From Tepidimonas sp. (GTDB lineage: Bacteria > Pseudomonadota > Gammaproteobacteria > Burkholderiales > Burkholderiaceae_C), in the NCBI RefSeq assembly GCF_029335975.1, contig NZ_JARJMT020000145.1:472-64471 (forward strand): a stretch of DNA of 64,000 nt, in the 5' to 3' direction. The notes beneath the pieces are model-generated. The model saw only the letters and a list, made by a program, of their open reading frames with translations. It did no database searches and had not been told where the DNA came from. Both the position numbers and the translations under genes were made by a program. This document shows, one piece after another, positions 1 through 64,000 of this stretch (its first letter is position 1; every line of letters starts with the position of its first letter).

Positions 1-140
1 TCGTCACAAGCGGCGACATGGCGCGACAGCGCATCGGCCTCGGAGTACACGGCGACGGTGCGAATGCCCAGTCGGCGCGCCGTGGCGGCCACGCGGCAGG
101 CGATCTCTGCGCGGTTGGCAATCAGAATTTTGTGGAACAT
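1..140 (-). CDS. liuD: 3-methylcrotonyl-CoA carboxylase alpha (biotin carboxylase) subunit, 5' part only, runs off window start
   Basis: Manual translation from ATG at 140: [36 protein letters not shown], a biotin carboxylase N-terminus; directly downstream of liuB-liuC. Confidence 0.85.
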
Positions 141-153
141 GCGGTCGACTCCG

Positions 154-933
154 TCACGCCAGCCACTGGGGCTTGCGCTTGTGCAGAAAGGACTGGACCC
201 CTTCGCGCCCTTGCGCGCTGGCGCGGATGTCGGCGATGGCTTCGACGGTGCGGGCCACCAGGGCATCGTCCAGCGGGGCTGCGGCCACATCGCGCACCAA
301 TCGCTTGGCGGCTGCCACCGCCGCTGGAGCCGCGCTGCACAGGGCGTGCACGATGGCGTCCACCCGGGTATCCAGCGCGTCGACCGACACCACCTCGTGC
401 ACCAAGCCGATGCGCAGCGCCTCGGCTGCGTCAAAGCGCTCGGCCGTCAGAAAATACCGGTGCGCCGCGCGCGCGCCCATGGCGCGCACCACATACGGCC
501 CGATGGTGGCGGGAATCAGCCCGAGCTTGACCTCGCTCAGGCAAAAGCCCGCGGTGTCCACCGCCACCGCCATGTCGCACGCGGTCACCAACCCCATGCC
601 GCCGGCATACACATCGCCCTGCACCCGGGCCACCGTGGGCTTGGGACACTCGTGGATCGTGCGCAGCATCGCCGCCAGGCGGCTGGCGTCGGCCAGATTC
701 TCCTCGCGGCTGTAGTCGGCCATGCGGCGCATCCAGTTCAGGTCCGCCCCGGCGCAAAACGCCGGCCCTTCGGCGGCCAGCACGATGGCCCGCACATCGT
801 CGCGCCCCCCCAATTCGGTAAAGGCCGCGCTCAACTCAGCGATCACCTCATCGTTGAAGGCGTTGCGCAGCTCGGGGCGCGCCAGCGTCACGGTGGCGCG
901 GTGGCCGGTGACGGTAACGGTCAAATGTCTCAT
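154..933 (-). CDS. liuC: Enoyl-CoA hydratase family, probable methylglutaconyl-CoA hydratase
   Basis: Crotonase motifs [13 protein letters not shown]-like [17 protein letters not shown]; ATG at 933 preferred over GTG at 951. Confidence 0.85.
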
Positions 934-947
934 GCTCACCCCCTTGC

Positions 948-2555
948 TCACATGCGGAAGACGCCGAAGCGGGTGTCCGGGATCGGCGCATTGAGCGCGG
1001 CCGACAGGCCCAGCGCCAGCACGCGGCGCGTGTCGGCCGGGTCGATGATGCCGTCATCCCACAGCCTGGCGGTGGCGTAATACGGATGGCCCTGGCGCTC
1101 GTATTGCGCTCGAATCGGGGCCTTGAACGCCTCCTCCTCCTCGGCACTCCAGCTGCCACCCTTGGCCTCAATGCCGTCGCGCTTGACGGTCGCCAGCACC
1201 GACGCGGCCTGCTCGCCGCCCATCACACTGATGCGGGCGTTGGGCCACATCCAGAGAAAGCGTGGACTGTAGGCACGGCCGCACATGCCATAGTTGCCGG
1301 CGCCAAAGCTGCCCCCGATGATGACGGTGAGCTTGGGCACCTGCGCGCAGGCCACGGCCGTCACCATCTTGGCCCCCGCGCGCGCAATGCCGGCGTTTTC
1401 GTACTTGCGGCCGACCATGAAGCCCGTGATGTTCTGCAAAAACACCAACGGCACCTTGCGTTGGCAGCACAGTTCGATGAAGTGCGCGGCCTTGTCGGCG
1501 CTTTCGGCAAACAGGATGCCGTTGTTGGCGACGATGCCCACCGGCATGCCTTCGATGTGCGCAAAGCCGCACACCAACGTCGTGCCGTAGCGCGCCTTGA
1601 ACTCGTGAAACGCCGAGCCATCGACCAGGCGCGCGATGATCTCGCGCACGTCGAACGGCTTGCGCGCATCGGTCGGGATGACGCCGTACAGTTCCTCGGC
1701 CGGGTACAGCGGCGCGCGCGGCTCGCATCGCGCCACCGGCCAGTCTTTGCGGCAGTTGAGTCGCGCCACCGCCTCGCGCGCCAGCGCCAGTGCATGCAGG
1801 TCGTTTTCGGCCAAATGATCGGCTACGCCCGACAGCCGCGTGTGCACATCGCCGCCGCCCAAGTCCTCGGCGCTGACGACCTCGCCGGTGGCGGCTTTCA
1901 CCAGCGGCGGGCCCCCCAGGAAGATCGTGCCCTGGTTCTTGACGATGATGGTCTCGTCGCTCATCGCCGGGACATAGGCCCCACCCGCCGTGCACGAGCC
2001 CATGACCACGGCGATCTGCGCGATGCCCTGGGCGCTCATATTGGCCTGGTTATAAAAGATTCGACCGAAATGGTCGCGGTCCGGAAACACCTCATCCTGG
2101 TTGGGCAGGTTGGCGCCGCCGGAGTCAACCAGGTAAATGCAGGGCAGGCGGTTTTGCTGCGCGATCTCTTGGGCACGCAAATGTTTCTTGACCGTCATTG
2201 GGTAATAGGTTCCGCCTTTGACGGTGGCGTCGTTACAAACGATGACGCACTCCACGCCCGATACGCGCCCGATACCCGCAATCAAACCGGCGCAGGGCGC
2301 CTCATCACCGTACATACCCAGCGCGGCCAAGGGCGCGATCTCCAAAAAAGGCGTGCCGGGGTCGAGCAACATCTCGACGCGCTCCCGCGGCAGCAGCTTG
2401 CCGCGGGCGGTGTGTTTGCTGCGGGCGGCCTCGCCGCCACCCTGTGCAACCTCGGCGATGCGGGTGTGCAGATCATCGACCAGTGCGCGCATTGCCGCGG
2501 CATTGGCCTGAAAGTCCGCTGAACGGGGGTTGAGTCGGGAGTTCAGTACACGCAT
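948..2555 (-). CDS. liuB: 3-methylcrotonyl-CoA carboxylase beta (carboxyltransferase) subunit
   Basis: [36 protein letters not shown] motifs; start taken at MRVLNS (2555). Confidence 0.92.
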
Positions 2556-2633
2556 GATGCGCCGAATTGTGGCGTCCCGCGGTGTGGCACACCAGCGGGG
2601 GGCAAGCATCAGAGGTTGCAAAATACGCCAATC

Positions 2634-3701
2634 ATGTCGCCTCTCCTGCAACCGCTAGCCCAACGCCGCAAGCCCATGGCCGCCACACCCATGGCGTTCG
2701 TGCGCGCGATTGCGCTGGCGTACCGGCTGCGTGGCGCCGACCCTGCCGCAGCGCTGCGCGAGGCGGGTGTGGGCCGTGCGGATCTGCTCGATGCGCAGGC
2801 ACGCCTGACCAGCTTGCCGTTCGAGCGGCTGGCGCTGCGTGCGATGCGCGAGCTGGACGACGAAGCGCTGGGCTGGTTTGGCCGCCCTCTGCCCTGGGGC
2901 AGCTACGGCATGCTGGCGCGCGCATCGCTGAGCGCGCCAACGCTGGGCGTGGCGCTGGCGCGCTGGTGCCGCCACCACGCTTTGCTGACCAGCGACGTGA
3001 TCCTGACGCTCAGCCGCGACGGCGCCGTGGCGCGGCTGGCGCTGCGTGAGCGCGCGGTGCCCGGTGCAGCCTTGCCAGACGTTGCCGAACGCGCCGTCGT
3101 GCGCGAATTTGCCCACATCTCCCTGCTGCGCAACGCGTTGGGGATATCGGCATGGTGGATCGACGCTCGGCTGCCGCTGCTGACGCTGGATTTGGCCTGT
3201 CCTGAGCCGCCCCACGCCGACGTCTATCCCCTGCTGTTTCCCGGGACGCAGCTGCGCTTTGGCAGCGCCCACATCGAAGCCAGCTTACCCAGCGACATCT
3301 TGCACGAGCCGATCCGCCGAGACGAGGCCGCATTGCGGGCCATGCTGCCGCAGGCCATTCGGCTGATGGTGCGCCCGTACCGACACGATCGGCTACTGCT
3401 GGAGCGCGCACGGCTGGCGCTGCGCGCCCACCCTGAGACAGACGCGGCTCAGCTGGCCGCTTTGCTGCATGTGTCCGTGCGCACGCTGCAGCGACAACTG
3501 GCCAGCCATGAAACCTGCGTCCAGGCGCTGCGCACACGCGTTCGGCAAGAGCTCGCCGAGCACCTGTTGCTGCGCACCAGCTGGCCGATCAAGCGCATTG
3601 CCACTGAGGTCGGCTTTGCCAGCGACAAAAGCTTCTTGCGCGCCTTTCGCACTTGGACTGGAATGAGCCCGACCGATTGGCGCATGAGCCAATCGGGGTG
3701 A
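2634..3701 (+). CDS. AraC-family transcriptional regulator (N-terminal ligand-binding domain plus C-terminal HTH), divergent from liuBCD
   Basis: C-terminal AraC HTH: [12 protein letters not shown]...[29 protein letters not shown]; start uncertain (2616/2634/2676). Confidence 0.88.
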
Positions 3702-3730
3702 GCCAACACTGCGGTATGCGCAGGCCAAGA

Positions 3731-3745
3731 GGGGGATACACCCCC
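3731..3745. terminator. Short G5-ATACA-C5 hairpin between convergent araC and soxX, possible bidirectional terminator
   Basis: GGGGG ATACA CCCCC in the 58-bp gap between convergent stop codons; no strong U-tract. Confidence 0.3.
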
Positions 3746-3759
3746 GCAGCGATCCAACA

Positions 3760-4410
3760 TCACTGGTTGATCGGCGACTGCGGCGACAATAAATAAGCCG
3801 TCAAATCCGCCACCTGTTTGGGCGAGAGTATACCGTGATGACCCAAGCGCGGCATCTGGCTGCACGCGTTATAGGCCTTGGCGTTGTAAATTTTCTCGTA
3901 GGTGTAACGCACGACTGCGTCGCTGGTGCCGCGTAACTTGCCATAATGCAGCAATGAGGGGCCGAGATTGCCATAAGCCACCTCTTTGGCTTCGCCTTGG
4001 TGGCAAGCGTAACAGTTACCGCCCCGCACCGCCTTTGGGTTGCTCGGTATGAAATGTCCAATGCGGTAGGCAAAGCCGCCGTTGAAGACCTTGGCTCCCT
4101 CTTTCCAATCGCCCATCAGCTTACCGTCGGCTGGATAGGCGATGTGATTCTTTTCTTTGGCTTGGATCGACTCAGCAACCGACGCGGGTGGTTGTCCACG
4201 GTATTGGGTGCAGAGTTTTTGCGCCTCGTCTTGATTCAAGCGGCTCAGATACTGCCCAGGCCCAGGCAAAAAGCTCTCACGCAGCGTTTGCTGCGCCAAT
4301 GCATCCAGATCGGTCTGCGCCGTGGTGGCCGACCCCGTTGCACAACCCGACGCCAACCCAACGCTGGCCAGGATGACGCTCGCGCTAACCATGACTCGCT
4401 TCATTTGCAT
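3760..4410 (-). CDS. soxX: Sulfur oxidation c-type cytochrome SoxX, probable lipoprotein
   Basis: GGNCYACHQ heme motif, GNLGPSL, NACSQMPRLG, LLSPQSPIN; signal peptide ending LASGC; follows soxA. Confidence 0.9.
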   Translation of the reverse strand: MQMKRVMVSASVILASVGLASGCATGSATTAQTDLDALAQQTLRESFLPGPGQYLSRLNQDEAQKLCTQYRGQPPASVAESIQAKEKNHIAYPADGKLMGDWKEGAKVFNGGFAYRIGHFIPSNPKAVRGGNCYACHQGEAKEVAYGNLGPSLLHYGKLRGTSDAVVRYTYEKIYNAKAYNACSQMPRLGHHGILSPKQVADLTAYLLSPQSPINQ

Positions 4411-4468
4411 AATCCCTCCGGAATTCGTTTAAACCAACGGCTCCCAAGACCCGCTCGCATCGCCCCAC

Positions 4469-5284
4469 TCAGCGCCGCATACCCGGCAAATCCAGCGTCG
4501 CCCCGTCAGCTTTTTTGGTCATGTAGGCAATCAAAGCCACCGTCGCTGGCGATCCCAGGTCGACATCGGGCAGCCGCATCTGCCACATGCAGTCCCACAT
4601 GCGATGCTGCATCGTGCGCACGGCCGAGTGGGACACCCGGTAAGTGGGCCAGGCACCCATTACATTTTGCGCCTGTTTAGGGTCTGTTAGATTGGCCAGG
4701 GATTGCAGACGGATGCGCTTCCCATCTTCCGCATGGCAGGTCGCGCATGAGAAATCCAGGGGCCCGATGTTGGTGAAAAAGATCCTCTCGCCGACCGCAA
4801 TGGCCTGTCGTTCCAGCGGATGGGACGTGGGCATGCTAAGCTTCATGCCATCCGACTGGGCAGCGATATACGCCACGATCTTTTCCCAGTCTGTATTGCG
4901 CTCGTGCTTGGTTTCATTGGCAAAGCGCTGGTCTTTGATCATTTGCGGATCTTTGCCCTGCAGCGTCACCATACAGTGCAACAGCCGCGTCTCCAGGTCC
5001 TCCACCCGACCCGTGTCGCTCATGTAGCGGGGCATCTGGGCATAGGCACCTTTGAGCACCCCGGGACCCAAGCCGAAATCGCATTTCTCCAAACTGACAT
5101 TCTTCGGACCATCCGGCTTTTTGAATAACGCCGCGCCCTGTTCGACGATCAGTACTCCAGGGTTTCCGTCTTTGTCGGACAGCGCTTCTCGGTATGCCCG
5201 CACCGCCGGATCAACCGTCTGCGCCGACGCCCCTCCAATCACCCCTCCGACCGAAACTGCCACCAACCACCGATTTCATTCCAT
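4469..5284 (-). CDS. soxA: L-cysteine S-thiosulfotransferase SoxA (monoheme type); 5' end disrupted (see findings)
   Basis: Single CxxCH (SCATCH), WPTYRVS, HRMWDCMWQMRLP with the catalytic/ligand Cys; open frame from TTG 5266, with in-frame TGA at 5276-5278 after the SD-linked ATG at 5284. Confidence 0.88.
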
Positions 5285-5308
5285 ACTGCGCTCCTGCATG
5301 TGACGGTT

Positions 5309-5326
5309 TGACTTAACGCTAAGTCA
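5309..5326. promoter_or_regulatory. Perfect inverted repeat upstream of soxA, putative repressor operator
   Basis: TGACTTA-ACGC-TAAGTCA, ~25 bp upstream of the soxA ATG. Confidence 0.5.
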
Positions 5327-5503
5327 GCATATCATCAATGGCCGCCTCGACTGATTAGGGGATACCCTGGGTTAGGCGCCATCTATTTTGGGGCACACCG
5401 CCGCATCCAGCGGGGTCGGTGGCATCGAGCCATCGCCTGTTCGAGTGGTTTTGAACGGCAAGCCCGCTGGCGCGTATTTTTGATGCCGATCAAACCCAAA
5501 CCG

Positions 5504-5517
5504 TACCCAGTTGGGTA
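5504..5517. promoter_or_regulatory. Palindrome upstream of the CMD gene, resembling CsoR/RcnR-family operators
   Basis: TACCCA-GT-TGGGTA, 36 bp before ATG 5554. Confidence 0.45.
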
Positions 5518-5553
5518 TTATTTCACCAATGCCTATGCGGATCGGAGCCCACC

Positions 5554-5928
5554 ATGCCCATCATCGACCACAGCGACCTTATTTGCGATATCAGCGCTCA
5601 GCTCAACCAGCTGCGCAAAGCCCAACCCGAGGCCATGCGCGGTTTCACACAGCTGGCGCAAGCTTCCATGGCCGACGGCGCCATCAGCGCCAAGCACAAG
5701 GAGCTGATCGCGCTGGCCATCGGTATCACGCAGCGCTGTTCAGCTTGCATCGGCTACCATGTGCGCGCGCTGATCAAGCTGGGGGGCACACGGCAAGAGC
5801 TGGAGGAGCTGTTGACGATATGCACCTATATGGGCGGCGGCCCGGCGCTGATGTATGCGGCCGAGGCACTCAAATGCTGGGATGCGATGAGCGCCAATCA
5901 GGCCTGCAGCGTGACGGTTGTGGCTTGA
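5554..5928 (+). CDS. Carboxymuconolactone decarboxylase (CMD/AhpD-like) family protein
   Basis: KHKELIALAIGITQRCSACIGYH with CxxC, YMGGGPALMY; 124 aa. Confidence 0.88.
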   Translation: MPIIDHSDLICDISAQLNQLRKAQPEAMRGFTQLAQASMADGAISAKHKELIALAIGITQRCSACIGYHVRALIKLGGTRQELEELLTICTYMGGGPALMYAAEALKCWDAMSANQACSVTVVA

Positions 5929-5964
5929 GGGTCGGCAAGGGCCAGATATTGGCCCGCAGACATA

Positions 5965-7461
5965 TCAGCGCCGCCAAAACGCACGGGTAAACAACACCAA
6001 CACGCTCAGCAGTTCCAGCCGACCCAGCAGCATCGCAAAACTCAGCACCCCCAGCTGAAAGGGCGTGAGTCCGCCGTAATTGCTGGCCGGACCGATCTCG
6101 CCCAAACCGGGGCCGATGTTGTTGAGCGTCGCGACCACGGCGGAAAGGGCTGTGACCAAATCCAAACCCGACAACAGCAGCAAAAACGTCAGGCCCAGGG
6201 TTGCGGCACCGTAGATGAGCATGAAGCCCAGTACCGCCGCCATGACCTGCGGCGGGATGGCCTGCCCCCCCAGCGTGACGGGGTTGACCACATGCGGATG
6301 GATGCTGCGCACCAGCTCGCGCCGCGCCTGCTTGACAAGCAGCACCATGCGCACCATTTTGATCCCGCCGCCAGTGGACCCGGCGCAGGACACAAAGGTC
6401 CCCAAAAACAGCAGAAATACGGGGATGAATACCGGCCACTGCAGGTAGTCGGTCGTGGCATAGCCAGTCGTCGTGGCCAGCGATAGCACATGAAAGGCGG
6501 CCTGCCGCACCGCCGTGGATGCGTCGTCGTATACCCCTTCGGCCAACAGCATCAGCGCCACCAGCGCGACGGAAGCAGCCAGCACGATGGCATAGGTACG
6601 GACTTCGCGGTCATTCCACAGCGGCCGCAAGCTCAATCCGCGCAGCACCATGAAGTAGCGCAAAAAGCTGATGCCGGCCAGCGCCATGAACACCACAGCC
6701 ACCCACTCCACGGCAGCGGACTGAAAGTGACCGATGCTGGCATCGTAGGACGAAAAACCCGCCAACCCCATGGTCGAGCACATATGCATGAAGGCATCGG
6801 CCCAGCCCATGCCCGCCCAGCGGTAAGCCAGTAGACAAAGCACCGAAAATACGAAGTACACCCCCCACAGCCCGCGCGCGGTCTCGGCGATGCGGGGGGT
6901 TAGCCGCGCATCTTTCATGGGACCGGGCGTCTCGGCCTTGTAGAGTTGCATACCCCCCAGCCCCAGCATGGGCAGCACGGCCACCACCAGCAGCATCACC
7001 CCCAAGCCGCCGACGTACTGCAAAAAGCAGCGCCAGATATTGATCGAGACCGGCAGCCGCTCCAGCCCGGACAGCGCCGTGGCGCCAGTGGCGGTCAGCG
7101 CGCTCATGGCCTCAAAGTAGGCATGGTGCCAAGTGATGCCGGGCACCATCAGCATCAGCGGTACGGCGGAGTATGCCGGCAGCACCAGCCACACCAGATT
7201 GACCAGCAAAAAGCCGTCGCGGGGCATCAGCTCTCTGCGGCGCGAGCGCGTGGTCAACCACAGCAGCGCACCGCTGACCAGGGTCAATCCCGCGCAGGCC
7301 GCCCACTGTAGCTCATGGGTCAGGTCGTCATGAAACCAGGCCCACGCCATCGGCACGCCATAGATGACGGCAAAAGCCATCAGCACATGCGAAAAGACAT
7401 AGAGCGCAGGACCGAGGGATTGCATGGGCAGCGGTGGACGGATGCGGCCAGCAGGCATCAC
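5965..7461 (-). CDS. trkH: Trk potassium uptake membrane protein
   Basis: FEAMSALTATGAT, GSTGGGIK, NNIGPGLG, GRLELL pore motifs. Confidence 0.93.
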   Translation of the reverse strand: MMPAGRIRPPLPMQSLGPALYVFSHVLMAFAVIYGVPMAWAWFHDDLTHELQWAACAGLTLVSGALLWLTTRSRRRELMPRDGFLLVNLVWLVLPAYSAVPLMLMVPGITWHHAYFEAMSALTATGATALSGLERLPVSINIWRCFLQYVGGLGVMLLVVAVLPMLGLGGMQLYKAETPGPMKDARLTPRIAETARGLWGVYFVFSVLCLLAYRWAGMGWADAFMHMCSTMGLAGFSSYDASIGHFQSAAVEWVAVVFMALAGISFLRYFMVLRGLSLRPLWNDREVRTYAIVLAASVALVALMLLAEGVYDDASTAVRQAAFHVLSLATTTGYATTDYLQWPVFIPVFLLFLGTFVSCAGSTGGGIKMVRMVLLVKQARRELVRSIHPHVVNPVTLGGQAIPPQVMAAVLGFMLIYGAATLGLTFLLLLSGLDLVTALSAVVATLNNIGPGLGEIGPASNYGGLTPFQLGVLSFAMLLGRLELLSVLVLFTRAFWRR

Positions 7462-8849
7462 CCAAAAAAAGTGGCGCCGACTTGGAATAGTTTTTCCACT
7501 TCCCGAACCAAACGCTTGTTCGGAATGAAGATGATGACATGGTCATCGGCCCGGATGAGCGTGTCGTGGTGGGGCATGAGCACCTGAGCATCGCGCCCTT
7601 GGCCGCGCACGATGGCGCCGATGCGCGCGCCCTTGGGCAGGCGGATCTCCTCCACCCGACGGCCGACCAGCCGCGAGGTTTTGATGTCGCCGCGCGCGAC
7701 GCCCTCCAGCGCCTCGGCCGCGCCGCGGCGCAGGCTGTGCACCGCCACCACATCGCCGCGGCGCACATGGGCCAGCAGCTCGCCAATCACCGTCTGCGCG
7801 GGCGATACCGCGATGTCGATGGCGCTGCCCTGCAGCATTTCGGCATAGGCACGGCGGTTGATCAGGGCCAGCACCCGGCGCGCGCCCAACCGCTTGGCGA
7901 GCATGGCCGACATGATGTTGTCCTCGTCGTCGTTGGTCAGCGCGAGGAAAAGATCCATGTCGGCAACGTTTTCCTCCTCCAGCAACGTCTCGTCCACGCT
8001 GTCGCCCTGCAACACAAGCGCGCTGGAGGGCAATTGGCTGGCCAGGTACTCGCAGCGCCGGGGATTGCTCTCGATGATTTTGACCTCGCACTGACCCACC
8101 AAGGAGCGCGCCAGCCGCAGCCCGACCTTGCCCCCGCCTGCAATCATCACCCGCCGCACCGGCTGGTCGATATTGTGGATAGCGGCCAACACCAAGCGGA
8201 TCTGGTCGCTGGCAGCGAGCACAAACACCTCATCTCCCGGCAGGATACGGGTTTGGGCCGTCGCCTCCACCTCGGCATCCAAGCGGTAGAGGGCGACCAC
8301 GCGCATCTCGGCGCGCGGGAAACGGTCGCGAAATTCTCCGATCGTGTGTCCCACCAACGCGCCGCCGGCGGCCGCACGCACGACGATCAGGCATACCCGC
8401 CCCTCGGCAAACTCGAGAACCTGCAGCGCCTCGGGGTAGTCGATGAGCTGGAGGATGTAGCGCATCACCGACTCTTCCGGGCAGATCACATGGCCCACCG
8501 CAAATCCGGCTTTGTCCAGCAGAGGGCTGCCCTCCTCGAACTCCGGCGAGCGCAGCCGCGCAATCGTCGTGGGCACCTGAAAGACGTCGTGTGCCACTTT
8601 GCACACCACCAGATTGGATTCGTCTAGCGCCGCGCAGGCAATCACCATATCCGCATCCTTGGCGCCCGCTTCGGCCAACACCGAGGGCTGGATGCCGTTG
8701 CCGACCACGCCGCGCAGGTCGAGCCGCTCCTCCAGCGCGCGCACGCGCGCCGGATCCTGGTCGATCACCGTGATATCGTTTTGCTCCGACACCAAACTCT
8801 CGGCCACGCTTTCGCCCACGCGCCCAGCGCCAAAAATGATGATGTTCAT
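7458..8849 (-). CDS. trkA: Trk potassium uptake NAD-binding protein
   Basis: Two RCK units (IIFGAGRVG, IAGGGKVG); ATGA overlap with trkH. Confidence 0.95.
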   Translation of the reverse strand: MNIIIFGAGRVGESVAESLVSEQNDITVIDQDPARVRALEERLDLRGVVGNGIQPSVLAEAGAKDADMVIACAALDESNLVVCKVAHDVFQVPTTIARLRSPEFEEGSPLLDKAGFAVGHVICPEESVMRYILQLIDYPEALQVLEFAEGRVCLIVVRAAAGGALVGHTIGEFRDRFPRAEMRVVALYRLDAEVEATAQTRILPGDEVFVLAASDQIRLVLAAIHNIDQPVRRVMIAGGGKVGLRLARSLVGQCEVKIIESNPRRCEYLASQLPSSALVLQGDSVDETLLEEENVADMDLFLALTNDDEDNIMSAMLAKRLGARRVLALINRRAYAEMLQGSAIDIAVSPAQTVIGELLAHVRRGDVVAVHSLRRGAAEALEGVARGDIKTSRLVGRRVEEIRLPKGARIGAIVRGQGRDAQVLMPHHDTLIRADDHVIIFIPNKRLVREVEKLFQVGATFFG

Positions 8850-8908
8850 GGCCCGCCTATGATACGTTGGCGATGCCCGCGAGCGGGACGCTGCCGATCG
8901 GTCCGGGT

Positions 8909-10036
8909 CTATAGGGCGCGCTGGATCAAGATTTTTTGCACATCGCTGGTGCCCTCATAAATCTGGCACACCCGCACATCGCGCCAGATACGCTCGACCG
9001 GAAAGTCGCGCACATAGCCGTAGCCCCCTAGCGTCTGAATCGCGACCGAGCAGACCCACTCAGCCGTTTCGCTGGCGATCAGCTTGGCCATCGCCGCCTC
9101 CTTCAGGCAGGGCTGACCGGCGTCGCGCAGCGCCGCGGCGTGCCAGGTCAGCTGCCGCGCCGCCTCCAGCCGCGCCGCTGCGTCGGCCAGGCGAAAACCC
9201 ACCGCCTGGTGTTCGAAAATTGGCTTGCCGAAGCTCTCGCGCTGCTTGGCGTAGTCGATGGCCACCTCCAGCGCGCTGCGCGCCATGCCCACGCTCTGCG
9301 CCGCAATGCCGATGCGCCCACCCTCCAGCGCCGACAGGGCTATTCTGTAACCCTCGCCCTCCTCACCGATGCGGAAGTCGGCTGGGATGCGGCAACCGTC
9401 GAAACGAATTTGTGCGGTGTCGCTGGAGTGCTGGCCGACCTTATCCTCCAGCCGCTCGACGATGTAGCCGGGCGTGTCGGTCGGCACGAGGAAGGCGCTC
9501 ATGCCCCGCTTGCCAGCGGCCTTGTCGGTGACGGCGATGACGATGGCTACCTGACCGTTCTTGCCGCTGGTGATGAACTGCTTGACGCCGTCGAGCACAT
9601 AGCCGTCCCCGTCGCGCCGCGCGCTGGTGCGCAGCGCCACCGCGTCCGAGCCGACGTGAGGCTCGGTCAGGCAAAACGCCCCCAGCATCTCGCCGCGCGC
9701 CAGCGGGGCGAGCCAGCGGCGCTTCTGCGCCTCGCTGCCGTAGCGCAGCAGGATCGCGCACACTGGGCAGTTGTTGACGCTGATGGCGGTGCTGGTGCCG
9801 CCGTCGCCAGCGGCAATCTCCTCCAGCACCAGCGCCAGGCTCAGATAGTCGAGCCCTGCACCGCCGTATTCTGGTGGCACACATACACCGTAGCAGCCCA
9901 GTTCTGCCAAGCCGCGGTGCGCCTCGCGCGGGAAGGTGTGCTCCCGATCCCAGCGCGCGGCATGGGGCCAGAGCTGCTCGCGGGCGTAGGCGCGCACCGC
10001 GTCGCGAATCATCTGTTGGTCATCGGTCAACCGCAT
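8909..10036 (-). CDS. Acyl-CoA dehydrogenase
   Basis: FCLTEPHVGSD, KQFITSG, GGYGY...RDVRVCQIYEGTSDVQ; start at MRLTDD. Confidence 0.92.
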   Translation of the reverse strand: MRLTDDQQMIRDAVRAYAREQLWPHAARWDREHTFPREAHRGLAELGCYGVCVPPEYGGAGLDYLSLALVLEEIAAGDGGTSTAISVNNCPVCAILLRYGSEAQKRRWLAPLARGEMLGAFCLTEPHVGSDAVALRTSARRDGDGYVLDGVKQFITSGKNGQVAIVIAVTDKAAGKRGMSAFLVPTDTPGYIVERLEDKVGQHSSDTAQIRFDGCRIPADFRIGEEGEGYRIALSALEGGRIGIAAQSVGMARSALEVAIDYAKQRESFGKPIFEHQAVGFRLADAAARLEAARQLTWHAAALRDAGQPCLKEAAMAKLIASETAEWVCSVAIQTLGGYGYVRDFPVERIWRDVRVCQIYEGTSDVQKILIQRAL

Positions 10037-10094
10037 CGCCGTCTCGCCCAAGGTGCAGCGCATCGGGCACCCGATCGGACGCCCAGGGGCGCGA

Positions 10095-11282
10095 TCAAAG
10101 CATCTCCAGCGCGATGGCCGTGCCCTCGCCGCCGCCGATGCACAGGGTTGCCACGCCGCGCTTCAAGCCGCGCGCCTTGAGCGCATACATCAGCGTCACC
10201 ATGATGCGCGCGCCGCTGGCGCCGATCGGGTGGCCCAGCGCGCAAGCGCCGCCGTGGACGTTGACGATGTCGTGGCTGACGCCCAGCTCGGCCATCAGCG
10301 CCATGGGCACCACGGCAAACGCCTCGTTGACCTCCCACAGTTGCACGTCGGCCACCTGCCAGCCGGTCTTGGCCAGTAGCTTGCGCGTGGCGCCCACCGG
10401 CGCGGTGGTGAACCAGTTGGGCTCCTGCGCGTGGATGGCATGGCCGACGATGCGCGCCAGTGGCGTGCAGCCCAGCCGCTCGGCGGTGGAGGCGCGCATG
10501 AGCACCAGGGCCGCTGCGCCGTCGTTGATCGACGAGCTGGACGCCGCCGTGATGGTGCCGTCCTTTTTGAACGCGGGCTTGAGTTGCGGAATCTTGTCGA
10601 GCTTGATCTTGCCCGGGCCCTCATCGCTGGCGACGACGCGCTCGCCGGCGCGCTCCTTGACGGTGACGGGGGTGATCTCGGGGGCAAAGGTGCCATCGGC
10701 CACGGCTTTCTGGGCGCGCGTCACCGAGGCGGTGGCAAACGCATCCTGCTGCTCACGGGTAAATTGGTACTTGGCCGCGCAGTCTTCGCCAAAAGTGCCC
10801 ATGCTGCGACCGGGCTCGTAGGCGTCCTCCAGCCCGTCCAACATCATGTGGTCGAAGACGCGGTCGTGCCCCATGCGGTAGCCGCCGCGGCCCTTGAGCA
10901 GCAGATAGGGCGCGTTGGTCATGCTCTCCATGCCACCGGCGACCATGACGTCGGCCGTGCCCGCCACCAGCATGTCGTGCGCAAACATCGCCGCGCGCAT
11001 GCCCGAGCCGCACATCTTGGACAGCGTCACCGCGCCGGCGCTCTTGGGCAGACCGGCCTTGAGCGCCGCCTGCCGCGCCGGGGCCTGGCCCTGACCGGCC
11101 ATCAGGCAGTTGCCCATCAGCACCTCATCCACCGCATCGGGCGGGATGCCTGCGCGTTCCACGGCGGCGCGGATGGCAGCCGCCCCCAGATCGTGCGCGG
11201 CCAGCGTGGCGAAGTCGCCCTGAAAGCTGCCCATGGGGGTGCGTGCGGCACCGACGATGACGATTGGATCGGTTTGGCTCAT
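10095..11282 (-). CDS. Acetyl-CoA C-acyltransferase (thiolase)
   Basis: [34 protein letters not shown]; start at MSQTDP overlapping the aceK stop. Confidence 0.93.
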
Positions 11283-13168
11283 GCTGTGACTCCTGTCGGT
11301 TGGGGTGTGGAGAGGGCGGCGGGCGCATGCGCGGACTCGGCCGTCGGGGAAAGGGGCACGGCGCGCTGGGCACAGAAGCGCCGCTCGCGCTCGTAGGGAA
11401 AGACGTCGTGGACATGGCCGGCCAGGATGCGCTCTTTGTGGCCCTGCCAAAAAGCCACGTCCAGCAAATCGGCGTGGTGGTGCATGAAGATGTCGCGCAC
11501 CATCGGGTTGCCCAGGAGAAAGGGGCCAAAGGTCTCGGGGAAGACATCGTGCGGCCCCACCGAGTACCAGATCTCCCCGCTCATCTCGTCATCCTCGTTG
11601 CGCGGCGGCGGCACGCGGCGGAAGTTGCAGTCGGTGATGTATTCGATCTCGTCGTAGTCGTAGAAGACCACCTTACCATGGCGCGTGATGCCGAAGTTTT
11701 TCCACAGCATGTCGCCGGGAAAGATGTTGGCCGCCACCAAGTCCTTGATGGCGTTGCCGTATTCCACCACGGCATGTTCGAGCTGCTGGCGCGCCGTCGT
11801 GTTGCCCGGGTCTTTGCTCAGGATGTCGAAACATTCCTGCAAATAGATGTTGAGCGGGATCATGCGCCGCTCGATGTAGACATGCTTGAGGAAAACCTCG
11901 ATATTGCCATCGTCGTTGCGGTCGCCGATTTCAATCTGGCTGGGCGCAAATTTCTGGATTTCCTCGATCAGCTCGTCGGTGAAGCGCTCGCGGGGAAAGC
12001 CCACACCGCTGAATTCCAATGTGTCGGCCATACGGCCGACACGGTCGTGCTGCTTGACGAGCTGGTATTTGCTGCGGATCTGCTCGCGCGTGGTGTCCTT
12101 TTGCGGCGGAAAGCGGTCCTTGATGACCTTGAACACGAACGGAAAGCTCGGCAGGTCGAACACCAGCATCACCATGCCTTTGATGCCAGGAGCGATGCGG
12201 AACTTGTCCGTGCTGTGCCGCATGTGGTGGAGGAAGTCGCGGTAGAACAGCGTTTTGCCCTGCTTGGCCAGGCCCAGCGCGTTGTAGAACTCCGCGCGGG
12301 GCTTGCGCGGCATCAGGCTGCGCAGAAACTGCACATAAGCGCTGGGCACCTCCATATCCACCATGAAATAGGCCCGCGCGAAGCTGAAGATCATCAGCAA
12401 ATCGTCCTCGCCGTGCAGCAGCGCATCGATGACCAGTCGCCCCGACGCCCCGTGCAGGATGGGCAGCGCAAATGGCAGCTCCTGAAAGCCGTTGATCAAT
12501 TTGCCGACCGCATAGGCCCCCTTGTTGCGGTAAAACAGGCTGTCGAGCACCTGGATCTGGAAATTGGCCCGCAGCCGACGGTGGTCGAACAGCGGCAACA
12601 GCGCCGACAGCACATCGGACACGTCACGCGCCAAGTCCTCGAACGGGACGCGAAGGCCAAAATCCTCGATCAAGCGCACCAGGGTCGCGGGCAGTTCATC
12701 GACCGATTTGGGGTAATAGCAGCGGTAGGTGGTGTGCGACTTGGGGTCTTGCGGCTCGATGTACTCCGTGCTGATGGCCGGCCGCACGAAGATGAAGTCA
12801 TTCTGAAAATAGCTGCGGTGCAGGATCTTGGTGGTGACCGAATTGAAGAAAGTCTCGGCCAGCTCCGGCTGGCGATGGTCGACCAGCATGCCGATGTAGA
12901 GCAGCTTGACCTGCTGCCATACCTCCATCGGCTGCTGCGAGGCGTGGAACTCCCGCTCCAGGCGCGTGACACACTCTTTGACGCGCAGGTCGTAGAACTC
13001 GATGCGCTCGCGCTGCGCCCGCTGCTGGCCCACCCAATCCGCGGTCTCGAAGCGGTGCTTGGCGCGCGCCGACTCGGCGCGAAAGAGCCGGTAGTGGCGG
13101 TTGAAGCCATCAATCATCGCGCGGGCGATGTCGTAGGCGAGCGAGGAGTCGAGTCGGCTCGGCAGCAT
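11279..13168 (-). CDS. aceK: Isocitrate dehydrogenase kinase/phosphatase
   Basis: [47 protein letters not shown]. Confidence 0.95.
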
Positions 13169-13201
13169 GCGATCTTTCTTGCGGCAGGAAACAGCGCATC
13201 A

Positions 13202-13864
13202 TCATGACAGATACAGCCGGTGGCGCTGCACCACCGCTGCGCAGGCGCTGCGGTGAACCTCCTCCACCTCTTCGGCGCTGCGCATGGACACGCACAAGTC
13301 CTGCAACAGGCCGTCCCTGAGGCCGTACACCCAACCGTGCAGCATCACAGGCTGGCTGCGCGCCCAAGCGTCCTGGACGACCGTGGACTGCGCGACATGC
13401 CGCACCTGTTCGATGACGTTGAGCTCGCACAGCACATCCAGCCGGCGTTGCGGGGGGCACGCCTGCAGCAAACGCCGATGGCGGTCCGCCACGTCGCGCA
13501 CATGGCGCAGCCAGTTGTCGGCCAAGCCGACGCGAATGCCCTGCAGCGCCGCTTGCACCCCGCCACAGCCGTAATGCCCCACCACCATCACATGCTGCAC
13601 ATGCAACATGTCCACCGCATATTGGATGGTACTCAGACAATTGAGGTCGGTGGGCACCACGACATTGGCCACATTGCGGTGCACAAAGACCTCGCCCGGC
13701 TCCAGCCCGGTGATCTGGTTGGCCGGCACGCGGCTGTCGGAACATCCGATCCACATATAGCGCGGCGACTGCTGACCGGCCAGCCCCGAGAAAAATCCCG
13801 GACGCTCGGCCTCCATCCGCGACGCCCACTCGCGGTTGCGGACCAGCAGGTGGTGCAGGGACAT
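13202..13864 (-). CDS. can: Beta-class carbonic anhydrase
   Basis: WIGCSDSRVP, VHRNVAN, GHYGCGG; ATG overlaps the ivd stop (TAATG); the longer called ORF upstream is spurious. Confidence 0.93.
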   Translation of the reverse strand: MSLHHLLVRNREWASRMEAERPGFFSGLAGQQSPRYMWIGCSDSRVPANQITGLEPGEVFVHRNVANVVVPTDLNCLSTIQYAVDMLHVQHVMVVGHYGCGGVQAALQGIRVGLADNWLRHVRDVADRHRRLLQACPPQRRLDVLCELNVIEQVRHVAQSTVVQDAWARSQPVMLHGWVYGLRDGLLQDLCVSMRSAEEVEEVHRSACAAVVQRHRLYLS

Positions 13865-15045
13865 TACGCGGTCTCCGCAAACAGTTCGCGGCCGATCAGC
13901 ATGCGTCGGATCTCGCTGGTGCCAGCGCCGATCTCGTAGAGCTTGGCGTCGCGCCACAGGCGGCCGAGCGGATATTCGTTGATGTAGCCATTGCCGCCAA
14001 AGATCTGGATACCGTCGCCAGCCATCTTGGTCGCCTGCTCGGCGCACCACAGGATGACGCTGGCGCAGTCCTTGCGCACCTGGCGCACATGCGCAGCGCC
14101 CAGCCGGTCCAGATTCTTGCCGACGGTATAGAGGAACGAACGCGCTGCCTGCAGCGTGGTATACATGTCGGCCACCTTGGCCTGGATGAGCTGAAACTCG
14201 CCGATGCTCTGACCGAACTGCTTGCGGTCGTGGATGTAGGGGATGACGTTGTCCATCACCGCCTGCATGATGCCCACGGGGCCGGCGGCGAGCACGGCGC
14301 GCTCGTAGTCCAGCCCACTCATCAACACCTTGACGCCGTTGTTGAGGCCGCCCAGGATGTGGTCGGACGGTACCTCGACATTCTGGAACACCAGCTCGCC
14401 CGTGGGGCTGCCGCGCATGCCCAGCTTGTCGAGCTTTTGCGCGATGGAAAAGCCCTTCATGCCCTTTTCGATCAGGAAGGCAGTGATACCGCGCGCACCC
14501 AGCTCGGGCTCGGTCTTGGCATAGACCACCAGCACATCTGCGTCCGGACCGTTGGTGACCCACATCTTGCTGCCGTTGAGCAAATAGTAGCCGCCTTTGT
14601 CTTCGGCGCGCAGCTTCATGCTCACCACGTCGGAGCCGGCGCCGGGCTCGCTCATGGCCAGTGCGCCCACATGCTCGCCGCTGACCAGCTTGGGCAGGTA
14701 TCGGCGCTTTTGCGCCTCGGTGCCGTTGCGGCGGATTTGATTGACGCACAGGTTGGAGTGGGCGCCATAGGACAGCCCCACCGAGGCGCTGGCGCGGCTG
14801 ATTTCCTCCATCGCAATCATGTGCGCCAGATAGCCCATCGCAGCTCCGCCGTACGCCTCCTCCACGGTGATGCCGAGCACGCCCAGTTCCCCCATCTTTG
14901 GCCACAGATCCACGGGGAACTGGTCGGTGCGGTCGATCTCCGCGGCGCGCGGGGCAATTTCCGCCTGGGCAAAGGCGCGCACCGCATCGCGCAGGGCATC
15001 GATGTCGTCACCGAGCTGGAAATCGAGGCCGGGCAAATGGGTCAT
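13864..15045 (-). CDS. liuA: Isovaleryl-CoA dehydrogenase
   Basis: [43 protein letters not shown]; GGAG 6 nt before ATG 15045. Confidence 0.93.
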
Positions 15046-15063
15046 GGACATCTCCTGGGAATT

Positions 15064-15087
15064 ATTGACGTTTACGTAAACGTCAAT
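15064..15087. promoter_or_regulatory. LiuR operator upstream of liuA
   Basis: Perfect 24-bp palindrome ATTGACGTTTACGTAAACGTCAAT, matching the ACGT-N2-ACGT LiuR-type box. Confidence 0.8.
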
Positions 15088-15509
15088 TATGCCGCTTTTT
15101 CGGGCGGGACCTGGCCATCGCCCAGGCGAGCGAGCAAGGCGCGAGCCTCTTTCTCGTGCACCTTGATTTCGTCCAGGGTCGCTTGCAGGTCGGCCATCTG
15201 CTCTTCGATTTGGCGTCGATGGGCGGCTAGCACCTGCAAAAACTTGCGCAACTGCGGCCCGGTATCGCGGGGGCTGTCGTACATGTCGATCAAGTCCTTG
15301 GCCTCGGACAGGCTCAGGCCCAAGCGTTTGGCGCGCAGCACCAGCTTCAGGCGGGTGCGGTCGCGCGCCGTGTAGATCCGACTGCGCCCGCCCGGCCCCC
15401 CTCGACGCGGACTGAGCAGCCCCATGTCTTCATAGAAGCGGATCGCGCGCGTGGTCAGATCGAATTCGCGGGCCAGATCGCGGATGGTGTAAGTGGTGCT
15501 GCTCGCCAT
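15087..15509 (-). CDS. liuR: MerR-family regulator of leucine/isovalerate utilisation
   Basis: [42 protein letters not shown]; adjacent to liuA and flanked by two operators. Confidence 0.88.
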
Positions 15510-15553
15510 GACTGCTAAAATGAATTGCGGCGCCGACACGCGGGCCGCCAATC

Positions 15554-15573
15554 TGACGTTGACGTAAACGTCA
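15554..15573. promoter_or_regulatory. Second LiuR operator, upstream of liuR (autoregulation) and of the divergent prenyltransferase
   Basis: TGACGTTGACGTAAACGTCA, differing from the core of the 15064 palindrome at one base. Confidence 0.75.
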
Positions 15574-15686
15574 AGAAGACCCAATCTTACGGCAGCGCAG
15601 CCCCAAACGGCAGGGCGCGCACGGGCGGCACACCAACCGGCGTAGGACACATCGCAACGTGCCGCGACTTGGCTATAGTGACACGG

Positions 15687-16631
15687 ATGTCGGTATCCCC
15701 CAGCACCCCTTTGAGCCTGTCCGCGGCGTGGCGCCTGAGTCGTCCGGGTTTTCTCTGGGTGACCGTGGCCGCCGTGGCGCTGGGCTTGGCGATGGCGGCG
15801 GCCTGTGGTTGCGGATTCGATCCGCTGCGAGCGGGCATGACGCTGGCGCTGGCGGTCATGGCCCACGCGGCGGCCAACGTCTGGAACGACTACCACGATG
15901 CGCTCAGTGGAGCGGATGCCCTCAACCCAGCGCCGCTGTCGCCGTTTACGGGTGGCTCGCGCGCAATCCCGGAGGGTATCGCATCCCCAGCCCATGCGCG
16001 GCGCTTGGCGCTCGGGCTGACCGGCTGGGTGGTACTGGGCGGTCTGTGGCTGGCCCTGACGGCAGGCGGCGGACTGATCACCATTGGGCTGGCTGGCTTG
16101 TTCCTCGGCTGGGCTTACTCGGCCTCACCGCTGCGGCTCATGGCGCGCGGCTTCGGCGAGCTGGCGGTGGCGCTGGCATGGTGGCTGGTGGTCCTGGGGG
16201 CTTATTACACCCAACGCGGACAGTGGCAGGTCGTACCCATGGTATCGGCCATCCCTTTTGCGCTGTTGGTAGCGGCGATTTTGCTGGTCAACGGCCTGCC
16301 TGATGCCCCCTGGGACGAACCGGTGGGCAAGCGCACCCTCGCGGTGCGTCTTGGCCCAGTGGGCGTGGCGGCGCTCTACTCGGCGCTTGCGGTGCTGGCC
16401 CATGGCGTCTTGGTGGCCGCGGTGTTGGGTGTGATCGCGCCCGAGCGAGCATGGTGGGGTCTGGCCTCGCTGCCGCTGTCGCTTGCAGCGGCAGGCTTGC
16501 TGTGGCGCCACGTCGCCACGCATCAGCCCGTGACCCTGTTGCGCCCTGTCATCGGCCTGACCATCGGCGCGGCCCTGGTGCATGCGCTGGCGCTGACGGG
16601 CGCTTTCGCTGCCATCGCTCGGTCCCTCTGA
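15687..16631 (+). CDS. UbiA-superfamily (MenA-like) prenyltransferase
   Basis: NVWNDYHD and NGLPD...D...GKRTLAVRLG motifs; multiple TM helices. Confidence 0.82.
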   Translation: MSVSPSTPLSLSAAWRLSRPGFLWVTVAAVALGLAMAAACGCGFDPLRAGMTLALAVMAHAAANVWNDYHDALSGADALNPAPLSPFTGGSRAIPEGIASPAHARRLALGLTGWVVLGGLWLALTAGGGLITIGLAGLFLGWAYSASPLRLMARGFGELAVALAWWLVVLGAYYTQRGQWQVVPMVSAIPFALLVAAILLVNGLPDAPWDEPVGKRTLAVRLGPVGVAALYSALAVLAHGVLVAAVLGVIAPERAWWGLASLPLSLAAAGLLWRHVATHQPVTLLRPVIGLTIGAALVHALALTGAFAAIARSL

Positions 16632-16660
16632 GGCCGGGCCGAAAGCTGCACCGCGGCCCA

Positions 16661-17266
16661 TCAACCGAGGACATACCGGCGCAGCGCCGCGCGCCGCTCA
16701 GCATAGTCTGGCAGTACCGCAGCCACCACGGCCCAGAAAGCGGGGCCGTGGTGCATTTCGCGCAGATGAGCCAGCTCGTGCACCACGACGTAATCGAGAA
16801 GCTCCACCGGCAGGCAGACGAGCCGCCAGTTGAGCGATACGGTGCCGCGCGCGCTGGCGCTGCCCCAGCGCGTGCGGGCCGACGACAGCCGCAGCGCCGC
16901 CGGACGCACGGCCAGCAGCGGGGCGTAGTGGGCCACGCGCGCGGCGAACAGTGCGCGCGCCCGCTCGCGCAGCGCTGGCGTCGGCTCTGGCCAAACGGGC
17001 TGCGGGCGGCAGGCTTGGCGCTGCAGATGGGCCAAAACCCAAGCGGCCTTGACTTGCAGAAAGCCTTCGATATCGGACCAAGTGGCCCAGCGCGGGGCGC
17101 GCACGCTCAGGCCGAGAGGGCCGACCGACAGACCAATCGTTCGCCGCGCACTGCGCCGACACTCATAGGCGATGTGCACACCGTTGAGCTCGACCGCGCG
17201 GTTGGCCCGCGGATGTACCCAGGCGGGCGACTCGGTCGGCGTTCCCGTGGCCGGCGGCATCATCAC
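16661..17266 (-). CDS. M48/YgjP-like zinc metallopeptidase family protein (short)
   Basis: RRSARRTIGL, SARTRWGSAS, LDYVVVHELAHLREMHHGPAFW. Confidence 0.82.
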   Translation of the reverse strand: MMMPPATGTPTESPAWVHPRANRAVELNGVHIAYECRRSARRTIGLSVGPLGLSVRAPRWATWSDIEGFLQVKAAWVLAHLQRQACRPQPVWPEPTPALRERARALFAARVAHYAPLLAVRPAALRLSSARTRWGSASARGTVSLNWRLVCLPVELLDYVVVHELAHLREMHHGPAFWAVVAAVLPDYAERRAALRRYVLG

Positions 17267-17276
17267 CCGTCGGTCC

Positions 17277-18038
17277 TCAAGCGGCCAACGTCGCCGGACG
17301 GTCGTCGCGGTAGGCCTCGGGATCGAGCCGGCGCATCTCCGACTCGATCCACGTCTCGACCTCGCGCATCAGCGCCTCGGGATCTCGGCCCTCACTCGGG
17401 ATGGGCCGGCCGATGGAAAACACCACCGTGCCAGGCCGTTTGACGATGGCGCGCGGCGGCCAGCAGCGGCCCGACGTCACCGCGATGGGGATCACTGGCG
17501 CACCCGTTTGCACCGCCAACCGGGTGCCACCGCTTTTGTATTGGCCGCGCTGCCCGCGGGCGACACGGGTGCCTTCGGGAAATAGGATCACCCAGACCCC
17601 GCGCGCAAGCAAGCGGCGTCCCTGCTCGACCACCTTGTGAAAGGCTTGCGCGCGTTTGGCGCGGTCGATGTGTATCATGTCCAATCGCCCCAGCGCCCAA
17701 CCGAAGAAGGGGATATACAGCAGCTCCCGCTTGAAGACGAAGGCCAGCGGATGCGGCATGAGTACCGGCAGGCAAAATGTCTCCCAGGTCGATTGGTGCT
17801 TGGCGAGCAAAATGGCAGGGGCCGTCTCGCCGTTCGGCAGATTCTCCCAACCGATGACATGGTTGCGGATGCCCAGCATCCAGCGCGCTGCCCAGACCTG
17901 CAGCCGCACCCAGGCCACGCAAAACCAGTACAACCGGTTGGCTGAGACGAATGGGGACATCAGGACCGCGGCCGTGGCCCAAGGAACGACCGTGACCCCC
18001 ATGAACAGCAGGTGGAGCCAGGAGCGCAGTATGTTCAT
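17277..18038 (-). CDS. plsC: 1-acyl-sn-glycerol-3-phosphate acyltransferase
   Basis: KHQSTWET (HxxxxD/E), FPEGTR; start MNILRS overlaps the gmhB stop. Confidence 0.9.
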   Translation of the reverse strand: MNILRSWLHLLFMGVTVVPWATAAVLMSPFVSANRLYWFCVAWVRLQVWAARWMLGIRNHVIGWENLPNGETAPAILLAKHQSTWETFCLPVLMPHPLAFVFKRELLYIPFFGWALGRLDMIHIDRAKRAQAFHKVVEQGRRLLARGVWVILFPEGTRVARGQRGQYKSGGTRLAVQTGAPVIPIAVTSGRCWPPRAIVKRPGTVVFSIGRPIPSEGRDPEALMREVETWIESEMRRLDPEAYRDDRPATLAA

Positions 18039-18646
18039 GGGCGCGCTCCCGCCCCCCCCTTGGCCGCATCCACTGCCTGGGCCCGCGACGCATCGCGGGC
18101 GATGAGGGCGTCGGCAAAAGCGAGCAAGTCCACGTGGATGGTGACGCCTTCGGGCAGACCGGCCGGGCGGGTGCCATCGCGATGTGCAGCGGACTGCCCA
18201 GTCAGCACCAGGTGGGTATCGCAGCCCGCGGCCACCCCGGCGCAAGCGTCACGCACCGAGTCGCCCACGGCCACCAATTGGGCTGGCGCAATGCCGTAGC
18301 GGGCGGCGATCTGCAAAAACAGACCCGGCGCGGGCTTGCGGCAGTCGCAGGCATCCTCCGGCGCATGAGGGCAGAAAAATACGGCGTCGATGCGCCCCCC
18401 CGCCTGAGCCAGCGCCTTGTGCATGCGGGCGTGCACGGCATTGAGCGTGTCGACATCGAACAGCCCCCGCCCCAGCCCCGACTGGTTGGAGGCGACGACC
18501 ACGCGCCAGCCCGCCTCGTTCAGGCGTGCAACCGCTTCCAACGCGCCGGGCAACGGCACCCAATCGTCCGGGCCGCGCAAGAAATCTTCCGGATCCCGGT
18601 TGAGGGTACCGTCGCGATCGATGACGACCAGCCTGATGTCACGCAC
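18035..18646 (-). CDS. gmhB: D-glycero-beta-D-manno-heptose 1,7-bisphosphate 7-phosphatase
   Basis: IDRDGTLN HAD motif, SNQSGLGRG, CPH...CDCRKP, GDSVRD. Confidence 0.92.
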   Translation of the reverse strand: MRDIRLVVIDRDGTLNRDPEDFLRGPDDWVPLPGALEAVARLNEAGWRVVVASNQSGLGRGLFDVDTLNAVHARMHKALAQAGGRIDAVFFCPHAPEDACDCRKPAPGLFLQIAARYGIAPAQLVAVGDSVRDACAGVAAGCDTHLVLTGQSAAHRDGTRPAGLPEGVTIHVDLLAFADALIARDASRAQAVDAAKGGAGARP

Positions 18647-18659
18647 GCCCCAGTTCCCT

Positions 18660-20786
18660 TCAAGTCGCCAGACGCGACAGGTCGGCCACGCGGTTCATGG
18701 CCTGGTGCAGCACGGCCAGCAGCCCCAGCCGGTTGGCACGCAGGGCCGCGTCGTCGACGTTGACCATCACCCCGTCGAAGAAGGCATCCACCGGTGCCTT
18801 GAGCGCCGCCAGACGCTGCAAGCTGACGGTGTAGTCGCCCGCGACATAGGCAGCGTCGGCCGCAGGCTGCACCGCTTGCAGAGCCTGGTGCAGGGCCTGC
18901 TCGGCCGGCTCGACCAATCGGCTGGGGTCCACCTGGGGCGGCACGGCCGCCTCGGCCTTGCGCAGGATGTTGGTCACCCGCTTGTTGGCAGCGGCCAGCG
19001 CCGGCGCCTCGGGCAACGCGGCAAAGGCGCGCACCGCCGCCAGCCGGCGCGGCACCTCGCGCAGTTGCGCTGGGCGCAGCGCCAGCACGGCATCCACCTC
19101 CTGCGCGCTGTAGCCCTGCTCGCGCAGGTTGACGGCCAGGCGGTCGTAGAAAAACGCCCCCAGCGCCTCGCGCGGATCGCGGATGCGCTCACCAAAGACC
19201 GCCACGGCCGCGTCGATGAGCGCGGGCAGATCCAGCGGCAGATCGCGCTCGATGAGCATGCGCACCACCCCCAGCGCATGCCGGCGCAGGGCGTACGGGT
19301 CCTTGTCGCCGGTGGGCAGGCTGCCGATGCCAAACAGCCCAACCAGCGTTTCGAGCTTGTCGGCCAGCGCCACGCACAGGCCAACCGGGTTGCGCGGCAG
19401 ATCGTCGCCAGCGTAGCGCGGCTTGTAATGGTCTTCGATGGCCTGGGCGACCGCCTCATCCAGCCCATCGTGCCGGGCGTAGTAGGCTCCCATGATGCCC
19501 TGCAGCTCAGGGAACTCGCCCACCATGTCGGTCAGCAGATCGGCTTTGGCCAACAGGGCCGCCAAATCGGCCTGACGCACCAAGGCATCCCCACCCAGTC
19601 GGGCAGCGATGGTGCGCGCGATTGCCCCCACGCGCTCCACCCGCTCGCCCTGGGTGCCCAGCTGGTTGTGATAAACCACCTTGGCCAGCCCCAGCACCCG
19701 CGACTCCAGCGGACGCTTGCGGTCCTGATCGTAGAAAAATTTGGCATCGGCCAGCCGCGGGCGCACCACCCGTTCGTTGCCGGCGACGACCGCACTCGGA
19801 TCGTGTGGCGTGATGTTGCTCACCACCAAAAAACGGTGGGTCAGCCGCCCCTGCGCATCGAGCAGCGGGAAGTACTTCTGGTTGGCCTTCATCGTCAGAA
19901 TCAGGCACTCCTGCGGCACTTCCAAAAAAGCCTCGTCGAACTGGCAGACCAGCACATTCGGGCGCTCCACCAGCGCGGTCACCTCATCCAACAGGGCGTC
20001 GTCTTCGATGGGCCGACAGCCACCGCCCACGCGGGCTGCCGCCTGCGCGAGCTGGCGCTGGATCTCGGCGCGGCGCTCGGCAAAGCTGGCGATGACGGCC
20101 CCTTCGCGCGCCAAGGTCTCGGCATAGGCGTCGGCGTGCGGCAGCTCGATCGGATCGCACGCCGCCTCGAAACGGTGACCATGGGTGTGGCGGCCCGCCG
20201 TCAACCCCAGGGCCTGCACCGGCACCACCCGATCCCCGTGCAGAGCGACCAGACCATGCGCGGGGCGCACGAAGTGCACACTGCTCCAGCCATCGGCCAG
20301 CTGATAGGTCATGACCTTGGGGATGGGCAGGCGGCGCAAGGCCTCGTCCAGCGCCTTTTGCAGCCCGACCTCCAGGGCCACCCCGGCCACCACGCTGTCC
20401 CAGAACAGGGCCTCGGCCTTGCCGTCGGACTGGCGGCGCAGCCGGGCCGTCAGTGCGGCGACGTCGGTCGTGTCCACGCCCAGGCTGGTCAGCTTTTTGC
20501 GCAGGGCTGGCGTCGGCTGGCCCTGTGCGTCCAGGCCCACGGCCACGGGCATGAGCTTGAGCTGCACCGCGCGGTCGTCGGCCTTGGCACGCACCCCGCT
20601 CAGGTGCGCGGCCAGCCGGCGCGGGCTGGCATAGGGGGTGAGCACGGCCCCGGCATCGACCAGGCCTTGGTCGCGCAGCTGGTCGGCCAGCACGCAGCCA
20701 AAGGCCTCGCCCAGGGTCTTGAGCGCCTTGGGCGGCAACTCTTCGACGAACAGCTCCACCAGCAGGTTTGCGGTCTGGGTCGTCAT
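18660..20786 (-). CDS. glyS: Glycine--tRNA ligase beta subunit
   Basis: [49 protein letters not shown]. Confidence 0.95.
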
Positions 20787-21703
20787 GCGGCCCCCTTTTT
20801 CGTGAGCTGACCGAGCACTTCGTCGGCCCATGCGCGTGGCGCCATCGGGAAGCCGAGCCGCGCGCGGCTGTCCAGATAGCTTTGCGCCACGCTGCGCGCC
20901 AGATTGCGGATGCGGCCGATGTAGGCGGCGCGCTCGGTCACACTGATCGCGCCGCGCGCATCCAGCAGGTTGAAGGTGTGCGCGGCCTTGAGCACCTGCT
21001 CATAGGCCGGCAGGGCCAGTTGCTGTTCCATCAGGTGCTTGGCTTGCCGCTCGTGCGCGGCAAAGGCGGTGAACAAAAAGTCGGGGTCCGAGTGTTCGAA
21101 GTTGTAGGCGGACTGCTCTACCTCGTTTTGGTGGAACACATCGCCGTAGGTCAAGCCTGGGGCGTAAATCAGGTCGTAGACGTTCTCCACGCCCTGCAGG
21201 TACATGGCCAGCCGCTCCAGGCCGTAGGTGATCTCACCCGTGATGGGCTTGCAGTCGATGCCGCCGACCTGCTGGAAATAGGTGAACTGCGTCACCTCCA
21301 TGCCGTTGAGCCAGACCTCCCAGCCCAGGCCCCAGGCGCCCAGCGTGGGGTTTTCCCAGTCGTCCTCCACGAAGCGGATGTCGTTCTTCTTTAGGTCGAA
21401 GCCCAGCGCTTCGAGCGAGCCCAGGTAGAGATCGAGAATGTGGTTGGGCGCGGGCTTGAGTACCACCTGGTACTGGTAGTAGTGCTGCAGGCGGTTGGGG
21501 TTTTCGCCGTAGCGCCCGTCCTTGGGGCGGCGGCTGGGCTGCACAAAGGCGGCTTTCCACGGCTCGGGGCCGATGGCGCGCAAAAAGGTCGCGGTATGGC
21601 TGGTGCCCGCACCCACCTCCATGTCGTAGGGTTGCAGCAGCGCGCAACCCTGGGCGTCCCAGTACGACTGGAGCTTTAGGATGATCTGTTGGAAGGTCAG
21701 CAT
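20783..21703 (-). CDS. glyQ: Glycine--tRNA ligase alpha subunit
   Basis: [35 protein letters not shown]. Confidence 0.97.
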
Positions 21704-21715
21704 AAGCGCCCGATT

Positions 21716-23320
21716 CTACGGCGCGCCCCGGCGTGGCCGCCCCAGCCAGCCCAAGGCCAGCGCCGCCATGCAGACTGCCACCAGCGGCCACAGGCCCCAG
21801 CGCGCCGCCCAGGCGGCATAGGGCGTAATGCCGGTGCGGGCCTCGACGGTCGCATCCAGCACGCCGCGCTGCCCGCGCGGCAGCTCCGCCACCACACGGC
21901 CGCGGTGGTCGATGACAGCGGTGGCACCGGTGTTGGTGGCGCGCACCATGGGCCGGCCCAGCTCTAGCGCCCGCAGCCGCGAAATGTGCCGGTGCTGGTC
22001 TATGGCCACTGTATCCCCAAACCACGCGATGTTGCTGACATTGACCAGTATGGTCGGGGCCGCGGCCGGGTCCCGAAAACCCGCGACCAGCTCCTCGCCA
22101 AACAAGTCCTCGTAGCAGATGTTGGGGGCGATCCGCTGCCCGGCCCATGCCAGCGGCGGCTGGGGCAGCGCGCCGCGGTCGAAATCCCCCAGCGGGATGT
22201 GCATCAGCTCGGTGAACCAGCGAAAACCGCGTGGGATGAACTCGCCAAACGGCACCAAATGGTGCTTGTCGTAGCGGTAGCGGCTCAGGGCCTCGAAGGG
22301 ATCGCTACCGTCATCGATCAGCGGCTCGCCTGGCGTCCAGCCGACGACCGAGTTGGTGTAGCCATCGGCAAAACTGCCCAAAGGCACGCCCAGCAGCACC
22401 GCCACGCGGCCTGCGCGCACGGCCCCGCCGAGTGCGCGCCAGTAGTCCCCGTCGACATCCTGCGGCAACAGAGGGATGGCCGTCTCTGGAGCGACGACCA
22501 GCCCTTCGGCCAGCGTCGGGTCGGCGCTGGCGCGCACGATCTCTTGCCCATACCAGCGCAACGCGAGCGGTACGCCCGCCTCGCTGTCGAATTTTTGGTC
22601 TTGCGCAATGGCCCCCTGCAGCAAGCGCACAGGCAGGGTGCCCGCAGCCCGAGTGGCATCGGGCAAGCTCGCCGCCAGGCCTGGGCCGGTGGCCGGTACC
22701 GCCCACAGGGCCAGCGCCAGCACGCCCGCTGCGGCGCGCGAAACCCTGCCCCCCAGCGCCAGCACTGCGGCCAGCGCGGCCGAGGCCGCCCCCATGCCAT
22801 AGACGCCGACCCAGGGTGCCAGCCAGCCCAGCGCCTCGATCTGGGCATAGCCCCCCGCGCCCCAGGGAAAGCCGGTCCAGAGCACGCCGCGGGCCACCTC
22901 GGCCAGCGTCCACAGCGCGGCAAACGCCCCGACCCGGGCTGCGACACCCGCGTGGCGCCAGCGCCACCACAGGGCGGCGGCCAGTGCGTAGTCCAGCGCC
23001 AGAAAGGCCGCCAGCGCCAGTACGGCCGCGAGCGCCAACGGTGCGGCCAGCCCACCGTAAATGTGCATGGAAACGAACAGCCACCAGAAGGTGCCCGCCA
23101 GCCACGCGAGGGCAAACCCACCGGCCCGCACCGCGGCGGCAGCGGCCGTCTGCGCGCGGGCCAGCAGCGCAACCAGCACGACCAGACTCGCCCCCTGCAG
23201 CCCTGCCACCGGCTCGCCCGGGCGCAGCCAAGCGCCCAGTGACCAATCGAAAGGCCAGGCCAGCGCCGCCGCATGCGCCAAGCCGGCCAGCACGACCGCC
23301 GCGCCGCCCAGCCCCTTCAT
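21716..23320 (-). CDS. lnt: Apolipoprotein N-acyltransferase
   Basis: GFPW, PETA, YDKHHLVPFGE, ICYE, RATNTG. Confidence 0.93.
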   Translation of the reverse strand: MKGLGGAAVVLAGLAHAAALAWPFDWSLGAWLRPGEPVAGLQGASLVVLVALLARAQTAAAAAVRAGGFALAWLAGTFWWLFVSMHIYGGLAAPLALAAVLALAAFLALDYALAAALWWRWRHAGVAARVGAFAALWTLAEVARGVLWTGFPWGAGGYAQIEALGWLAPWVGVYGMGAASAALAAVLALGGRVSRAAAGVLALALWAVPATGPGLAASLPDATRAAGTLPVRLLQGAIAQDQKFDSEAGVPLALRWYGQEIVRASADPTLAEGLVVAPETAIPLLPQDVDGDYWRALGGAVRAGRVAVLLGVPLGSFADGYTNSVVGWTPGEPLIDDGSDPFEALSRYRYDKHHLVPFGEFIPRGFRWFTELMHIPLGDFDRGALPQPPLAWAGQRIAPNICYEDLFGEELVAGFRDPAAAPTILVNVSNIAWFGDTVAIDQHRHISRLRALELGRPMVRATNTGATAVIDHRGRVVAELPRGQRGVLDATVEARTGITPYAAWAARWGLWPLVAVCMAALALGWLGRPRRGAP

Positions 23321-24180
23321 GCGGCCGTCTGGCGCGAAACCTTGAACCAGCGCACGGCGCCGCCACGCGCATGCTGCACCTGGAACACCAAACCCGCGGC
23401 CTGATGGGATTCGCCCCGGCGGGGCACGCGCCCCATGGCGTGGGCCACATAGCCGCCGATGGTGTCGAAGTCTTCCTCCGGCAGCGCGACCTGGAACCAG
23501 TCGTTGACGCGCTCGATGGGGGTGTCGCCGCTTACCCGCCAGCTGCCGTCGGCCAGCGCAAAGATGTCGCCCTCTTCCTCGTCCTCGTCGAACTCGTCCT
23601 CGATCTCGCCGACGATCTCCTCTAGCACATCTTCGATGGTGATGAGGCCGGCGACGCGCCCGAATTCGTCGATGACGACAGCCAGGTGGTTGCGGTTGCC
23701 GCGAAATTCGCGCAACAGATCGTTCAGACCCTTGCTCTCGGGCACGAATACCGCTGGCCGCAGCAGCGCACGCACATTCAACTCCGGCGCACGCTGCAGC
23801 TTGAGCAGGTCCTTGGCCAACAAGATGCCGATGATGTTTTCGCGCTCGCCCTCGTAGACCGGAAAGCGCGAGTGCCCGGTGTCGATGACGGTGTTGAGCA
23901 GCTCCGGATAGGGAGCATGGATGTCGAGCACATCCATGCGCGGGGCGGCCACCATGACATCGCCTGCGGTCAGGTCGGCAATGCGGATGACGCCTTCGAG
24001 CATCGCGCGCGACTCGGCGTCGATGATCTCGTTGTCCTCGGCCTCGGCCAGCGTCTCGATGAGCTCATCCTTGGAATCCGGCCCAGGATGCAGGAACTCG
24101 GCGAGCCGCTGCAGAAAACCGCGTTTGTCTTCGTGCCGCGCGCCAGAGCGCGGCTCCGCAGAATGGGAGGGATCGGCCAC
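23317..24180 (-). CDS. corC: HlyC/CorC family CBS-domain magnesium/cobalt transport protein
   Basis: HSRFPVY, VIDEFG, TIEDVLEEIVGEIEDEFD; usual position upstream of lnt. Confidence 0.88.
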   Translation of the reverse strand: MADPSHSAEPRSGARHEDKRGFLQRLAEFLHPGPDSKDELIETLAEAEDNEIIDAESRAMLEGVIRIADLTAGDVMVAAPRMDVLDIHAPYPELLNTVIDTGHSRFPVYEGERENIIGILLAKDLLKLQRAPELNVRALLRPAVFVPESKGLNDLLREFRGNRNHLAVVIDEFGRVAGLITIEDVLEEIVGEIEDEFDEDEEEGDIFALADGSWRVSGDTPIERVNDWFQVALPEEDFDTIGGYVAHAMGRVPRRGESHQAAGLVFQVQHARGGAVRWFKVSRQTAA

Positions 24181-24254
24181 GGGTGTGGTCAGGGGTTGCG
24201 ATGGTCGTTAGGATACAACAGGGTGATGATCCTGGCATCCTTGGCCGCCCCGCA

Positions 24255-24956
24255 TCAGCGGCGTGCGGCCAGCCAGCGCATCAGGCGCCGCCACCCTCGG
24301 CGATAGGCCTTGAGCCAGTAGTCGGTGCGCGCCGCCTCTTCCTCGATGAATTCGCTAACGTGCGATTCGAAGTCGGCTGGGGGCAGTGCCAGGTGGCACT
24401 CGCTCTCGCCGGCGTGCTGCACGACCACCGCCCCCGCGCTGCGCGCAATGCGCAGCATCGGCGCATTTTCGCTCAGGGCGTGGATATACAGATAGCGCAC
24501 CCCGTGATTGCGCGCGTGCACCACCGCCCGGCGGAACAACTGGTGACCATAGCCGCGGCCGCGTGCATGGGCGCTGACGCTGACCCCGAACTCAGCGCTG
24601 TCGCTGCCGCGCTCGGGCGAGACCATATACGCCAAGTGGGCCATAGCGATGAGCTCCAAGCGCCGATTGAAGATACCAAACACCTCGTCCAGGCCGAACC
24701 GCAGACCATCGACGTAGCGTCGAATATGCTCGTCTTGCGCGGCGTAGCCGAAGCGCAGATAGCGGTCGCGCTCATCCAAGGCAAGCAGGTGGCGCAGGAT
24801 GGCATCGCGGTGCTGGGCGTCCAGGGTACGGATTGGCGCGCGCGGTCGCCGCATCCGCACCGGGCCGGGGTCGGTCGCCGTGGGCAGATCGCGCACGGGC
24901 GCGCGCTCGCCGCGCGCAGGCGCAGCGACGTGGGGCGGAGTGACCAACATCACCAT
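24255..24956 (-). CDS. GNAT-family N-acetyltransferase
   Basis: DRYLRFG, AEFGVSV...RGRGYG, ALSENAPMLRIA; start uncertain. Confidence 0.82.
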   Translation of the reverse strand: MVMLVTPPHVAAPARGERAPVRDLPTATDPGPVRMRRPRAPIRTLDAQHRDAILRHLLALDERDRYLRFGYAAQDEHIRRYVDGLRFGLDEVFGIFNRRLELIAMAHLAYMVSPERGSDSAEFGVSVSAHARGRGYGHQLFRRAVVHARNHGVRYLYIHALSENAPMLRIARSAGAVVVQHAGESECHLALPPADFESHVSEFIEEEAARTDYWLKAYRRGWRRLMRWLAARR

Positions 24957-25160
24957 ACCGACACTATACGGCGAATCGACCGAAAAGATTAGGGTTTTCC
25001 CGAATACCCCTGCGTTACTTGTTTTTTATCCGACAGCTCGAGGCATCTGGCAGCCCTCCAAGCAACTGTGCCGCCGGCGACATCTCCTAGGGACATCCCC
25101 TGAGCCGGGCGACGCAAGACTTCTACCACAATGGGTAATTGATACGATCGTTTTTCCACC

Positions 25161-26855
25161 ATGCAAAGAATTTGGCTATCGAGCTACCCCCCCGGGGTGC
25201 CTTCCGATATCGACCCGACCCAGTACGATTCGCTGGTGAGCCTGCTGGAAGAGGCCTTCCGCCGGCATCCGCAGGATCCGGTTTCGGTGTGCATGGACCG
25301 CTGGATGAGCTATGGTCAACTCGACCGCTACAGCGCCGCCCTGGGCGCGTACCTGCAGTCGCTCGGTCTGTCCGCAGGCGCGCGCGTGGCCATCATGCTG
25401 CCCAACCTGCCGCAGTTCCTAGTCACGATGGCCGCAGTGCTGCGCGCCGGCTACACCTGTGTCAATGTCAATCCGCTCTACACGGCACGCGAACTGGAGC
25501 ACCAGCTTCGGGACTCGGGGGCCGAGGCCGTCGTCATCCTGGAGAATTTCGCCCACACGCTGGAGGAGGTGATCGACCACACGCCGGTGCGCCATGTCGT
25601 GCTGGCCAGCTTCGGCGATCTGCTGGGTTTTTGGTACGGGCGGTGGATGACCTTCCTGGTGCGGCATGTGGCCAAGTTGGTTCCGGCGTTCAAGCTCCCG
25701 CTGCAGGGACCGGGCGGCGCGCGCACCATCGTGCCCTGGCGCCAAGCGCTGGAGAGCGGACAGGCCCAGACCCTCAAGCCCGCCGCGGTCAACCGCGACA
25801 GCATCGCCTTCCTGCAGTACACGGGCGGCACCACCGGCCCGTCCAAGGGCGCGGTGCTCACACATGGCAACGTCATCGCTGCCATCCTGCAGGCCGAGGC
25901 ATGGTTCACCCCTGCGCTCAGCAAAGTGGGCGATCCTCGGCATGCCAACCACATCATGGCGCTGCCGCTCTACCACATTTTTGCGCTCACCCTCATGCTG
26001 CTGGTCATGCGCCACGGCGCGCACGCCACCCTCATCCCCAACCCGCGCGACATCCCCAAGTTCGTCGAAGTCCTCAAGAGCCGGCCGTTCAATGTCTTGC
26101 CCGCCGTCAATACCCTGTTCAACGGGCTGCTGAATAACGCGCGTTTTCGCCAACTCGACTTCTCGTCGCTGGTGCTGTCGCAAGCCGGCGGCATGGCAGC
26201 CAGCGAGGGCACGGCGCGGCAGTGGCAAAAGGTCACCGGCTGCGCCATGATCGAAGGCTGGGGCATGAGCGAGACCTGCGCCATCGGCACCAACAACCCG
26301 GTCACCAACACCGAGTTCACCGGCACCATCGGGCTGCCGCTGCCCAGCGTCGAGATCGCCATCAAGGACGACGACGGTCAGGACCAGCCGCCGGGCGGTG
26401 TCGGCGAGATCTGCATCCGCGGCCCCAATGTCATGACCGGCTACTACAACAAGCCGCAGGAGACGGCCCAGGTCTTCACCCCCGACGGCTATATGCGCAC
26501 CGGCGACATCGGCATCATGGACGAGCGCGGCTATATCCGCATCGTCGATCGCAAGAAGGACATGATCATCGTCTCGGGCTTCAACGTCTACCCGACCGAG
26601 ATCGACAACGTCGTCTCCACCTGCCCCGGGGTGCTCGAGTGCGCCGCCGTGGGCGTACCGGACCCGCACTCCGGCGAGGCGGTCAAGCTCTACGTCGTGC
26701 GCAGCGACCCCACGCTGACCGAGGAGCAGGTGTTGCGCTTCTGCCACGATAACCTGACCGGCTACAAGCGGCCCAAGTACATCGAGTTCCGCGATGAGCT
26801 GCCCAAGAGCAACGTCGGCAAGATCCTGCGCCGCGAGCTGCGTGGCAAGACATGA
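25161..26855 (+). CDS. fadD: Long-chain fatty acid--CoA ligase
   Basis: LQYTGGTTGPSKGA AMP-binding motif, EGWGMSET, RTGDIG, DRKKDMI, PKSNVGKILRR. Confidence 0.9.
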   Translation: MQRIWLSSYPPGVPSDIDPTQYDSLVSLLEEAFRRHPQDPVSVCMDRWMSYGQLDRYSAALGAYLQSLGLSAGARVAIMLPNLPQFLVTMAAVLRAGYTCVNVNPLYTARELEHQLRDSGAEAVVILENFAHTLEEVIDHTPVRHVVLASFGDLLGFWYGRWMTFLVRHVAKLVPAFKLPLQGPGGARTIVPWRQALESGQAQTLKPAAVNRDSIAFLQYTGGTTGPSKGAVLTHGNVIAAILQAEAWFTPALSKVGDPRHANHIMALPLYHIFALTLMLLVMRHGAHATLIPNPRDIPKFVEVLKSRPFNVLPAVNTLFNGLLNNARFRQLDFSSLVLSQAGGMAASEGTARQWQKVTGCAMIEGWGMSETCAIGTNNPVTNTEFTGTIGLPLPSVEIAIKDDDGQDQPPGGVGEICIRGPNVMTGYYNKPQETAQVFTPDGYMRTGDIGIMDERGYIRIVDRKKDMIIVSGFNVYPTEIDNVVSTCPGVLECAAVGVPDPHSGEAVKLYVVRSDPTLTEEQVLRFCHDNLTGYKRPKYIEFRDELPKSNVGKILRRELRGKT

Positions 26856-27466
26856 GCCACCCCACCCTGCCCCCCGGCGTGCGCGTGTTCGAGCGCGGCT
26901 GGCTGTCGGCCAACAAAATCCTCGCCGCCCCGGGCCACGACCCGGACGCGGTGATGCTGTTCGAGCCAGCTTCGCGCACACTCATCTGCGGCGATGCCCT
27001 GTGGGCGCACGGCTTTGGCGTGGTATTTCCCGAGCTGGAGGGAGAACCCGGCTTCGATGCCGTGGCGGCGACGCTGACGCTCATCGAGCGGCTGGCGCCG
27101 CGCGTCGTCATCCCTGGCCACGGCAGTCCCTTTGGGGACGCGGAGTACTGCGGGGCCGGACCCGCCGAACCCGTCGCATCGGCGCTGGCGGTGGCGCGCC
27201 AGCGTCTGCAGAGTTTTGCGGCCGATCCCGCGCGCCACCGCCGGCACGCGCTGAAAGTGTTGCTGAAGTTCAAGCCGCTGCAGTGGCAGCGCCAGCCGCT
27301 GGCGGCGGTGTACGCTTGGGCGCAGCAGGTGCCGCTGTTGCTGCGACTGCATGCGCGTTGTCGCGATGCGCCGCCGTTTGCACAATGGTTGGATGCCGTG
27401 ATCGATGATCTGTGCGCCAATCAAGCGGCCAGACGTGTCGGCGACATGCTGGTGGATGGGACATAA
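26852..27466 (+). pseudogene. MBL-fold metallo-hydrolase with an in-frame internal deletion removing the HxHxDH metal site
   Basis: RGWLSAN is joined directly to AAPGHDP...LICGDALW...VIPGHG; no THxHxDH motif in the 204-aa frame. Confidence 0.7.
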
Positions 27467-27587
27467 AGGCGATTGGCCACGCCGACCCGATGCGGGACCA
27501 TGAACGGCTGCGACCCAAGCGCCGCGGCGTGGCCAGCGCCACTGCCCCCACCCTTTCCGAGCAAGCAGCCCCATCTTTGCCACCCAC

Positions 27588-27742
27588 GACCGGGTGCGCA
27601 TGGGCAGCATCGGCATCTGGTGGCACGCGCATCATGCGTGAGCAGCCGCTCCAAGCGCTTCGCAGGCACGTCAGGGCAACCCGTTTCTTTGAAATTAGCG
27701 CCCCAAGCCCGCCCGATGCGTGCTTTTTCAACGATCTGTTAG
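27588..27742 (+). mobile_element. 3' end fragment of an IS5-like element (left border of the defence island)
   Basis: 155 bp with 5 mismatches to 43169-43323; ends in TIR TTTTTCAACGATCTG followed by TTAG; encodes DRVRMGSIG, like the transposase C-terminus. Confidence 0.75.
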
Positions 27743-27936
27743 AACGTCAAGTGATCAGGGGTTTCCTAACGGATACTCTACCACGCACCATGCGCCGGAT
27801 TGAACCGGATGCGCCCGGCAGTTTCATCCTGCTGTCGATTTCTTCAGCATTTTCTGATAAATCATTAGATTACCTGATCCGCCGATCTGCTCAGCTCAAC
27901 GCACACAATTCCTCTTTACCACCATCTACCAGCGCG

Positions 27937-30672
27937 TCAATTCCATGGTGTGCCCATCAATGTGGCGAGATCCCGGCGCGAGAGTACTGCAGTAAACTCG
28001 CGCCAGTCCTTCTCCGGTGGCATCATCGTGCCCGTGTAACGCAGATCGAAACCTGTCGCTTTCTTCTGGGCATCAATGTACATATCGAGCTTTTCACCTA
28101 AAGACTCGATATCCTCGATCCATTCATCCTTGATGGTATCGGGTAGAGCCCCGAACAAGTCGTAGCGGTTTCGCATACGCTCGGACAGCCGCTCGTAGAT
28201 CTTCTCATCCACGGTCTGCTCGAACACCAGGTTGAGCATGTCAACCGTCTCTCGCCTCTGGCCGAAGCGCTTAATTCGTCCGATGCGCTGTTCCAGCCGT
28301 GTCGGGTTCCAGGGCAGATCCACGTTAATGAGCGTGCCGAGCGTCTGCAGGTTGAGGCCTTCGCATGCGGCATCCGTGGCCACCATGACCCGGATCTGGT
28401 GCTCGGCGACCATCCGCTTCAGGGTCTCGCGCTCCACCGCGACGCTGTCGCCTTGCTGATACAGGCGGCTGCGGCCCGCGCCGGCGTAGAGGCCGATGGC
28501 CTCTTCTGGATACCGGGCGGCCAGCTCATCCGCGAGCCATTTCGCGGTGTCGTAGTACTGGCTGAAGATGATCACGCCGAGATCCAGCCACTTCTCCTTG
28601 TCCAGAAAGTAGATCACGGCCTGCATCTTGGGGTCGACGTCCAGTCGCTGCAGCCTGTCGATGAGGCGCTCCAGCACGTCCCGCTCTTCCTGCGTTTCAA
28701 CGGCCAGGTTGGCCTCGAACTCGTCTCCCTCTTCATGCACAACCTCCCCTTGCAACAGTCGTCGAGCTGTCACGAGTCCGGCTTGGATGCTGGAGCAAAT
28801 GCGCTGCTCCAGCATGTTCTTCATGAACCCACTGCCCTCGCCGCGTTTTGCGAGTGCCTTGCCGAAGGCGCGTGCCTGGCTATAGGCCTCGCGGAAGTCT
28901 TCTGAAGTTCGAAGCGCCTTGCCCTCGAACAGGACGTCGAAGATCCGTGGTTCGGCCACCTTGGAGCGATCCGGGTGAATTTCGACCCCGACCCGTGTGA
29001 GCAGGTTCGCATCTTCCAGCTGCTGTCGTTTGCGAAGCACGACGTGCCTGACCAACGGGTTCTCACGTTGGAACAACGTTGCTCCGGCGATGCGCCGCTC
29101 TAGTTCCTCTTCCAGGATCTCTCGCGTCTCCTCGGCGAGATCGGTCAAGGGGCGATTGGTTTGCCATTCTCCGTTGGTTAGCCCCAAGTCCTGTCGGATA
29201 GCCGACAGCAGTTTACGGGCATGTGGCTCGTTGGTGGACTCGACGCGTGGCAGCGGAGAGCGCAGCAACTCCCAAGCATGGTTGGGGTCCAGTACCTCTT
29301 GCCGACCGGCCAAGATGTCCAGCACTTCATTGGGCCGATGCCAAGCCGCCAGGTCATGTCCCAGGACGAAGCGCCCTAGGCCTTGATGCAGGATACCCAG
29401 CAGGTCCCACAGGTCCCTCGGATCGGTTTGGATGGGGGTGGCTGTACCAAGCAACACATGATCGCCCCGGGCGGCGATTTCGCGCATGAAGGCCAAGAGT
29501 TCGTTCGGCGTTCCGGCGTCCCTGCCGAAGCCCTGGCGCGTGCGCGCCTTGTGGGCTTCGTCCAGGATCACTACGCCGAACCTCAAGCCTAGCAGGTGCT
29601 GCTTCTCCAACGAGTCGCGCATCATAAGGCCCGTGGACACGATGCCGATGCGAAGCGGACAGCGTGCAATCTGCTCGCGACCCGCCGGAGAAATGGCGCG
29701 CTCGTCCGTATCCAGCCACACCTTGCGCACCGTATCCCAGCGTGCGGTCGGGATGCCGAGCTTATCCAGCATCTCGGTCTGCCATTGCTCGGTGAGGGTG
29801 GCCGGCGCAAAGATCACGACCGGGCGTCTTGGCCCGTTGTCACGATCAGAGAGCAAACACAGCGTAAGCGCTGCGGTGGCGAGCGACAGCGTCTTGCCCA
29901 AGCCCACCTCATCGGCCAGCAGCAGCCGCACTACGCCATAGAGCCTGTAGTGGCGCAGGCATTCGGTCAGGAATCCTTGCTGCCACGGCTGTAACTGCTG
30001 CCCCTCGCGGTAGAGCGGGGACTCGATCAGCGCAGCCGGCGCAAGGTTCTCGTCCTCATCGATCTCGTCGAAGACCACTTCGCGGCGCCAGCCACGGCGA
30101 TGAACTTCTCGGATGACCGCCTGCGGCAAGGGCTTCGCCGCTTTCCAAAGGAAGTCGAACTCTTCTTCGATCCAGGCCACCCCCTCGGGGGACTCGTCTT
30201 CCCACAAGATCTCGTAATGACGCTGCCAGCCGCTGCGCGTCTCATTCATTGAGCCGATGAAGCCCAGCCTCCGGCCATCCGCCAAGGTGATCACACCGGC
30301 CTTGCCATGCACGAAACCGCAGACATTGTCGGGCGCTACCCGCACGGCCTGCCCATGCTTCTGCAAAAAGGCATCGAGGCGCCGATAGCGGTCGCGGTGG
30401 AGCAGGACTTCTGCCCCCAGAGCACGCTCATTCCAGCGTCCCAGCATCTTGCTTTCGCGCAACTGGGCGACCTTCAAGTCATCCGGATGGATATCGACGT
30501 TGCAAACGATCTTGACTTCGGGGATGCACTCCAAGATCTCACCAGCCACCTCAAATAATGAACTGGTGAAATAGCCCGCAATGCGCTTGTAGCTGCGAGC
30601 GCCCGCCAAGTGCCTCATTAGGAAGCTGGCATCCAGCCGATGCGTTCTGGAGGAAAAGCGGCGAATGCCCAT
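27937..30672 (-). CDS. PLD-like nuclease fused to SNF2-family helicase (RL/BREX-related defence effector)
   Basis: N-terminal HGKAG...GSMNET (HxK/GSxN); LLADEVGLGKT, DEAH, TDAACEGLNLQ, QRIGRIKR. Confidence 0.9.
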   Translation of the reverse strand: MGIRRFSSRTHRLDASFLMRHLAGARSYKRIAGYFTSSLFEVAGEILECIPEVKIVCNVDIHPDDLKVAQLRESKMLGRWNERALGAEVLLHRDRYRRLDAFLQKHGQAVRVAPDNVCGFVHGKAGVITLADGRRLGFIGSMNETRSGWQRHYEILWEDESPEGVAWIEEEFDFLWKAAKPLPQAVIREVHRRGWRREVVFDEIDEDENLAPAALIESPLYREGQQLQPWQQGFLTECLRHYRLYGVVRLLLADEVGLGKTLSLATAALTLCLLSDRDNGPRRPVVIFAPATLTEQWQTEMLDKLGIPTARWDTVRKVWLDTDERAISPAGREQIARCPLRIGIVSTGLMMRDSLEKQHLLGLRFGVVILDEAHKARTRQGFGRDAGTPNELLAFMREIAARGDHVLLGTATPIQTDPRDLWDLLGILHQGLGRFVLGHDLAAWHRPNEVLDILAGRQEVLDPNHAWELLRSPLPRVESTNEPHARKLLSAIRQDLGLTNGEWQTNRPLTDLAEETREILEEELERRIAGATLFQRENPLVRHVVLRKRQQLEDANLLTRVGVEIHPDRSKVAEPRIFDVLFEGKALRTSEDFREAYSQARAFGKALAKRGEGSGFMKNMLEQRICSSIQAGLVTARRLLQGEVVHEEGDEFEANLAVETQEERDVLERLIDRLQRLDVDPKMQAVIYFLDKEKWLDLGVIIFSQYYDTAKWLADELAARYPEEAIGLYAGAGRSRLYQQGDSVAVERETLKRMVAEHQIRVMVATDAACEGLNLQTLGTLINVDLPWNPTRLEQRIGRIKRFGQRRETVDMLNLVFEQTVDEKIYERLSERMRNRYDLFGALPDTIKDEWIEDIESLGEKLDMYIDAQKKATGFDLRYTGTMMPPEKDWREFTAVLSRRDLATLMGTPWN

Positions 30673-30678
30673 GGTGCA

Positions 30679-32073
30679 TCAATTGCGTGGCTTTACGCCG
30701 CCCTTGCGGCCCAGGCCAAAGCCCACGCGGTATAGGTCCGGCATATCGATCCGACCGTCCTTTTTGGTTTCGATCAGCCCAAGACGCTGCAGATCCTCCC
30801 GGATACCTTTCCAGCCGCGGTCGACATGTTGAGCAGGCAAACGCTCCGAGCGAATCTCCTCGGGCCCCGTCGAAAACTTCTCTTGCCACCGAGTCAAGAC
30901 ATCCTCATAGGTACATGGGACATTCATTCCTTGGAGCGCCGAGAGGACTTCCGGTACCCAGGGATAATCCTCGGCGACTTCGGTCACCCGGATTTCGGAC
31001 GCCTTTTGAATGCCGCGTTTGATACTTTCGTAATGCAGGGCAAACGGATGATCCTGATATCGTACACTGGAATCCTCCGCTGCCTGACGAATGGCCGCAA
31101 GAAACGAGCGCGGTGAAGTCTGACCGCGGCCATCCGCGAGGTGCCCGACCGACCATGTGTAAGGGATGCCGCGGCGCGGATCGCGCCCCATCCATGGTCC
31201 GGCGAGTCGTTCGAACGCCTTGCGTTGTGTTTCGGTTTCGCGTTTCATCTCATCGGCAACCAGCCAAGCGCCTTCGCCTTGTTCTGCCGGACAAATTTTC
31301 CGCATCAAGCTGCCATGATCGCCGCAGGCATTGATCAAGCGCTGCCAAAGCAGTCCATGCAAATCATGTCGCGCCCAATTTAGGTCAGCTTTGGTGGCCA
31401 ACAGCTTGGAAGCATCCGGAAAGTTGAAAACAGTGCGTTCCGCCTGATCTTCCCGCAGAAAAATCTTGCCATGAAGCCCAGGATAAGACTTGAGCCATAG
31501 CAGCGCGCGCAGCAGCCCACGTACGATGTCATCCATGCGCTTCCAGTCATTGCTGGTGCGATCGAGAGAATCGAAAAGAATGAGGCCGCGCCATGTACGT
31601 GGCTGCTGCATCAGGCGCGCCGACTCTTCCGGCCTGTTTTTTAGCCAGGCAACGGTTTCTGGCCAGCTTGCAGACGGAATGGTCTGCTGTGCATGATCTG
31701 CCACCCAGCGCAGCATGACTGCACGCCAAAGATCATAGGGATCTCCACCTTGGGCGATGAAAGCTGAGAAAACATCGGCATTGGGATAGCGGTCGATGGC
31801 CTCCTTGCCCGCAAAGCCCACTTGCACCACGATGTCTTTCAATTCTGGCGCCGCAGAGCCCAGCAGGCTTCGCAACGATTCAGACTGCAACGCGGCGGTC
31901 CAAAAGGATTTGCCCACCCCGCGGCCGCCGATGATCACGTGAGCATCCAGCTTGAGCGCCTTCAGATGTGACAGGGGAACGTAGAGCGTCCGCGCATCCG
32001 GTATCTCGCCGAAGTTGCTGGTTTCCAGGGGTGCCGCCAAGATGGCATCCCGCAACGCTTGAGCTTCAGTCAT
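30679..32073 (-). CDS. P-loop NTPase of STAND-like architecture with no evident effector domain
   Basis: Walker A GGRGVGKS, Walker B LILFDSLD, KIFLRED, C-terminal winged-helix-like LQRLGLI...MPDLYRVGFGL; ATG overlaps the ParA stop by 8 bp. Confidence 0.75.
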   Translation of the reverse strand: MTEAQALRDAILAAPLETSNFGEIPDARTLYVPLSHLKALKLDAHVIIGGRGVGKSFWTAALQSESLRSLLGSAAPELKDIVVQVGFAGKEAIDRYPNADVFSAFIAQGGDPYDLWRAVMLRWVADHAQQTIPSASWPETVAWLKNRPEESARLMQQPRTWRGLILFDSLDRTSNDWKRMDDIVRGLLRALLWLKSYPGLHGKIFLREDQAERTVFNFPDASKLLATKADLNWARHDLHGLLWQRLINACGDHGSLMRKICPAEQGEGAWLVADEMKRETETQRKAFERLAGPWMGRDPRRGIPYTWSVGHLADGRGQTSPRSFLAAIRQAAEDSSVRYQDHPFALHYESIKRGIQKASEIRVTEVAEDYPWVPEVLSALQGMNVPCTYEDVLTRWQEKFSTGPEEIRSERLPAQHVDRGWKGIREDLQRLGLIETKKDGRIDMPDLYRVGFGLGRKGGVKPRN

Positions 32074-33421
32074 GGTTAATCTCTGAATCGAGCAAGCCCC
32101 TAACACCCTCGATCAAGCCCCCGAAGATGGCATTCACTTCTGCGGCATCGATGACGGCAAGTCGCCCCTGCAATGAACGAAGTCCGGCGAAGCTCCTGTG
32201 CCAATGCACCACCCAAGGAGAATGCGGAGCGCCTTCGTCCGCCTCGTCGAAATTCCATCCCTCCACGATTTCCCAGACTCGCCACATCTCACGCTCTCCT
32301 TCCTTCTTCCGTTCAATGGAATCAGGAGGTGGAGGTGCAATTTCGTCATACAGCGAATCAGCAAAAACTTGGTACGCGCCCTCGCGAAGCCCCTTGAGAT
32401 AGTCGATCCGATCAACCTCTGGAACCAGGGCCGCCACGCTTTTGAGGCGTTCACGAATCTGTCGCGCTACCCCAGCACGCCGCCAGTGCTCGAACAGGAT
32501 GCGGTAGCCGTTCCAGGTCTGGCAGCCTTCCAAGGTGAACAGCAGCACCAGGTTTGCGCCCAGATCGGTGACGCAGGCGGACGCCACCTCGTCGATACCC
32601 GCACGCGAATCGATCAACACCACATCGGGACGAATACGCCCCTCCAGCGCCTGCAATAGTCGATGCAATCGGCTGGACCATGACTGTCGTGTCCCGTCCG
32701 CTTGAATCTTGGGCATCCACACCCGCCCCAACTTGGCCACATATTCACCGGGATCGGCGCCATGCGCCGGCGCCACATAGATTTCGCCATCATAGGCGAG
32801 GTCACTGGTGGCGATCATGCTTTCAAACACCGTATCGGCGTTTTCCACCAGATCCTCCACCAGCCAGTCGGTTATGCCGTACTTGGGCTGCCGTTCGGGT
32901 GGCAACAGGCTGGAAGACAGGCCGGGGGATTCCAAATCTAGGTCCAGCACCAGCACACGCTTGCCCGCTTGTGCCAGCCGCCACGCGCAGGCGGCCAGCG
33001 CCGTGGAACGACCGACGCCACCTTTGATCGAAAAAAACACGATGCGACGCGGTCCTTGGGTTTCTGGAGCAATTTCCGCCCAGTTGCCTTCGGTCGCCAG
33101 GCGGTCGATCAGCCAGACATTGGTGAAATCTTCCAGCCGAAAACCCGTGGCGCCAGAGCAAGCAGCCTCGCGGCTCACTTCGAACAATAGGCCGGATTCG
33201 GGCGGATACGCATGCGGAGCAATGCGCTCGGCAAGCTCCCGATAAATCCTCTCGACCTGCCGCCGCGGCTCTTCCTGGCGCTCGACGGGTTCAGGCGCGA
33301 TGAAGCGCGCACGCCCGTTGAGGTCGCGATTGACGACGAGCCAATCGATCTGCTCAAGCGCATCACGGTGTGCGTTCAACACCCCCACCGTTGCGGTGAG
33401 AATTTCATCGAACGTCGTCAT
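32066..33421 (-). CDS. ParA/MinD-like ATPase with KGGVGR variant Walker A
   Basis: FFSIKGGVGRST, VLVLDLDLESPG, VVLIDSRAG; ~120-aa N-terminal extension; ATGA overlap with the HEPN-like gene. Confidence 0.85.
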   Translation of the reverse strand: MTTFDEILTATVGVLNAHRDALEQIDWLVVNRDLNGRARFIAPEPVERQEEPRRQVERIYRELAERIAPHAYPPESGLLFEVSREAACSGATGFRLEDFTNVWLIDRLATEGNWAEIAPETQGPRRIVFFSIKGGVGRSTALAACAWRLAQAGKRVLVLDLDLESPGLSSSLLPPERQPKYGITDWLVEDLVENADTVFESMIATSDLAYDGEIYVAPAHGADPGEYVAKLGRVWMPKIQADGTRQSWSSRLHRLLQALEGRIRPDVVLIDSRAGIDEVASACVTDLGANLVLLFTLEGCQTWNGYRILFEHWRRAGVARQIRERLKSVAALVPEVDRIDYLKGLREGAYQVFADSLYDEIAPPPPDSIERKKEGEREMWRVWEIVEGWNFDEADEGAPHSPWVVHWHRSFAGLRSLQGRLAVIDAAEVNAIFGGLIEGVRGLLDSEINHD

Positions 33422-33834
33422 AGCAATCCGTCCTTTTGCGCCTTTTTGATCAGTGCGCGGACAACGCTTGCGCCAGACTGGTGCGCCTGCGTGCGCGCCT
33501 GATCAAAGTTGGACTGATGGGCATAGCGCTGCGCCACGTCCCAGTCACTGAAGGGATTGGGCGTTGACAGTGCATACGCCGCGCCTTGATGATGACCGCA
33601 GCGATAGCTTTCATAGCGGTCCCAGATTTTGTTGGCATGCACTTGGTCTCGGCCCTCGGCTGGGCGGTCGCGTGTCGAGTCATACGGCATACCGAAGGCC
33701 AGCATCAGTCGCTTCAAACCGCACTCGGCCGCCACACCATACAGATGATCGGCATTTGCCCAGCGTCCTGTCTGGAACAAGCCCTCCGCATCGGTCCAAT
33801 GCCGCTCATGCGCATCCAGGAAATCTGCTTGCAT
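33418..33834 (-). CDS. Small HEPN-like protein (138 aa)
   Basis: A..L....R...A.HLYGVAAECGLK helix, conserved-looking H (QVH), W...RY (WDVAQRY); GAGGA SD before ATG 33834. Confidence 0.6.
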   Translation of the reverse strand: MQADFLDAHERHWTDAEGLFQTGRWANADHLYGVAAECGLKRLMLAFGMPYDSTRDRPAEGRDQVHANKIWDRYESYRCGHHQGAAYALSTPNPFSDWDVAQRYAHQSNFDQARTQAHQSGASVVRALIKKAQKDGLL

Positions 33835-33844
33835 GTCGTCTTCC

Positions 33845-36802
33845 TCAATCCCCAAAGCGCAGGTTCTTCAAGCGCGCGCCCAGCACCTCGGCGGCGCTGC
33901 GCACGTTTGGTTCCATCGACTTGCGCTCGATGAAGGCCAGCACGTCCACCAGCAGCGGGCGCGTTTCGAGAAAGTCCGCCATCTCGTTCTTGATCTGCTC
34001 GACGATGATTTGCGGCTCGGTGTCCTTGAGCATCTGCTGCAAGGCGATGATGAGACGGCCCAGCCGGGTTGGGCCGAGTTCGGTTGCGTCGGTCAGGTCG
34101 CGCGAGGCGAACTCAGTCACGCGCTTGAGCCGCGCGTGATTGGGGCGCATATCGCCCATCACGCGGCTGTAGTCCTCTACACGGAAGGCTTTGGCAAAGT
34201 TCTGATAGTTGTCGAGCTTCTGCGCGCCGGTCGTCTCCATGTCCAGCATGCGGCAATAGAAGCGCTCGATGCCGGTGAGCTTGGCCCAGGTGTCCGGGGC
34301 AAGGCCTTCGGGTACCAAGAGGCTGGATGCCGTTTCTGCCGCCTGTTGGACGATTTCATCGACGACGGTCACTTCCCCGCGGGCACGCGGGCGCAGAGCA
34401 AAAGTCGTCACGTCCTCGCCACCGATGTGGGTGTAGGCGGTCAGCACCTTGAGCGCCGCTGCATAGCCCGCCATTTGCAGGTCGGCATCGCTCCACACCG
34501 GCTCGCCGTGATGCGCCTTCATCGTGTCGTTCAAGTGCATCATGGTCTCGATTTGACGCTGAACCTCCTGTCGCACGGCGGGCAGGAGGCGCTGTTTGAA
34601 GCCCGTGCGCTCGCCTGCGGGGCGCTTCTTCAGCATCAGGATGACGGTGCCCTGCACATAGCCCCCCTTCTTGAGCTCGGAGGTCGTCTCGGTGGCGATG
34701 TACCAGGCGGCCACGACTTGCAGGCCCGCCGCCCAGAAGATGCCGATCAGGTCGCTCCACACCCCGGTATCCTGGTGCGTGAACATCACGCACTGCAGGC
34801 CGTTGTCGGGCATGTGCTCGCGCATCGCGGTATAGGCCGCCACCATGCCGCGGCGGAAGTCCTCGCCCGTGCCTTTGATGGCCAGCGCCCGGCGCGAATC
34901 CCACACCCATGCATCGAACGGCTTGGGCGGATTTTTGCGCAGCCAAGCGATAAAGAACTCGGTGATCTCGTGGTAGTTGACCGCGTCGGCGTAAGGGGGA
35001 TCGGTGATCCAGAGCTCGCAGTCCTGGGCGGGACGATCAGCAGTCGCCGAGACGATGGATCGCTCTACGTCGGGCAGCGGCGCTTCTGCCATCTTGAACG
35101 ACGAGGCGCCGAACCCGAGCCAGGCCCGTGTGGCGTAGTTGTAGAAGGTGTTGAGGGCTTGATTCGAGAACACGCCCTTGGGGCCGCCCAACCCGCCGCC
35201 CTGCGCGGTTGCCCACCGGCACAGCTTCGAGTTGAAATCCGCTGCCTTGGCCACGTTCAGCCAGCCAAGAGGCGCCGCATTCGAGGCCCGCCAATGCTTC
35301 TGCATCAAGGCCTGCAGCAGCAGTTGCCGTGCATTGTAGAGATGGTGCCAATGCGTCCAGCCGCGCTCGCGGAATAAACGCGTGGTCTCGTCCCCCGGCT
35401 CGATGGCCATGTCGGGTGCCAATCCCTCTTCCTGCCAGCGGGCGAGGTTCTCGGCAACGAGGGCTTCCACCTTGCGCTCGCGATCGAGGTCCGCTTCCGT
35501 GGGGGCGGCAAAGAAGGTCTCCTGACGGGGGGCGTCGATCGTTTCCTTCTTGATCCATTGGATGCAGTAGAGTCGCTCCTGGAAGATGTCGTCCGGCCGC
35601 GGCTGGAATTCGCTCTTCTCCCAGCGGCGCAGCCGGTTGCCTGTTGAGCCATTCGCCAGCCGGTAGTCGCCACGCAAGGTCTTGATGGGCGTGCGGTAGG
35701 TCTTGCCATCGAGCTCGTAGACCATATCGCCATCCTGCACCGTGCCAGTTTCGGCTGCTGCAATCGCCTTCGCCGAGGCACCGGTAACGATCTCGATGTC
35801 AAAGCGCTTCAGGGCAGGGTCCGGCACCAGCTTGGCGATGGCGCCTTGCTTGGGCGAGATCACCCAGCTGGGGGCGAGCGGCACCCTCCAGCCGGTTTCC
35901 GGGCAGCGCGCCTCCAGGCAGTAGAGGTAGGCCTTGGCGCGGTTGCCTTGTTCGTCATGCTCGATGCCAAGTCGCGTGATCTCGGCATCCACCTCGGCAA
36001 ACACCCGTTGCTGCGCGGACTCCAGGGCGGCGCGCCGGTCGGTCGGGGCACCGATGACATTGAGCGCCCCCCAGGTGAGCATGCAGGCGATGGGGTTGAG
36101 ATCGGAGGCATAGGCATCGCACCCGATGCGTGCTGCCTCGAAGGGGATGGAGCCGCCACCGCAGAACGTGTCGCCCACGCGCGGGCGATGGCCATAGCGC
36201 AGGATGCCGAGCTGCTCGATCAACTCCGGGAACGAATGGGCATCGATGCCCAAATGCGCGTAGTGGCGGTTGACCTTGGGCCATACTGGTGCGTAGAGCC
36301 AATCTGGATCGACCTCTTCAGGGCGTTTGCACAGGCTCGCCTTGGCCTCGTAACTGGGAAGCCGCGCCAGGGCGCGCCGATACAGCGCCAGCTTGTCGTC
36401 GTCGGTGGCGTCGCGCCGCCAGCCGCGCGCGCTGAAGTAGCGCTCTGGGTTGGATAGCGCAAGCATCTCCGTAAGCCTAGCCGCCGAGAAGGCGTTGGCG
36501 GCGAGCGCCCGGCGGGCCAGGCCCTCATCGTCGAAAGCCATCAGCGCCTCGAACACCGCCAGATCGGCCTCGGGGTCGTGGGTAGGCGGCAAAAGGCTAC
36601 CCAGCACGATGGCGCGTACCAGGATCAAGGGTTTCCTGCCCTTCCAGTAAGAGCCAAGCCCAGTCAAGGTCTGCGCCGCAACCGCCTTCCGTTCACTCTG
36701 CGCCTCGAAGGAAACCTTTTGCGCGGGGAAAACCGTCTCGATCAACGCCGGTGCATCTTTCAGCGCCAGCGGGGCGAGGGTTGTTCTTGTTTGTGCAAGC
36801 AT
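33845..36802 (-). CDS. DUF1156-type amino-DNA methyltransferase (probable N6-adenine)
   Basis: LTGLGSYWKGRKPL N-terminus, motif I DTFCGGGSIPFEA, motif IV TDPPY; 985 aa. Confidence 0.88.
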   Translation of the reverse strand: MLAQTRTTLAPLALKDAPALIETVFPAQKVSFEAQSERKAVAAQTLTGLGSYWKGRKPLILVRAIVLGSLLPPTHDPEADLAVFEALMAFDDEGLARRALAANAFSAARLTEMLALSNPERYFSARGWRRDATDDDKLALYRRALARLPSYEAKASLCKRPEEVDPDWLYAPVWPKVNRHYAHLGIDAHSFPELIEQLGILRYGHRPRVGDTFCGGGSIPFEAARIGCDAYASDLNPIACMLTWGALNVIGAPTDRRAALESAQQRVFAEVDAEITRLGIEHDEQGNRAKAYLYCLEARCPETGWRVPLAPSWVISPKQGAIAKLVPDPALKRFDIEIVTGASAKAIAAAETGTVQDGDMVYELDGKTYRTPIKTLRGDYRLANGSTGNRLRRWEKSEFQPRPDDIFQERLYCIQWIKKETIDAPRQETFFAAPTEADLDRERKVEALVAENLARWQEEGLAPDMAIEPGDETTRLFRERGWTHWHHLYNARQLLLQALMQKHWRASNAAPLGWLNVAKAADFNSKLCRWATAQGGGLGGPKGVFSNQALNTFYNYATRAWLGFGASSFKMAEAPLPDVERSIVSATADRPAQDCELWITDPPYADAVNYHEITEFFIAWLRKNPPKPFDAWVWDSRRALAIKGTGEDFRRGMVAAYTAMREHMPDNGLQCVMFTHQDTGVWSDLIGIFWAAGLQVVAAWYIATETTSELKKGGYVQGTVILMLKKRPAGERTGFKQRLLPAVRQEVQRQIETMMHLNDTMKAHHGEPVWSDADLQMAGYAAALKVLTAYTHIGGEDVTTFALRPRARGEVTVVDEIVQQAAETASSLLVPEGLAPDTWAKLTGIERFYCRMLDMETTGAQKLDNYQNFAKAFRVEDYSRVMGDMRPNHARLKRVTEFASRDLTDATELGPTRLGRLIIALQQMLKDTEPQIIVEQIKNEMADFLETRPLLVDVLAFIERKSMEPNVRSAAEVLGARLKNLRFGD

Positions 36803-36815
36803 GGCAAGGTGATCT

Positions 36816-37865
36816 TCAAGCGGTCACTGCCTGCACCCAGCCTTGGGCGGCCAATCTGTCGGCGGCGATGGCGATCTGCCGGAGCGTGAACTGGCGCTTG
36901 CGCGGGTTCCAGGCGTGAATGCGCTTGGCTACCTCGTCGAGCTGACTCACCCCCTCGCGCGACAAGACCCAATGCACGGTCGAGAGCAACTCAAGACCGT
37001 ATGGTGACTCGAAGCCTTCGACGAGACGGGTGACGCGCTCGAGGCGTTCGCGGCTGTCGGCATGTTGGTCGAGGAAGGCGGACGCCTCCTGGATGGCGCC
37101 GGGAACCAGCGTCAGAGGCTTGTCCGGCGCATCGCCGCCGTCGGCGTAACCGGCGATCAGGTGCCCCTCGACCGTGCGCAGCACGTGGCGCAGGTTTTCC
37201 GCGTAAGGGCCATAGGGTGCCTTGACGTACTTCAGGCGCAGCGGCTCCCCAGCCTCCTGCATGAAGTACATCAGCTTGTGGATCTCCAGCAAGGTCACGA
37301 AGGGGTCGAGCAAGCCGCTGAGATAACGGTGGATCAATTCAACCAAGGCCGCACGACCGGCAGTCATGGTTGGCACTTCACGCACATGGGCCATCTTGTC
37401 AGGGGTGGGCGCACCAAAGGGCTCGAACACGAGCACGTACACGTCCTCCAGTTGCTCCAGCGCTCGCTCGATGCGTGGGCGTACGTCGTTCCACTCCAAG
37501 CCTCCCAGGCCGCTGCCCAGCGGTGGGATGGCGATGGACCGGATGCCCTTCTCGCGAATGACCCGGGCCAGATCGACCAAGCCTGCTTCGATGTCCTCGA
37601 TGCGGCTCTTACCGCGCCAATGGCGCTTGGTTGGGAAGTTGATGATGAAGCGCGGCGGCGTGAGCTGCCCCGTCTCGAAGACAAACATGCGGCCGGGTTG
37701 CACGGCCTCGCGCTTGCAGGCAGCCTCGTAAGCCTTGAAATTCTCAGGGAATGCGTTCTTGAACTGCAAGGCGATCCCGCGCCCCATCACGCCGACGCAG
37801 TTGACGGTGTTGACCAGCGCGTCCGCTTCACACTTGAGGATGTCGCCCGAGGTAAACTCGATCAT
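36816..37865 (-). CDS. darG: DarG antitoxin: macrodomain ADP-ribosyl glycohydrolase plus C-terminal domain
   Basis: GDIL...ADALVNTVNCVGVMGRGIALQFK, IINFPTKRHWR, SIAIPPLGSGLGGLEW; directly downstream of darT. Confidence 0.9.
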   Translation of the reverse strand: MIEFTSGDILKCEADALVNTVNCVGVMGRGIALQFKNAFPENFKAYEAACKREAVQPGRMFVFETGQLTPPRFIINFPTKRHWRGKSRIEDIEAGLVDLARVIREKGIRSIAIPPLGSGLGGLEWNDVRPRIERALEQLEDVYVLVFEPFGAPTPDKMAHVREVPTMTAGRAALVELIHRYLSGLLDPFVTLLEIHKLMYFMQEAGEPLRLKYVKAPYGPYAENLRHVLRTVEGHLIAGYADGGDAPDKPLTLVPGAIQEASAFLDQHADSRERLERVTRLVEGFESPYGLELLSTVHWVLSREGVSQLDEVAKRIHAWNPRKRQFTLRQIAIAADRLAAQGWVQAVTA

Positions 37866-37885
37866 GGCTGTGCCCCTCTCATTTC

Positions 37886-38536
37886 TCAGTAATACCAATC
37901 CGGGCGGATTTCGACCGTAGGTCGGTGTCCGTTTACCGGAAGGGCGTTCACAACCTGCTGGTAGATCGTGCGATTGAGTACGCCAACGCGCTGGATCAGG
38001 TGCCAGGGAAAGCTGTGCTCCAGCAGAAACTCGGCTTGCTTGCCTTCCTTGCACTGCCGCCAATCTCGCGCTTGAACAGCCACCCAGTCGATTTCGTCGA
38101 GGCGTGCCAAATCGCAACGGTCCTCGAAGAAGTACGAACCAGCGTTCGAGAGGGTGAAGGCCCACCGCCTCTGTTGGGCTTGTGCCCAAGCAACGGTGGC
38201 ATGCAGATCGGCTTCGAAATGCAGGATCGGGGCCTGTCCACCGCGGTAGCCAAGCTCCGGATGATTGCCCTGGTGGATCAGGTACAACATCACCGAGCGC
38301 GGGCAGAAGTAGAACGGCACGCAGTCGCCCACGTGCAGGTCGGGATGGCTGCTGAGGCGCAGTTCGTTCAAGCGCCGCTGCTTGATGCCATTCATGCCAA
38401 TGATAGTGCCCGGCGGCATGCGTCGCACGATCTCCGCATCGCACCAAAGAAAACCGTCCGCCACGATGGAGGGTAGACGATCTACGTGGGCAATGTGGTA
38501 GATCTTTGGCTGCGGGGGTACGAGGCCGTTGGTCAT
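37886..38536 (-). CDS. darT: DarT DNA ADP-ribosyltransferase toxin (DUF4433)
   Basis: IYHIAHVDRLPSI, CVPFYFCPRSVMLY, FTLSNA, KQAEFLL (catalytic Glu); ATG overlaps the DUF3780 stop. Confidence 0.9.
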   Translation of the reverse strand: MTNGLVPPQPKIYHIAHVDRLPSIVADGFLWCDAEIVRRMPPGTIIGMNGIKQRRLNELRLSSHPDLHVGDCVPFYFCPRSVMLYLIHQGNHPELGYRGGQAPILHFEADLHATVAWAQAQQRRWAFTLSNAGSYFFEDRCDLARLDEIDWVAVQARDWRQCKEGKQAEFLLEHSFPWHLIQRVGVLNRTIYQQVVNALPVNGHRPTVEIRPDWYY

Positions 38537-39168
38537 GCCGTGTCGTCCCCGAACAGATCCAGCGATGGCCGGGTGTCGTCGCGGTCGTTTTGGCTGCGGC
38601 GGCCGCGGGTGCACAGCAACTCGCTCTGCGCGACATCACCCAAGGCATGCTGAAGCGCGATGCGCCACCCCTTGCCGGCGTCCATGACGCCGCCTGTCGC
38701 CATGGCGGTCATGCCAAACAGCCACCAGCGCTCCTCGGGCCGAAGCGCCAGCCAGTTCCTTACGGCGACGGGGATCTTGGATGCCTCCAGCTGCTCGACG
38801 GCCCAGGCCAGGACGCAGAGTTCCTTGCCGAGCAGGCGATCCACAGGGTTCTCGCCGATCTTCCATGCACTGGGCTTCAGCGCATGCGCGGTGAGGCGTG
38901 CGTTGAAGGCCCGCTGCACCTCAGCACGGATGGCCGTCCAGCGCGGCCGGTCGAGCAAGACGCGGTCGATCACCGCGGTATCGCTTGATGCCGATTGCAG
39001 GCCGAGGTACTCGCTGATCTGAACCTTGCCCGTGCTGCTCTTGGGGATGAGCACCTTGAAGTGATGCGGGTCTGAGGTCGCGGGCACCCCGAAGCCCAGC
39101 GTATGCTGGACATGCGCACGCCCTGCTAGCGTCCGGGTTGCGCGGCGCAAGGCTTGCGTCATGGTCAT
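38533..39168 (-). CDS. DUF3780-like protein of the RL defence system
   Basis: GFG...HHF.V.IP, VDRLLGKELCVLAWAVE, NWLALRPEERWWLF; coupled to the DUF499 gene. Confidence 0.82.
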   Translation of the reverse strand: MTMTQALRRATRTLAGRAHVQHTLGFGVPATSDPHHFKVLIPKSSTGKVQISEYLGLQSASSDTAVIDRVLLDRPRWTAIRAEVQRAFNARLTAHALKPSAWKIGENPVDRLLGKELCVLAWAVEQLEASKIPVAVRNWLALRPEERWWLFGMTAMATGGVMDAGKGWRIALQHALGDVAQSELLCTRGRRSQNDRDDTRPSLDLFGDDTA

Positions 39169-42100
39169 TCCTCCTGGCTCACGTCGCCCGGCTTGAGCTC
39201 GACACCAGCAATCTTCGCGAACTCCTTGAGCGCAAAGCCCGTGTCGAACTGAATGCCTTCAGCGATGGCGATGTTAACCATGGCTTCGGGCTCACCCAGA
39301 ACGTCGCGAAGGCTGTTGACGACGCCTTCGATCATGGCGGCCGTGACCTCGCGCTCTTGGAAGCGCACGGTCACGGTGTTTTCGCCCTCGCCGATCTCGA
39401 TGCGAACGCCCTTGAAACGAGTGCCCGGCTGATCGCGGAAGCGATTGATGACCCCGAACACACGGTCGGTAGTGTCCAGAGACACGCGCTTGCTCTGCAG
39501 GCGGGCCGGCTTGGCATCGACGATCTGGACCGTCTTATCGCCGCTGGCCTGGATCTGGAAGTCGGCCGTCTTGTTGGCTTCGCCTGCTCGTGCAAACACC
39601 AGCAGGCGAAAGCTGCCTACGCCGATTTCGAAGGGGCCGTCGTACCGCGTACCGTCCTTAGGGTTGGACCCGTCCAAGGTGTAGTAGAGCTCTGCCCGCG
39701 GGGTGGCCTCCAGGCGCACACGGCGCTTATCGGCAGCCGGTTCGACTTGGTGACGGATCTTCAGATCGGCCAGCCAGCGCACGGGCGGGGCGCTTTCGTG
39801 CTGCCCGGTGGTGTCCTTCACCCAGAAGTAGAGTGTTCCTTGCGTCGTCGTGAAGTTGTCGAGGTCATCGACCTTCTGGTCCTTGTCCGTAACCTCGGGC
39901 TTGGTCGACCAATAGACCACTGGGCTGTCACCCGCATGGCGGGGCGTCAGACTCAACACCGTCTCTCCCGAGTCGGCCTTGATGTTGACGACGGACACGT
40001 TGACAGTGGCCTTGTCCTTGGGGAAGGGGCCCTTCTCGATGTAGCCGTCTTCACCCAGACGCCAGCGTCCTTGCTTCAACGCCTCCGTCTTGAGGGTATC
40101 CAGACCGCTCGCGCCCGGCATCCAGGGCCAGATGGGCGAGCACTTGGCGCGCATGACGACGTCCTTCCAGGGCGTGCGGCGGTTGTCCTTGCCCGATGGC
40201 CAGAGGTACTCTTCGGCCATCGCAAAGTACTCGTCCAGGTTGCCCTTGGTGAGTTCCCGTACGAGCTTGTAATCCGCCCTGGGGCTTGCGAGCAGACTCT
40301 CGATCTGCGCTTCGGCGGATTGATCTCCTTGGCCGATCTTCAGTCCTTGGTCGATGGTGACGCCGGCCAGGACGTCGCGACCATCGACCGGGTCGTTCAC
40401 TGGGAAATAGAGGCGGTTATAGGCCGCCGACAGGGCCTTGCCGAAGCGGTCTTCCGCTTCTTCCAGTCGGTCGCGTGCTTCTTCGAACAGCGTGTCACCA
40501 GGGCGAAGCCGCTTGTGGATCTGCTCGATGGCGTAGAGCTCACGCAAACGCTCCTCGACAGCGTCCGCCAACAGGCTATCCTGACCCGTGAGCACCAGCA
40601 GGTTGTTTTTCTCCTGCTGATAGTCAAAGAAGTTCTGGAGTTCGCTCGGCGGAACCTTGCCATCGGGCTTGATGACGATGAGCGTCCGCGGGCCGGAGAG
40701 CTTCAATTCGTCGAGCTTGGGCAGGACCTGAACATCCTGGTATGCAATCTTGCGGACCGGTTCAAGGATGCCGGTGAGCCGATTGATCAGCGCCTGATCG
40801 ACCTTGGGCTGAGGAACCTCCTTCGCGTTGCGCTCGATCTGGCGCGAGAGGTTTTCGGTTTCCTTGATGAAGAAGCGTCGCTCCTCGCGGTGCAGGTACC
40901 AGGCGGCCTCCCGCAGCCGCTGCATCGCCTGAAGGAACTCGTCTGGCTTGCGCTGCGGTGCGGCCAGGAACTCGATGAGTTCGCTCTCGGAAAGGCCGAT
41001 CCGCCCCCCGACCGCGCGGGACAGGCTAGAGGCCAGCAGCAGGGTCATCACCTGTCGCGCGGCATCAGAACCCAGCTCGTCGTCGATGTGTTCGGCAATT
41101 GCGTTACCGTTGTCGGCGATGTCCCGCGTGACGGCTGGCATCAGCTTCGGCGCGATGCGTTCGATCTCGTCTTTGACTTGGTCATCGTTGAGGTTGAGAT
41201 GCTGCGTGCCGATCAGGAAGACATCATCCGTATCGCGCTCCTCGACGCTCTTGAGGAGTCGGGCGGTAAATTGCATCAGGCCGCGGGTTTGGCGGAACCC
41301 TTCGTTTTCCTTGAACAGCGCGACAAGGTGCTTGAACGAGGGGTGGAAGGGGTAGGTCTCGCGCACCTGCTCGGCAATCTGCTCGATGCTGCTGGCAACG
41401 ATGTAGCCGCCGTCTTCGGCCTTCTTGATCTGCTGGGCGTATTCTTCGGCCACATCCGAAATGACGCGCTCGTCGGGCAGCTCGTCGATGAGCCGCTTCT
41501 TCAGGATCTCGTAGATCTCGTTGCCGGCCAGTTGCACCGGTGTGATGGTCATGGCTTGGCGGCGCGTCTCCTGCTGAAGATTGGAGATTGCGTCGGAAAG
41601 GGCCTTCGTCTGCGCCTTGTAACTACCCGCAAGGTTCGCAACGACAATGGCGCAGTTGGGCAACTCCAGCGCCGCGCTCATCAGGCTAGAGAGGCTGTAG
41701 ACCACCATATTGGCCAGTGTGCCCTGACCAAACACCTGTGTGCTGGCGTTGTCGAGATAGGGTGGCAGCTCATCCAGCAGGATCAACGTCGGCTCACTGC
41801 CTATGATTTCCTTCCACTTGCGTTGATCGACGGCCTTGGGGCCGTTGGCCCAGTAGGGCTTGATGGCATCCTCGGCGCCAAGCTGGCTTGCGATCTCACC
41901 CCAGATGTAGTTATCCGGGTTGTTGCGACCGTTGAAGGCAGCGATGCGTGCCGTGTCAAAGTCCACACGGGCAGCGAGATCAGGGGGGAGGACATCGGAA
42001 CGCAGGTGCGGGTGACGCGCTAGCAGGCCGAGCGCGATCATCATGTGCGTTTTACCGCCACCCATGGCCTGGGTGAGCTCGAAGACCGCCTGATCTGACT

Positions 42101-42290
42101 TGCCCGACAAGCGCAGCAGCCCCTCGCGGAACAGTTGCTCCATGCCGTGCGTGACGAAGTTGCGTGAGAAGAACTCCCGCCCGTCTCCCTCGTCATTGAT
42201 GAGTTCTGCCAGATTCTCGATGCCTTGGCTCATCCGGTAGTCTCGGATGATCGAATTGAACCGGCAGGCCTGCTTGACCGTCTTGATCAT
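39165..42290 (-). CDS. DUF499-family AAA+ ATPase (1041 aa) with C-terminal Fn3/Ig-like domains
   Basis: LTQAMGGGKTH, ILLDELPPY, YPFHP, FRQTRGL; YYTLDGSNP near the C-terminus; start MIKTVK overlaps the RHH stop. Confidence 0.88.
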   Translation of the reverse strand: MIKTVKQACRFNSIIRDYRMSQGIENLAELINDEGDGREFFSRNFVTHGMEQLFREGLLRLSGKSDQAVFELTQAMGGGKTHMMIALGLLARHPHLRSDVLPPDLAARVDFDTARIAAFNGRNNPDNYIWGEIASQLGAEDAIKPYWANGPKAVDQRKWKEIIGSEPTLILLDELPPYLDNASTQVFGQGTLANMVVYSLSSLMSAALELPNCAIVVANLAGSYKAQTKALSDAISNLQQETRRQAMTITPVQLAGNEIYEILKKRLIDELPDERVISDVAEEYAQQIKKAEDGGYIVASSIEQIAEQVRETYPFHPSFKHLVALFKENEGFRQTRGLMQFTARLLKSVEERDTDDVFLIGTQHLNLNDDQVKDEIERIAPKLMPAVTRDIADNGNAIAEHIDDELGSDAARQVMTLLLASSLSRAVGGRIGLSESELIEFLAAPQRKPDEFLQAMQRLREAAWYLHREERRFFIKETENLSRQIERNAKEVPQPKVDQALINRLTGILEPVRKIAYQDVQVLPKLDELKLSGPRTLIVIKPDGKVPPSELQNFFDYQQEKNNLLVLTGQDSLLADAVEERLRELYAIEQIHKRLRPGDTLFEEARDRLEEAEDRFGKALSAAYNRLYFPVNDPVDGRDVLAGVTIDQGLKIGQGDQSAEAQIESLLASPRADYKLVRELTKGNLDEYFAMAEEYLWPSGKDNRRTPWKDVVMRAKCSPIWPWMPGASGLDTLKTEALKQGRWRLGEDGYIEKGPFPKDKATVNVSVVNIKADSGETVLSLTPRHAGDSPVVYWSTKPEVTDKDQKVDDLDNFTTTQGTLYFWVKDTTGQHESAPPVRWLADLKIRHQVEPAADKRRVRLEATPRAELYYTLDGSNPKDGTRYDGPFEIGVGSFRLLVFARAGEANKTADFQIQASGDKTVQIVDAKPARLQSKRVSLDTTDRVFGVINRFRDQPGTRFKGVRIEIGEGENTVTVRFQEREVTAAMIEGVVNSLRDVLGEPEAMVNIAIAEGIQFDTGFALKEFAKIAGVELKPGDVSQEE

Positions 42291-42484
42291 GAGCGCACTT
42301 CGCTGTTGTTCTCGGCTTCGTCGGAGGGCGGAATCTCGATCCCGCATTGCTCGCAATAGTCGCGAATCAGGACCTCGACCATGTTGGCGATCGACCGATG
42401 TTCGAGATTTGCCGCGAGGCGCAGCGCCTCCTTGAGAGCGGGATCGATCCGAAAGGTCAGGGTAGCGGTTTTGCGTGCGACCAT
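42287..42484 (-). CDS. Ribbon-helix-helix (CopG/Arc-like) small regulator, first gene of the defence operon
   Basis: MVARKTATLTFRIDPALKEALRLAANLEHRSIANMVEVLIRDYC; alternating beta-strand then two helices; GGAGAGG SD. Confidence 0.8.
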   Translation of the reverse strand: MVARKTATLTFRIDPALKEALRLAANLEHRSIANMVEVLIRDYCEQCGIEIPPSDEAENNSEVRS

Positions 42485-42500
42485 AGCCTCTCCGGAAGCC

Positions 42501-42526
42501 ACTGCAAATGTACTGCACTTTACAGT
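42501..42526. promoter_or_regulatory. Putative RHH operator/promoter of the defence operon
   Basis: ACTGCA at 42501 and 42512 (11-bp spacing) plus inverted TACAGT at 42521, in an AT-richer patch 17-42 bp upstream of the RHH ATG. Confidence 0.45.
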
Positions 42527-42827
42527 ATCGCAGCGGCGCCAACAATGTGGAGTAGCCGGGCCCCTGTGCGCGTTGTCCGCCAGGACGACCCCACGCCGGC
42601 CGAGCGCGCGGGGCAGTTGGCGGCGGTCGTTGGGAGAGATGGGCGTCATGGCGGCTGGTCGTCGGCGTGTGCGCGTATGAACGCGCTTTTTCGCCGAACA
42701 GCCAAGCTGGCAGGTAGGCAGTCCTGGTAAGCGCGCGCCGCGGTGGCACGACGTGCGATGCTCCAAGATACCGCGTGCACGAACCCGCTCACTTGAGCTG
42801 GATTCCTAGGGTTCCCGTAGTCGTTTA

Positions 42828-43320
42828 ACAGGCCGTTGAAAAATCCCGTGCGAGCGCCCGACTCGGCCGCTACGATCTGACGCCATCTGCAAACGCCCCA
42901 GTCGAAGACGATGCGAGGCAAGCAAAACTTCCAACGGGGCGATGTTCAGCGACATCGGCCTAGCAGAGCGAGTGCCGCAGGCCCATCCGCTGCTTTATCC
43001 GCAGCGAGCGCCATGCGGGCGGCAAGACCAGCCTCTAAGCGCGCAAGCGCATCAAGCACATCGAAGGGGCCTTTGGCAGGATCAAGACCGTGGGCGGTTA
43101 AGGCCAAGACCCCACTGATCGGCCAGGCCAAGCTCGCGGGCCAAGCGCTGCTGTGCTTTGCCAACTAAGACCGGGTGCGCATGGGCAGCATCGGCATCTG
43201 GTGGCACGCGCATCATGCGTGAGCAGCCGCTCCAAGCGCTTCGCAGGCATGTCAGGGCAACCCGTTTCTTCGGAATCAGCGCCCCAAGCCCGCCCGATGC
43301 GTGCTTTTTCAACGGTCTGT
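42828..43320 (+). mobile_element. Internally deleted, non-autonomous IS5-like element (~490 bp)
   Basis: TIRs ACAGGCCGTTGAAAAA / TTTTTCAACGGTCTGT flanked by TA; transposase N-terminus (MRGKQNFQ..MFSDIGLAERVPQAHPL) joined to C-terminus (RKRI..EGAFGRIKTVGG..LIGQAKLAGQALLCFA); frameshifts and stops. Confidence 0.82.
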
Positions 43321-43345
43321 TAGGCCACCCCCACTGCGCAGCACC

Positions 43346-44266
43346 TCAGACGCCCAACATCAGCCGCAGATTCTGCACCGCCGCGCCGCTGGCGCCTTTG
43401 CCCAGGTTGTCCAATCGGGCCACGAGCAGGGCGTGGCGGCGTGCGTCGTTGCCGTACACCCGCAGCTCCAGCCGGTCGCTGCCGGCCAGCGCCACCGCGT
43501 CCAGCTTGCCGTCGGCGGTTGGCGGCTCGACCGATACCCAAGCGCTGCCCGCATAGTGGGCCGCCAGCGCGTCGTGCAGATCGGCCGGACGCACCTGGCC
43601 CGGCAGCGCATCCAGATGCAACGGCAGTTGCACCAGCATGCCCTGCGCAAAGTTGCCCACCGAGGGCACGAACAGCGGGCGTCGCTGCAGGCCGGTGTAG
43701 GCCATGATCTCCGGCAGGTGCTTATGCTCCAGCCCCAGGGCGTACAGCTCGAAGGCGGGGGCGTGGCCGGATTCGTACGCCTCGATCAGGGTGCGCCCGC
43801 CCCCGGTGTAGCCGCTGACGCTGGGCAGGCACAGGGGGTGGTCGATCGGAATCAGACCGGCATCGACCAGCGGGCGAATCAACGCGATGGCCCCCGTGGC
43901 GTAGCAGCCGGGGTTGGCCACGCGATCCGCCGCTCGGATGGCTTCGGCCTGCCCTGGTGCCAGTTCAGCAAAGCCATACACCCAACCGGGCGCCACCCGA
44001 TGCGCGGTAGAGGCATCGATGATGCGCGGCGCACGCCCCGTCTCGGCGCGCAAGGCGTCGATCAGGGCGACGGACTCGCGCGCGGCCTCGTCGTGCAGGC
44101 AGAGGATGACCAGATCCGCCCGCGCCATGCACTCGCGCTTGGCCTGCGGATCTTTGCGGCGCTCGGGGTCGATCGACAGCAGCGTCACGCCGGCCAGCCC
44201 CTGCAGCCGTTCGCGGATCTGCAAGCCGGTCGTGCCCGCTTCCCCGTCGATGAAGATATGGGCCAT
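43346..44266 (-). CDS. argC: N-acetyl-gamma-glutamyl-phosphate reductase (type 2)
   Basis: [43 protein letters not shown]. Confidence 0.95.
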
Positions 44267-44524
44267 CTCGATACTCCACGGGGGTCACCCCCATTGACAT
44301 GATCAAAATCCAGACCGGCGGGTTGGCGCGGCCCGTCAGCTTCCCATCAGGCTTGTGCGACGCAGCATGATACAGTTCGCGCTGGCCCGCGCTGGCCCGC
44401 CGGCTGCGGCGCTGCGCACCGCGGCGCCGCGCACTCGTGCACGCGGCGGCGCAAGCGATCTTGCCGACCCCTCACCTGCTGCCGGGCGGACCTCCCGTCA
44501 GACGCCATTCCAGACAGGAACCAC

Positions 44525-45691
<1,167 letters not shown>

Positions 45692-45718
45692 TTGGCCCTG
45701 CCGAGAGGAAAGCGCATC

Positions 45719-46612
45719 ATGTCCATCCTGATCAACAAAGACACCAAGGTCATCACCCAGGGCATCACCGGCAAGACGGGCCAGTTCCACACCGAAAAAT
45801 GCCAGCAGTACGCCAACGGGAAGCACTGTTTCGTTGCCGGCGTCAACCCCAAGAAGGCCGGTGAGAAGATTTTCGACATCCCCATCTACGCCTCCGTGAA
45901 AGAAGCGGCGGCCGAGACGGGCGCGACGGTCAGCGTCATCTATGTGCCACCGGCGGGTGCAGCGGACGCCATCTGGGAAGCGGTGGAAGCCGACCTGGAC
46001 CTGGTGGTCTGCATCACCGAAGGCATTCCCGTGCGTGACATGCTGATGGTGCGCAACAAGATGAAGGCCAAGGAAGCCGCCGGCGGCAAGAAGACGCTGC
46101 TGCTGGGGCCGAACTGCCCGGGCCTGATCACGCCGGACGAGATCAAGATCGGCATCATGCCGGGTCACATCCACCGCAAGGGCCGCATCGGCGTCGTGTC
46201 GCGCTCCGGCACGCTGACCTACGAGGCGGTGGCGCAGCTCACCGAGCTGGGGCTGGGCCAGTCCAGCGCCGTCGGCATCGGTGGCGACCCGATCAACGGG
46301 CTCAAGCACATCGACGTCATGCAGATGTTCAACGACGATCCCGATACGGACGCCGTGATCATGATCGGCGAGATTGGCGGCCCAGACGAGGCCGAGGCCG
46401 CACGCTGGTGCAAGGACCACATGAAGAAGCCGGTGGTTGGCTTCATCGCCGGCGTCACTGCCCCCCCGGGCAAGCGCATGGGCCACGCGGGCGCGCTGAT
46501 CTCAGGCGGTGCCGACACTGCCGAGGCCAAGCTCGCCATCATGGAGGAATGCGGCTTCAAGGTCACGCGCAACCCCTCCGAGATGGGCAAGCTGCTTAAA
46601 AGCCTGCTCTGA
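45719..46612 (+). CDS. sucD: Succinate--CoA ligase alpha subunit
   Basis: [30 protein letters not shown]. Confidence 0.97.
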
Positions 46613-46631
46613 TCCAGTCTGCGGCCCGCGC

Positions 46632-47471
46632 TCAGGGTGCCTGCCACAGCGCTGCGCGCGTGCATTCGGCTTGCGCGCGGGCGGCGCTGGCAAAGTCCTC
46701 GCCCGCGCTGGCGTACAGAACGGCACGCGAGGAGTTGACGATCACCGGCCCGATCGTGCGGCCCTGAGCGTCGCCGCGCCAGCCGGCTTGCACCGTGGTG
46801 GCGGCGTCTCCCCCTTGCGCGCCAACACCTGGGATCAACAACGGCACGGTGGGGGCGATCGAGCGCACGCGCTCGATCTCTTGCGGGTAGGTGGCGCCGA
46901 CCACCAGTCCCATCTGGCCGTGGCGGTTCCACGGCCCCTGGGCCAGCGCCGCGATGTGCTCGTACAGCCGCGGCTGCCCCGGTACATCGGCCAGGCGCTG
47001 CGCCTGCAGGTCGCTGCCGCCGGGGTTGCTGGTGCGGCAGAGCAGGAACACCCCCTTGCCGGGGTAGCGCAGATAGGGCTCCACCGAGTCGAAGCCCATG
47101 AACGGCGACAGCGTCACCGCGTCGGCCCCGTAGCGCTCGAAGGCTTCCTTGGCGTACTGCTCGGCGGTGCTGCCGATGTCGCCGCGCTTGGCGTCCAGGA
47201 TGATCGGCACATCGGGTGCAGCCACGCGGATGTGCGCCATCAGCCGCTCGAGCTGCGCCTCTGCCCCGTGCGCGGCAAAGTAGGCGATCTGTGGTTTGTA
47301 GGCGCAGACGAGGTCGGCGGTGACATCGACGATGGCCGCACAGAAGTCGTAGAGGTGCTCCACGCGCCCCTTCCAGCGGCCGGGCAGGCGAAGCGGGTCC
47401 GGGTCCAGCCCGACGCACAGCCGCGAGCGATGGCGCGCCTCAGCCTCCAGCAACCGATCGACAAAGTTCAT
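46632..47471 (-). CDS. pyrF: Orotidine-5'-phosphate decarboxylase
   Basis: LCVGLDP, YKPQIAYF, ILDAKRGDIGST, RTSNPG, LIPGVGAQGG. Confidence 0.95.
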   Translation of the reverse strand: MNFVDRLLEAEARHRSRLCVGLDPDPLRLPGRWKGRVEHLYDFCAAIVDVTADLVCAYKPQIAYFAAHGAEAQLERLMAHIRVAAPDVPIILDAKRGDIGSTAEQYAKEAFERYGADAVTLSPFMGFDSVEPYLRYPGKGVFLLCRTSNPGGSDLQAQRLADVPGQPRLYEHIAALAQGPWNRHGQMGLVVGATYPQEIERVRSIAPTVPLLIPGVGAQGGDAATTVQAGWRGDAQGRTIGPVIVNSSRAVLYASAGEDFASAARAQAECTRAALWQAP

Positions 47472-47530
47472 GCCGGCATTGTAGAGGTGGCCAGCGCGAC
47501 ATCCGATCTGCGCCCGCGGCATGCAAGAAG

Positions 47531-48550
47531 TCAGCCCGGCTGACTGGCTGACGCGCCGGCGCTGGGCGCGGCACTTGCCACCGCCGCCTGCAGCGCATCG
47601 ACGAAGCGCGCCGCCACGTCGTAGCCAGTCTGCTGCGTGATCTCTTGAAAGCAGGTCGGGCTGGTGACGTTGACTTCGGTCAGGTGCTCGCCGATGATGT
47701 CCAGCCCCACCAGCAGCAGCCCGCGTGCGGCCAGCCGCGGCCCGAGCGCACGCGCGATGGCCCAGTCGGCCTCCGACAGCGGCTGCGCGACGCCCCGCCC
47801 GCCGGCGGCCAGATTGCCGCGCACCTCGCCGCCCTGCGGAATGCGCGCCAGGCAGTAGGGCACCGGCTCACCGCCGATCACGAGCACGCGCTTGTCGCCC
47901 AACGCGATGCCGGGCAGAAAGCGCTGCGCCATGATCGTGGCGTGGCCGTGCTGCGTCAGCGTCTCGACCACGGCACCGAGGTTGAGCCCATCCGGACCGA
48001 CACGGAAAATCCCCCTCCCGCCCATGCCGTCCAGGGGTTTCAAGATGATGTCGCCGTGCTCGGCGTGGAAGGCGCGAATCGCTTGCGCCGAGCGCGTCAC
48101 CAGCGTTGGCGGGGCCCACTCGGCAAACTCCATGAGCGCCAGCTTTTCCGGGTGGTCGCGCAGTGCCGCCGGGCGGTTGAAGACGCGCGCGCCTTCGCGC
48201 TCGGCCTGCTGCAGCAGGTGCGTGGCGTAGAAGTACTCGGCATCGAACGGTGGGTCCTTGCGCATGAGCACGGCGTCGAAGGCATGCAACGGCTCGTGGC
48301 CCTGCCGGCAGATGCGAAACCAGTCGTCGGCCGCACCGGTCAGCTCCACCTCGCGCACCAGCGCCATCACCGGCTCGCCGCTGCGCCAATGCAGATGCGC
48401 CGGCTCGCACGCAGCCAGGCGCACGCCGCGGCGCGCCAGCTCGCGCATCATCGCAAAGGTGCTGTCCTTGTAGGTCGCAAAGCTGTGCAAGGGATCGGCC
48501 ACCACCAGCACGCGGCTCAGGCCACCGGCTGCGATAGGGGCCTCAGGCAT
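47531..48550 (-). CDS. gshB: Glutathione synthetase
   Basis: KDSTFAMM, MRKDPPFD, KPLDGMGG, RGNLAAGG, EVNVTSPTCF. Confidence 0.93.
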   Translation of the reverse strand: MPEAPIAAGGLSRVLVVADPLHSFATYKDSTFAMMRELARRGVRLAACEPAHLHWRSGEPVMALVREVELTGAADDWFRICRQGHEPLHAFDAVLMRKDPPFDAEYFYATHLLQQAEREGARVFNRPAALRDHPEKLALMEFAEWAPPTLVTRSAQAIRAFHAEHGDIILKPLDGMGGRGIFRVGPDGLNLGAVVETLTQHGHATIMAQRFLPGIALGDKRVLVIGGEPVPYCLARIPQGGEVRGNLAAGGRGVAQPLSEADWAIARALGPRLAARGLLLVGLDIIGEHLTEVNVTSPTCFQEITQQTGYDVAARFVDALQAAVASAAPSAGASASQPG

Positions 48551-49838
48551 CGTACTCGGCCTCCGGGTCGGTGGCTTCCAGCTCGTAGGCGGCGGCCAGC
48601 ATGGCCAGCCGCGCCACCACGCCGTACATGTAGAAGCGGTTGGGCACGCTCGCCCCTGGCGGCGTGCCAGGCTGTGGCTGCAGCGCGCTTTTCTCGAACG
48701 CCAGCGGCACAAAGCTCGCCCCGGGGGCGTTGAGATTCTCGTCCACGCCGCGCTCGGCATGCACACGGTAAAAGCCGCCGACGACATAGCGGTCCATCAT
48801 GTAGACCACCGGCTCGGCCACGGCGTCGTTGATGCGCTCGTGCGTCATGACGCCCTCTTGGATGATCACGTCGCTGACCTGCTGGCCGTCCTTGATGACA
48901 TTCATCTTGTTCTTGGCACGGCGGTTGAGACTGGACAACTCGGCTGCGTCGCGCACCATCATCACACCCATGCCATAGGTGCCGTTGTCGGCCTTGATAA
49001 CGACGAAGGGGCGCTCTTGGATGCCGTACTCCTTGTACTTGCGGCGGATCTTGGTCAGCAGCGCATCGACATTGCCCTGCAGGCACTCGAAGCCGGTCCC
49101 CTCGGCAAAATTGACCTGGCCGCATTGGGCGAACATGGGGTTGATCAGCCACGGATCCATGCCCAGCAGCTTGCCAAAGCGCTTGGCCACCTCCTCGTAG
49201 GCACGGAAGTGGTTGCTCTTGCGCCGCACATGCCAGCCTGCATGCAGGGGGGGCAGCAGGTACTGCTCGTGCAAATCCTCCAAGATGCCGGGCACACCCG
49301 CGGAGAGGTCGTTGTTGAGCAAGATGGTGCAGGGATCGAAGTGCTTGAGCCCAAGGCGGCGCCCCTCGCGAATCAAGGGCTCGAGCGTGACCTGGTCGCC
49401 GTTGGGCAGATCGATGGTCACGGGGGCCTTGATCTCGGGGTTGAGAGAGCCGAGCCGCACATGGAGTCCGGCCGAGTAGAAGATGCGCTGCAACTGCGCC
49501 ACATTCATCAGGTAGAACAGGTTGCGCGTGTGGTTCTCGGGGATGAGCAGCAGGTTTTTCGCCTCGGGGCAAATCTTCTCGATGGCAGCCATGGCGGCCT
49601 GCACCGCGAGCGGCAGCATCTCGGGCGTCAGGTTGTTCCATCCGCCGGGAAACAGATTGGTGTCTACCGGCGCGAGCTTGAAGCCGGCATTGCGGATGTC
49701 CACCGAGGTGTAGAAAGGCGGCGTGTGCTCCATCCACTCCAGGCGGAACCAGCGCTCGATGACCGGAGTGGATTCGAGGATGCGCTGCTCCAGCTCGTTG
49801 ATGGGGCCGGTCAGCGCGGTGACGAGATGGGGAACCAT
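48543..49838 (-). CDS. gshA: Glutamate--cysteine ligase (betaproteobacterial type)
   Basis: MVPHLVTAL, KLAPVDTNLFPGGWNNL, KADNGTYGMG; upstream of gshB. Confidence 0.92.
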   Translation of the reverse strand: MVPHLVTALTGPINELEQRILESTPVIERWFRLEWMEHTPPFYTSVDIRNAGFKLAPVDTNLFPGGWNNLTPEMLPLAVQAAMAAIEKICPEAKNLLLIPENHTRNLFYLMNVAQLQRIFYSAGLHVRLGSLNPEIKAPVTIDLPNGDQVTLEPLIREGRRLGLKHFDPCTILLNNDLSAGVPGILEDLHEQYLLPPLHAGWHVRRKSNHFRAYEEVAKRFGKLLGMDPWLINPMFAQCGQVNFAEGTGFECLQGNVDALLTKIRRKYKEYGIQERPFVVIKADNGTYGMGVMMVRDAAELSSLNRRAKNKMNVIKDGQQVSDVIIQEGVMTHERINDAVAEPVVYMMDRYVVGGFYRVHAERGVDENLNAPGASFVPLAFEKSALQPQPGTPPGASVPNRFYMYGVVARLAMLAAAYELEATDPEAEYDA

Positions 49839-50050
49839 GGTAGGCCCTCTCTGACGGAAAGTGGAAGGGAGCCGCCCGACGGGACGGCGTCAGCGGGGAA
49901 TAGACCGATTGTAGAAAGTCGCGCGCGGCTTTCACAGCTCGGGCGGGCGTCAGTGAGAACCACAGTCCGCGCGCCGCAACTTGGGGCGGTTGGCCACCGC
50001 GAACGGAGCCTGTCTTTGACCAACGACGTCGTCTTCATCGCGATCGACGG

Positions 50051-50264
50051 ATGGGCCGACCTGTGTCGGGCGCCAGCCGCAACCCGTTTTCAACGCCGGG
50101 GATTTTCCTGCCTGGGAGGCGGCACAGACCGAGCAGCACGAACCCATCGCCGGCGAGGTGTTCACGTGGAACTCGCCAGCGTCGGCCTGTCCTTGCCTAT
50201 CGAGCCGATCGACCAGCACACCCTGCCGGAGACCGGTGACGCTAGACCCGCCTCGGGCAGATGA
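50051..50264 (+). pseudogene. Uma2-family (DUF820) endonuclease remnant, N- and C-termini joined by a large deletion
   Basis: Frame from 50074 gives QPQPVFNAGDFPAWEAAQTEQHEPIAGEVF; a shifted frame from 50163 gives VELASVGLSLPIEPI. Confidence 0.6.
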
Positions 50265-50306
50265 CCCCTCCGCTGCCCTCGCGCAAGCGCACCGCCCTGG
50301 GGGCCA

Positions 50307-52436
50307 TCAATGGACCGACGCGGGGTCGGCCGGGTCCAGTGGCGCTGGCCGACCAAAGTGATAACCTTGAAACAGCCGACAACCCATGGCGTACAGCGCC
50401 TCGAATTGAGCGGCGGTTTCCACGCCCTCTGCCACGACATCCAGTCCGAGGCTGTCTGCCAATTGCAAAATGGTTTGTGCAATCGCAGCATCGTTCGGAT
50501 CATCGAGCAAATCCCGCACGAATGTGCGATCGATTTTGAGCTGAGACAATGGAAGCCGCTTCAGATAGGCCAACGATGAGTAGCCGGTCCCGAAGTCGTC
50601 CAGGGCGAATCGGATACCGCGCGCCGACAGCGCCTCCATTTTTTTGATGGTATCTTCCACATCGTGGAGCAGCTGGCTTTCCGTGAGCTCGAGCTTGAGT
50701 TTTTTCGGATCGCATCCGCTGGCGTCGATGACGCGCAACACTGTATCGACCAAATCCGGTTGCCGTAACTGGCGAGCGCTCAGGTTGACGGCCAGTGTCC
50801 AGTGCGACCGCTCAGGATCGGAAGACCAGCGCGCCAGGGTTCGACAGGCCTGCTCCAAAATCCATTGCCCCATGGGAACAATCAAACCGCTTTGCTCCGC
50901 CAAAGGAATGAACGCAGCGGGCGACACCATGCCCCGTTTGGGATGACGCCAACGGATGAGGGCTTCCAAACCTTGGATACGCCCCCCGCCATTCACGATG
51001 ACCTGTCCGTGCAGGGCAAATTCTTGCTCGCGCAGTCCATGGCGCAGCTCGTGCTGCAGCGTGGCGCGCTCCATCACCTTGGCCTGCATGTCGGGGTCAA
51101 AGAAGCGTATGGCATTGCGCCCTGCCGCCTTGGACTGATACATGGCCAAATCGGCGCGCTGCAAAATTTCTTCCACCGCTTCGTGACTACCCTGGAATAA
51201 CGTAATGCCAATACTGGGTGTGACCTGCACCTCCTGACCATCGTGAATCGATGGTCGCTCCAATTCGGCGCGAATTTTTTCGGCAATCATCTGGGCATTC
51301 CAGAGTGCCCCGCTTTGCGAGTCTCCCAGATTTTCCAGCAAAACGACAAACTCATCTCCCCAGAGCCGACCCACGCTGTCTTCGTCGCGCAATATGGTCT
51401 GCAACCGTTTGGCACAATCTCGCAGCAAGGCGTCGCCCAGCTTATGCCCATAGGCATCGTTGACGTCTTTGAAATTATCCAAATCGATGAAATACAACGC
51501 ACCCCATTGGCCTGAACGATCGGCGGCGGCCTGAGCCTTGCGGAGTTGATCTTGAAACGCCCGACGGTTGTATAAACCCGTCAAACTGTCATAGAAAGCC
51601 AGGCGCTGGACTGTGGCTTCGGCTTCTTTGCGCGGCGTGATGTTGCGTCCGACACCCCGATAGCCGGTACAGTGGCCGTGTTCGTCCATAATCGGCATAC
51701 CGCTCAGCGAAAACCACACCGACTGGCCATCGGGCAGGATGCGCTGGATTTCCCAGCCCCGAAACACGCGCCGTTGCGCGATCAGATCTTGTAAGGGCGC
51801 CCAGTCCCGAGGTTGAGGCCGGTTGGGGGAAAACACATCCCAAGGCCGTTTGCCCAGAAAGTGCCGAGCCAAATCATGTTCTTCGACCGTCCGACCCTCC
51901 AGACGGGTGTAGCGACATTCGGCGTCCCACTCCCAATACCAATCGGCAGACAGCTCGGTCAGACTGCGAAAGCGCGCCTCGCTCTCGCGCAGCGCTGCCA
52001 GAGCCTGGGCATGCTTGGAGATATCGGTGTAGACGCGCACCCAGCCGCCCCCTGGCAGCGCAATCGTCGAGCCCTGCAAGGTGCGGCCGCTTGCCGTGGT
52101 GTAGGTGTACACATGGGGGTGAGCCTCGGTCTGTGTGGTACGCAAATGGTGCCATACCCGCTGTACGATGGCGTCGGCGTCGCCACGCAGGTCGCCGCGC
52201 CGGATCTGCCAGCGCACGACGTCGTCGATGAGCGCGCCCTCGGCCAAAACGGTCTGCGGCAGCTCCAGCAGGCGATGAGCAGCGTCGTTGTGCCCGACCA
52301 CGAAGCCCTGTTCATCCAACACCACCAGCGCGTGGTTCAGATGGTCCAGCAATTCGGCCACCGACAGCCGGCCGTGGCGAGCCGCATCGTCAGCGGCAGC
52401 GCTGGGTGTGCCCGGCAGGGTCGAGCTGAATTGCAT
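50307..52436 (-). CDS. PAS-PAS-GGDEF-EAL c-di-GMP metabolism protein
   Basis: Two PAS segments, YDSLTGLYNRR, FIDLDNFK, variant RLWGDEF, GLEALIRW, DDFGTGYSSL, AEGVET. Confidence 0.92.
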   Translation of the reverse strand: MQFSSTLPGTPSAAADDAARHGRLSVAELLDHLNHALVVLDEQGFVVGHNDAAHRLLELPQTVLAEGALIDDVVRWQIRRGDLRGDADAIVQRVWHHLRTTQTEAHPHVYTYTTASGRTLQGSTIALPGGGWVRVYTDISKHAQALAALRESEARFRSLTELSADWYWEWDAECRYTRLEGRTVEEHDLARHFLGKRPWDVFSPNRPQPRDWAPLQDLIAQRRVFRGWEIQRILPDGQSVWFSLSGMPIMDEHGHCTGYRGVGRNITPRKEAEATVQRLAFYDSLTGLYNRRAFQDQLRKAQAAADRSGQWGALYFIDLDNFKDVNDAYGHKLGDALLRDCAKRLQTILRDEDSVGRLWGDEFVVLLENLGDSQSGALWNAQMIAEKIRAELERPSIHDGQEVQVTPSIGITLFQGSHEAVEEILQRADLAMYQSKAAGRNAIRFFDPDMQAKVMERATLQHELRHGLREQEFALHGQVIVNGGGRIQGLEALIRWRHPKRGMVSPAAFIPLAEQSGLIVPMGQWILEQACRTLARWSSDPERSHWTLAVNLSARQLRQPDLVDTVLRVIDASGCDPKKLKLELTESQLLHDVEDTIKKMEALSARGIRFALDDFGTGYSSLAYLKRLPLSQLKIDRTFVRDLLDDPNDAAIAQTILQLADSLGLDVVAEGVETAAQFEALYAMGCRLFQGYHFGRPAPLDPADPASVH

Positions 52437-52448
52437 GGACGCGTTGTT

Positions 52449-54242
52449 TTAGAAGGTTTCCCACTGGTCGTCTGCTCCCGCTGTGGGCGATGTCGATGGA
52501 CCGGCGGACTTGGCCGCCGGCGGCGCGGCTTTGGCGCTTGGCGCAGGCGCCGGCAGCGTCGGCTCGCGCCGCGGGGCGGTGTGGGTCTGCCCCGCCACGG
52601 GTTTGAGCGAGCCGGTGGGCGCACGCGCAGGCTTGCGGGGCGCCGACAGCGGCCGGACGGGGGCGGAGACCACCGCCGGCATGGACTCGCCGGTCTTGAA
52701 GCGCGCCACCACCTGCTGCAGCTCATGCGCCTGCTGCACCAGGCTTTGCGCGGCTGCAGCGGCCTGCTCCACCAGGGCTGCGTTTTGTTGAGTGGCCTGA
52801 TCGAGCTGTCCCACCGCAGCGTTGACCTGGGTGATGTTGTCGTTTTGCTCATTGACCGAGGCGCTGACTTCACCGATCAGGTCGGCGACCCGATCGATGG
52901 CCTGCACCGCTTCTTGGACCGTGCGCCCAGCCGCATCCACCTGCTGGCCGCCTTCGCGCACTTGCGCCACGCTGGCTTCGATGAGGGCCTTGATTTCCTT
53001 GGCTGCCTGGGCGCTGCGTTGGGCGAGCTGGCGCACCTCGCCAGCGACGACGGCAAAGCCCCGGCCCGCTTCGCCCGCGCGCGCGGCCTCCACCGCGGCA
53101 TTGAGCGCCAAAATATTGGTCTGAAAGGCGATGCCATCGATGACTTGAGTGATATCGGCAATCTTGGCGCTGCTGGCCTCGATACCTTGCATGGTGCCCA
53201 CGACCTGCTGCACCGCTTGCCCGCCGCGCTTGGCGGCATCGGCAGCCTGTTGAGCGACCTGGTTGGCCGTGCGAGCCGATTCGGCCCCGTGGCGCACCGA
53301 TTCCGTCATGCTCTGCAAACTCGCGGCGGTTTGCTGCAGGCTGGCAGCCGCGCTTTCCGTGCGGGCGGAGAGGTCCTGGTTGCCCTGCGCAATTTCGCCC
53401 GCTGCCGCGGCCACCTGGTCGGCCGCGCGGCGCACCCTGACGAGCGCCTCGCGCATCGCCTGCACGGTTTTGGCCTTAGAGCGCAGCAGATCGCCAATTT
53501 CGTCGCCGCGGCCGCCGTCATGCACGGCCATGCTGAAGTCGCCTGCCGCCAGACGCTCGTTGACCGCCAGGAGCTGGCGGATGGGCCCGACGGTGGCGCG
53601 GGTGAGCGCCACCGCGATCCACACGCCCAGCAGCAACGCCGCCACCACCACCGCTGCCTGCACCATTTGGACCGTGCGCGTCAGCCCTTGCGCGCCTTCG
53701 CGCGTGCGCTCTTTGCGTTGTTTGAGCATCTGGGTCAATTCGCTTTGCGCCTGTTGATAGGCTTGCGCAGCGGCTTGGTAGCGGCCGTCGAACGCTGCTT
53801 TGGCCGAGGCGAAATCTTGAGCGTTGAGCGCCTTTACCACCTCGCGGCGCGCCTCAAGTGTCGCCTGGCGCAGCGCCATGAGGCGCCGCAGCTCCTCTTC
53901 GACCCCAACCTGAGGGGCCAACTCGGCCACGCGTCGTTCGAGCTCTTCGACGCGCCCGCGTGCGGCCTCCAGGCGCTCGCTGAAGTAGTCAAGGACCGCT
54001 TGGCCATTGTCCCCCGAGCCCAGCTGCAGCATGGCGTCGACTCGCCCGGCCTGCGCTTCCGTGACCTCTTTCCACTGGGCAGCCAGATCCTCGGCTTCGG
54101 CCATGCGCTGCTCGATCGCCCGCGCCTGCTCGATGCGCCATTCACCCCAGATGGCAGCACCAAATACGGCCAGCTGCAGCGCCAGCATCAAGCCCATGGC
54201 CCATGCCAGCCGGGTGCCGATGCGCCAATGACTCCAATTCAT
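52449..54242 (-). CDS. Methyl-accepting chemotaxis protein (four-helix sensor, HAMP, signalling domain)
   Basis: [33 protein letters not shown]; Pro/Ala linker ending in the NWETF-like pentapeptide QWETF. Confidence 0.95.
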
Positions 54243-54358
54243 GGTCTATCCTCCTACCGATCCTTGCGGCTGCCGTATCCAGTGGGCGCGCACGACCGTC
54301 GTATGAACATCAGCTTATCACAGCGCCCGGCCGGCGCCGGCGGGCCGCCCATCGGGCA

Positions 54359-55696
54359 TCAGGTCGAGAGCGCCGGTGCGCGGCCGCGCCGCTCTGGCCC
54401 GTGGTAGCTGGACGGGTCGCCCTGCCCGCGCACCTGCACCGCCGACAAAGGGGTATGGGCGCCCTCATCCTGCGCCAAGCGAAAGATGGCCACTGTCTGG
54501 GCCATGCGCTGCGCCTGGGCGCGCACATGGCTGGCGGTGTCGGCGCTGCGCGCCACCAAGCCAACGTTTTGCTCGGTCATTTGGTCCACCTCGGCCACGG
54601 CCGCTTGGATCTGCGCCAGCGCCTGCGCTTGCTGCTGGATGGCCGCGCTAATGTCGCGAATGAAGGTCGAGACCTGCTCGGCATTGGCGACGATGTCGCG
54701 GATGGTGGCGCCGGCCGCATGCACCTGCTCGGTCCCTGAGCCCACCTGCTGCACGCTGGCTTCGATCAGGGTTTTGATTTCTTTGGCCGCCTGGGCGCTG
54801 CGTTGGGCCAGTTGCCGCACCTCGCCCGCCACCACCGCAAAGCCCCGGCCCGCCTCGCCCGCGCGCGCGGCCTCGACCGCCGCATTGAGTGCCAGGATGT
54901 TGGTCTGAAATGCGATGCCGTCGATGACGCCGATGATGTCGGCGATTTTGCGGCTGGCCGCCTGGATACCGTCCATGGTGGTCACGACTTGCGTGACGGC
55001 GTGTCCTCCCCGGTCGGCCACCTCGGCGTTGCGCCGAGCCAAATCGATGGCGGCCTGCGCGGCCTGGCTGCTGGCTTGGGCATTGCGTGCCAGATCATCC
55101 AGGCTGGCCGCGGTTTGGCGCAGATGTTCGGCCGTCTTTTCGCTGCGTTCGGCCAGGTCTTGGCTGCCTCGGGCCACCGATTCGGCGGTGTGGTTCATGC
55201 GCTGGGCCGTCTCGCGCACGGCGCCTACGGTGCGGGCCAGCGAATCTTGCATGTCCGCCAGGCTGCGCATCAGCTCGGCCAGCTCATCCTGCCCGCTGGT
55301 GTCGGCACGGGTGGACAGGTCACCCCGCGCGATCGACACTGCCAGCGCCTGCGCCTGCTGCACCGGATCTACGATGCTACGCATATTCATCCAGGTGGTG
55401 GGCACGACGATGACCAGCGCCACGACCAAGGCAGCGCCCAAGGCCCACAACGCCTGGGCGCGAATTTGTTCGCCGCGCTCGGTCAGTTGAATCATCTGCT
55501 GTGTGAACGTTTCATCGCCGCCAGTGCCGGTGGCCATCCAGGCCAAGGTCAGCGCCTCGTGCTGGGCGATCTGCATGTGATGCACCGACCACACCCCCAC
55601 CGCAGCCAAGGCCAACAACAGCGCGAGCACCACGCCAATGGCTCCCAGCATCCGCACTCGCACGCTGAAGGCGCGCATCCAATGGCTCGTCCCCAT
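54359..55696 (-). CDS. Methyl-accepting chemotaxis protein with a very short periplasmic segment
   Basis: Same signalling hairpin motif; ~45 aa between TM1 and TM2; C-terminal YHGPERR. Confidence 0.9.
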
Positions 55697-55740
55697 GAGT
55701 GTCCGTCCTCTACCAGTACCCGGCGCGGCGCCTGCGGCGT

Positions 55741-56244
55741 TCAGACGTCCGTCAGCCCCATGTCAGGACTGCCCAACAGGGCTTCGATGTCCATCAGAAT
55801 CAGCATGCGTTCACCCACGCTGGCAATGCCAGTGATGAAAGCGGTGTCCACCGTCGATGACGCCATCTCGGGCGCAGGGCGAACCTGCTCACGCGGCAGT
55901 TCCAGCACGTCGGAGACCGAGTCAACGACCGCACCGACCACCCGCCCCTTGACATTGAGGACGATGACCACCGTCAGCCCATTGTATTCGACCGTGTCGC
56001 AGCCGAGCTTGATGCGCAGGTCCACCACCGGGACGATCACACCGCGCAGATTGACGACGCCCAGAACGTGGCTGGGCGCGTTGGCGATGCGGGTGGGTTT
56101 TTCGAAGGAGCGGATTTCCTGCACCCGCAGAATGTCGATACCGTACTCCTCCCCCCCCAGCCGGAAGGTCAGAAACTCAGAACTCGAACGAACGCCGTGA
56201 GCGGTATCGATGTGGTTGACGTTCGAGGCGGCAACAGCGGTCAT
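55741..56244 (-). CDS. cheW: Chemotaxis coupling protein CheW
   Basis: [41 protein letters not shown]. Confidence 0.95.
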
Positions 56245-56438
56245 GGGGTGACTCTCCTCTTGAGCGAGACGGACGAGGCCGGCGGCCCCACAGCCATCGG
56301 CGGCGATCTGCGGCACAGAGCCAATGGTGCCAGAGTATCAACCAAAAAGGTCTGTTTCGATCTGTCGAAAAACGCGTCAAGCCGCGTCGGCGTCTGCAGC
56401 GGCGGCATCGATGCGCCCGATGGCGCGCATGCGCACCA

Positions 56439-56984
56439 TCAATGGCCGTCGAAGCACACCAGGGTAAACAGGGGCAAGCCCGCTTGCTGCAGGCGCTGCA
56501 GGCCGCCGAGCTCGGGCAGGGCCACGATGGCTGCGCCCTCGGTGACGGTGGCGCCCAGTTTTTCCAGCAGCTTTTTGCCGGCCATCATGGTGCCGCCGGT
56601 GGCGATCAGATCGTCGATCAGCAGCACACGGTCGCCGGGCTTGACCGCATCGGTGTGCAGCTCCACCGTCGCGCTGCCGTACTCGAGCTCATAGGTCTCC
56701 TCGACCGTGGTGAAGGGCAGCTTGCCCTTTTTGCGGATGGGCACGAAACCGACGCCGAGCTCGTAGGCCACCACCGAGCCGATGATGAAACCGCGCGCAT
56801 CCAGCCCTGCCACCACATCGGGGCGCCGGTCGCGGTCCATGTAGCGGTGGACGAAGGTGTCGATCAGCACCCGAAAGACCTTGGGGTCTTGCAGCAGTGG
56901 CGTGATGTCGCGGAACTGCACCCCGGGCGCAGGCCAATCGGGCACGGTACGGATGTGGGCTTTGAGGTAGGCGGCGGTGTCCAT
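56439..56984 (-). CDS. apt: Adenine phosphoribosyltransferase
   Basis: [38 protein letters not shown]. Confidence 0.96.
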
Positions 56985-56993
56985 GAGGGCCGA

Positions 56994-58979
56994 TTATCCG
57001 GCCAGCAACTTGCTTTCGGCCAGCGCCAATGCCTCGGGGCTGCCGTACAGCACGACGGCATCACCGCCCTGCAGGCGCAAGTCGTCGGCAGGCTCCTCGT
57101 GCCGACCGCCAACGCGGCGCACGCCCACCACCCGCACCCCGACTGCGTGCAAGGCCAGCTCGCCCAGGGTCTGGCCCACGGTTGGCCCACCCGGGGGCAG
57201 CACCACCGTGGCCAAGCGCTCCTGATAGGGCTCGTCGATGGCATCGTCATCGGCACCGTGGAAGTAGCCGCGCAGCAGCTGATAGCGCGCCTCGCGCTGC
57301 TGCTGGACCAGCCGCACCACGCGGCGCAGGGGCACGCCCACCAGCGCCAGCGCATGGCTGGCCAACATCAGGCTGGCTTCCAGGGCTTCGGGCACCACCT
57401 CGGCAGCACCCGCGGCCTGCAAGCGGGCCAGATCGGTATCGTCCACCGTGCGCACCACCACCGGCACGGCCGGTGCGTGTTCGCGCACATGGTGCAGCAC
57501 CTTCAGCGCGCTGGGGGTGTCCAGGTAGGTAACGACCACGGCGCTGGCGCGCGCCAGCCCGGCCGCCATCAGCGACTCCAGGCGTGCCGCATCGCCAAAC
57601 ACGACGGAATGCCCCGCCGCTGCGGCCTGCCGGACCCGGTCGGGGTCCAGATCCAGCGCCATGTAGGGGATGCGCTCGCCCTCCAGCAGTCGGGCCAGGT
57701 TTTGCCCGCAGCGGCCATAGCCGCAGATGATGACGTGCTTGTCGGCCGCAATCGCCTTGCGCGCGATGTGCGTCATCTGGACCGATTGCATCAGCCAGTC
57801 GCTGCCAACCAGCCGCGCGACCAGGGCGTCGCTGTGCTGGATGATGAATGGCGTGAGCAACATCGAGATGACCATCGACGCCAGCGTCGGGTTGAACAAC
57901 GCCGGGGGCACCAGACCATTCTGATGCGCCAGCTGCAGCAGCACCAGGCCGAATTCACCCGCCTGCATCAGATACAGCCCCACACGCAGTGAGGTGCCGG
58001 TCGGTGCGCCGAATGCGCGGGCCAGCGCGGTGATCAACGCCACTTTGAAGATGAGCGACAGGGTCAACAGCAGCAACACCAACGGCCAGCGCTCCAACAC
58101 CAAGCGCCAGTCCAGCATCATGCCGATGGTGATGAAGAACAGCCCGAGCAGCACATCGTGGAAAGGACGGATGTCGGTCTCGACCTGGTGCCGATACTCG
58201 GTCTCGGCGATCAGCATGCCAGCCACGAACGCGCCCAGCGCCAGCGACAGACCGGCGTGCTCGGTCAACCAGGCCAGCCCCAGGGTGACGAGCAGCAGAT
58301 TGAGCATGAACAGCTCCTGGCTCTTGCGCCGCGCCACCAGCGTCAGCCACCAGCGCATCACCCGCTGGCCGCCGGTGAGCAGCACGGTCAGCAGCACCAC
58401 CGCCTTGGCCAGCGCCAGCAGCAGTGCACCCAACAGATTTTCGCTGGAGGCACCCAGGGCCGGAATCAGCACCAGCAGGGGCACCACCGCCAGATCCTGG
58501 AACAGCAGGATTCCAACCACCCGCTGTCCGTGCTCGGACTCCAGCTCCAGCCGGTCGGCCATCAACTTGACGACGATCGCCGTGCTGCTCATCGCCATGA
58601 CACCGCCCATGGCCAGCGCCATCTGCCACTGAAGCTTCCACCACTGGGGCAGCCACCATCCCAGCGCCAGCGACGCCAGCGTGGTCAGCAGCACCGTCGC
58701 GACGACCTGGGCCGTGCCCAGCCCAAAGACATGGCGCTTCATCGCGCGCAATTTGGGCAGACTGAATTCCAGCCCAATGGCAAACATCAAGAACACCACG
58801 CCAAACTCGGCCAGATAGCGCAGACCCGCGGAGTTTTGCGCCAGCGCCAGCGCATGCGGGCCAATCACCACGCCCACTGCCAGGTAGCCGATCATCGCGG
58901 GCAGCCGCAAGGTGCGGCAGACCACGACACCCAGCACAGCGGCCAGCAGATACAACAACGCAAGGTCCAGTGAATTCAT
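56994..58979 (-). CDS. CPA2-family monovalent cation:proton antiporter with TrkA-N/TrkA-C domains (KefB/KefC/YbaL-like)
   Basis: AEFGVVFLMFAIGLE, MSSTAIV, GILLFQDLAV, LGAFVAG, ICGYGRCG; start MNSLDL. Confidence 0.9.
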   Translation of the reverse strand: MNSLDLALLYLLAAVLGVVVCRTLRLPAMIGYLAVGVVIGPHALALAQNSAGLRYLAEFGVVFLMFAIGLEFSLPKLRAMKRHVFGLGTAQVVATVLLTTLASLALGWWLPQWWKLQWQMALAMGGVMAMSSTAIVVKLMADRLELESEHGQRVVGILLFQDLAVVPLLVLIPALGASSENLLGALLLALAKAVVLLTVLLTGGQRVMRWWLTLVARRKSQELFMLNLLLVTLGLAWLTEHAGLSLALGAFVAGMLIAETEYRHQVETDIRPFHDVLLGLFFITIGMMLDWRLVLERWPLVLLLLTLSLIFKVALITALARAFGAPTGTSLRVGLYLMQAGEFGLVLLQLAHQNGLVPPALFNPTLASMVISMLLTPFIIQHSDALVARLVGSDWLMQSVQMTHIARKAIAADKHVIICGYGRCGQNLARLLEGERIPYMALDLDPDRVRQAAAAGHSVVFGDAARLESLMAAGLARASAVVVTYLDTPSALKVLHHVREHAPAVPVVVRTVDDTDLARLQAAGAAEVVPEALEASLMLASHALALVGVPLRRVVRLVQQQREARYQLLRGYFHGADDDAIDEPYQERLATVVLPPGGPTVGQTLGELALHAVGVRVVGVRRVGGRHEEPADDLRLQGGDAVVLYGSPEALALAESKLLAG

Positions 58980-59030
58980 CCCTCCGATCTTACGGCGGCA
59001 CGGTCGATGGCCTTGTCGGATAATTCCTGC

Positions 59031-60053
59031 ATGACGCTGGCCTGCCCCGCCCATCCCTGCCCCGCCCATCCCGCACCCGATGCCGATGCGCTGCTGGCCC
59101 TCGCGCGCGCGGCGCTGGACACCGAAATCCAGGGTCTGCAGGCGATGGCCGATCGACTGGACGCCCGCTTTGCGCAGGCGGTGCACACGGTGCTGGCCTG
59201 CCGCGGGCGGGTGGTCGTCACAGGCATGGGCAAAAGCGGACATGTCGGCCGCAAAATCGCCGCGACGCTGGCATCGACCGGCACGCCTGCCTTGTTCATG
59301 CACCCCGCCGAAGCCAGTCACGGCGACCTGGGCATGATCACGCCGGCCGACGTGGTGCTGGCCATCAGCAACTCGGGCGAGAGCGAAGAGCTGACCGCCA
59401 TCTTGCCGCTGATCAAGCGTATGGGGGTGCCGCTGTTGGCAATGACCGGGCGAGCGGACTCCAGCCTGGGCCGCCATGCCGATGTGGTGCTGGACACCAG
59501 CGTGGCGCGCGAGGCCTGCCCGCACAACCTAGCGCCCACTGCCAGCACGACGGCGCAAATGGCCATGGGCGACGCGCTGGCGGTGGCGCTGCTGAGCGCG
59601 CGCGGCTTTCAGCCGGACGACTTCGCCCGCTCGCACCCTGGCGGCGCGCTCGGCCGCCGCCTGCTGACGCTGGTGCGCGATGTGATGCGCCCGCTGCAGG
59701 TCACGCCGCAGGTCCCCCCCACCGCCACGCTGATCGAGACCATGCGCGCCATGAGTGCGGGCGGGTGGGGTGCGGCGGCGGTGGTGGACGACACGGGTGC
59801 GGCCATCGGCATCTTCACCGATGGGGACTTGCGCCGGTTGATCGAGCGGCGCGAGAGCGCCGATCTGCGCCACCTGACCGCCAGCGAGGTCATGCACCCG
59901 CAGCCACGCACCGTGCGGCCGCAGATGTTGGCTGCGGAGGCGGCCAAGCTGATGGAAACGCACCGCATCACCAGCGTGCTCGTGGTCGACGAGGGCGGGC
60001 GGCTGGTGGGCGCCCTCAACCACCATGACCTGATGCGCGCCAAGGTGATCTGA
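59031..60053 (+). CDS. kdsD: Arabinose-5-phosphate isomerase (KpsF/GutQ family)
   Basis: GMGKSGHVGRKIAATLASTGTP, HPAEASHGDLG, HPGGALG, CBS pair. Confidence 0.93.
   Translation: MTLACPAHPCPAHPAPDADALLALARAALDTEIQGLQAMADRLDARFAQAVHTVLACRGRVVVTGMGKSGHVGRKIAATLASTGTPALFMHPAEASHGDLGMITPADVVLAISNSGESEELTAILPLIKRMGVPLLAMTGRADSSLGRHADVVLDTSVAREACPHNLAPTASTTAQMAMGDALAVALLSARGFQPDDFARSHPGGALGRRLLTLVRDVMRPLQVTPQVPPTATLIETMRAMSAGGWGAAAVVDDTGAAIGIFTDGDLRRLIERRESADLRHLTASEVMHPQPRTVRPQMLAAEAAKLMETHRITSVLVVDEGGRLVGALNHHDLMRAKVI
59041..59070 (+). repeat. 15-bp perfect tandem duplication in the kdsD 5' end
   Basis: CCTGCCCCGCCCATC x2, encoding CPAHP twice. Confidence 0.75.
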
Positions 60054-60601
60054 TGTCCGCACCGGTGCTGAATTTTCCCCCCGAAATTCTGCTGCGGGCG
60101 CAGGACGTGCGCATCGCCTTCTTTGACGTGGACGGTGTACTCACCGATGGGGGACTCTACTATGGACCCGACGGCGAGGCGCTCAAGCGCTTTTACAGCC
60201 TGGACGGCCACGGCCTGAAATTGCTGCACCACGCCGGCATCGTGCCCGCGGTCGTGACCGGGCGCGACTCGGCCGCTTTGCGCCATCGCCTGCAGGCCCT
60301 CGGCGTGCAGCATGTGCGCTACGGCACGCAGGACAAGCGCCCGGCTGCCGAAGCCATTTTGGCGTCTTTGGGTCTGGACTGGTCGCAGGCCGCCGCCATG
60401 GGCGACGACTGGCCCGATCTGCCCATGCTGCGCCGCTGCGCACTGGCCGTGGCCCCGCCATCGGCGCACATCGAGGTGCGGGCGTGCGCCCACCACATCA
60501 CCCAGGCTGTAGCGGGCCATGGCGCGGCGCGGGAGTTTTGCGACCTGCTGCTGGTGGCGTCGGGCCGCTACGCCAGCCTGCTGGCCGAGGCTGCGGCATG
60601 A
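60053..60601 (+). CDS. kdsC: KDO 8-phosphate phosphatase
   Basis: FFDVDGVLTDG, DGHGLK, MGDDWPDL, GHGAAREFCD. Confidence 0.93.
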   Translation: MSAPVLNFPPEILLRAQDVRIAFFDVDGVLTDGGLYYGPDGEALKRFYSLDGHGLKLLHHAGIVPAVVTGRDSAALRHRLQALGVQHVRYGTQDKRPAAEAILASLGLDWSQAAAMGDDWPDLPMLRRCALAVAPPSAHIEVRACAHHITQAVAGHGAAREFCDLLLVASGRYASLLAEAAA

Positions 60602-61257
60602 ACCCCAGCCCCGCTGTAGCATCCCCCGCGGCTGCACGTTGGTACGGGCTGTGGGACCGGCTGTCGCTGTACCTGCCGGTGCTGTTGATGGGGGCACTGG
60701 CCTTGGTCACCTACGGCATCGTCCAGCGCATTCCGGGACCAGCCGCCACGCCCGATGCACCGCTGGCGCAAGGCCAGCCCGACTACCGTCTGGAGGGCTT
60801 TACCCTGCGCCGCTACGAGGCCGATGGACGCCTGGGATCGATGCTGACCGGCGCGGTGCTGGAGCATTTTCCAGACAACGGCCTGCTGCGGGTACAAAAC
60901 GCCACGCTGGAGCGCATCGACCATGCCGGTCAGATGCGACTGCGGGCTCAGGCCAGCGAACTTCGCACCGATGATGGGCGCACCCTCTACCACCTGCGCG
61001 GTGATGTGCGCCTGGTGCGCGAGCCTTGGCCCACAGACAGACGCAAAAATGCCACGCCGCGCCTGACTTTCGAGGGCCAGACCCTGACGTGGCATGAGGA
61101 TCAGCGCCTGCTGGAGTCGGATCAACCGGTGCGGCTGAGCCGCGGTGCAGACACGCTCATCGGCAACCGCCTGCGATACGACGCGCGCAACGGCATCGTC
61201 GACCTGCAGGGGCAGGTGCGCGCCACGCTGATGGCGCGCACTCCGCGCGATCAGTAA
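60598..61257 (+). CDS. lptC: LPS export ABC transporter periplasmic protein LptC
   Basis: Single TM (LYLPVLLMGALALVTY), PDY.LEGF, ESDQPV..., follows kdsDC. Confidence 0.82.
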   Translation: MNPSPAVASPAAARWYGLWDRLSLYLPVLLMGALALVTYGIVQRIPGPAATPDAPLAQGQPDYRLEGFTLRRYEADGRLGSMLTGAVLEHFPDNGLLRVQNATLERIDHAGQMRLRAQASELRTDDGRTLYHLRGDVRLVREPWPTDRRKNATPRLTFEGQTLTWHEDQRLLESDQPVRLSRGADTLIGNRLRYDARNGIVDLQGQVRATLMARTPRDQ

Positions 61258-61625
61258 CCGCTGCGGTCGTCGCGTCGGCGGCCGCTGCCGTACGGGCTGC
61301 GGAATTGGCCTTCGCCGCCGAAGCCGCCACCATCACGGCGACCGCCGCCAAACCCGCCGCTGCGCGGGGGGCGCGGCTCCATCGGGCGCGCCTCGTTGAC
61401 GACCAGATTGCGGCCGCCCATGGACTGGCCGTTCATGCCGGAAATGGCAGCCTGCGCCTCGGCATCGCTGCCCATTTCGACGAAACCAAACCCCTTGGAG
61501 CGGCCGGTGTCGCGCTCCATCATGACCTTGGCGCTAGACACTTGGCCGTACGCGCTGAATGCCTGTTCGAGATCACCGTCGCGCACCGAATACGGAAGAT
61601 TGCCGACGTACAACTTGTTGCCCAT
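61251..61625 (-). CDS. RRM (RNP-1) RNA-binding protein with Gly/Arg-rich tail
   Basis: KLYVGNL (RNP2), RSKGFGFVEM (RNP1), VNEARP. Confidence 0.93.
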   Translation of the reverse strand: MGNKLYVGNLPYSVRDGDLEQAFSAYGQVSSAKVMMERDTGRSKGFGFVEMGSDAEAQAAISGMNGQSMGGRNLVVNEARPMEPRPPRSGGFGGGRRDGGGFGGEGQFRSPYGSGRRRDDRSGY

Positions 61626-61903
61626 CTGAGGGACTCCTGAAAACACACGAGACAAAGGGTAGCGATGGAGCCCCGACGGCACACAAGAAAACTGCAGCAC
61701 GCGAAACCGACCGATCACCGAGATGCAAGCGTCGCGGACACCTGCAACCCTCATTATGCGCGTTCCCCGCGATCCGCGCTCATCTTTTCGACGATCGGCC
61801 CGACAAAGGGTGTGGGCGATGCGCCAGAACAACACATGCGCGGCGCTGCCACCCACCGGCGTGAACGGGATGCCGCGCTTGTAGCGCTTGTATACTTTTG
61901 CCG

Positions 61904-61955
61904 AGCGCCGATTTGAGTCCCGCTTGCGGGCGCGTAACAAATACCGCTAAAGAGG
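61904..61955 (+). ncRNA. SAM-II (SAM_alpha-type) riboswitch upstream of metX
   Basis: GCGCCGATTTGAGTCCCGCTTGCGGGCGCGTAACAAATACCGCTAAAGAGG has the GCGC/GCGC P1 and the GAUUU, UUGC, AAAU and GCUAAA elements of SAM-II; TATACT at 61891-61896; precedes a methionine biosynthesis gene. Confidence 0.75.
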
Positions 61956-62018
61956 AAGGCGTGGCCATCGGCCAAGTCCGCAAGCCCTCGATCACGGCGC
62001 GACTACAGGATCGATACC

Positions 62019-63224
62019 GTGATCGTCACTGCCCAGCGTCATGTTTTCGATGCCCCCTTGCCCCTGCGCGGGGGGGGTGTCCTGCCCGCCTTCGAGCTGG
62101 TCTACGAGACTTATGGCCAGCTCAACGCCGCGCGCGACAACGCCGTGCTTGTCTGCCACGCGCTCAACGCCAGCCACCATGTCGCCGGCCAGTACGCCGA
62201 CGAACGCGGCCAGCCCATCCCCAAAAGCGAGGGCTGGTGGCACAACATGATAGGCCCCGGCAAGCCGGTGGACACACGCCGCTTCTTCGTCATCGGGGTC
62301 AACAACATCGGCTCGTGCTTTGGCTCCAGCGGGCCGACGCACGTCAACCCGGCCACCGGCCAGCCGTGGGGCGCGGACTTCCCCGTGGTGACGGTGGAGG
62401 ATTGGGTCGAGGCACAGGCGCGGCTGCTGGATGCGCTGGGCATCGAGCGGCTGGCGGCGGTGATGGGCGGCAGCCTCGGCGGCATGCAGGCGCTGAGCTG
62501 GACGCTGCAGTTTCCCGAGCGCGTTCGCCACGCCATCGTCATCGCCAGCGCCCCCAACCTGACGGCGGAGAACATCGCCTTCAACGAAGTGGCGCGCCGC
62601 GCCATCGTCAGCGACCCGGACTTCCACGGCGGGCATTACCTGCGCCACGGCACCAAGCCGCGGCGCGGGCTGCGCATTGCGCGCATGATCGGCCACATCA
62701 CCTACCTGAGCGACGATGTCATGAACAGCAAGTTTGGCCGCCGCCTGCGCCCGCTGGCCGAGGCGCTGCGCGCCGGCGATGCTGACGCCGCCGAGCGGCT
62801 GGCCTACCGCTACACGACGCAGGACATCGAGTTCGAGATCGAGAGCTATCTGCGCCACCAGGGCGACAAGTTCAGCGAGTATTTCGACGCCAACACCTAC
62901 CTGCTGATCACGCGCGCGCTGGACTACTTCGACCCGGCGCGCGACTTCGACGGCGATCTGTCGGCAGCGCTGGCACGCGCACAGGCCGATTTCCTGGTGG
63001 TGTCGTTCAGCACCGATTGGCGCTTTTCGCCGGCGCGCAGCCGCGAGATCGTCAAGGCGCTGCTGGACAACCGCCGCGCCGTCAGCTACGCCGAGATCGA
63101 TGCGCCGCACGGGCATGACGCCTTTTTGCTCGACGACGCGCGCTACCACGCCGCCGTGCGCGCCTACTTCGAGTACCGCGTCGGCGCCCATTTGCAGCCC
63201 CCCACTGCCGGAGGTGCCGCATGA
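62019..63224 (+). CDS. metX: Homoserine O-acyltransferase
   Basis: [26 protein letters not shown] nucleophile elbow, HGHDAFL. Confidence 0.93.
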
Positions 63225-63805
63225 GCGATCGCCAGATCCAGCAACTCATCGCGGACCTGGTGCCGCATGGCGCGCGCGTGCTCGACCTGGGCTGCGGGGA
63301 TGGCGCGCTGTTGGCGCACCTGTGCGAGGCGCGCGGCTGCCACGGCTACGGCATCGAGCTGGACGACGCCCAGGTGCTGGCGTGCCTGAAGCGCGGGCTG
63401 GATGTGCTGCAGTTCAATCTGGAGGAGGGACTGTCGATGTTCGCCGATGACAGCTTCGACGTGGTGCTGCAGATCGACACGCTGCCCCATCTGCGCAACG
63501 CCGAGACAATGCTGCGCGAGACCGCGCGCGTCGGCCGCAGCGCGATCGTGGCCTTCCCGAACTTTGCGCACTGGCCGAACCGCCTGCGCGTGCTGGCCGG
63601 CCGCATGCCGGTGACCAAGCGGCTGCCCTACCAGTGGTACGACACGCCCAACATCCGCGTCGGCACGTTTGCAGACTTCGAGGTGCTGGCGCAACGCCTG
63701 GGCCTGCACGTCGAGGATGCGTTCGGCCTGGAAAACGGGCGCGTGGTCCGCACCCTGCCCAATCTGCTGGCCAGTACCGCGGTGTTCAAGCTGACCCAGC
63801 GCTGA
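63221..63805 (+). CDS. metW: Methionine biosynthesis protein MetW
   Basis: [27 protein letters not shown]; ATGA overlap with metX. Confidence 0.93.
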
Positions 63806-63835
63806 GGCAACGGCCCCAACGCGGACTGGGGGTGG

Positions 63836-64000
63836 TCAGGCGAGCGCGTGGATCGTCTCGCCCAGCGCGTCCACAAGCCGGTGGATCTCGGCCTCGGTGC
63901 TGATAAACGGCGGCGCAAGCTGGATCGTGTCCCCGCCATAGCGCACATAAAAGCCCTTGGCCCACATGCGCATCGCGATCTCGAAGGGGCGCTTGAGCGG
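63836..64000 (-). CDS. Class III aminotransferase (beta-alanine/omega-amino acid--pyruvate type), 3' end only
   Basis: Manual translation: PLKRPFEIAMRMWAKGFYVRYGGDTIQLAPPFISTEAEIHRLVDALGETIHALA*. Confidence 0.8.
   Translation of the reverse strand, partial: PLKRPFEIAMRMWAKGFYVRYGGDTIQLAPPFISTEAEIHRLVDALGETIHALA

What the first reader, a model, noticed from the sequence alone, without database searches (positions are those of the whole stretch)
27937..42484. 14.5-kb single operon: restriction-like (DUF499-DUF3780-DUF1156-PLD/SNF2) system acting as a scaffold for nested defence cargo
Seen: ten consecutive minus-strand ORFs with overlaps or gaps of 20 bp or less, from the RHH gene to the helicase, with no internal promoter-sized gap. 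Established (from memory): DUF499 ATPase, DUF3780, DUF1156 methylase and PLD-SNF2 helicase form the four-gene 'restriction-like' anti-phage system (Gao_RL, BREX-related). Here its core order is preserved but split at two junctions, by darTG and by the HEPN-like/ParA/STAND triad. Inference: the intergenic junctions of this system are variable slots for back-up abortive modules, like the cargo slots of type I R-M, BREX and Septu/Gabija loci. Mining these slots across genomes could yield new systems.
Basis: partly seen in the sequence, partly recalled or inferred. Interest (0 to 1): 0.75.

Follow-up and report, generated by a model that had tools for sequence, protein, structure and literature searches.

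The report
MANTIS defence operon with nested cargo
This is a real ten-gene bacterial anti-phage operon: a known restriction-like system (MANTIS, formerly Gao_RL) carrying two other immunity modules inserted between its genes, which is a clear but already published pattern and not a new kind of system.

Summary
Ten minus-strand genes (27937-42484) are joined by 4-8 nt overlaps or gaps of 6-20 nt, and every domain call is confirmed.

The core is MtsR(RHH)-MtsA(DUF499)-MtsB(DUF3780)-MtsC(DUF1156 methylase)-MtsD(PLD-SNF2). This is MANTIS, also called Gao_RL or the Type-2 BREX-related system, whose mechanism was described in a 2026 preprint. An intact DarT/DarG pair sits between mtsB and mtsC. The three-gene PADLOC candidate PDC-M28 sits between mtsC and mtsD.

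In 160 related loci the two junctions are truly variable:
- mtsB|mtsC: 53 of 134 empty, 53 with darTG, 6 with darTG remnants, about 18 with at least six other cargo types, 4 short unclassified.
- mtsC|mtsD: 84 of 100 empty, 12 with PDC-M28, 4 with AIPR/AbiU.
- The other two junctions almost never hold cargo.

Scaffolds 98% identical to this one exist with and without PDC-M28. PDC-M28 also occurs free-standing elsewhere.

It is not new. "Guilt-by-embedding" (Payne 2024) and the 2026 BREX survey already describe it. A single transcript is plausible (conserved promoter/operator only upstream of mtsR) but unproven. Interest is moderate to low.

The parts
42501..42545 (-). Conserved promoter/operator-like region upstream of mtsR. 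It contains TTGTTG (42545-42540), a 17-nt spacer and TAAAGT (42522-42517). It also contains the repeats ACTGTA (42526-42521), TGCAGT (42517-42512) and TGCAGT (42506-42501). A GGAGAGG Shine-Dalgarno sequence follows at 42493-42487.
   Evidence: The same block (TTGnnn-17-TAnAnT followed by GCAGTACATTTGCAGT) is conserved upstream of the RHH gene in essentially all related loci examined. Similarity between loci starts at about the -35 element. Function as a promoter and MtsR operator is inferred.
42287..42484 (-). mtsR: 65-aa ribbon-helix-helix (Arc/CopG-like) putative repressor, first gene of the operon.
   Evidence: PF01402 RHH_1 scores 20.7 bits against a cut-off of 20.5. A homologue lies upstream of DUF499 in 95 of 117 loci with enough upstream sequence. 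The MANTIS preprint names MtsR, an Arc/CopG-related putative repressor.
39165..42290 (-). mtsA: DUF499 AAA+ ATPase (1041 aa). It has a Walker A motif (GGGKTH) and a Walker B motif (LILLDELP).
   Evidence: NF042962 scores 1538.7 bits (cut-off 1200). PDLC02192 scores 1458 bits. Motifs were read from the translation.
38533..39168 (-). mtsB: DUF3780 protein (211 aa).
   Evidence: PF12635 E = 1.6e-74. NF042961 scores 281.8 bits, cut-off 200.
37886..38536 (-). darT: ssDNA ADP-ribosyltransferase toxin (216 aa). Cargo 1 in slot 1.
   Evidence: PF14487 E = 1.1e-63. NF048013 scores 250.7 bits, cut-off 150.
36816..37865 (-). darG: macrodomain antitoxin (349 aa). Cargo 1 in slot 1.
   Evidence: NF048014 scores 485 bits, cut-off 250. 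PDLC02990 scores 468.7 bits.
33845..36802 (-). mtsC: DUF1156 N6-adenine methyltransferase (985 aa). It has an FxGxG motif (FCGGGS) and a DPPY motif.
   Evidence: NF042963 scores 1395.6 bits, cut-off 1000. PDLC02189 scores 1406 bits. Motifs were read from the translation.
33418..33834 (-). PDC-M28A: 138-aa helical protein with a weakly HEPN-like fold. Cargo 2 in slot 2.
   Evidence: PDLC04558 E = 3.2e-57, full length. The AlphaFold model has pLDDT 88. The top seven Foldseek hits are HEPN proteins, with TM 0.45-0.6 and E 0.08-0.6. No Pfam or NCBIfam hit.
32066..33421 (-). PDC-M28B: 451-aa ParA/MinD-like ATPase with a KGGVGR deviant Walker A. Cargo 2.
   Evidence: PDLC04559 scores 600.6 bits. NF047398 AAA_KGGVGR scores 203 bits, cut-off 90.
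30679..32073 (-). PDC-M28C: 464-aa P-loop NTPase (GGRGVGKS). Cargo 2.
   Evidence: PDLC04561 scores 676.9 bits. NF047389 (Sll1717 family) scores 68.2 bits, just below its cut-off of 75. The best fold match is an ORC/Cdc6-type AAA+ chain (9gjw_A), E = 4e-3, TM 0.33.
27937..30672 (-). mtsD: PLD(HKD)-SNF2 helicase-nuclease effector (911 aa). It has a DEVGLGKT motif and a DEAH box.
   Evidence: NF042964 scores 1203.9 bits, cut-off 1100. PDLC02193 scores 1375 bits. Pfam finds PLDc_2, SNF2-rel_dom and Helicase_C.
27575..27742 (+). Left flank: solo 3' end of an IS5-family element (168 nt).
   Evidence: It is 95% identical to 43156-43323. Further copies occur in the same genome. The full-length relative encodes a DUF772+DDE_Tnp_1 transposase.
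42826..43323 (+). Right flank: internally deleted IS5-family element. It has an inverted terminal copy at 42826-42848, a transposase C-terminal fragment at about 43000-43098 (part of ORF 42911-43168), and its 3' end at 43156-43323.

Best explanation
The block is one horizontally mobile MANTIS operon (mtsR-mtsA-mtsB-mtsC-mtsD, also called Gao_RL or the Type-2 DUF499-centred BREX-related system). It carries two independent, co-oriented defence cassettes seamlessly inserted at the two junctions that flank the methyltransferase gene.

MANTIS layer (taken from the 2026 preprint, not tested here):
- MtsA (AAA+ ATPase) and MtsB load MtsC, which hemimethylates adenines in an asymmetric 6-bp site to mark self DNA.
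- Recognition of unmodified sites, best as inverted pairs, triggers the dimeric PLD-helicase MtsD to cut foreign DNA.

Cargo 1, DarTG (macrodomain type): on infection DarT ADP-ribosylates single-stranded DNA and stops replication. This is an abortive back-up.

Cargo 2, PDC-M28: a small HEPN-like helical protein, a KGGVGR ParA-like ATPase and a Cdc6/Sll1717-like P-loop NTPase. It is an untested three-gene module that also exists on its own in other genomes. It is inferred to be an NTPase-controlled abortive system.

Expression is most likely from the single conserved MtsR-controlled promoter upstream of mtsR (inferred).

Cargo is gained, lost and swapped independently of the scaffold. The likely route is homologous recombination through the highly conserved flanking mts genes, because the junctions carry no repeats or recombinase genes (inferred).

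The whole unit entered this genome between an MBL-fold gene and argC, and is bracketed by IS5-family remnants.
For: **Identity of all ten genes.**; the core, DarT and DarG all exceed NCBIfam equivalog cut-offs.

**Tight junctions.**

**Variable slots in 160 loci**.
- mtsB|mtsC, n = 134: 53 empty, 53 darTG, 6 remnants, about 18 other cargo, 4 short unclassified.
- mtsC|mtsD, n = 100: 84 empty, 12 PDC-M28, 4 AIPR/AbiU.
- Other junctions: 0 of 95 and 1 of 153.

**Cargo annotation.**

**Independence of cargo from scaffold.**
- MtsA is 98% identical to the window's in L009 (PDC-M28 present) and in L008, L010 and L011 (slot empty).
- At least 9 and 7 state changes occur on a 69-tip MtsA tree.
- PDC-M28B of L009 is only 68% identical to the window's although the scaffold is 94-98% identical.
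- Decayed darTG occurs in situ in 6 loci.

**PDC-M28 as an autonomous cassette.** It is free-standing, in the same A-B-C order, in Aeromonas (beside an integrase), Achromobacter and Allochromatium. It is embedded with other slot-1 cargo in Methylococcus.

**Junction structure.** Junctions are seamless with no repeats.

**Promoter.** A conserved promoter/operator lies upstream of mtsR only.

**Insertion into this genome.**
- Four same-genus genomes show the empty site, with the MBL gene and argC about 57 bp apart.
- The island has lower GC (0.58-0.65) than the flanks (about 0.66-0.70).
- IS5-family remnants lie at both ends.

**Published background.**
- MANTIS mechanism and MtsR: bioRxiv 10.64898/2026.09.23.753747.
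- Embedding concept: bioRxiv 10.1101/2024.01.29.577857.
- Back-up effectors in BR loci: PMC12839542.
- DarTG2 inside a Type I R-M island with a small repressor as first gene: PMC12255303.
Against: - No direct evidence exists for one transcript. Contigs from two metatranscriptome libraries cross the junctions, but they come from 85-93%-identical relatives, carry no strand information, and run on at least 255 nt beyond the promoter and the helicase stop. They may be DNA carry-over.
- Promoters inside coding sequence cannot be excluded.
- No activity was tested for any protein here. The methylation motif is unknown.
- PDC-M28 has never been shown to defend. No paper in the library names it.
- The HEPN assignment of M28A rests on non-significant Foldseek E-values, and no canonical Rx4-6H motif is visible.
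- Both locus samples are the 80 best matches to a query. The percentages are therefore not an unbiased census, and related loci are not independent events.
Confidence: 0.85

Rival explanations
1. The cassettes are functionally wired to MANTIS and are not merely co-resident. Because DarTG and PDC-M28 lack promoters of their own, their expression and toxin/antitoxin balance depend on the MtsR promoter. Phage shut-off or anti-restriction attack on MANTIS would then specifically release the abortive layers, making an obligate layered system.
For: - Cargo starts overlap or abut scaffold stops.
- A conserved promoter lies only upstream of mtsR.
- Cargo is always co-oriented with the scaffold and confined to the two junctions around mtsC.
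- A filled slot 2 goes with a filled slot 1: 15 of 16, Fisher p = 0.004, not corrected for phylogeny.
- There is a precedent of DarTG2 within a repressor-controlled Type I R-M island.
Against: - 38 of the 100 loci in which both slots could be scored have both slots empty, and MANTIS works as four genes.
- PDC-M28 and DarTG exist free-standing.
- Cargo types are very heterogeneous.
- Nothing here tests synergy.
Confidence: 0.2
2. The inserts are mainly selfish addiction modules or hitch-hikers. Toxin-antitoxin cassettes landed in permissive intergenic sites of a frequently transferred operon and persist because they stabilise it, with little or no contribution to phage defence.
For: - Much slot-1 cargo is classical TA (darTG, MazF, MazE-PIN, PIN).
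- A TnpB element also sits in the slot in L176.
- The unit is clearly mobile across orders and phyla.
- darTG decays in situ in 6 loci.
Against: - DarTG, Ppl and AbiU-type proteins are established or catalogued defence genes (PMC12255303).
- Payne et al. confirmed defence for seven embedded candidates.
- Only 3.1% of Hma-embedded genes were mobility genes.
- Addiction and defence are not mutually exclusive.
Confidence: 0.15
3. The ten genes are not one transcription unit. Internal promoters within mtsB, mtsC or the cargo genes drive darTG, PDC-M28 or mtsD separately.
For: - Free-standing PDC-M28 cassettes must have their own promoters.
- A 14.5-kb polycistronic mRNA is long.
- One promoter-like site lies inside mtsD on the minus strand.
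Against: - No intergenic space exceeds 20 nt.
- Promoter-like sites are not enriched over shuffles: 4 found against 2.9 expected.
- The only conserved promoter-like block is upstream of mtsR.
- RNA-library contigs are continuous over the junctions, which is weak evidence.
Confidence: 0.15
4. DarTG and the triad are integral, co-evolved subunits of a distinct ten-gene MANTIS subtype and are not exchangeable cargo.
For: The same darTG + PDC-M28 architecture recurs in L009, L022, L087, L141 and L142, and in an 18.6-kb contig of run X25.
Against: - Near-identical scaffolds lack PDC-M28.
- PDC-M28 combines with at least five different slot-1 states.
- PDC-M28 sequences diverge far more than the scaffolds that carry them.
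- PDC-M28 is free-standing elsewhere.
Confidence: 0.03

Closest known systems
MANTIS (= Gao_RL / Gao_29 = Type-2 DUF499-centred BREX-related system). Sources: Shaw et al., bioRxiv 10.64898/2026.09.23.753747; Rakesh & Krishnan, NAR 2026, PMC12839542.
   Same: - The same five genes occur in the same order and orientation: MtsR (Arc/CopG-like), MtsA (DUF499), MtsB (DUF3780), MtsC (DUF1156 MTase), MtsD (PLD-SF2).
- All four core proteins pass NCBI's anti-phage equivalog models.
- The catalytic motifs are present.
   Different: - Two foreign cassettes (5 genes, 4.9 kb) interrupt mtsB|mtsC and mtsC|mtsD.
- The MANTIS preprint's text does not discuss embedded genes.
- The recognition site and activity of this copy are unknown.
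Defence systems embedded in Hma, BREX, DISARM and Type I R-M ('guilt-by-embedding'; Payne, Hughes, Fineran & Jackson, bioRxiv 10.1101/2024.01.29.577857).
   Same: - Co-oriented defence cassettes are nested between the genes of a methylation-based scaffold.
- Scaffolds exist with and without them.
- The cargo also occurs outside scaffolds.
- PDC-M28 is one of their 145 candidates.
   Different: - MANTIS was not one of the four scaffolds they mined.
- Here the cargo is confined to the two junctions flanking the methylase, and both are occupied at once.
RptR-Type I R-M-DarTG2 island of enteropathogenic E. coli (NAR 2025, PMC12255303).
   Same: DarTG of the macrodomain type lies between restriction-system genes. 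A small repressor gene comes first and acts on a repeat-bearing promoter. The authors propose the site as a recombination hotspot.
   Different: - The scaffold differs (Type I HsdMSR against MANTIS).
- The regulator differs (alpha-helical RptR against the ribbon-helix-helix MtsR).
- Regulation is shown there and only inferred here.
PADLOC candidate PDC-M28 (A, B, C).
   Same: All three proteins give full-length matches to the three models, in A-B-C order.
   Different: Nothing differs. It is a member, but the candidate itself has no experimental support or published mechanism.

Membership tests
MANTIS / Gao_RL / Type-2 BR system | MtsA: DUF499 AAA+ ATPase | tested here: met
   NF042962 scores 1538.7 bits (cut-off 1200), full length. 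PF04465 hit. Walker A and B motifs are present.
MANTIS / Gao_RL / Type-2 BR system | MtsB: stand-alone DUF3780 gene directly after mtsA | tested here: met
   PF12635 E = 1.6e-74. NF042961 scores 281.8 bits, cut-off 200. The junction with mtsA is a 4-nt overlap.
MANTIS / Gao_RL / Type-2 BR system | MtsC: DUF1156 N6-adenine methyltransferase | tested here: met
   NF042963 scores 1395.6 bits, cut-off 1000. DPPY and FxGxG motifs are present in the translation.
MANTIS / Gao_RL / Type-2 BR system | MtsD: N-terminal HKD/PLD nuclease fused to an SF2/SNF2 motor | tested here: met
   NF042964 scores 1203.9 bits, cut-off 1100. PLDc_2, SNF2-rel_dom and Helicase_C hits.
MANTIS / Gao_RL / Type-2 BR system | Hemimethylation of an asymmetric 6-bp site, and restriction of unmodified DNA needing MtsABCD | not testable with these tools
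   This needs a methylome and phage or plasmid assays. The property is taken from the preprint.
MANTIS / Gao_RL / Type-2 BR system | Optional MtsR, an Arc/CopG-like repressor, upstream | tested here: met
   RHH_1 scores 20.7 bits against a cut-off of 20.5, which is marginal. A homologue is present in 95 of 117 loci. An operator-like promoter is conserved. The preprint names MtsR. DNA binding was not tested.
DarTG toxin-antitoxin (macrodomain DarG type) | DarT ADP-ribosyltransferase followed by a macrodomain DarG, both full length | tested here: met
   NF048013 scores 250.7 bits (cut-off 150) and NF048014 scores 485 bits (cut-off 250). Macro domain E = 6.3e-27. The two genes are 20 nt apart. 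Enzymatic activity was not tested.
PDC-M28 (PADLOC phage-defence candidate) | Three adjacent co-oriented genes matching models M28A, M28B and M28C | tested here: met
   E = 3.2e-57, 4.9e-181 and 3.9e-204, each over the full profile length.
PDC-M28 (PADLOC phage-defence candidate) | Anti-phage activity | not testable with these tools
   No paper in the library names it. It is a prediction from embedding only.
HEPN superfamily (for M28A) | Four-helix up-down HEPN fold | tested here: inconclusive
   The model has pLDDT 88. The seven best PDB matches are all HEPN proteins, but with E 0.08-0.6 and TM 0.45-0.6.
HEPN superfamily (for M28A) | Conserved Rx4-6H RNase motif | tested here: not met
   In the alignment of 35 homologues, the invariant residues include R11, H12, R103, Y104 and H118, but no R-x(4-6)-H pair. 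The nearest is QRYAH, whose H is not invariant.
STAND NTPases (for M28C) | NB-ARC/NACHT-type P-loop with helical and winged-helix modules plus sensor repeats | tested here: inconclusive
   No Pfam hit. The Sll1717-family P-loop model scores 68.2 bits, below its cut-off of 75. The best fold match is an ORC/Cdc6-type AAA+ chain at TM 0.33. A P-loop NTPase is certain; STAND is not shown.
Embedded defence cargo (Payne et al. 2024 sense) | Cargo lies between scaffold genes on the same strand, scaffolds occur with and without it, and cargo also occurs outside the scaffold | tested here: met

The most novel reading that the evidence does not exclude
The two junctions flanking mtsC may be selected docking positions of a layered immune operon. 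Promoter-less abortive modules placed there (DarTG, PDC-M28, AbiU-type, SLFN, and an uncatalogued TIGR04255 + small protein + PIN cassette) would be expressed only through the MtsR-controlled promoter. They would then fire specifically when phages shut down or inhibit MANTIS.

Within this reading, PDC-M28 (HEPN-like protein + KGGVGR ParA-like ATPase + Cdc6-like NTPase) would be a genuinely new NTPase-gated abortive system. The TIGR04255 cassette would be a further undiscovered one.
Probability: 0.2. Interest if true: 0.6.

Novelty: new member of a known kind. Interest (0 to 1): 0.3.

Why it matters
This is a tidy natural example of three immune layers packed into one mobile, probably co-regulated operon: methylation-based restriction, DNA ADP-ribosylation, and an untested NTPase module.

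It adds MANTIS to the scaffolds in which defence genes are nested, and gives numbers for where and how often:
- Cargo sits only at the two junctions around the methylase.
- About 60% of mtsB|mtsC junctions and 16% of mtsC|mtsD junctions are occupied in the sample.

It also points to two cheap experimental targets:
- PDC-M28.
- A recurrent TIGR04255 + small protein + PIN cassette that is absent from PADLOC.

It does not change the current picture of bacterial immunity.

Tried and rejected
1. **Site-specific island with att duplication.** The 168-nt direct repeats flanking the block looked like att sites. They are copies of the 3' end of an IS5-family element found elsewhere in the genome. There is no tRNA gene in the window and no large ORF other than the ten genes inside the block.

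2. **Slot 2 is binary (empty or PDC-M28).** This held for the 80 genome loci. The metagenome set overturned it: four loci carry an AIPR/AbiU gene there.

3. **RNA evidence for one transcript.** No run holds the window itself. Two metatranscriptome runs hold relatives whose contigs cross the junctions. The contigs have no direction and extend past the promoter and the terminal stop, so the evidence is inconclusive.

4. **Sequence search of PDB with PDC-M28A and M28C profiles.** Nothing meaningful was found.

5. **Canonical HEPN RNase motif in M28A.** Not found.

6. **Repeats or recombination sites at cargo junctions.** None; the junctions are seamless.

7. **Promoter and terminator consensus scans inside the block.** No more sites than in shuffles.

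8. **Other islands at the same chromosomal site.** Some congeners have other DNA between the MBL gene and argC, but I did not annotate it.

Full report
**1. Observation.**

Between 27937 and 42484 the minus strand carries ten consecutive ORFs. With the start codons that fit the family profiles, the junctions are as follows:
- mtsR|mtsA, mtsA|mtsB, mtsB|darT and M28A|M28B: ATGA-type 4-nt overlaps.
- M28B|M28C: 8-nt overlap.
- darT|darG: 20-nt gap.
- darG|mtsC: 13-nt gap.
- mtsC|M28A: 10-nt gap.
- M28C|mtsD: 6-nt gap.

Consensus promoter-like and terminator-like sites inside the block are no more frequent than in shuffled sequence. The block has lower GC (0.58-0.65) than its surroundings (about 0.66-0.70).

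**2. Gene identities.**

Pfam, PADLOC and NCBIfam agree.

| Coordinates | Gene | Key evidence |
|---|---|---|
| 42287-42484 | 65-aa ribbon-helix-helix protein | Marginal Pfam score |
| 39165-42290 | DUF499 AAA+ ATPase | NF042962, 1538.7 bits, cut-off 1200 |
| 38533-39168 | DUF3780 | NF042961, 281.8 bits, cut-off 200 |
| 37886-38536 | DarT | 250.7 bits, cut-off 150 |
| 36816-37865 | Macrodomain DarG | 485 bits, cut-off 250 |
| 33845-36802 | DUF1156 methyltransferase with DPPY | 1395.6 bits, cut-off 1000 |
| 33418-33834 | PDC-M28A | Full-length PADLOC match |
| 32066-33421 | PDC-M28B | Full-length PADLOC match |
| 30679-32073 | PDC-M28C | Full-length PADLOC match |
| 27937-30672 | PLD-SNF2 helicase | NF042964, 1203.9 bits, cut-off 1100 |

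- M28B is a KGGVGR-motif ParA/MinD-like ATPase (NF047398, 203 bits, cut-off 90).
- M28C is a P-loop NTPase that just misses the Sll1717-family cut-off (68.2 against 75).

**3. What the core is.**

The four-gene core was 'Gao_RL'. It is classed as the Type-2 DUF499-centred BREX-related system (PMC12839542). It was renamed MANTIS in a September 2026 preprint, which gives it a mechanism:
- MtsA and MtsB load MtsC, which hemimethylates an asymmetric 6-bp site.
- MtsD, a dimeric PLD-helicase, restricts unmodified DNA, best at inverted site pairs.

The preprint also notes that some operons encode MtsR, an Arc/CopG-like putative repressor. That is the RHH gene here.

I found an MtsR homologue upstream of mtsA in 95 of 117 related loci. 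Directly upstream of it lies a block conserved across the family: TTGnnn, 17 nt, TAnAnT, overlapping ACTGTA...TGCAGTACATTTGCAGT, then GGAGAGG and ATG. In the window this is at 42501-42545.

Similarity between loci begins at about the -35 element. The mobile unit therefore starts with its own promoter. That this is the MtsR operator is inferred.

**4. Are the junctions variable slots?**

I collected two sets of loci:
- 80 loci from species-representative genomes, using DUF3780 as anchor (385 of 185,579 genomes matched the seed peptides).
- 80 loci from metagenome contigs, ranked on a divergent DUF3780.

I mapped the window's ten proteins and the recurring cargo proteins onto them.

*Junction mtsB|mtsC (134 scorable).*
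- 53 empty (gap of 120 nt or less).
- 53 with intact darTG.
- 6 with darTG remnants.
- About 18 with other cargo: SLFN/AlbA_2-HATPase_c_4 proteins, Ppl/TrlF plus SLFN, MazE-PIN, MazF-like toxin pairs, a TIGR04255 + ~110-aa + PIN cassette, and in one case a TnpB element.
- 4 short and unclassified.

*Junction mtsC|mtsD (100 scorable).*
- 84 empty.
- 12 with PDC-M28.
- 4 with an AIPR/AbiU-type gene.

*Other junctions.*
- mtsR|mtsA: never more than 75 nt (0 of 95).
- mtsA|mtsB: 1 of 153 in the tally, plus L014 (1365 nt).

All cargo is co-oriented with the scaffold. The exact darTG + PDC-M28 combination recurs in L009, L022, L087, L141 and L142. It also recurs in an 18.6-kb contig of run X25.

**5. 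Independence of cargo and scaffold.**

- On a tree of 69 MtsA sequences the window groups with L008-L011 at 98% identity. These loci come from Thermomonas, a Rhodanobacteraceae MAG, Macondimonas and Caldimonas, which span different orders. Of them only L009 carries PDC-M28.
- At least 9 (slot 1) and 7 (slot 2) state changes are needed on that tree.
- L009's PDC-M28B is only 68% identical to the window's, while MtsA and MtsD are 98% and 94% identical. The two cassettes were therefore not inherited together with the scaffold.
- The closest PDC-M28C relatives (84-86%) sit in MANTIS operons with other slot-1 cargo.
- More distant ones (73-77%) are free-standing A-B-C cassettes among housekeeping genes. 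They occur in Aeromonas (next to an integrase and AlpA), Achromobacter and Allochromatium.
- Filled and empty junctions differ by a clean replacement of the 10-20-nt spacer, with no repeats.
- Together with the high conservation of the flanking mts genes, this points to exchange by homologous recombination (inferred).

**6. PDC-M28 proteins.**

- M28A model: pLDDT 88. Its seven best PDB matches are all HEPN-domain proteins. However, E-values are 0.08-0.6 and TM-scores are 0.45-0.6.
- The alignment shows no Rx4-6H motif. 'HEPN-like' is a weak fold resemblance, not a membership.
- M28C model: pLDDT 79.5. It resembles ORC/Cdc6 AAA+ proteins only distantly (E = 4e-3, TM 0.33).
- Profile searches of PDB sequences gave nothing.
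- No paper in the library mentions PDC-M28.

**7. Transcription.**

No sequencing run holds this exact sequence. Two metatranscriptome libraries hold relatives.
- Hot-spring run X34: contigs of a 91-93%-identical relative cross mtsA|mtsB, mtsB|darT|darG, darG|mtsC and an empty mtsC|mtsD junction. The joint is 30672 to 33855, with the same spacer as L008-L011.
- Bioreactor run X25: one 18.6-kb contig covers 28024-42530 with both cassettes.
- Contigs have no strand, and they continue at least 255 nt past both ends of the operon. DNA carry-over cannot be excluded.

A single transcript remains the most economical reading but is unproven.

**8. How the block got here.**

- In four same-genus genomes the MBL-fold gene (window 26852-27466) and argC (43346-44266) are about 57 bp apart. 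The block is therefore an insertion. Other congeners have different DNA at that site.
- The block is bracketed by remnants of one IS5-family element in direct orientation. One is a solo 3' end at 27575-27742. The other is an internally deleted copy at 42826-43323.
- A full-length relative of that element encodes a DUF772+DDE_Tnp_1 transposase.

**9. Comparison with what is known, and verdict.**

- Nesting of defence systems between genes of Hma, BREX, DISARM and Type I R-M systems, and its use for discovery, was published by Payne et al..
- The 2026 BREX survey reports HEPN, PIN and Schlafen 'backup effectors' inside BREX-related loci, Type-2 included.
- DarTG2 inside a repressor-controlled Type I R-M island has been characterised.
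- Neither the MANTIS preprint nor these papers mention DarTG or PDC-M28 inside MANTIS in their main text. This locus and the slot statistics are a modest addition.
- Earlier notes of this scan on other genomes reached the same reading.

The novelty is that of a new, well-documented member of a known kind.

Noticed in passing
window 27575-27742 and 42826-43323: The defence block is bracketed by two remnants of the same IS5-family element (DUF772+DDE_Tnp_1 transposase) in direct orientation. Further copies of the 168-nt end lie on four other contigs of this genome. This may be a decayed composite transposon, or a substrate for deleting the island.
   Followed up: partly
window 27467-43345; loci L097, L099, L100, L102, L105, L106: The MBL-fold gene|argC intergenic site is empty (about 57 bp) in four same-genus genomes. 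It holds about 7.4 kb and about 1.9 kb of unrelated DNA in two others, so it may be a recurrent insertion hotspot in this genus. The other contents were not annotated.
   Followed up: partly
L031:11272-12747, L155:10598-12070, L186:1124-2605; also L044, L073, L122, L176, L180: A recurrent three-gene cassette occupies the mtsB|mtsC slot in about eight loci. It comprises a TIGR04255-family protein (~247 aa), a ~110-aa protein with no family, and a PIN-domain protein (~140 aa). It has no PADLOC model, so it is a candidate uncatalogued defence or toxin-antitoxin module.
   Followed up: partly
L133:15281-16972, L107, L135, L137: The mtsC|mtsD slot can hold a single AIPR/AbiU-type abortive-infection gene (PF10592, E = 1.3e-51) instead of PDC-M28.
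   Followed up: yes
window 36340-36491 (N-terminal part of mtsC); L010 12665-14131: Two parts of mtsC are mosaic between otherwise 93-98%-identical operons. In the window, 36340-36491 (near the N-terminus) is replaced by 219-231 unrelated letters in both RNA-library contigs. In L010, the central 12665-14131 aligns to its near-identical relatives only in patches of 79-97%. The central block may correspond to specificity-domain (TRD) swapping as described for MANTIS.
   Followed up: no
L010 and L011 (whole 20.6-kb loci): A Macondimonas MAG (Gammaproteobacteria) and Caldimonas caldifontis (Burkholderiales) share about 97% nucleotide identity over the whole 20.6 kb fetched, well beyond the MANTIS operon. 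This indicates recent transfer of a larger element between orders.
   Followed up: no
L176:8474-9781: An IS200/IS605-type TnpB gene sits inside the mtsB|mtsC slot next to a truncated MazF-like gene. Mobile elements therefore also land in this slot.
   Followed up: partly
L127:12610-14294 and L064:11317-12997: In two loci with an empty slot 1, a DarT/DarG pair lies immediately downstream of mtsD instead. It is divergent and on the same strand in L127, and on the opposite strand in L064.
   Followed up: no
window 33418-33834 and homologues P0263, P0274, P0311, P0331: Several public records name PDC-M28A homologues 'SAM-dependent methyltransferase'. The protein is a 138-aa all-helical, HEPN-like bundle with no methyltransferase fold, so that name is probably an annotation error.
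   Followed up: partly

Follow-up and report, generated by a model that had tools for sequence, protein, structure and literature searches.

Three contiguous reverse-strand genes in the 64-kb window, i.e., the whole stretch of DNA that was analysed, are a copy of the already known defence candidate PDC-M28, also described as HINPO, and do not constitute a new system. The trio, here named genes A, B and C, lies within a Type-2 BREX-related (BR) operon. It is carried there as mobile cargo, and we consider it probable that it acts against phages or plasmids as a module in which two NTPases exert control.

Identity of the trio and its host operon

Gene A (33418..33834, reverse strand) encodes a small, all-helical protein of 138 aa with a predicted HEPN fold and occupies the PA-HEPN1 position of HINPO. 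The product of gene B (32066..33421, reverse strand), 451 aa long, is a 'ConB2' ATPase of the ParA/MinD (SIMIBI) type that carries extra domains at both termini. That of gene C (30679..32073, reverse strand) is a 464-aa AAA+ ATPase that resembles ORC/Cdc6 proteins and ends in a winged-helix region. The ATG of gene A is at 33834, in agreement with the N-termini of homologues (MQADFLDAH), 10 bp past the stop of the DUF1156 methyltransferase gene, and a GAGGA precedes it by 8 nt. An ATGA overlap (33418-33421) couples A to B, an 8-bp overlap (32066-32073) couples B to C, and the stop codon of C (30679-30681) is separated by 6 bp from the ATG of the helicase gene at 30672. These coordinates, junctions and the coupling of the genes had all been given in the original prediction, and a check of the sequence reproduced them. 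The same check located its motifs KGGVGRS in B, GGRGVGKS, FDSLD and FLRED in C, and the E37...Y104 pattern in A.

We used the PDC-M28 models from PADLOC-DB v2 to identify the genes. Gene A matched PDC-M28A (PDLC04558, E = 3.2e-57, residues 1-137 of 138), gene B matched PDC-M28B (PDLC04559, E = 4.9e-181, residues 1-446 of 451), and gene C matched PDC-M28C (PDLC04561, E = 3.9e-204, residues 1-463 of 464), in the contiguous, single-strand order A>>B>>C that defines the candidate. With full-length matches and a recurrent gene order, the reality of the trio is far beyond chance. [quoted passage not shown] HINPO (HEPN, inactive-NTase-ParA, ORC/CDC6) was described computationally by Li, Burroughs and Aravind in October 2026 (bioRxiv 10.64898/2026.10.19.760177), and its description matches the trio gene by gene. 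The original prediction had called the module undescribed, had taken an exact match to a described system as refutation, and had proposed PADLOC as a check. That search returned the listed candidate PDC-M28, so the claim of novelty falls, and the HINPO architecture also stands against it.

The trio shares with PDC-M28 its three families, their order and its nesting inside a multi-gene defence system, as in the founding examples, whereas its host here is a DUF499/DUF1156/DUF3780/PLD-helicase system rather than BREX, DISARM or type I RM. Payne et al. list PDC-M28 without analysing its domains or testing it. With HINPO the trio shares the upstream HEPN gene, a ConB2 ParA with an Arg-bearing Walker A, a PG motif and a faster-evolving N-terminal domain, and the downstream ORC-CDC6/STAND AAA+ gene; the main text of the HINPO paper is silent on fixed nesting in BREX-related operons. 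No bench experiments on PDC-M28 or HINPO were found in the two source papers or in literature searches, and no paper came up when full texts were searched for 'PDC-M28'. Two other PDC systems gave no protection in one native-host study.

The host operon encodes, all on the reverse strand, a DUF499 AAA+ ATPase (39165..42320; about 1040 aa with an uncertain exact start; PADLOC DUF499, E = 0 over 12-1050 of the trimmed frame), a DUF3780 protein (38533..39168; 211 aa; Pfam DUF3780, 1.6e-74), a DUF1156 N6-adenine methyltransferase (33845..36802; 985 aa; PADLOC DUF1156_MTase, E = 0; Pfam DUF1156) and a PLD(HKD)-SNF2 helicase (27937..30672; 911 aa; PADLOC PLD_Helicase, E = 0; Pfam PLDc_2, SNF2-rel_dom and Helicase_C). 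By PADLOC and Pfam these are the four components of the published Type-2 BR core: a DUF499 ATPase, an N6-MTase, an HKD-Swi2/Snf2 helicase and a standalone DUF3780 (PMC12839542). None of the trio belongs to that core, and its insertion between the methyltransferase and helicase of a four-gene restriction-like core was borne out on both counts. A DarT-DarG toxin-antitoxin pair (36816..38536, reverse strand; PADLOC DarT 6e-67 and DarG 3e-141; Pfam DarT and Macro) is a second, independent cargo of the same operon.

GC3 was 0.62-0.67 in the trio, 0.75-0.82 in the BR genes and about 0.85 in host genes. The flanks of the operon hold housekeeping genes (Lnt, CorC, acyl-CoA synthetase, SucCD and PyrF), and within the window we found neither a defence island around the operon nor tRNA genes. 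No RNA run contained the sequence; two metagenome runs contained part of it at low share, and a third from the same sample contained next to none.

Sequence and predicted structure of the three proteins

The AF2 model of gene A (pLDDT 88) places helices at residues 4-21, 25-46, 67-80 and 112-134 in a four-helix HEPN fold. Its best eight Foldseek matches in the PDB were all HEPN proteins (prob 0.8-1.0, E 0.04-0.8, TM 0.5-0.6); several of the best fold matches are PF05168-type minimal HEPN-domain proteins, and the AbiV structure 9bj7 is also among the matches. Pfam HEPN_AbiV was weakly matched by 21 of 52 divergent family members (best 5e-5) and at E = 0.15 by the window's own gene A, below Pfam's threshold, and Pfam HEPN was also weakly matched within the family. 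A PDB sequence search with the divergent gene A profile gave nothing meaningful, so it is fold comparison and weak Pfam matches that link A to HEPN proteins. We conclude that gene A adopts a predicted HEPN fold nearest the AbiV type, in line with the HEPN-like assignment made originally. AbiV (the lactococcal abortive-infection HEPN protein, PF18728) is the nearest Pfam family by sequence at these sub-threshold scores, and differs in acting as a single gene.

Conserved residues in gene A are R11, E37, C38, K41, H66, W98, R103, Y104 and H118; of E37, C38, K41, H66, W98, R103 and Y104, most show no variation even when homologues of 32-63% identity are aligned. The last helix does not begin with the canonical Rx4-6H motif of HEPN proteins, which is absent. 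An invariant pair R103-x14-H118 is present, and R114-x3-H118 occurs in 30 of 34 close homologues and is lost in the wider family, which comprises 830 clusters at 50% identity. Because the canonical motif is missing, RNase activity of gene A is uncertain, and the step that made it a small RNase is weaker than first claimed.

In gene B, the deviant Walker A K133-G-G-V-G-R138-S139 (33005..33025, reverse strand) carries Arg for the canonical P-loop Lys. KGGVGRS (residues 133-139) was invariant in 70 sequences and aligned with KGGVGK[TS] of ArsA, MinD and Soj in a PDB profile search; Pfam CbiA, ArsA and ParA matched the P-loop region only. Arg at the second Walker A Lys position marks the ConB2 clade (10.64898/2026.10.19.760177) and is present in gene B. 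As in HINPO, a PG lies downstream of the sensor-1 DxD (D160-L-D162-L-E-S-P166-G167); D160, D162 and P166 do not vary among 70 sequences, nor does G167 among 30. These results uphold the earlier reading of B as a ParA-like ATPase with an Arg-substituted P-loop and extra N- and C-terminal regions. Gene B shares with classical ParABS and MinDE ATPases the SIMIBI fold, signature Lys, DxD sensor and DhhhhD Walker B, but differs in its P-loop Arg and extra terminal domains, and it has neither the KGGxGK[ST] with both lysines nor the ParB or MinE partner of a classical partition ATPase. No ParB was found among the operon neighbours, which by PADLOC and Pfam are BR genes, DarTG, A and C.

The N-terminal domain of B (aa 1-122; 33056..33421, reverse strand) evolves faster than the core, with a mean column identity of 0.43 versus 0.71, and retains invariant N31, R32, D33, L34, R39, D106, R107, L108 and W114. 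Such N-domains are called a rapidly evolving inactive Pol-beta nucleotidyltransferase in the HINPO paper (10.64898/2026.10.19.760177), a call that sequence and profile methods did not reproduce. A PDB profile search with residues 1-122 returned only 4-oxalocrotonate tautomerase (E = 0.36), Pfam at E ≤ 10 returned only HTH_34 (0.19), and hhalign against 19 PF01909 (MNT) proteins from related genomes gave Prob 0.3%. Sequence methods neither support nor refute a nucleotidyltransferase identity for this domain.

The AF2 model of gene C (pLDDT 72) best matched Cdc6/ORC proteins (1fnn at 1e-5; range 1e-5 to 9e-4) and BrxC (9zll and 9zdx; 7e-4) by Foldseek, corresponding to the downstream ORC-CDC6-type gene of HINPO; no Pfam family was matched. 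Its Walker A comprises G49-K55-S56 and its Walker B F167-D168...D171, and the invariant residues are G49, R51, G52, G54, K55, F167, D168, L170, D171, F205, L206, R207 and D209. The STAND-like label originally given to C survives in part. An ORC/STAND-like NTPase that ends in a winged-helix region and lacks an effector domain was found, but C is nearer in structure to Cdc6/ORC proteins and to BrxC than it is to STAND proteins of the classical type (NACHT/NB-ARC), with no Pfam domain, repeat or effector of theirs. C has the AAA+ plus winged-helix fold of BrxC/DUF499 and Cdc6/ORC ATPases, yet is much smaller, has no detectable sequence similarity to them and bears a conserved disordered tail. This tail (aa 441-464, RIDMPDLYRVGFGLGRKGGVKPRN; 30682..30753, reverse strand) includes the best-conserved 20-residue block of the protein (0.92) and is predicted to be disordered (pLDDT < 50 at residues 447-464). 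We regard this tail as a candidate peptide for docking or activation.

Distribution and mobility of the cassette

The complete A-B-C order was present in about 68 of the 74 informative genomes, i.e., those whose contig allows judgement. Hosts include Pseudomonadota, Acidobacteriota, Chloroflexota, Chlorobiota, Synergistota, Spirochaetota, Bacillota and others; most of those seen are Pseudomonadota with a unicellular habit, and some are Chloroflexota or cable bacteria. Two peptide patterns alone found 155 of 185,579 species genomes (about 0.08%). The best 120 matches per protein were 66-86% identical across phyla, so all three proteins are unusually conserved for immune sensors, a point against the defence reading.

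Across 80 trio copies, 14 occupy the Type-2 BR methyltransferase|helicase junction, always the same site, and 4 more are flanked by BR stubs only. BR genes are absent near the other 62, whose neighbours are mutually unrelated. Intact trios beside BR stubs (L005, L007 and L019) indicate that the trio outlives its host BR system. One BR-embedded copy (L078) lacks gene A. Among loci with gene C alone, L066 retains a decayed stub of B, and at L028 the neighbours are proteins of 901 aa and 1442 aa without a Pfam match, the former also without a PADLOC match. In the gene-C tree the BR-embedded state is scattered, with at least 6 changes forced by well-supported branches, which rules out a single origin of that state; one ancestral BR embedding followed by many exits is still compatible with the data.

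A Tistrella plasmid carries a complete trio, and so does an Enterobacter IncF plasmid, where it lies in the accessory region next to a recombinase and GNAT/DUF1778 TA pairs. Even distant homologues occurred in only 23 of 72,556 plasmid records, and no phage-borne copies were found. We conclude that the trio is an autonomous, horizontally mobile cassette. The predictions of a self-contained unit and of recurrence apart from the restriction-like genes therefore hold. The expected defence context is only partly seen: other neighbours include PglX/PglZ, type I REase, QatD, mad3/mad8, SspH, PtuA/HEC-01 and AbiEi, in addition to the copies in BR operons, but stand-alone copies mostly adjoin housekeeping genes, which makes defence-island support moderate.

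Proposed mechanism and alternatives

We infer both the anti-phage function of the trio and the following mechanism. Gene C, via its winged helix, would recognise invader DNA or a replication-type structure and then engage the ParA-like B. Given Arg for Lys in its P-loop, B would be expected to form dimers or multimers and to act as a nucleotide switch that is slow and long-lived. The outcome may be a blocking ParA assembly on the invader, the release or activation of A, or both; A could then cleave RNA and cause dormancy or abortive infection. The HINPO authors rank ParA multimerisation as primary and HEPN as back-up (10.64898/2026.10.19.760177). Nested in a BR operon, the trio would provide a second line of defence once restriction fails. 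The sensor-switch-effector (abortive infection) model put forward originally keeps this conditional standing, and it had essentially been proposed in the literature already.

The least unlikely of the alternatives is that HEPN-fold A is a catalytically dead sensor or adaptor, and that a C-nucleated ParA assembly on invader DNA is the effector, without cell killing. It would account for the missing Rx4-6H and for the BR-embedded copy without gene A, and it accords with the HINPO authors' ranking and with their account of ParA systems with inactive HEPN domains, as in an archaeal dual HEPN system (10.64898/2026.10.19.760177). On the other hand, gene A is kept in nearly all copies, and its many invariant polar residues (R11, E37, C38, K41, H66, R103, Y104 and H118), retained even at 32-63% identity, resemble an active site.

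Next in likelihood, and improbable, is a TA-like addiction or stabilisation module in which B and C restrain a HEPN toxin and which lacks a dedicated role against phages. HEPN proteins with nucleotidyltransferase-type antitoxins are classic TA pairs. Like the HEPN-MNT (type VII) pairs, the trio sets a small HEPN protein, with PF05168-type proteins among its best structural matches, beside a putative nucleotidyltransferase-type partner. Such a module would persist by stabilising carrier islands and plasmids, consistent with the IncF copy beside TA pairs and with survival of the trio after decay of its host BR system. The trio departs from the HEPN-MNT pairs in that A lacks Rx4-6H, the partner domain is reportedly inactive and fused to ParA, and a third, ORC-like ATPase is present. 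Against a TA-like module, two large ATPases would be a costly antitoxin, and plasmid homologues are scarce. This reading overlaps the preferred one because many TA systems are also anti-phage. Equally improbable is a version in which a HEPN-MNT-type pair was converted into an immune switch gated by NTPases. In it, the N-domain of B, now degenerate, would keep an A dimer inactive by binding instead of AMPylation, and the Arg-P-loop ParA core would serve as a slow latch. The C tail (RxDMPDLYRxGFGLxRxGGV) might work like a ParB or MinE activator peptide, such that C on invader DNA would fire ParA turnover and free A. Repeated nesting at the methyltransferase|helicase junction would then reflect guarding of BREX-related systems against phage inhibitors.

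Less probable again, the trio may not be autonomous and may instead supply Type-2 BR accessory subunits, e.g., an extra BrxC/ORC-like ATPase and loader modifying restriction or methylation. The constant junction, translational coupling of the trio inside the operon and BR linkage of about a fifth of copies point this way, as does the BrxC-like fold of C, BrxC being the BREX counterpart of the host DUF499 ATPase (PMC12839542). This is opposed by the 62 of 80 copies without nearby BR genes, the intact trios beside BR stubs, the four-gene published core without trio genes (PMC12839542), the copies adjoining BREX PglX/PglZ or type I REase, and the definition of PDC-M28 from BREX, DISARM or type I RM cassettes (10.1101/2024.01.29.577857). 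Finally, the family memberships of B and C suggest a module for partition and replication of a mobile element, in which ParA would serve segregation and the ORC-like protein initiation. This reading is highly improbable, and we rejected it because there are no phage copies and only 23 distant plasmid matches, to which can be added the lack of a ParB or centromere partner in the operon, the P-loop Arg of B, chromosomal copies between housekeeping genes without other mobile-element genes, and nesting within defence operons.

The preferred reading, a mobile PDC-M28/HINPO module under the control of two NTPases, concerns a widespread family that has twice been predicted to be an immune system. To the existing descriptions we add the absence of a canonical HEPN motif, a B N-domain for which sequence methods did not reproduce the nucleotidyltransferase call, the conserved tail of C, a fixed nesting site, the BR stubs left around stand-alone copies, and natural homologues suited to cloning. 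If validated, the trio would provide immunity with its first demonstrated ParA-type (SIMIBI) switch whose P-loop naturally bears Arg, and a clear case of layered defence, carried as cargo in a BREX-related operon beside DarTG.

Operon context of the trio

The three genes A (138 aa), B (451 aa) and C (464 aa) occupy window positions 30679-33834 within a single minus-strand operon that spans 27.9-42.8 kb. In transcription order, this operon encodes a DUF499 AAA+ ATPase (39165 to ~42320; PADLOC DUF499, E = 0), a DUF3780 protein (38533-39168; Pfam, 1.6e-74), DarT (37886 to ~38536; PADLOC, 6e-67), DarG (36816-37892; PADLOC, 3e-141), a DUF1156 methyltransferase (33845-36802; E = 0), the trio, and a PLD-SNF2 helicase (27937-30672; E = 0), all on the minus strand. 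Rechecking coordinates in the window showed every trio junction in the original prediction to be exact. A 10-bp gap carrying GAGGA separates the methyltransferase from the ATG of gene A at 33834, genes A and B share an ATGA overlap at 33418-33421, genes B and C overlap by 8 bp at 32066-32073, and gene C is followed by a 6-bp gap and the helicase ATG at 30672. The ATG starts of genes A (33834) and C (32073) agree with homologue N-termini.

Type-2 BREX-related (BR) systems comprise a DUF499 ATPase, an N6-methyltransferase, an HKD-helicase, and a standalone DUF3780 protein (PMC12839542). The core of the host operon is such a system, as anticipated by the proposal of a four-gene restriction-like core that excluded the trio; the trio and DarTG both lie outside this core. 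Base composition is consistent with this division, with GC3 at 0.62-0.67 for the trio and 0.66 for the ORF spanning DarT-DarG, versus 0.75-0.82 for the BR genes and ~0.85 for flanking host genes. The operon is flanked by housekeeping genes (Lnt, CorC, acyl-CoA synthetase, SucCD, and PyrF), no tRNA gene was found in the 64-kb window, and the trio is single-copy in the genome (2.15-Mb assembly, 200 contigs).

The DarT-DarG toxin-antitoxin pair (36816-38536, minus strand) sits between the DUF3780 and methyltransferase genes, with the DarT start ATG at 38536 overlapping the DUF3780 stop. Because DarTG is also nested, the operon holds two independent cargo modules. Among relatives, the site between DUF3780 and the methyltransferase is a variable cargo slot. 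It holds DarTG in the window and in four loci from other genomes (L001, L010, L040, and L062), proteins matching pAgo-associated N-terminal domains (PADLOC pAgo and Aga_SIR2-PNTD, 3e-17) in L016 (3331-5244, 637 aa) and L046 (3925-5202, 425 aa), and three small unknown ORFs in L072 (3771-5246), and it is empty in L055 and L078. Directly upstream of the DUF499 gene, a small ORF (42287-42490, minus strand) has a ribbon-helix-helix-like look (...LTFRIDPALKEALRLAANLEHRSIANMVEVLIRDY...) and had no match in PADLOC or Pfam; judging by its sequence, it may be an operon regulator.

Identity and protein families

PADLOC-DB models PDC-M28A, B, and C matched the three trio proteins over their whole length (E = 3.2e-57, 4.9e-181, and 3.9e-204, respectively), indicating the same three protein families. 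PDC systems originate in a 'guilt-by-embedding' survey by Payne et al. (bioRxiv 10.1101/2024.01.29.577857), whose table lists CAS_00115 as FAM_01482>>FAM_02546>>FAM_01036 with the entry 'Assign as candidate PDC-M28'. The same architecture was named HINPO in a preprint of 22 October 2026 by Li, Burroughs and Aravind (10.64898/2026.10.19.760177). [quoted passage not shown] We are highly confident that the trio is PDC-M28/HINPO. The exact PADLOC match and the published description refute the claim that the system was undescribed, while the gene description and domain calls accompanying that claim were accurate overall. Both descriptions are computational and our literature search found no experiment on PDC-M28 or HINPO, so the module is described though unvalidated.

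Gene A matched no Pfam family above threshold. Its AlphaFold2 model, based on 34 homologues, shows an all-helical protein with high confidence (pLDDT 88), and the best eight PDB structure matches of the model were all HEPN-domain proteins, including 1ufb, 2q00, 1wol, 1o3u, 2hsb, and sacsin (3o10). Match probabilities were 0.8-1.0, yet E-values were weak (0.04-0.8) with TM-scores of 0.5-0.6. Searching 1.84 billion representatives with a profile returned 830 clusters; among 52 divergent full-length members, 21 had weak Pfam HEPN_AbiV matches (best 5e-5) and three matched HEPN (PF05168). Hence, two lines of evidence support a predicted HEPN fold, consistent with the HEPN-like pattern originally noted for this protein. 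In the divergent alignment, R11, G33, E37, C38, K41, W98, R103, and Y104 are invariant, and H66 and H118 are more than 90% conserved. Given these many conserved polar residues, RNase activity is plausible. The canonical Rx4-6H motif was absent from gene A: R103 and H118 are separated by 14 residues, and R114-x3-H118 occurs in close relatives only and is lost in the wider family. A rival explanation is that the HEPN protein is inactive and the ParA protein, gene B, is the effector.

Many gene-A homologues are labelled 'SAM-dependent methyltransferase' in NCBI and UniRef records, which looks like a propagated mis-annotation given that gene A encodes a 138-aa HEPN-fold helical bundle. The family also includes longer fusions, such as P0440 (425 aa, gene-A-like at 289-420) and P0422 (276 aa). 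A Fic/DOC domain (Pfam, 1.5e-16) is present in one of the 52 members, which is likely P0440.

The KGGVGRS motif of gene B is invariant across 70 sequences and aligns with KGGVGK[TS] of the ArsA, MinD, Soj, and Mrp structures, bearing out the prediction of a ParA-like ATPase with Arg in place of the Walker A Lys. Gene B also has D160-x-D162, P166-G167, and a Walker B D266-hhhh-D271; the invariant Arg and PG motif are the marks of ConB2. Judging by what is established for ParA-family mutants with the Walker A Lys changed to Arg, the natural Arg of gene B should allow it to bind nucleotide but hydrolyze it slowly. The predicted extra regions were evident as an N-domain (aa 1-122) and a C-domain (346-451) around the ParA core (123-345), with mean column identities of 0.43, 0.47, and 0.71, respectively. 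Low conservation of the N-domain fits HINPO's 'rapidly evolving N-terminal domain', which is fused to the ParA and was assigned by structure to inactive Pol-beta nucleotidyltransferases (10.64898/2026.10.19.760177). We could not confirm this assignment, as the N-domain had no similarity to PDB or Pfam and profile-profile comparison with 19 MNT proteins from related genomes gave a probability of 0.3%.

Gene C had no Pfam family match. The best PDB matches to its AlphaFold2 model (pLDDT 72) were Cdc6/ORC proteins (1fnn at 1.2e-5; 9gjw, 7jgr, and 7tjh) and the BREX ATPase BrxC (9zll at 7e-4; 9zdx). The model thus places gene C in the ORC/Cdc6 clade of AAA+ proteins with a winged-helix end. This upholds the proposed P-loop NTPase and winged-helix end, but sets gene C apart from classical STAND sensors, which have repeats and an effector. 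Gene C is probably an active ATPase, as its Walker A (G49...K55-S56) and Walker B (F167-D168...D171) motifs do not vary. Its last 24 residues, RIDMPDLYRVGFGLGRKGGVKPRN (aa 441-464; window 30682-30753, minus strand), are the most conserved stretch (0.92) despite being disordered in the prediction, and may be a partner-docking peptide.

Distribution and autonomy

Homologue matches numbered 839 for gene A, 2759 for gene B, and 1647 for gene C, with the best 120 of each at 66-86% identity. Scanning one genome per species yielded 155 relatives of gene C, from which we fetched 80 loci. The complete trio, in the same order, was present in ~68 of the 74 loci whose contig permits judgement. Exceptions were L078 (no gene A), L028 (gene C alone), L066 (a gene B stub), and L049 and L080 (degraded). 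In L028 (Verminephrobacter), gene C lies between a 901-aa ORF (7250-9955) and a 1442-aa ORF (11422-15750), neither with a Pfam match and the former also without a PADLOC match. In L066 (Trinickia, 9676-10008), gene B is reduced to its first 37 positions, upstream of gene C. Hosts include Pseudomonadota, Acidobacteriota, Chloroflexota, Chlorobiota, Synergistota, Spirochaetota, Nitrospirota, Verrucomicrobiota, and Bacillota.

The trio occupied the same methyltransferase-helicase junction in 14 loci, where the BR system was apparently intact or contig-limited. Four further loci had an intact trio, with BR reduced to short fragments from the 3' end of the methyltransferase or the 5' end of the helicase (L005, 11440-11700; L007, 8086-8238; L019, 8012-8170; L008, 7863-8222 and 11429-11686). 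These fragments are relics of a host operon that decayed or was left behind. The trio therefore survives decay of its host system. The other 62 of the 80 loci had no BR genes within available flanks. Azotobacter vinelandii NBRC 13581 (L058) is one source of a stand-alone trio, and Thauera phenylacetica B4P (L010) is one of a BR-embedded trio. On a maximum-likelihood gene-C tree, the BR-embedded state was scattered, requiring 13 parsimony changes versus a shuffled mean of 16.4, with at least six of the 13 forced by well-supported branches. This implies that the trio entered or left BR operons repeatedly. Hence, although its position within the operon could suggest an accessory role in BR, repeated entry or exit and survival after BR decay favor autonomous function over a BR-subunit role.

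All-against-all clustering of flanking proteins revealed no recurrent neighbour other than BR genes, and, for non-BR trios, the nearest two genes on either flank were mostly from housekeeping families. The trio was often found with defence genes; those near non-BR trios included PglX, PglZ, type I REase, QatD, mad3/mad8, SspH, PtuA/HEC-01, AbiEi, and PDC-S01/S18/M51. Phage records contained no trio copy, and only 23 of 72,556 plasmid records held a distant copy. Complete trios were present on an Enterobacter IncF plasmid and a Tistrella plasmid. The former (L082, 4140-7470), on Enterobacter bugandensis plasmid pSurvcare220, is a complete but distant PDC-M28 trio with gene C 37% identical; for its gene A, the match was to the longer PDC-M28A model, PDLC04557 (6e-126), and the trio adjoins a tyrosine recombinase and two GNAT/DUF1778 toxin-antitoxin pairs.

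Proposed function

The trio forms a mobile and self-contained cassette that encodes a HEPN-fold protein, an Arg-P-loop ParA, and an ORC-like ATPase. On balance, we favor a working anti-invader system, with a pure addiction module and a partition module as rival explanations. For an anti-invader system, largely following the HINPO proposal (10.64898/2026.10.19.760177), gene C would sense invader DNA and then drive assembly or switching of gene B. ParA assembly of gene B might block the invader, release of gene A might supply an effector that targets RNA and brings about dormancy or abortive infection, or the two might act together. We offer this specific mechanism tentatively and consider it rather doubtful. 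Where the trio is embedded among BR genes, it would add a second layer of defence. The trio is thus not new, having been described as PDC-M28/HINPO, but represents a widespread defence candidate with an unusual ATPase.
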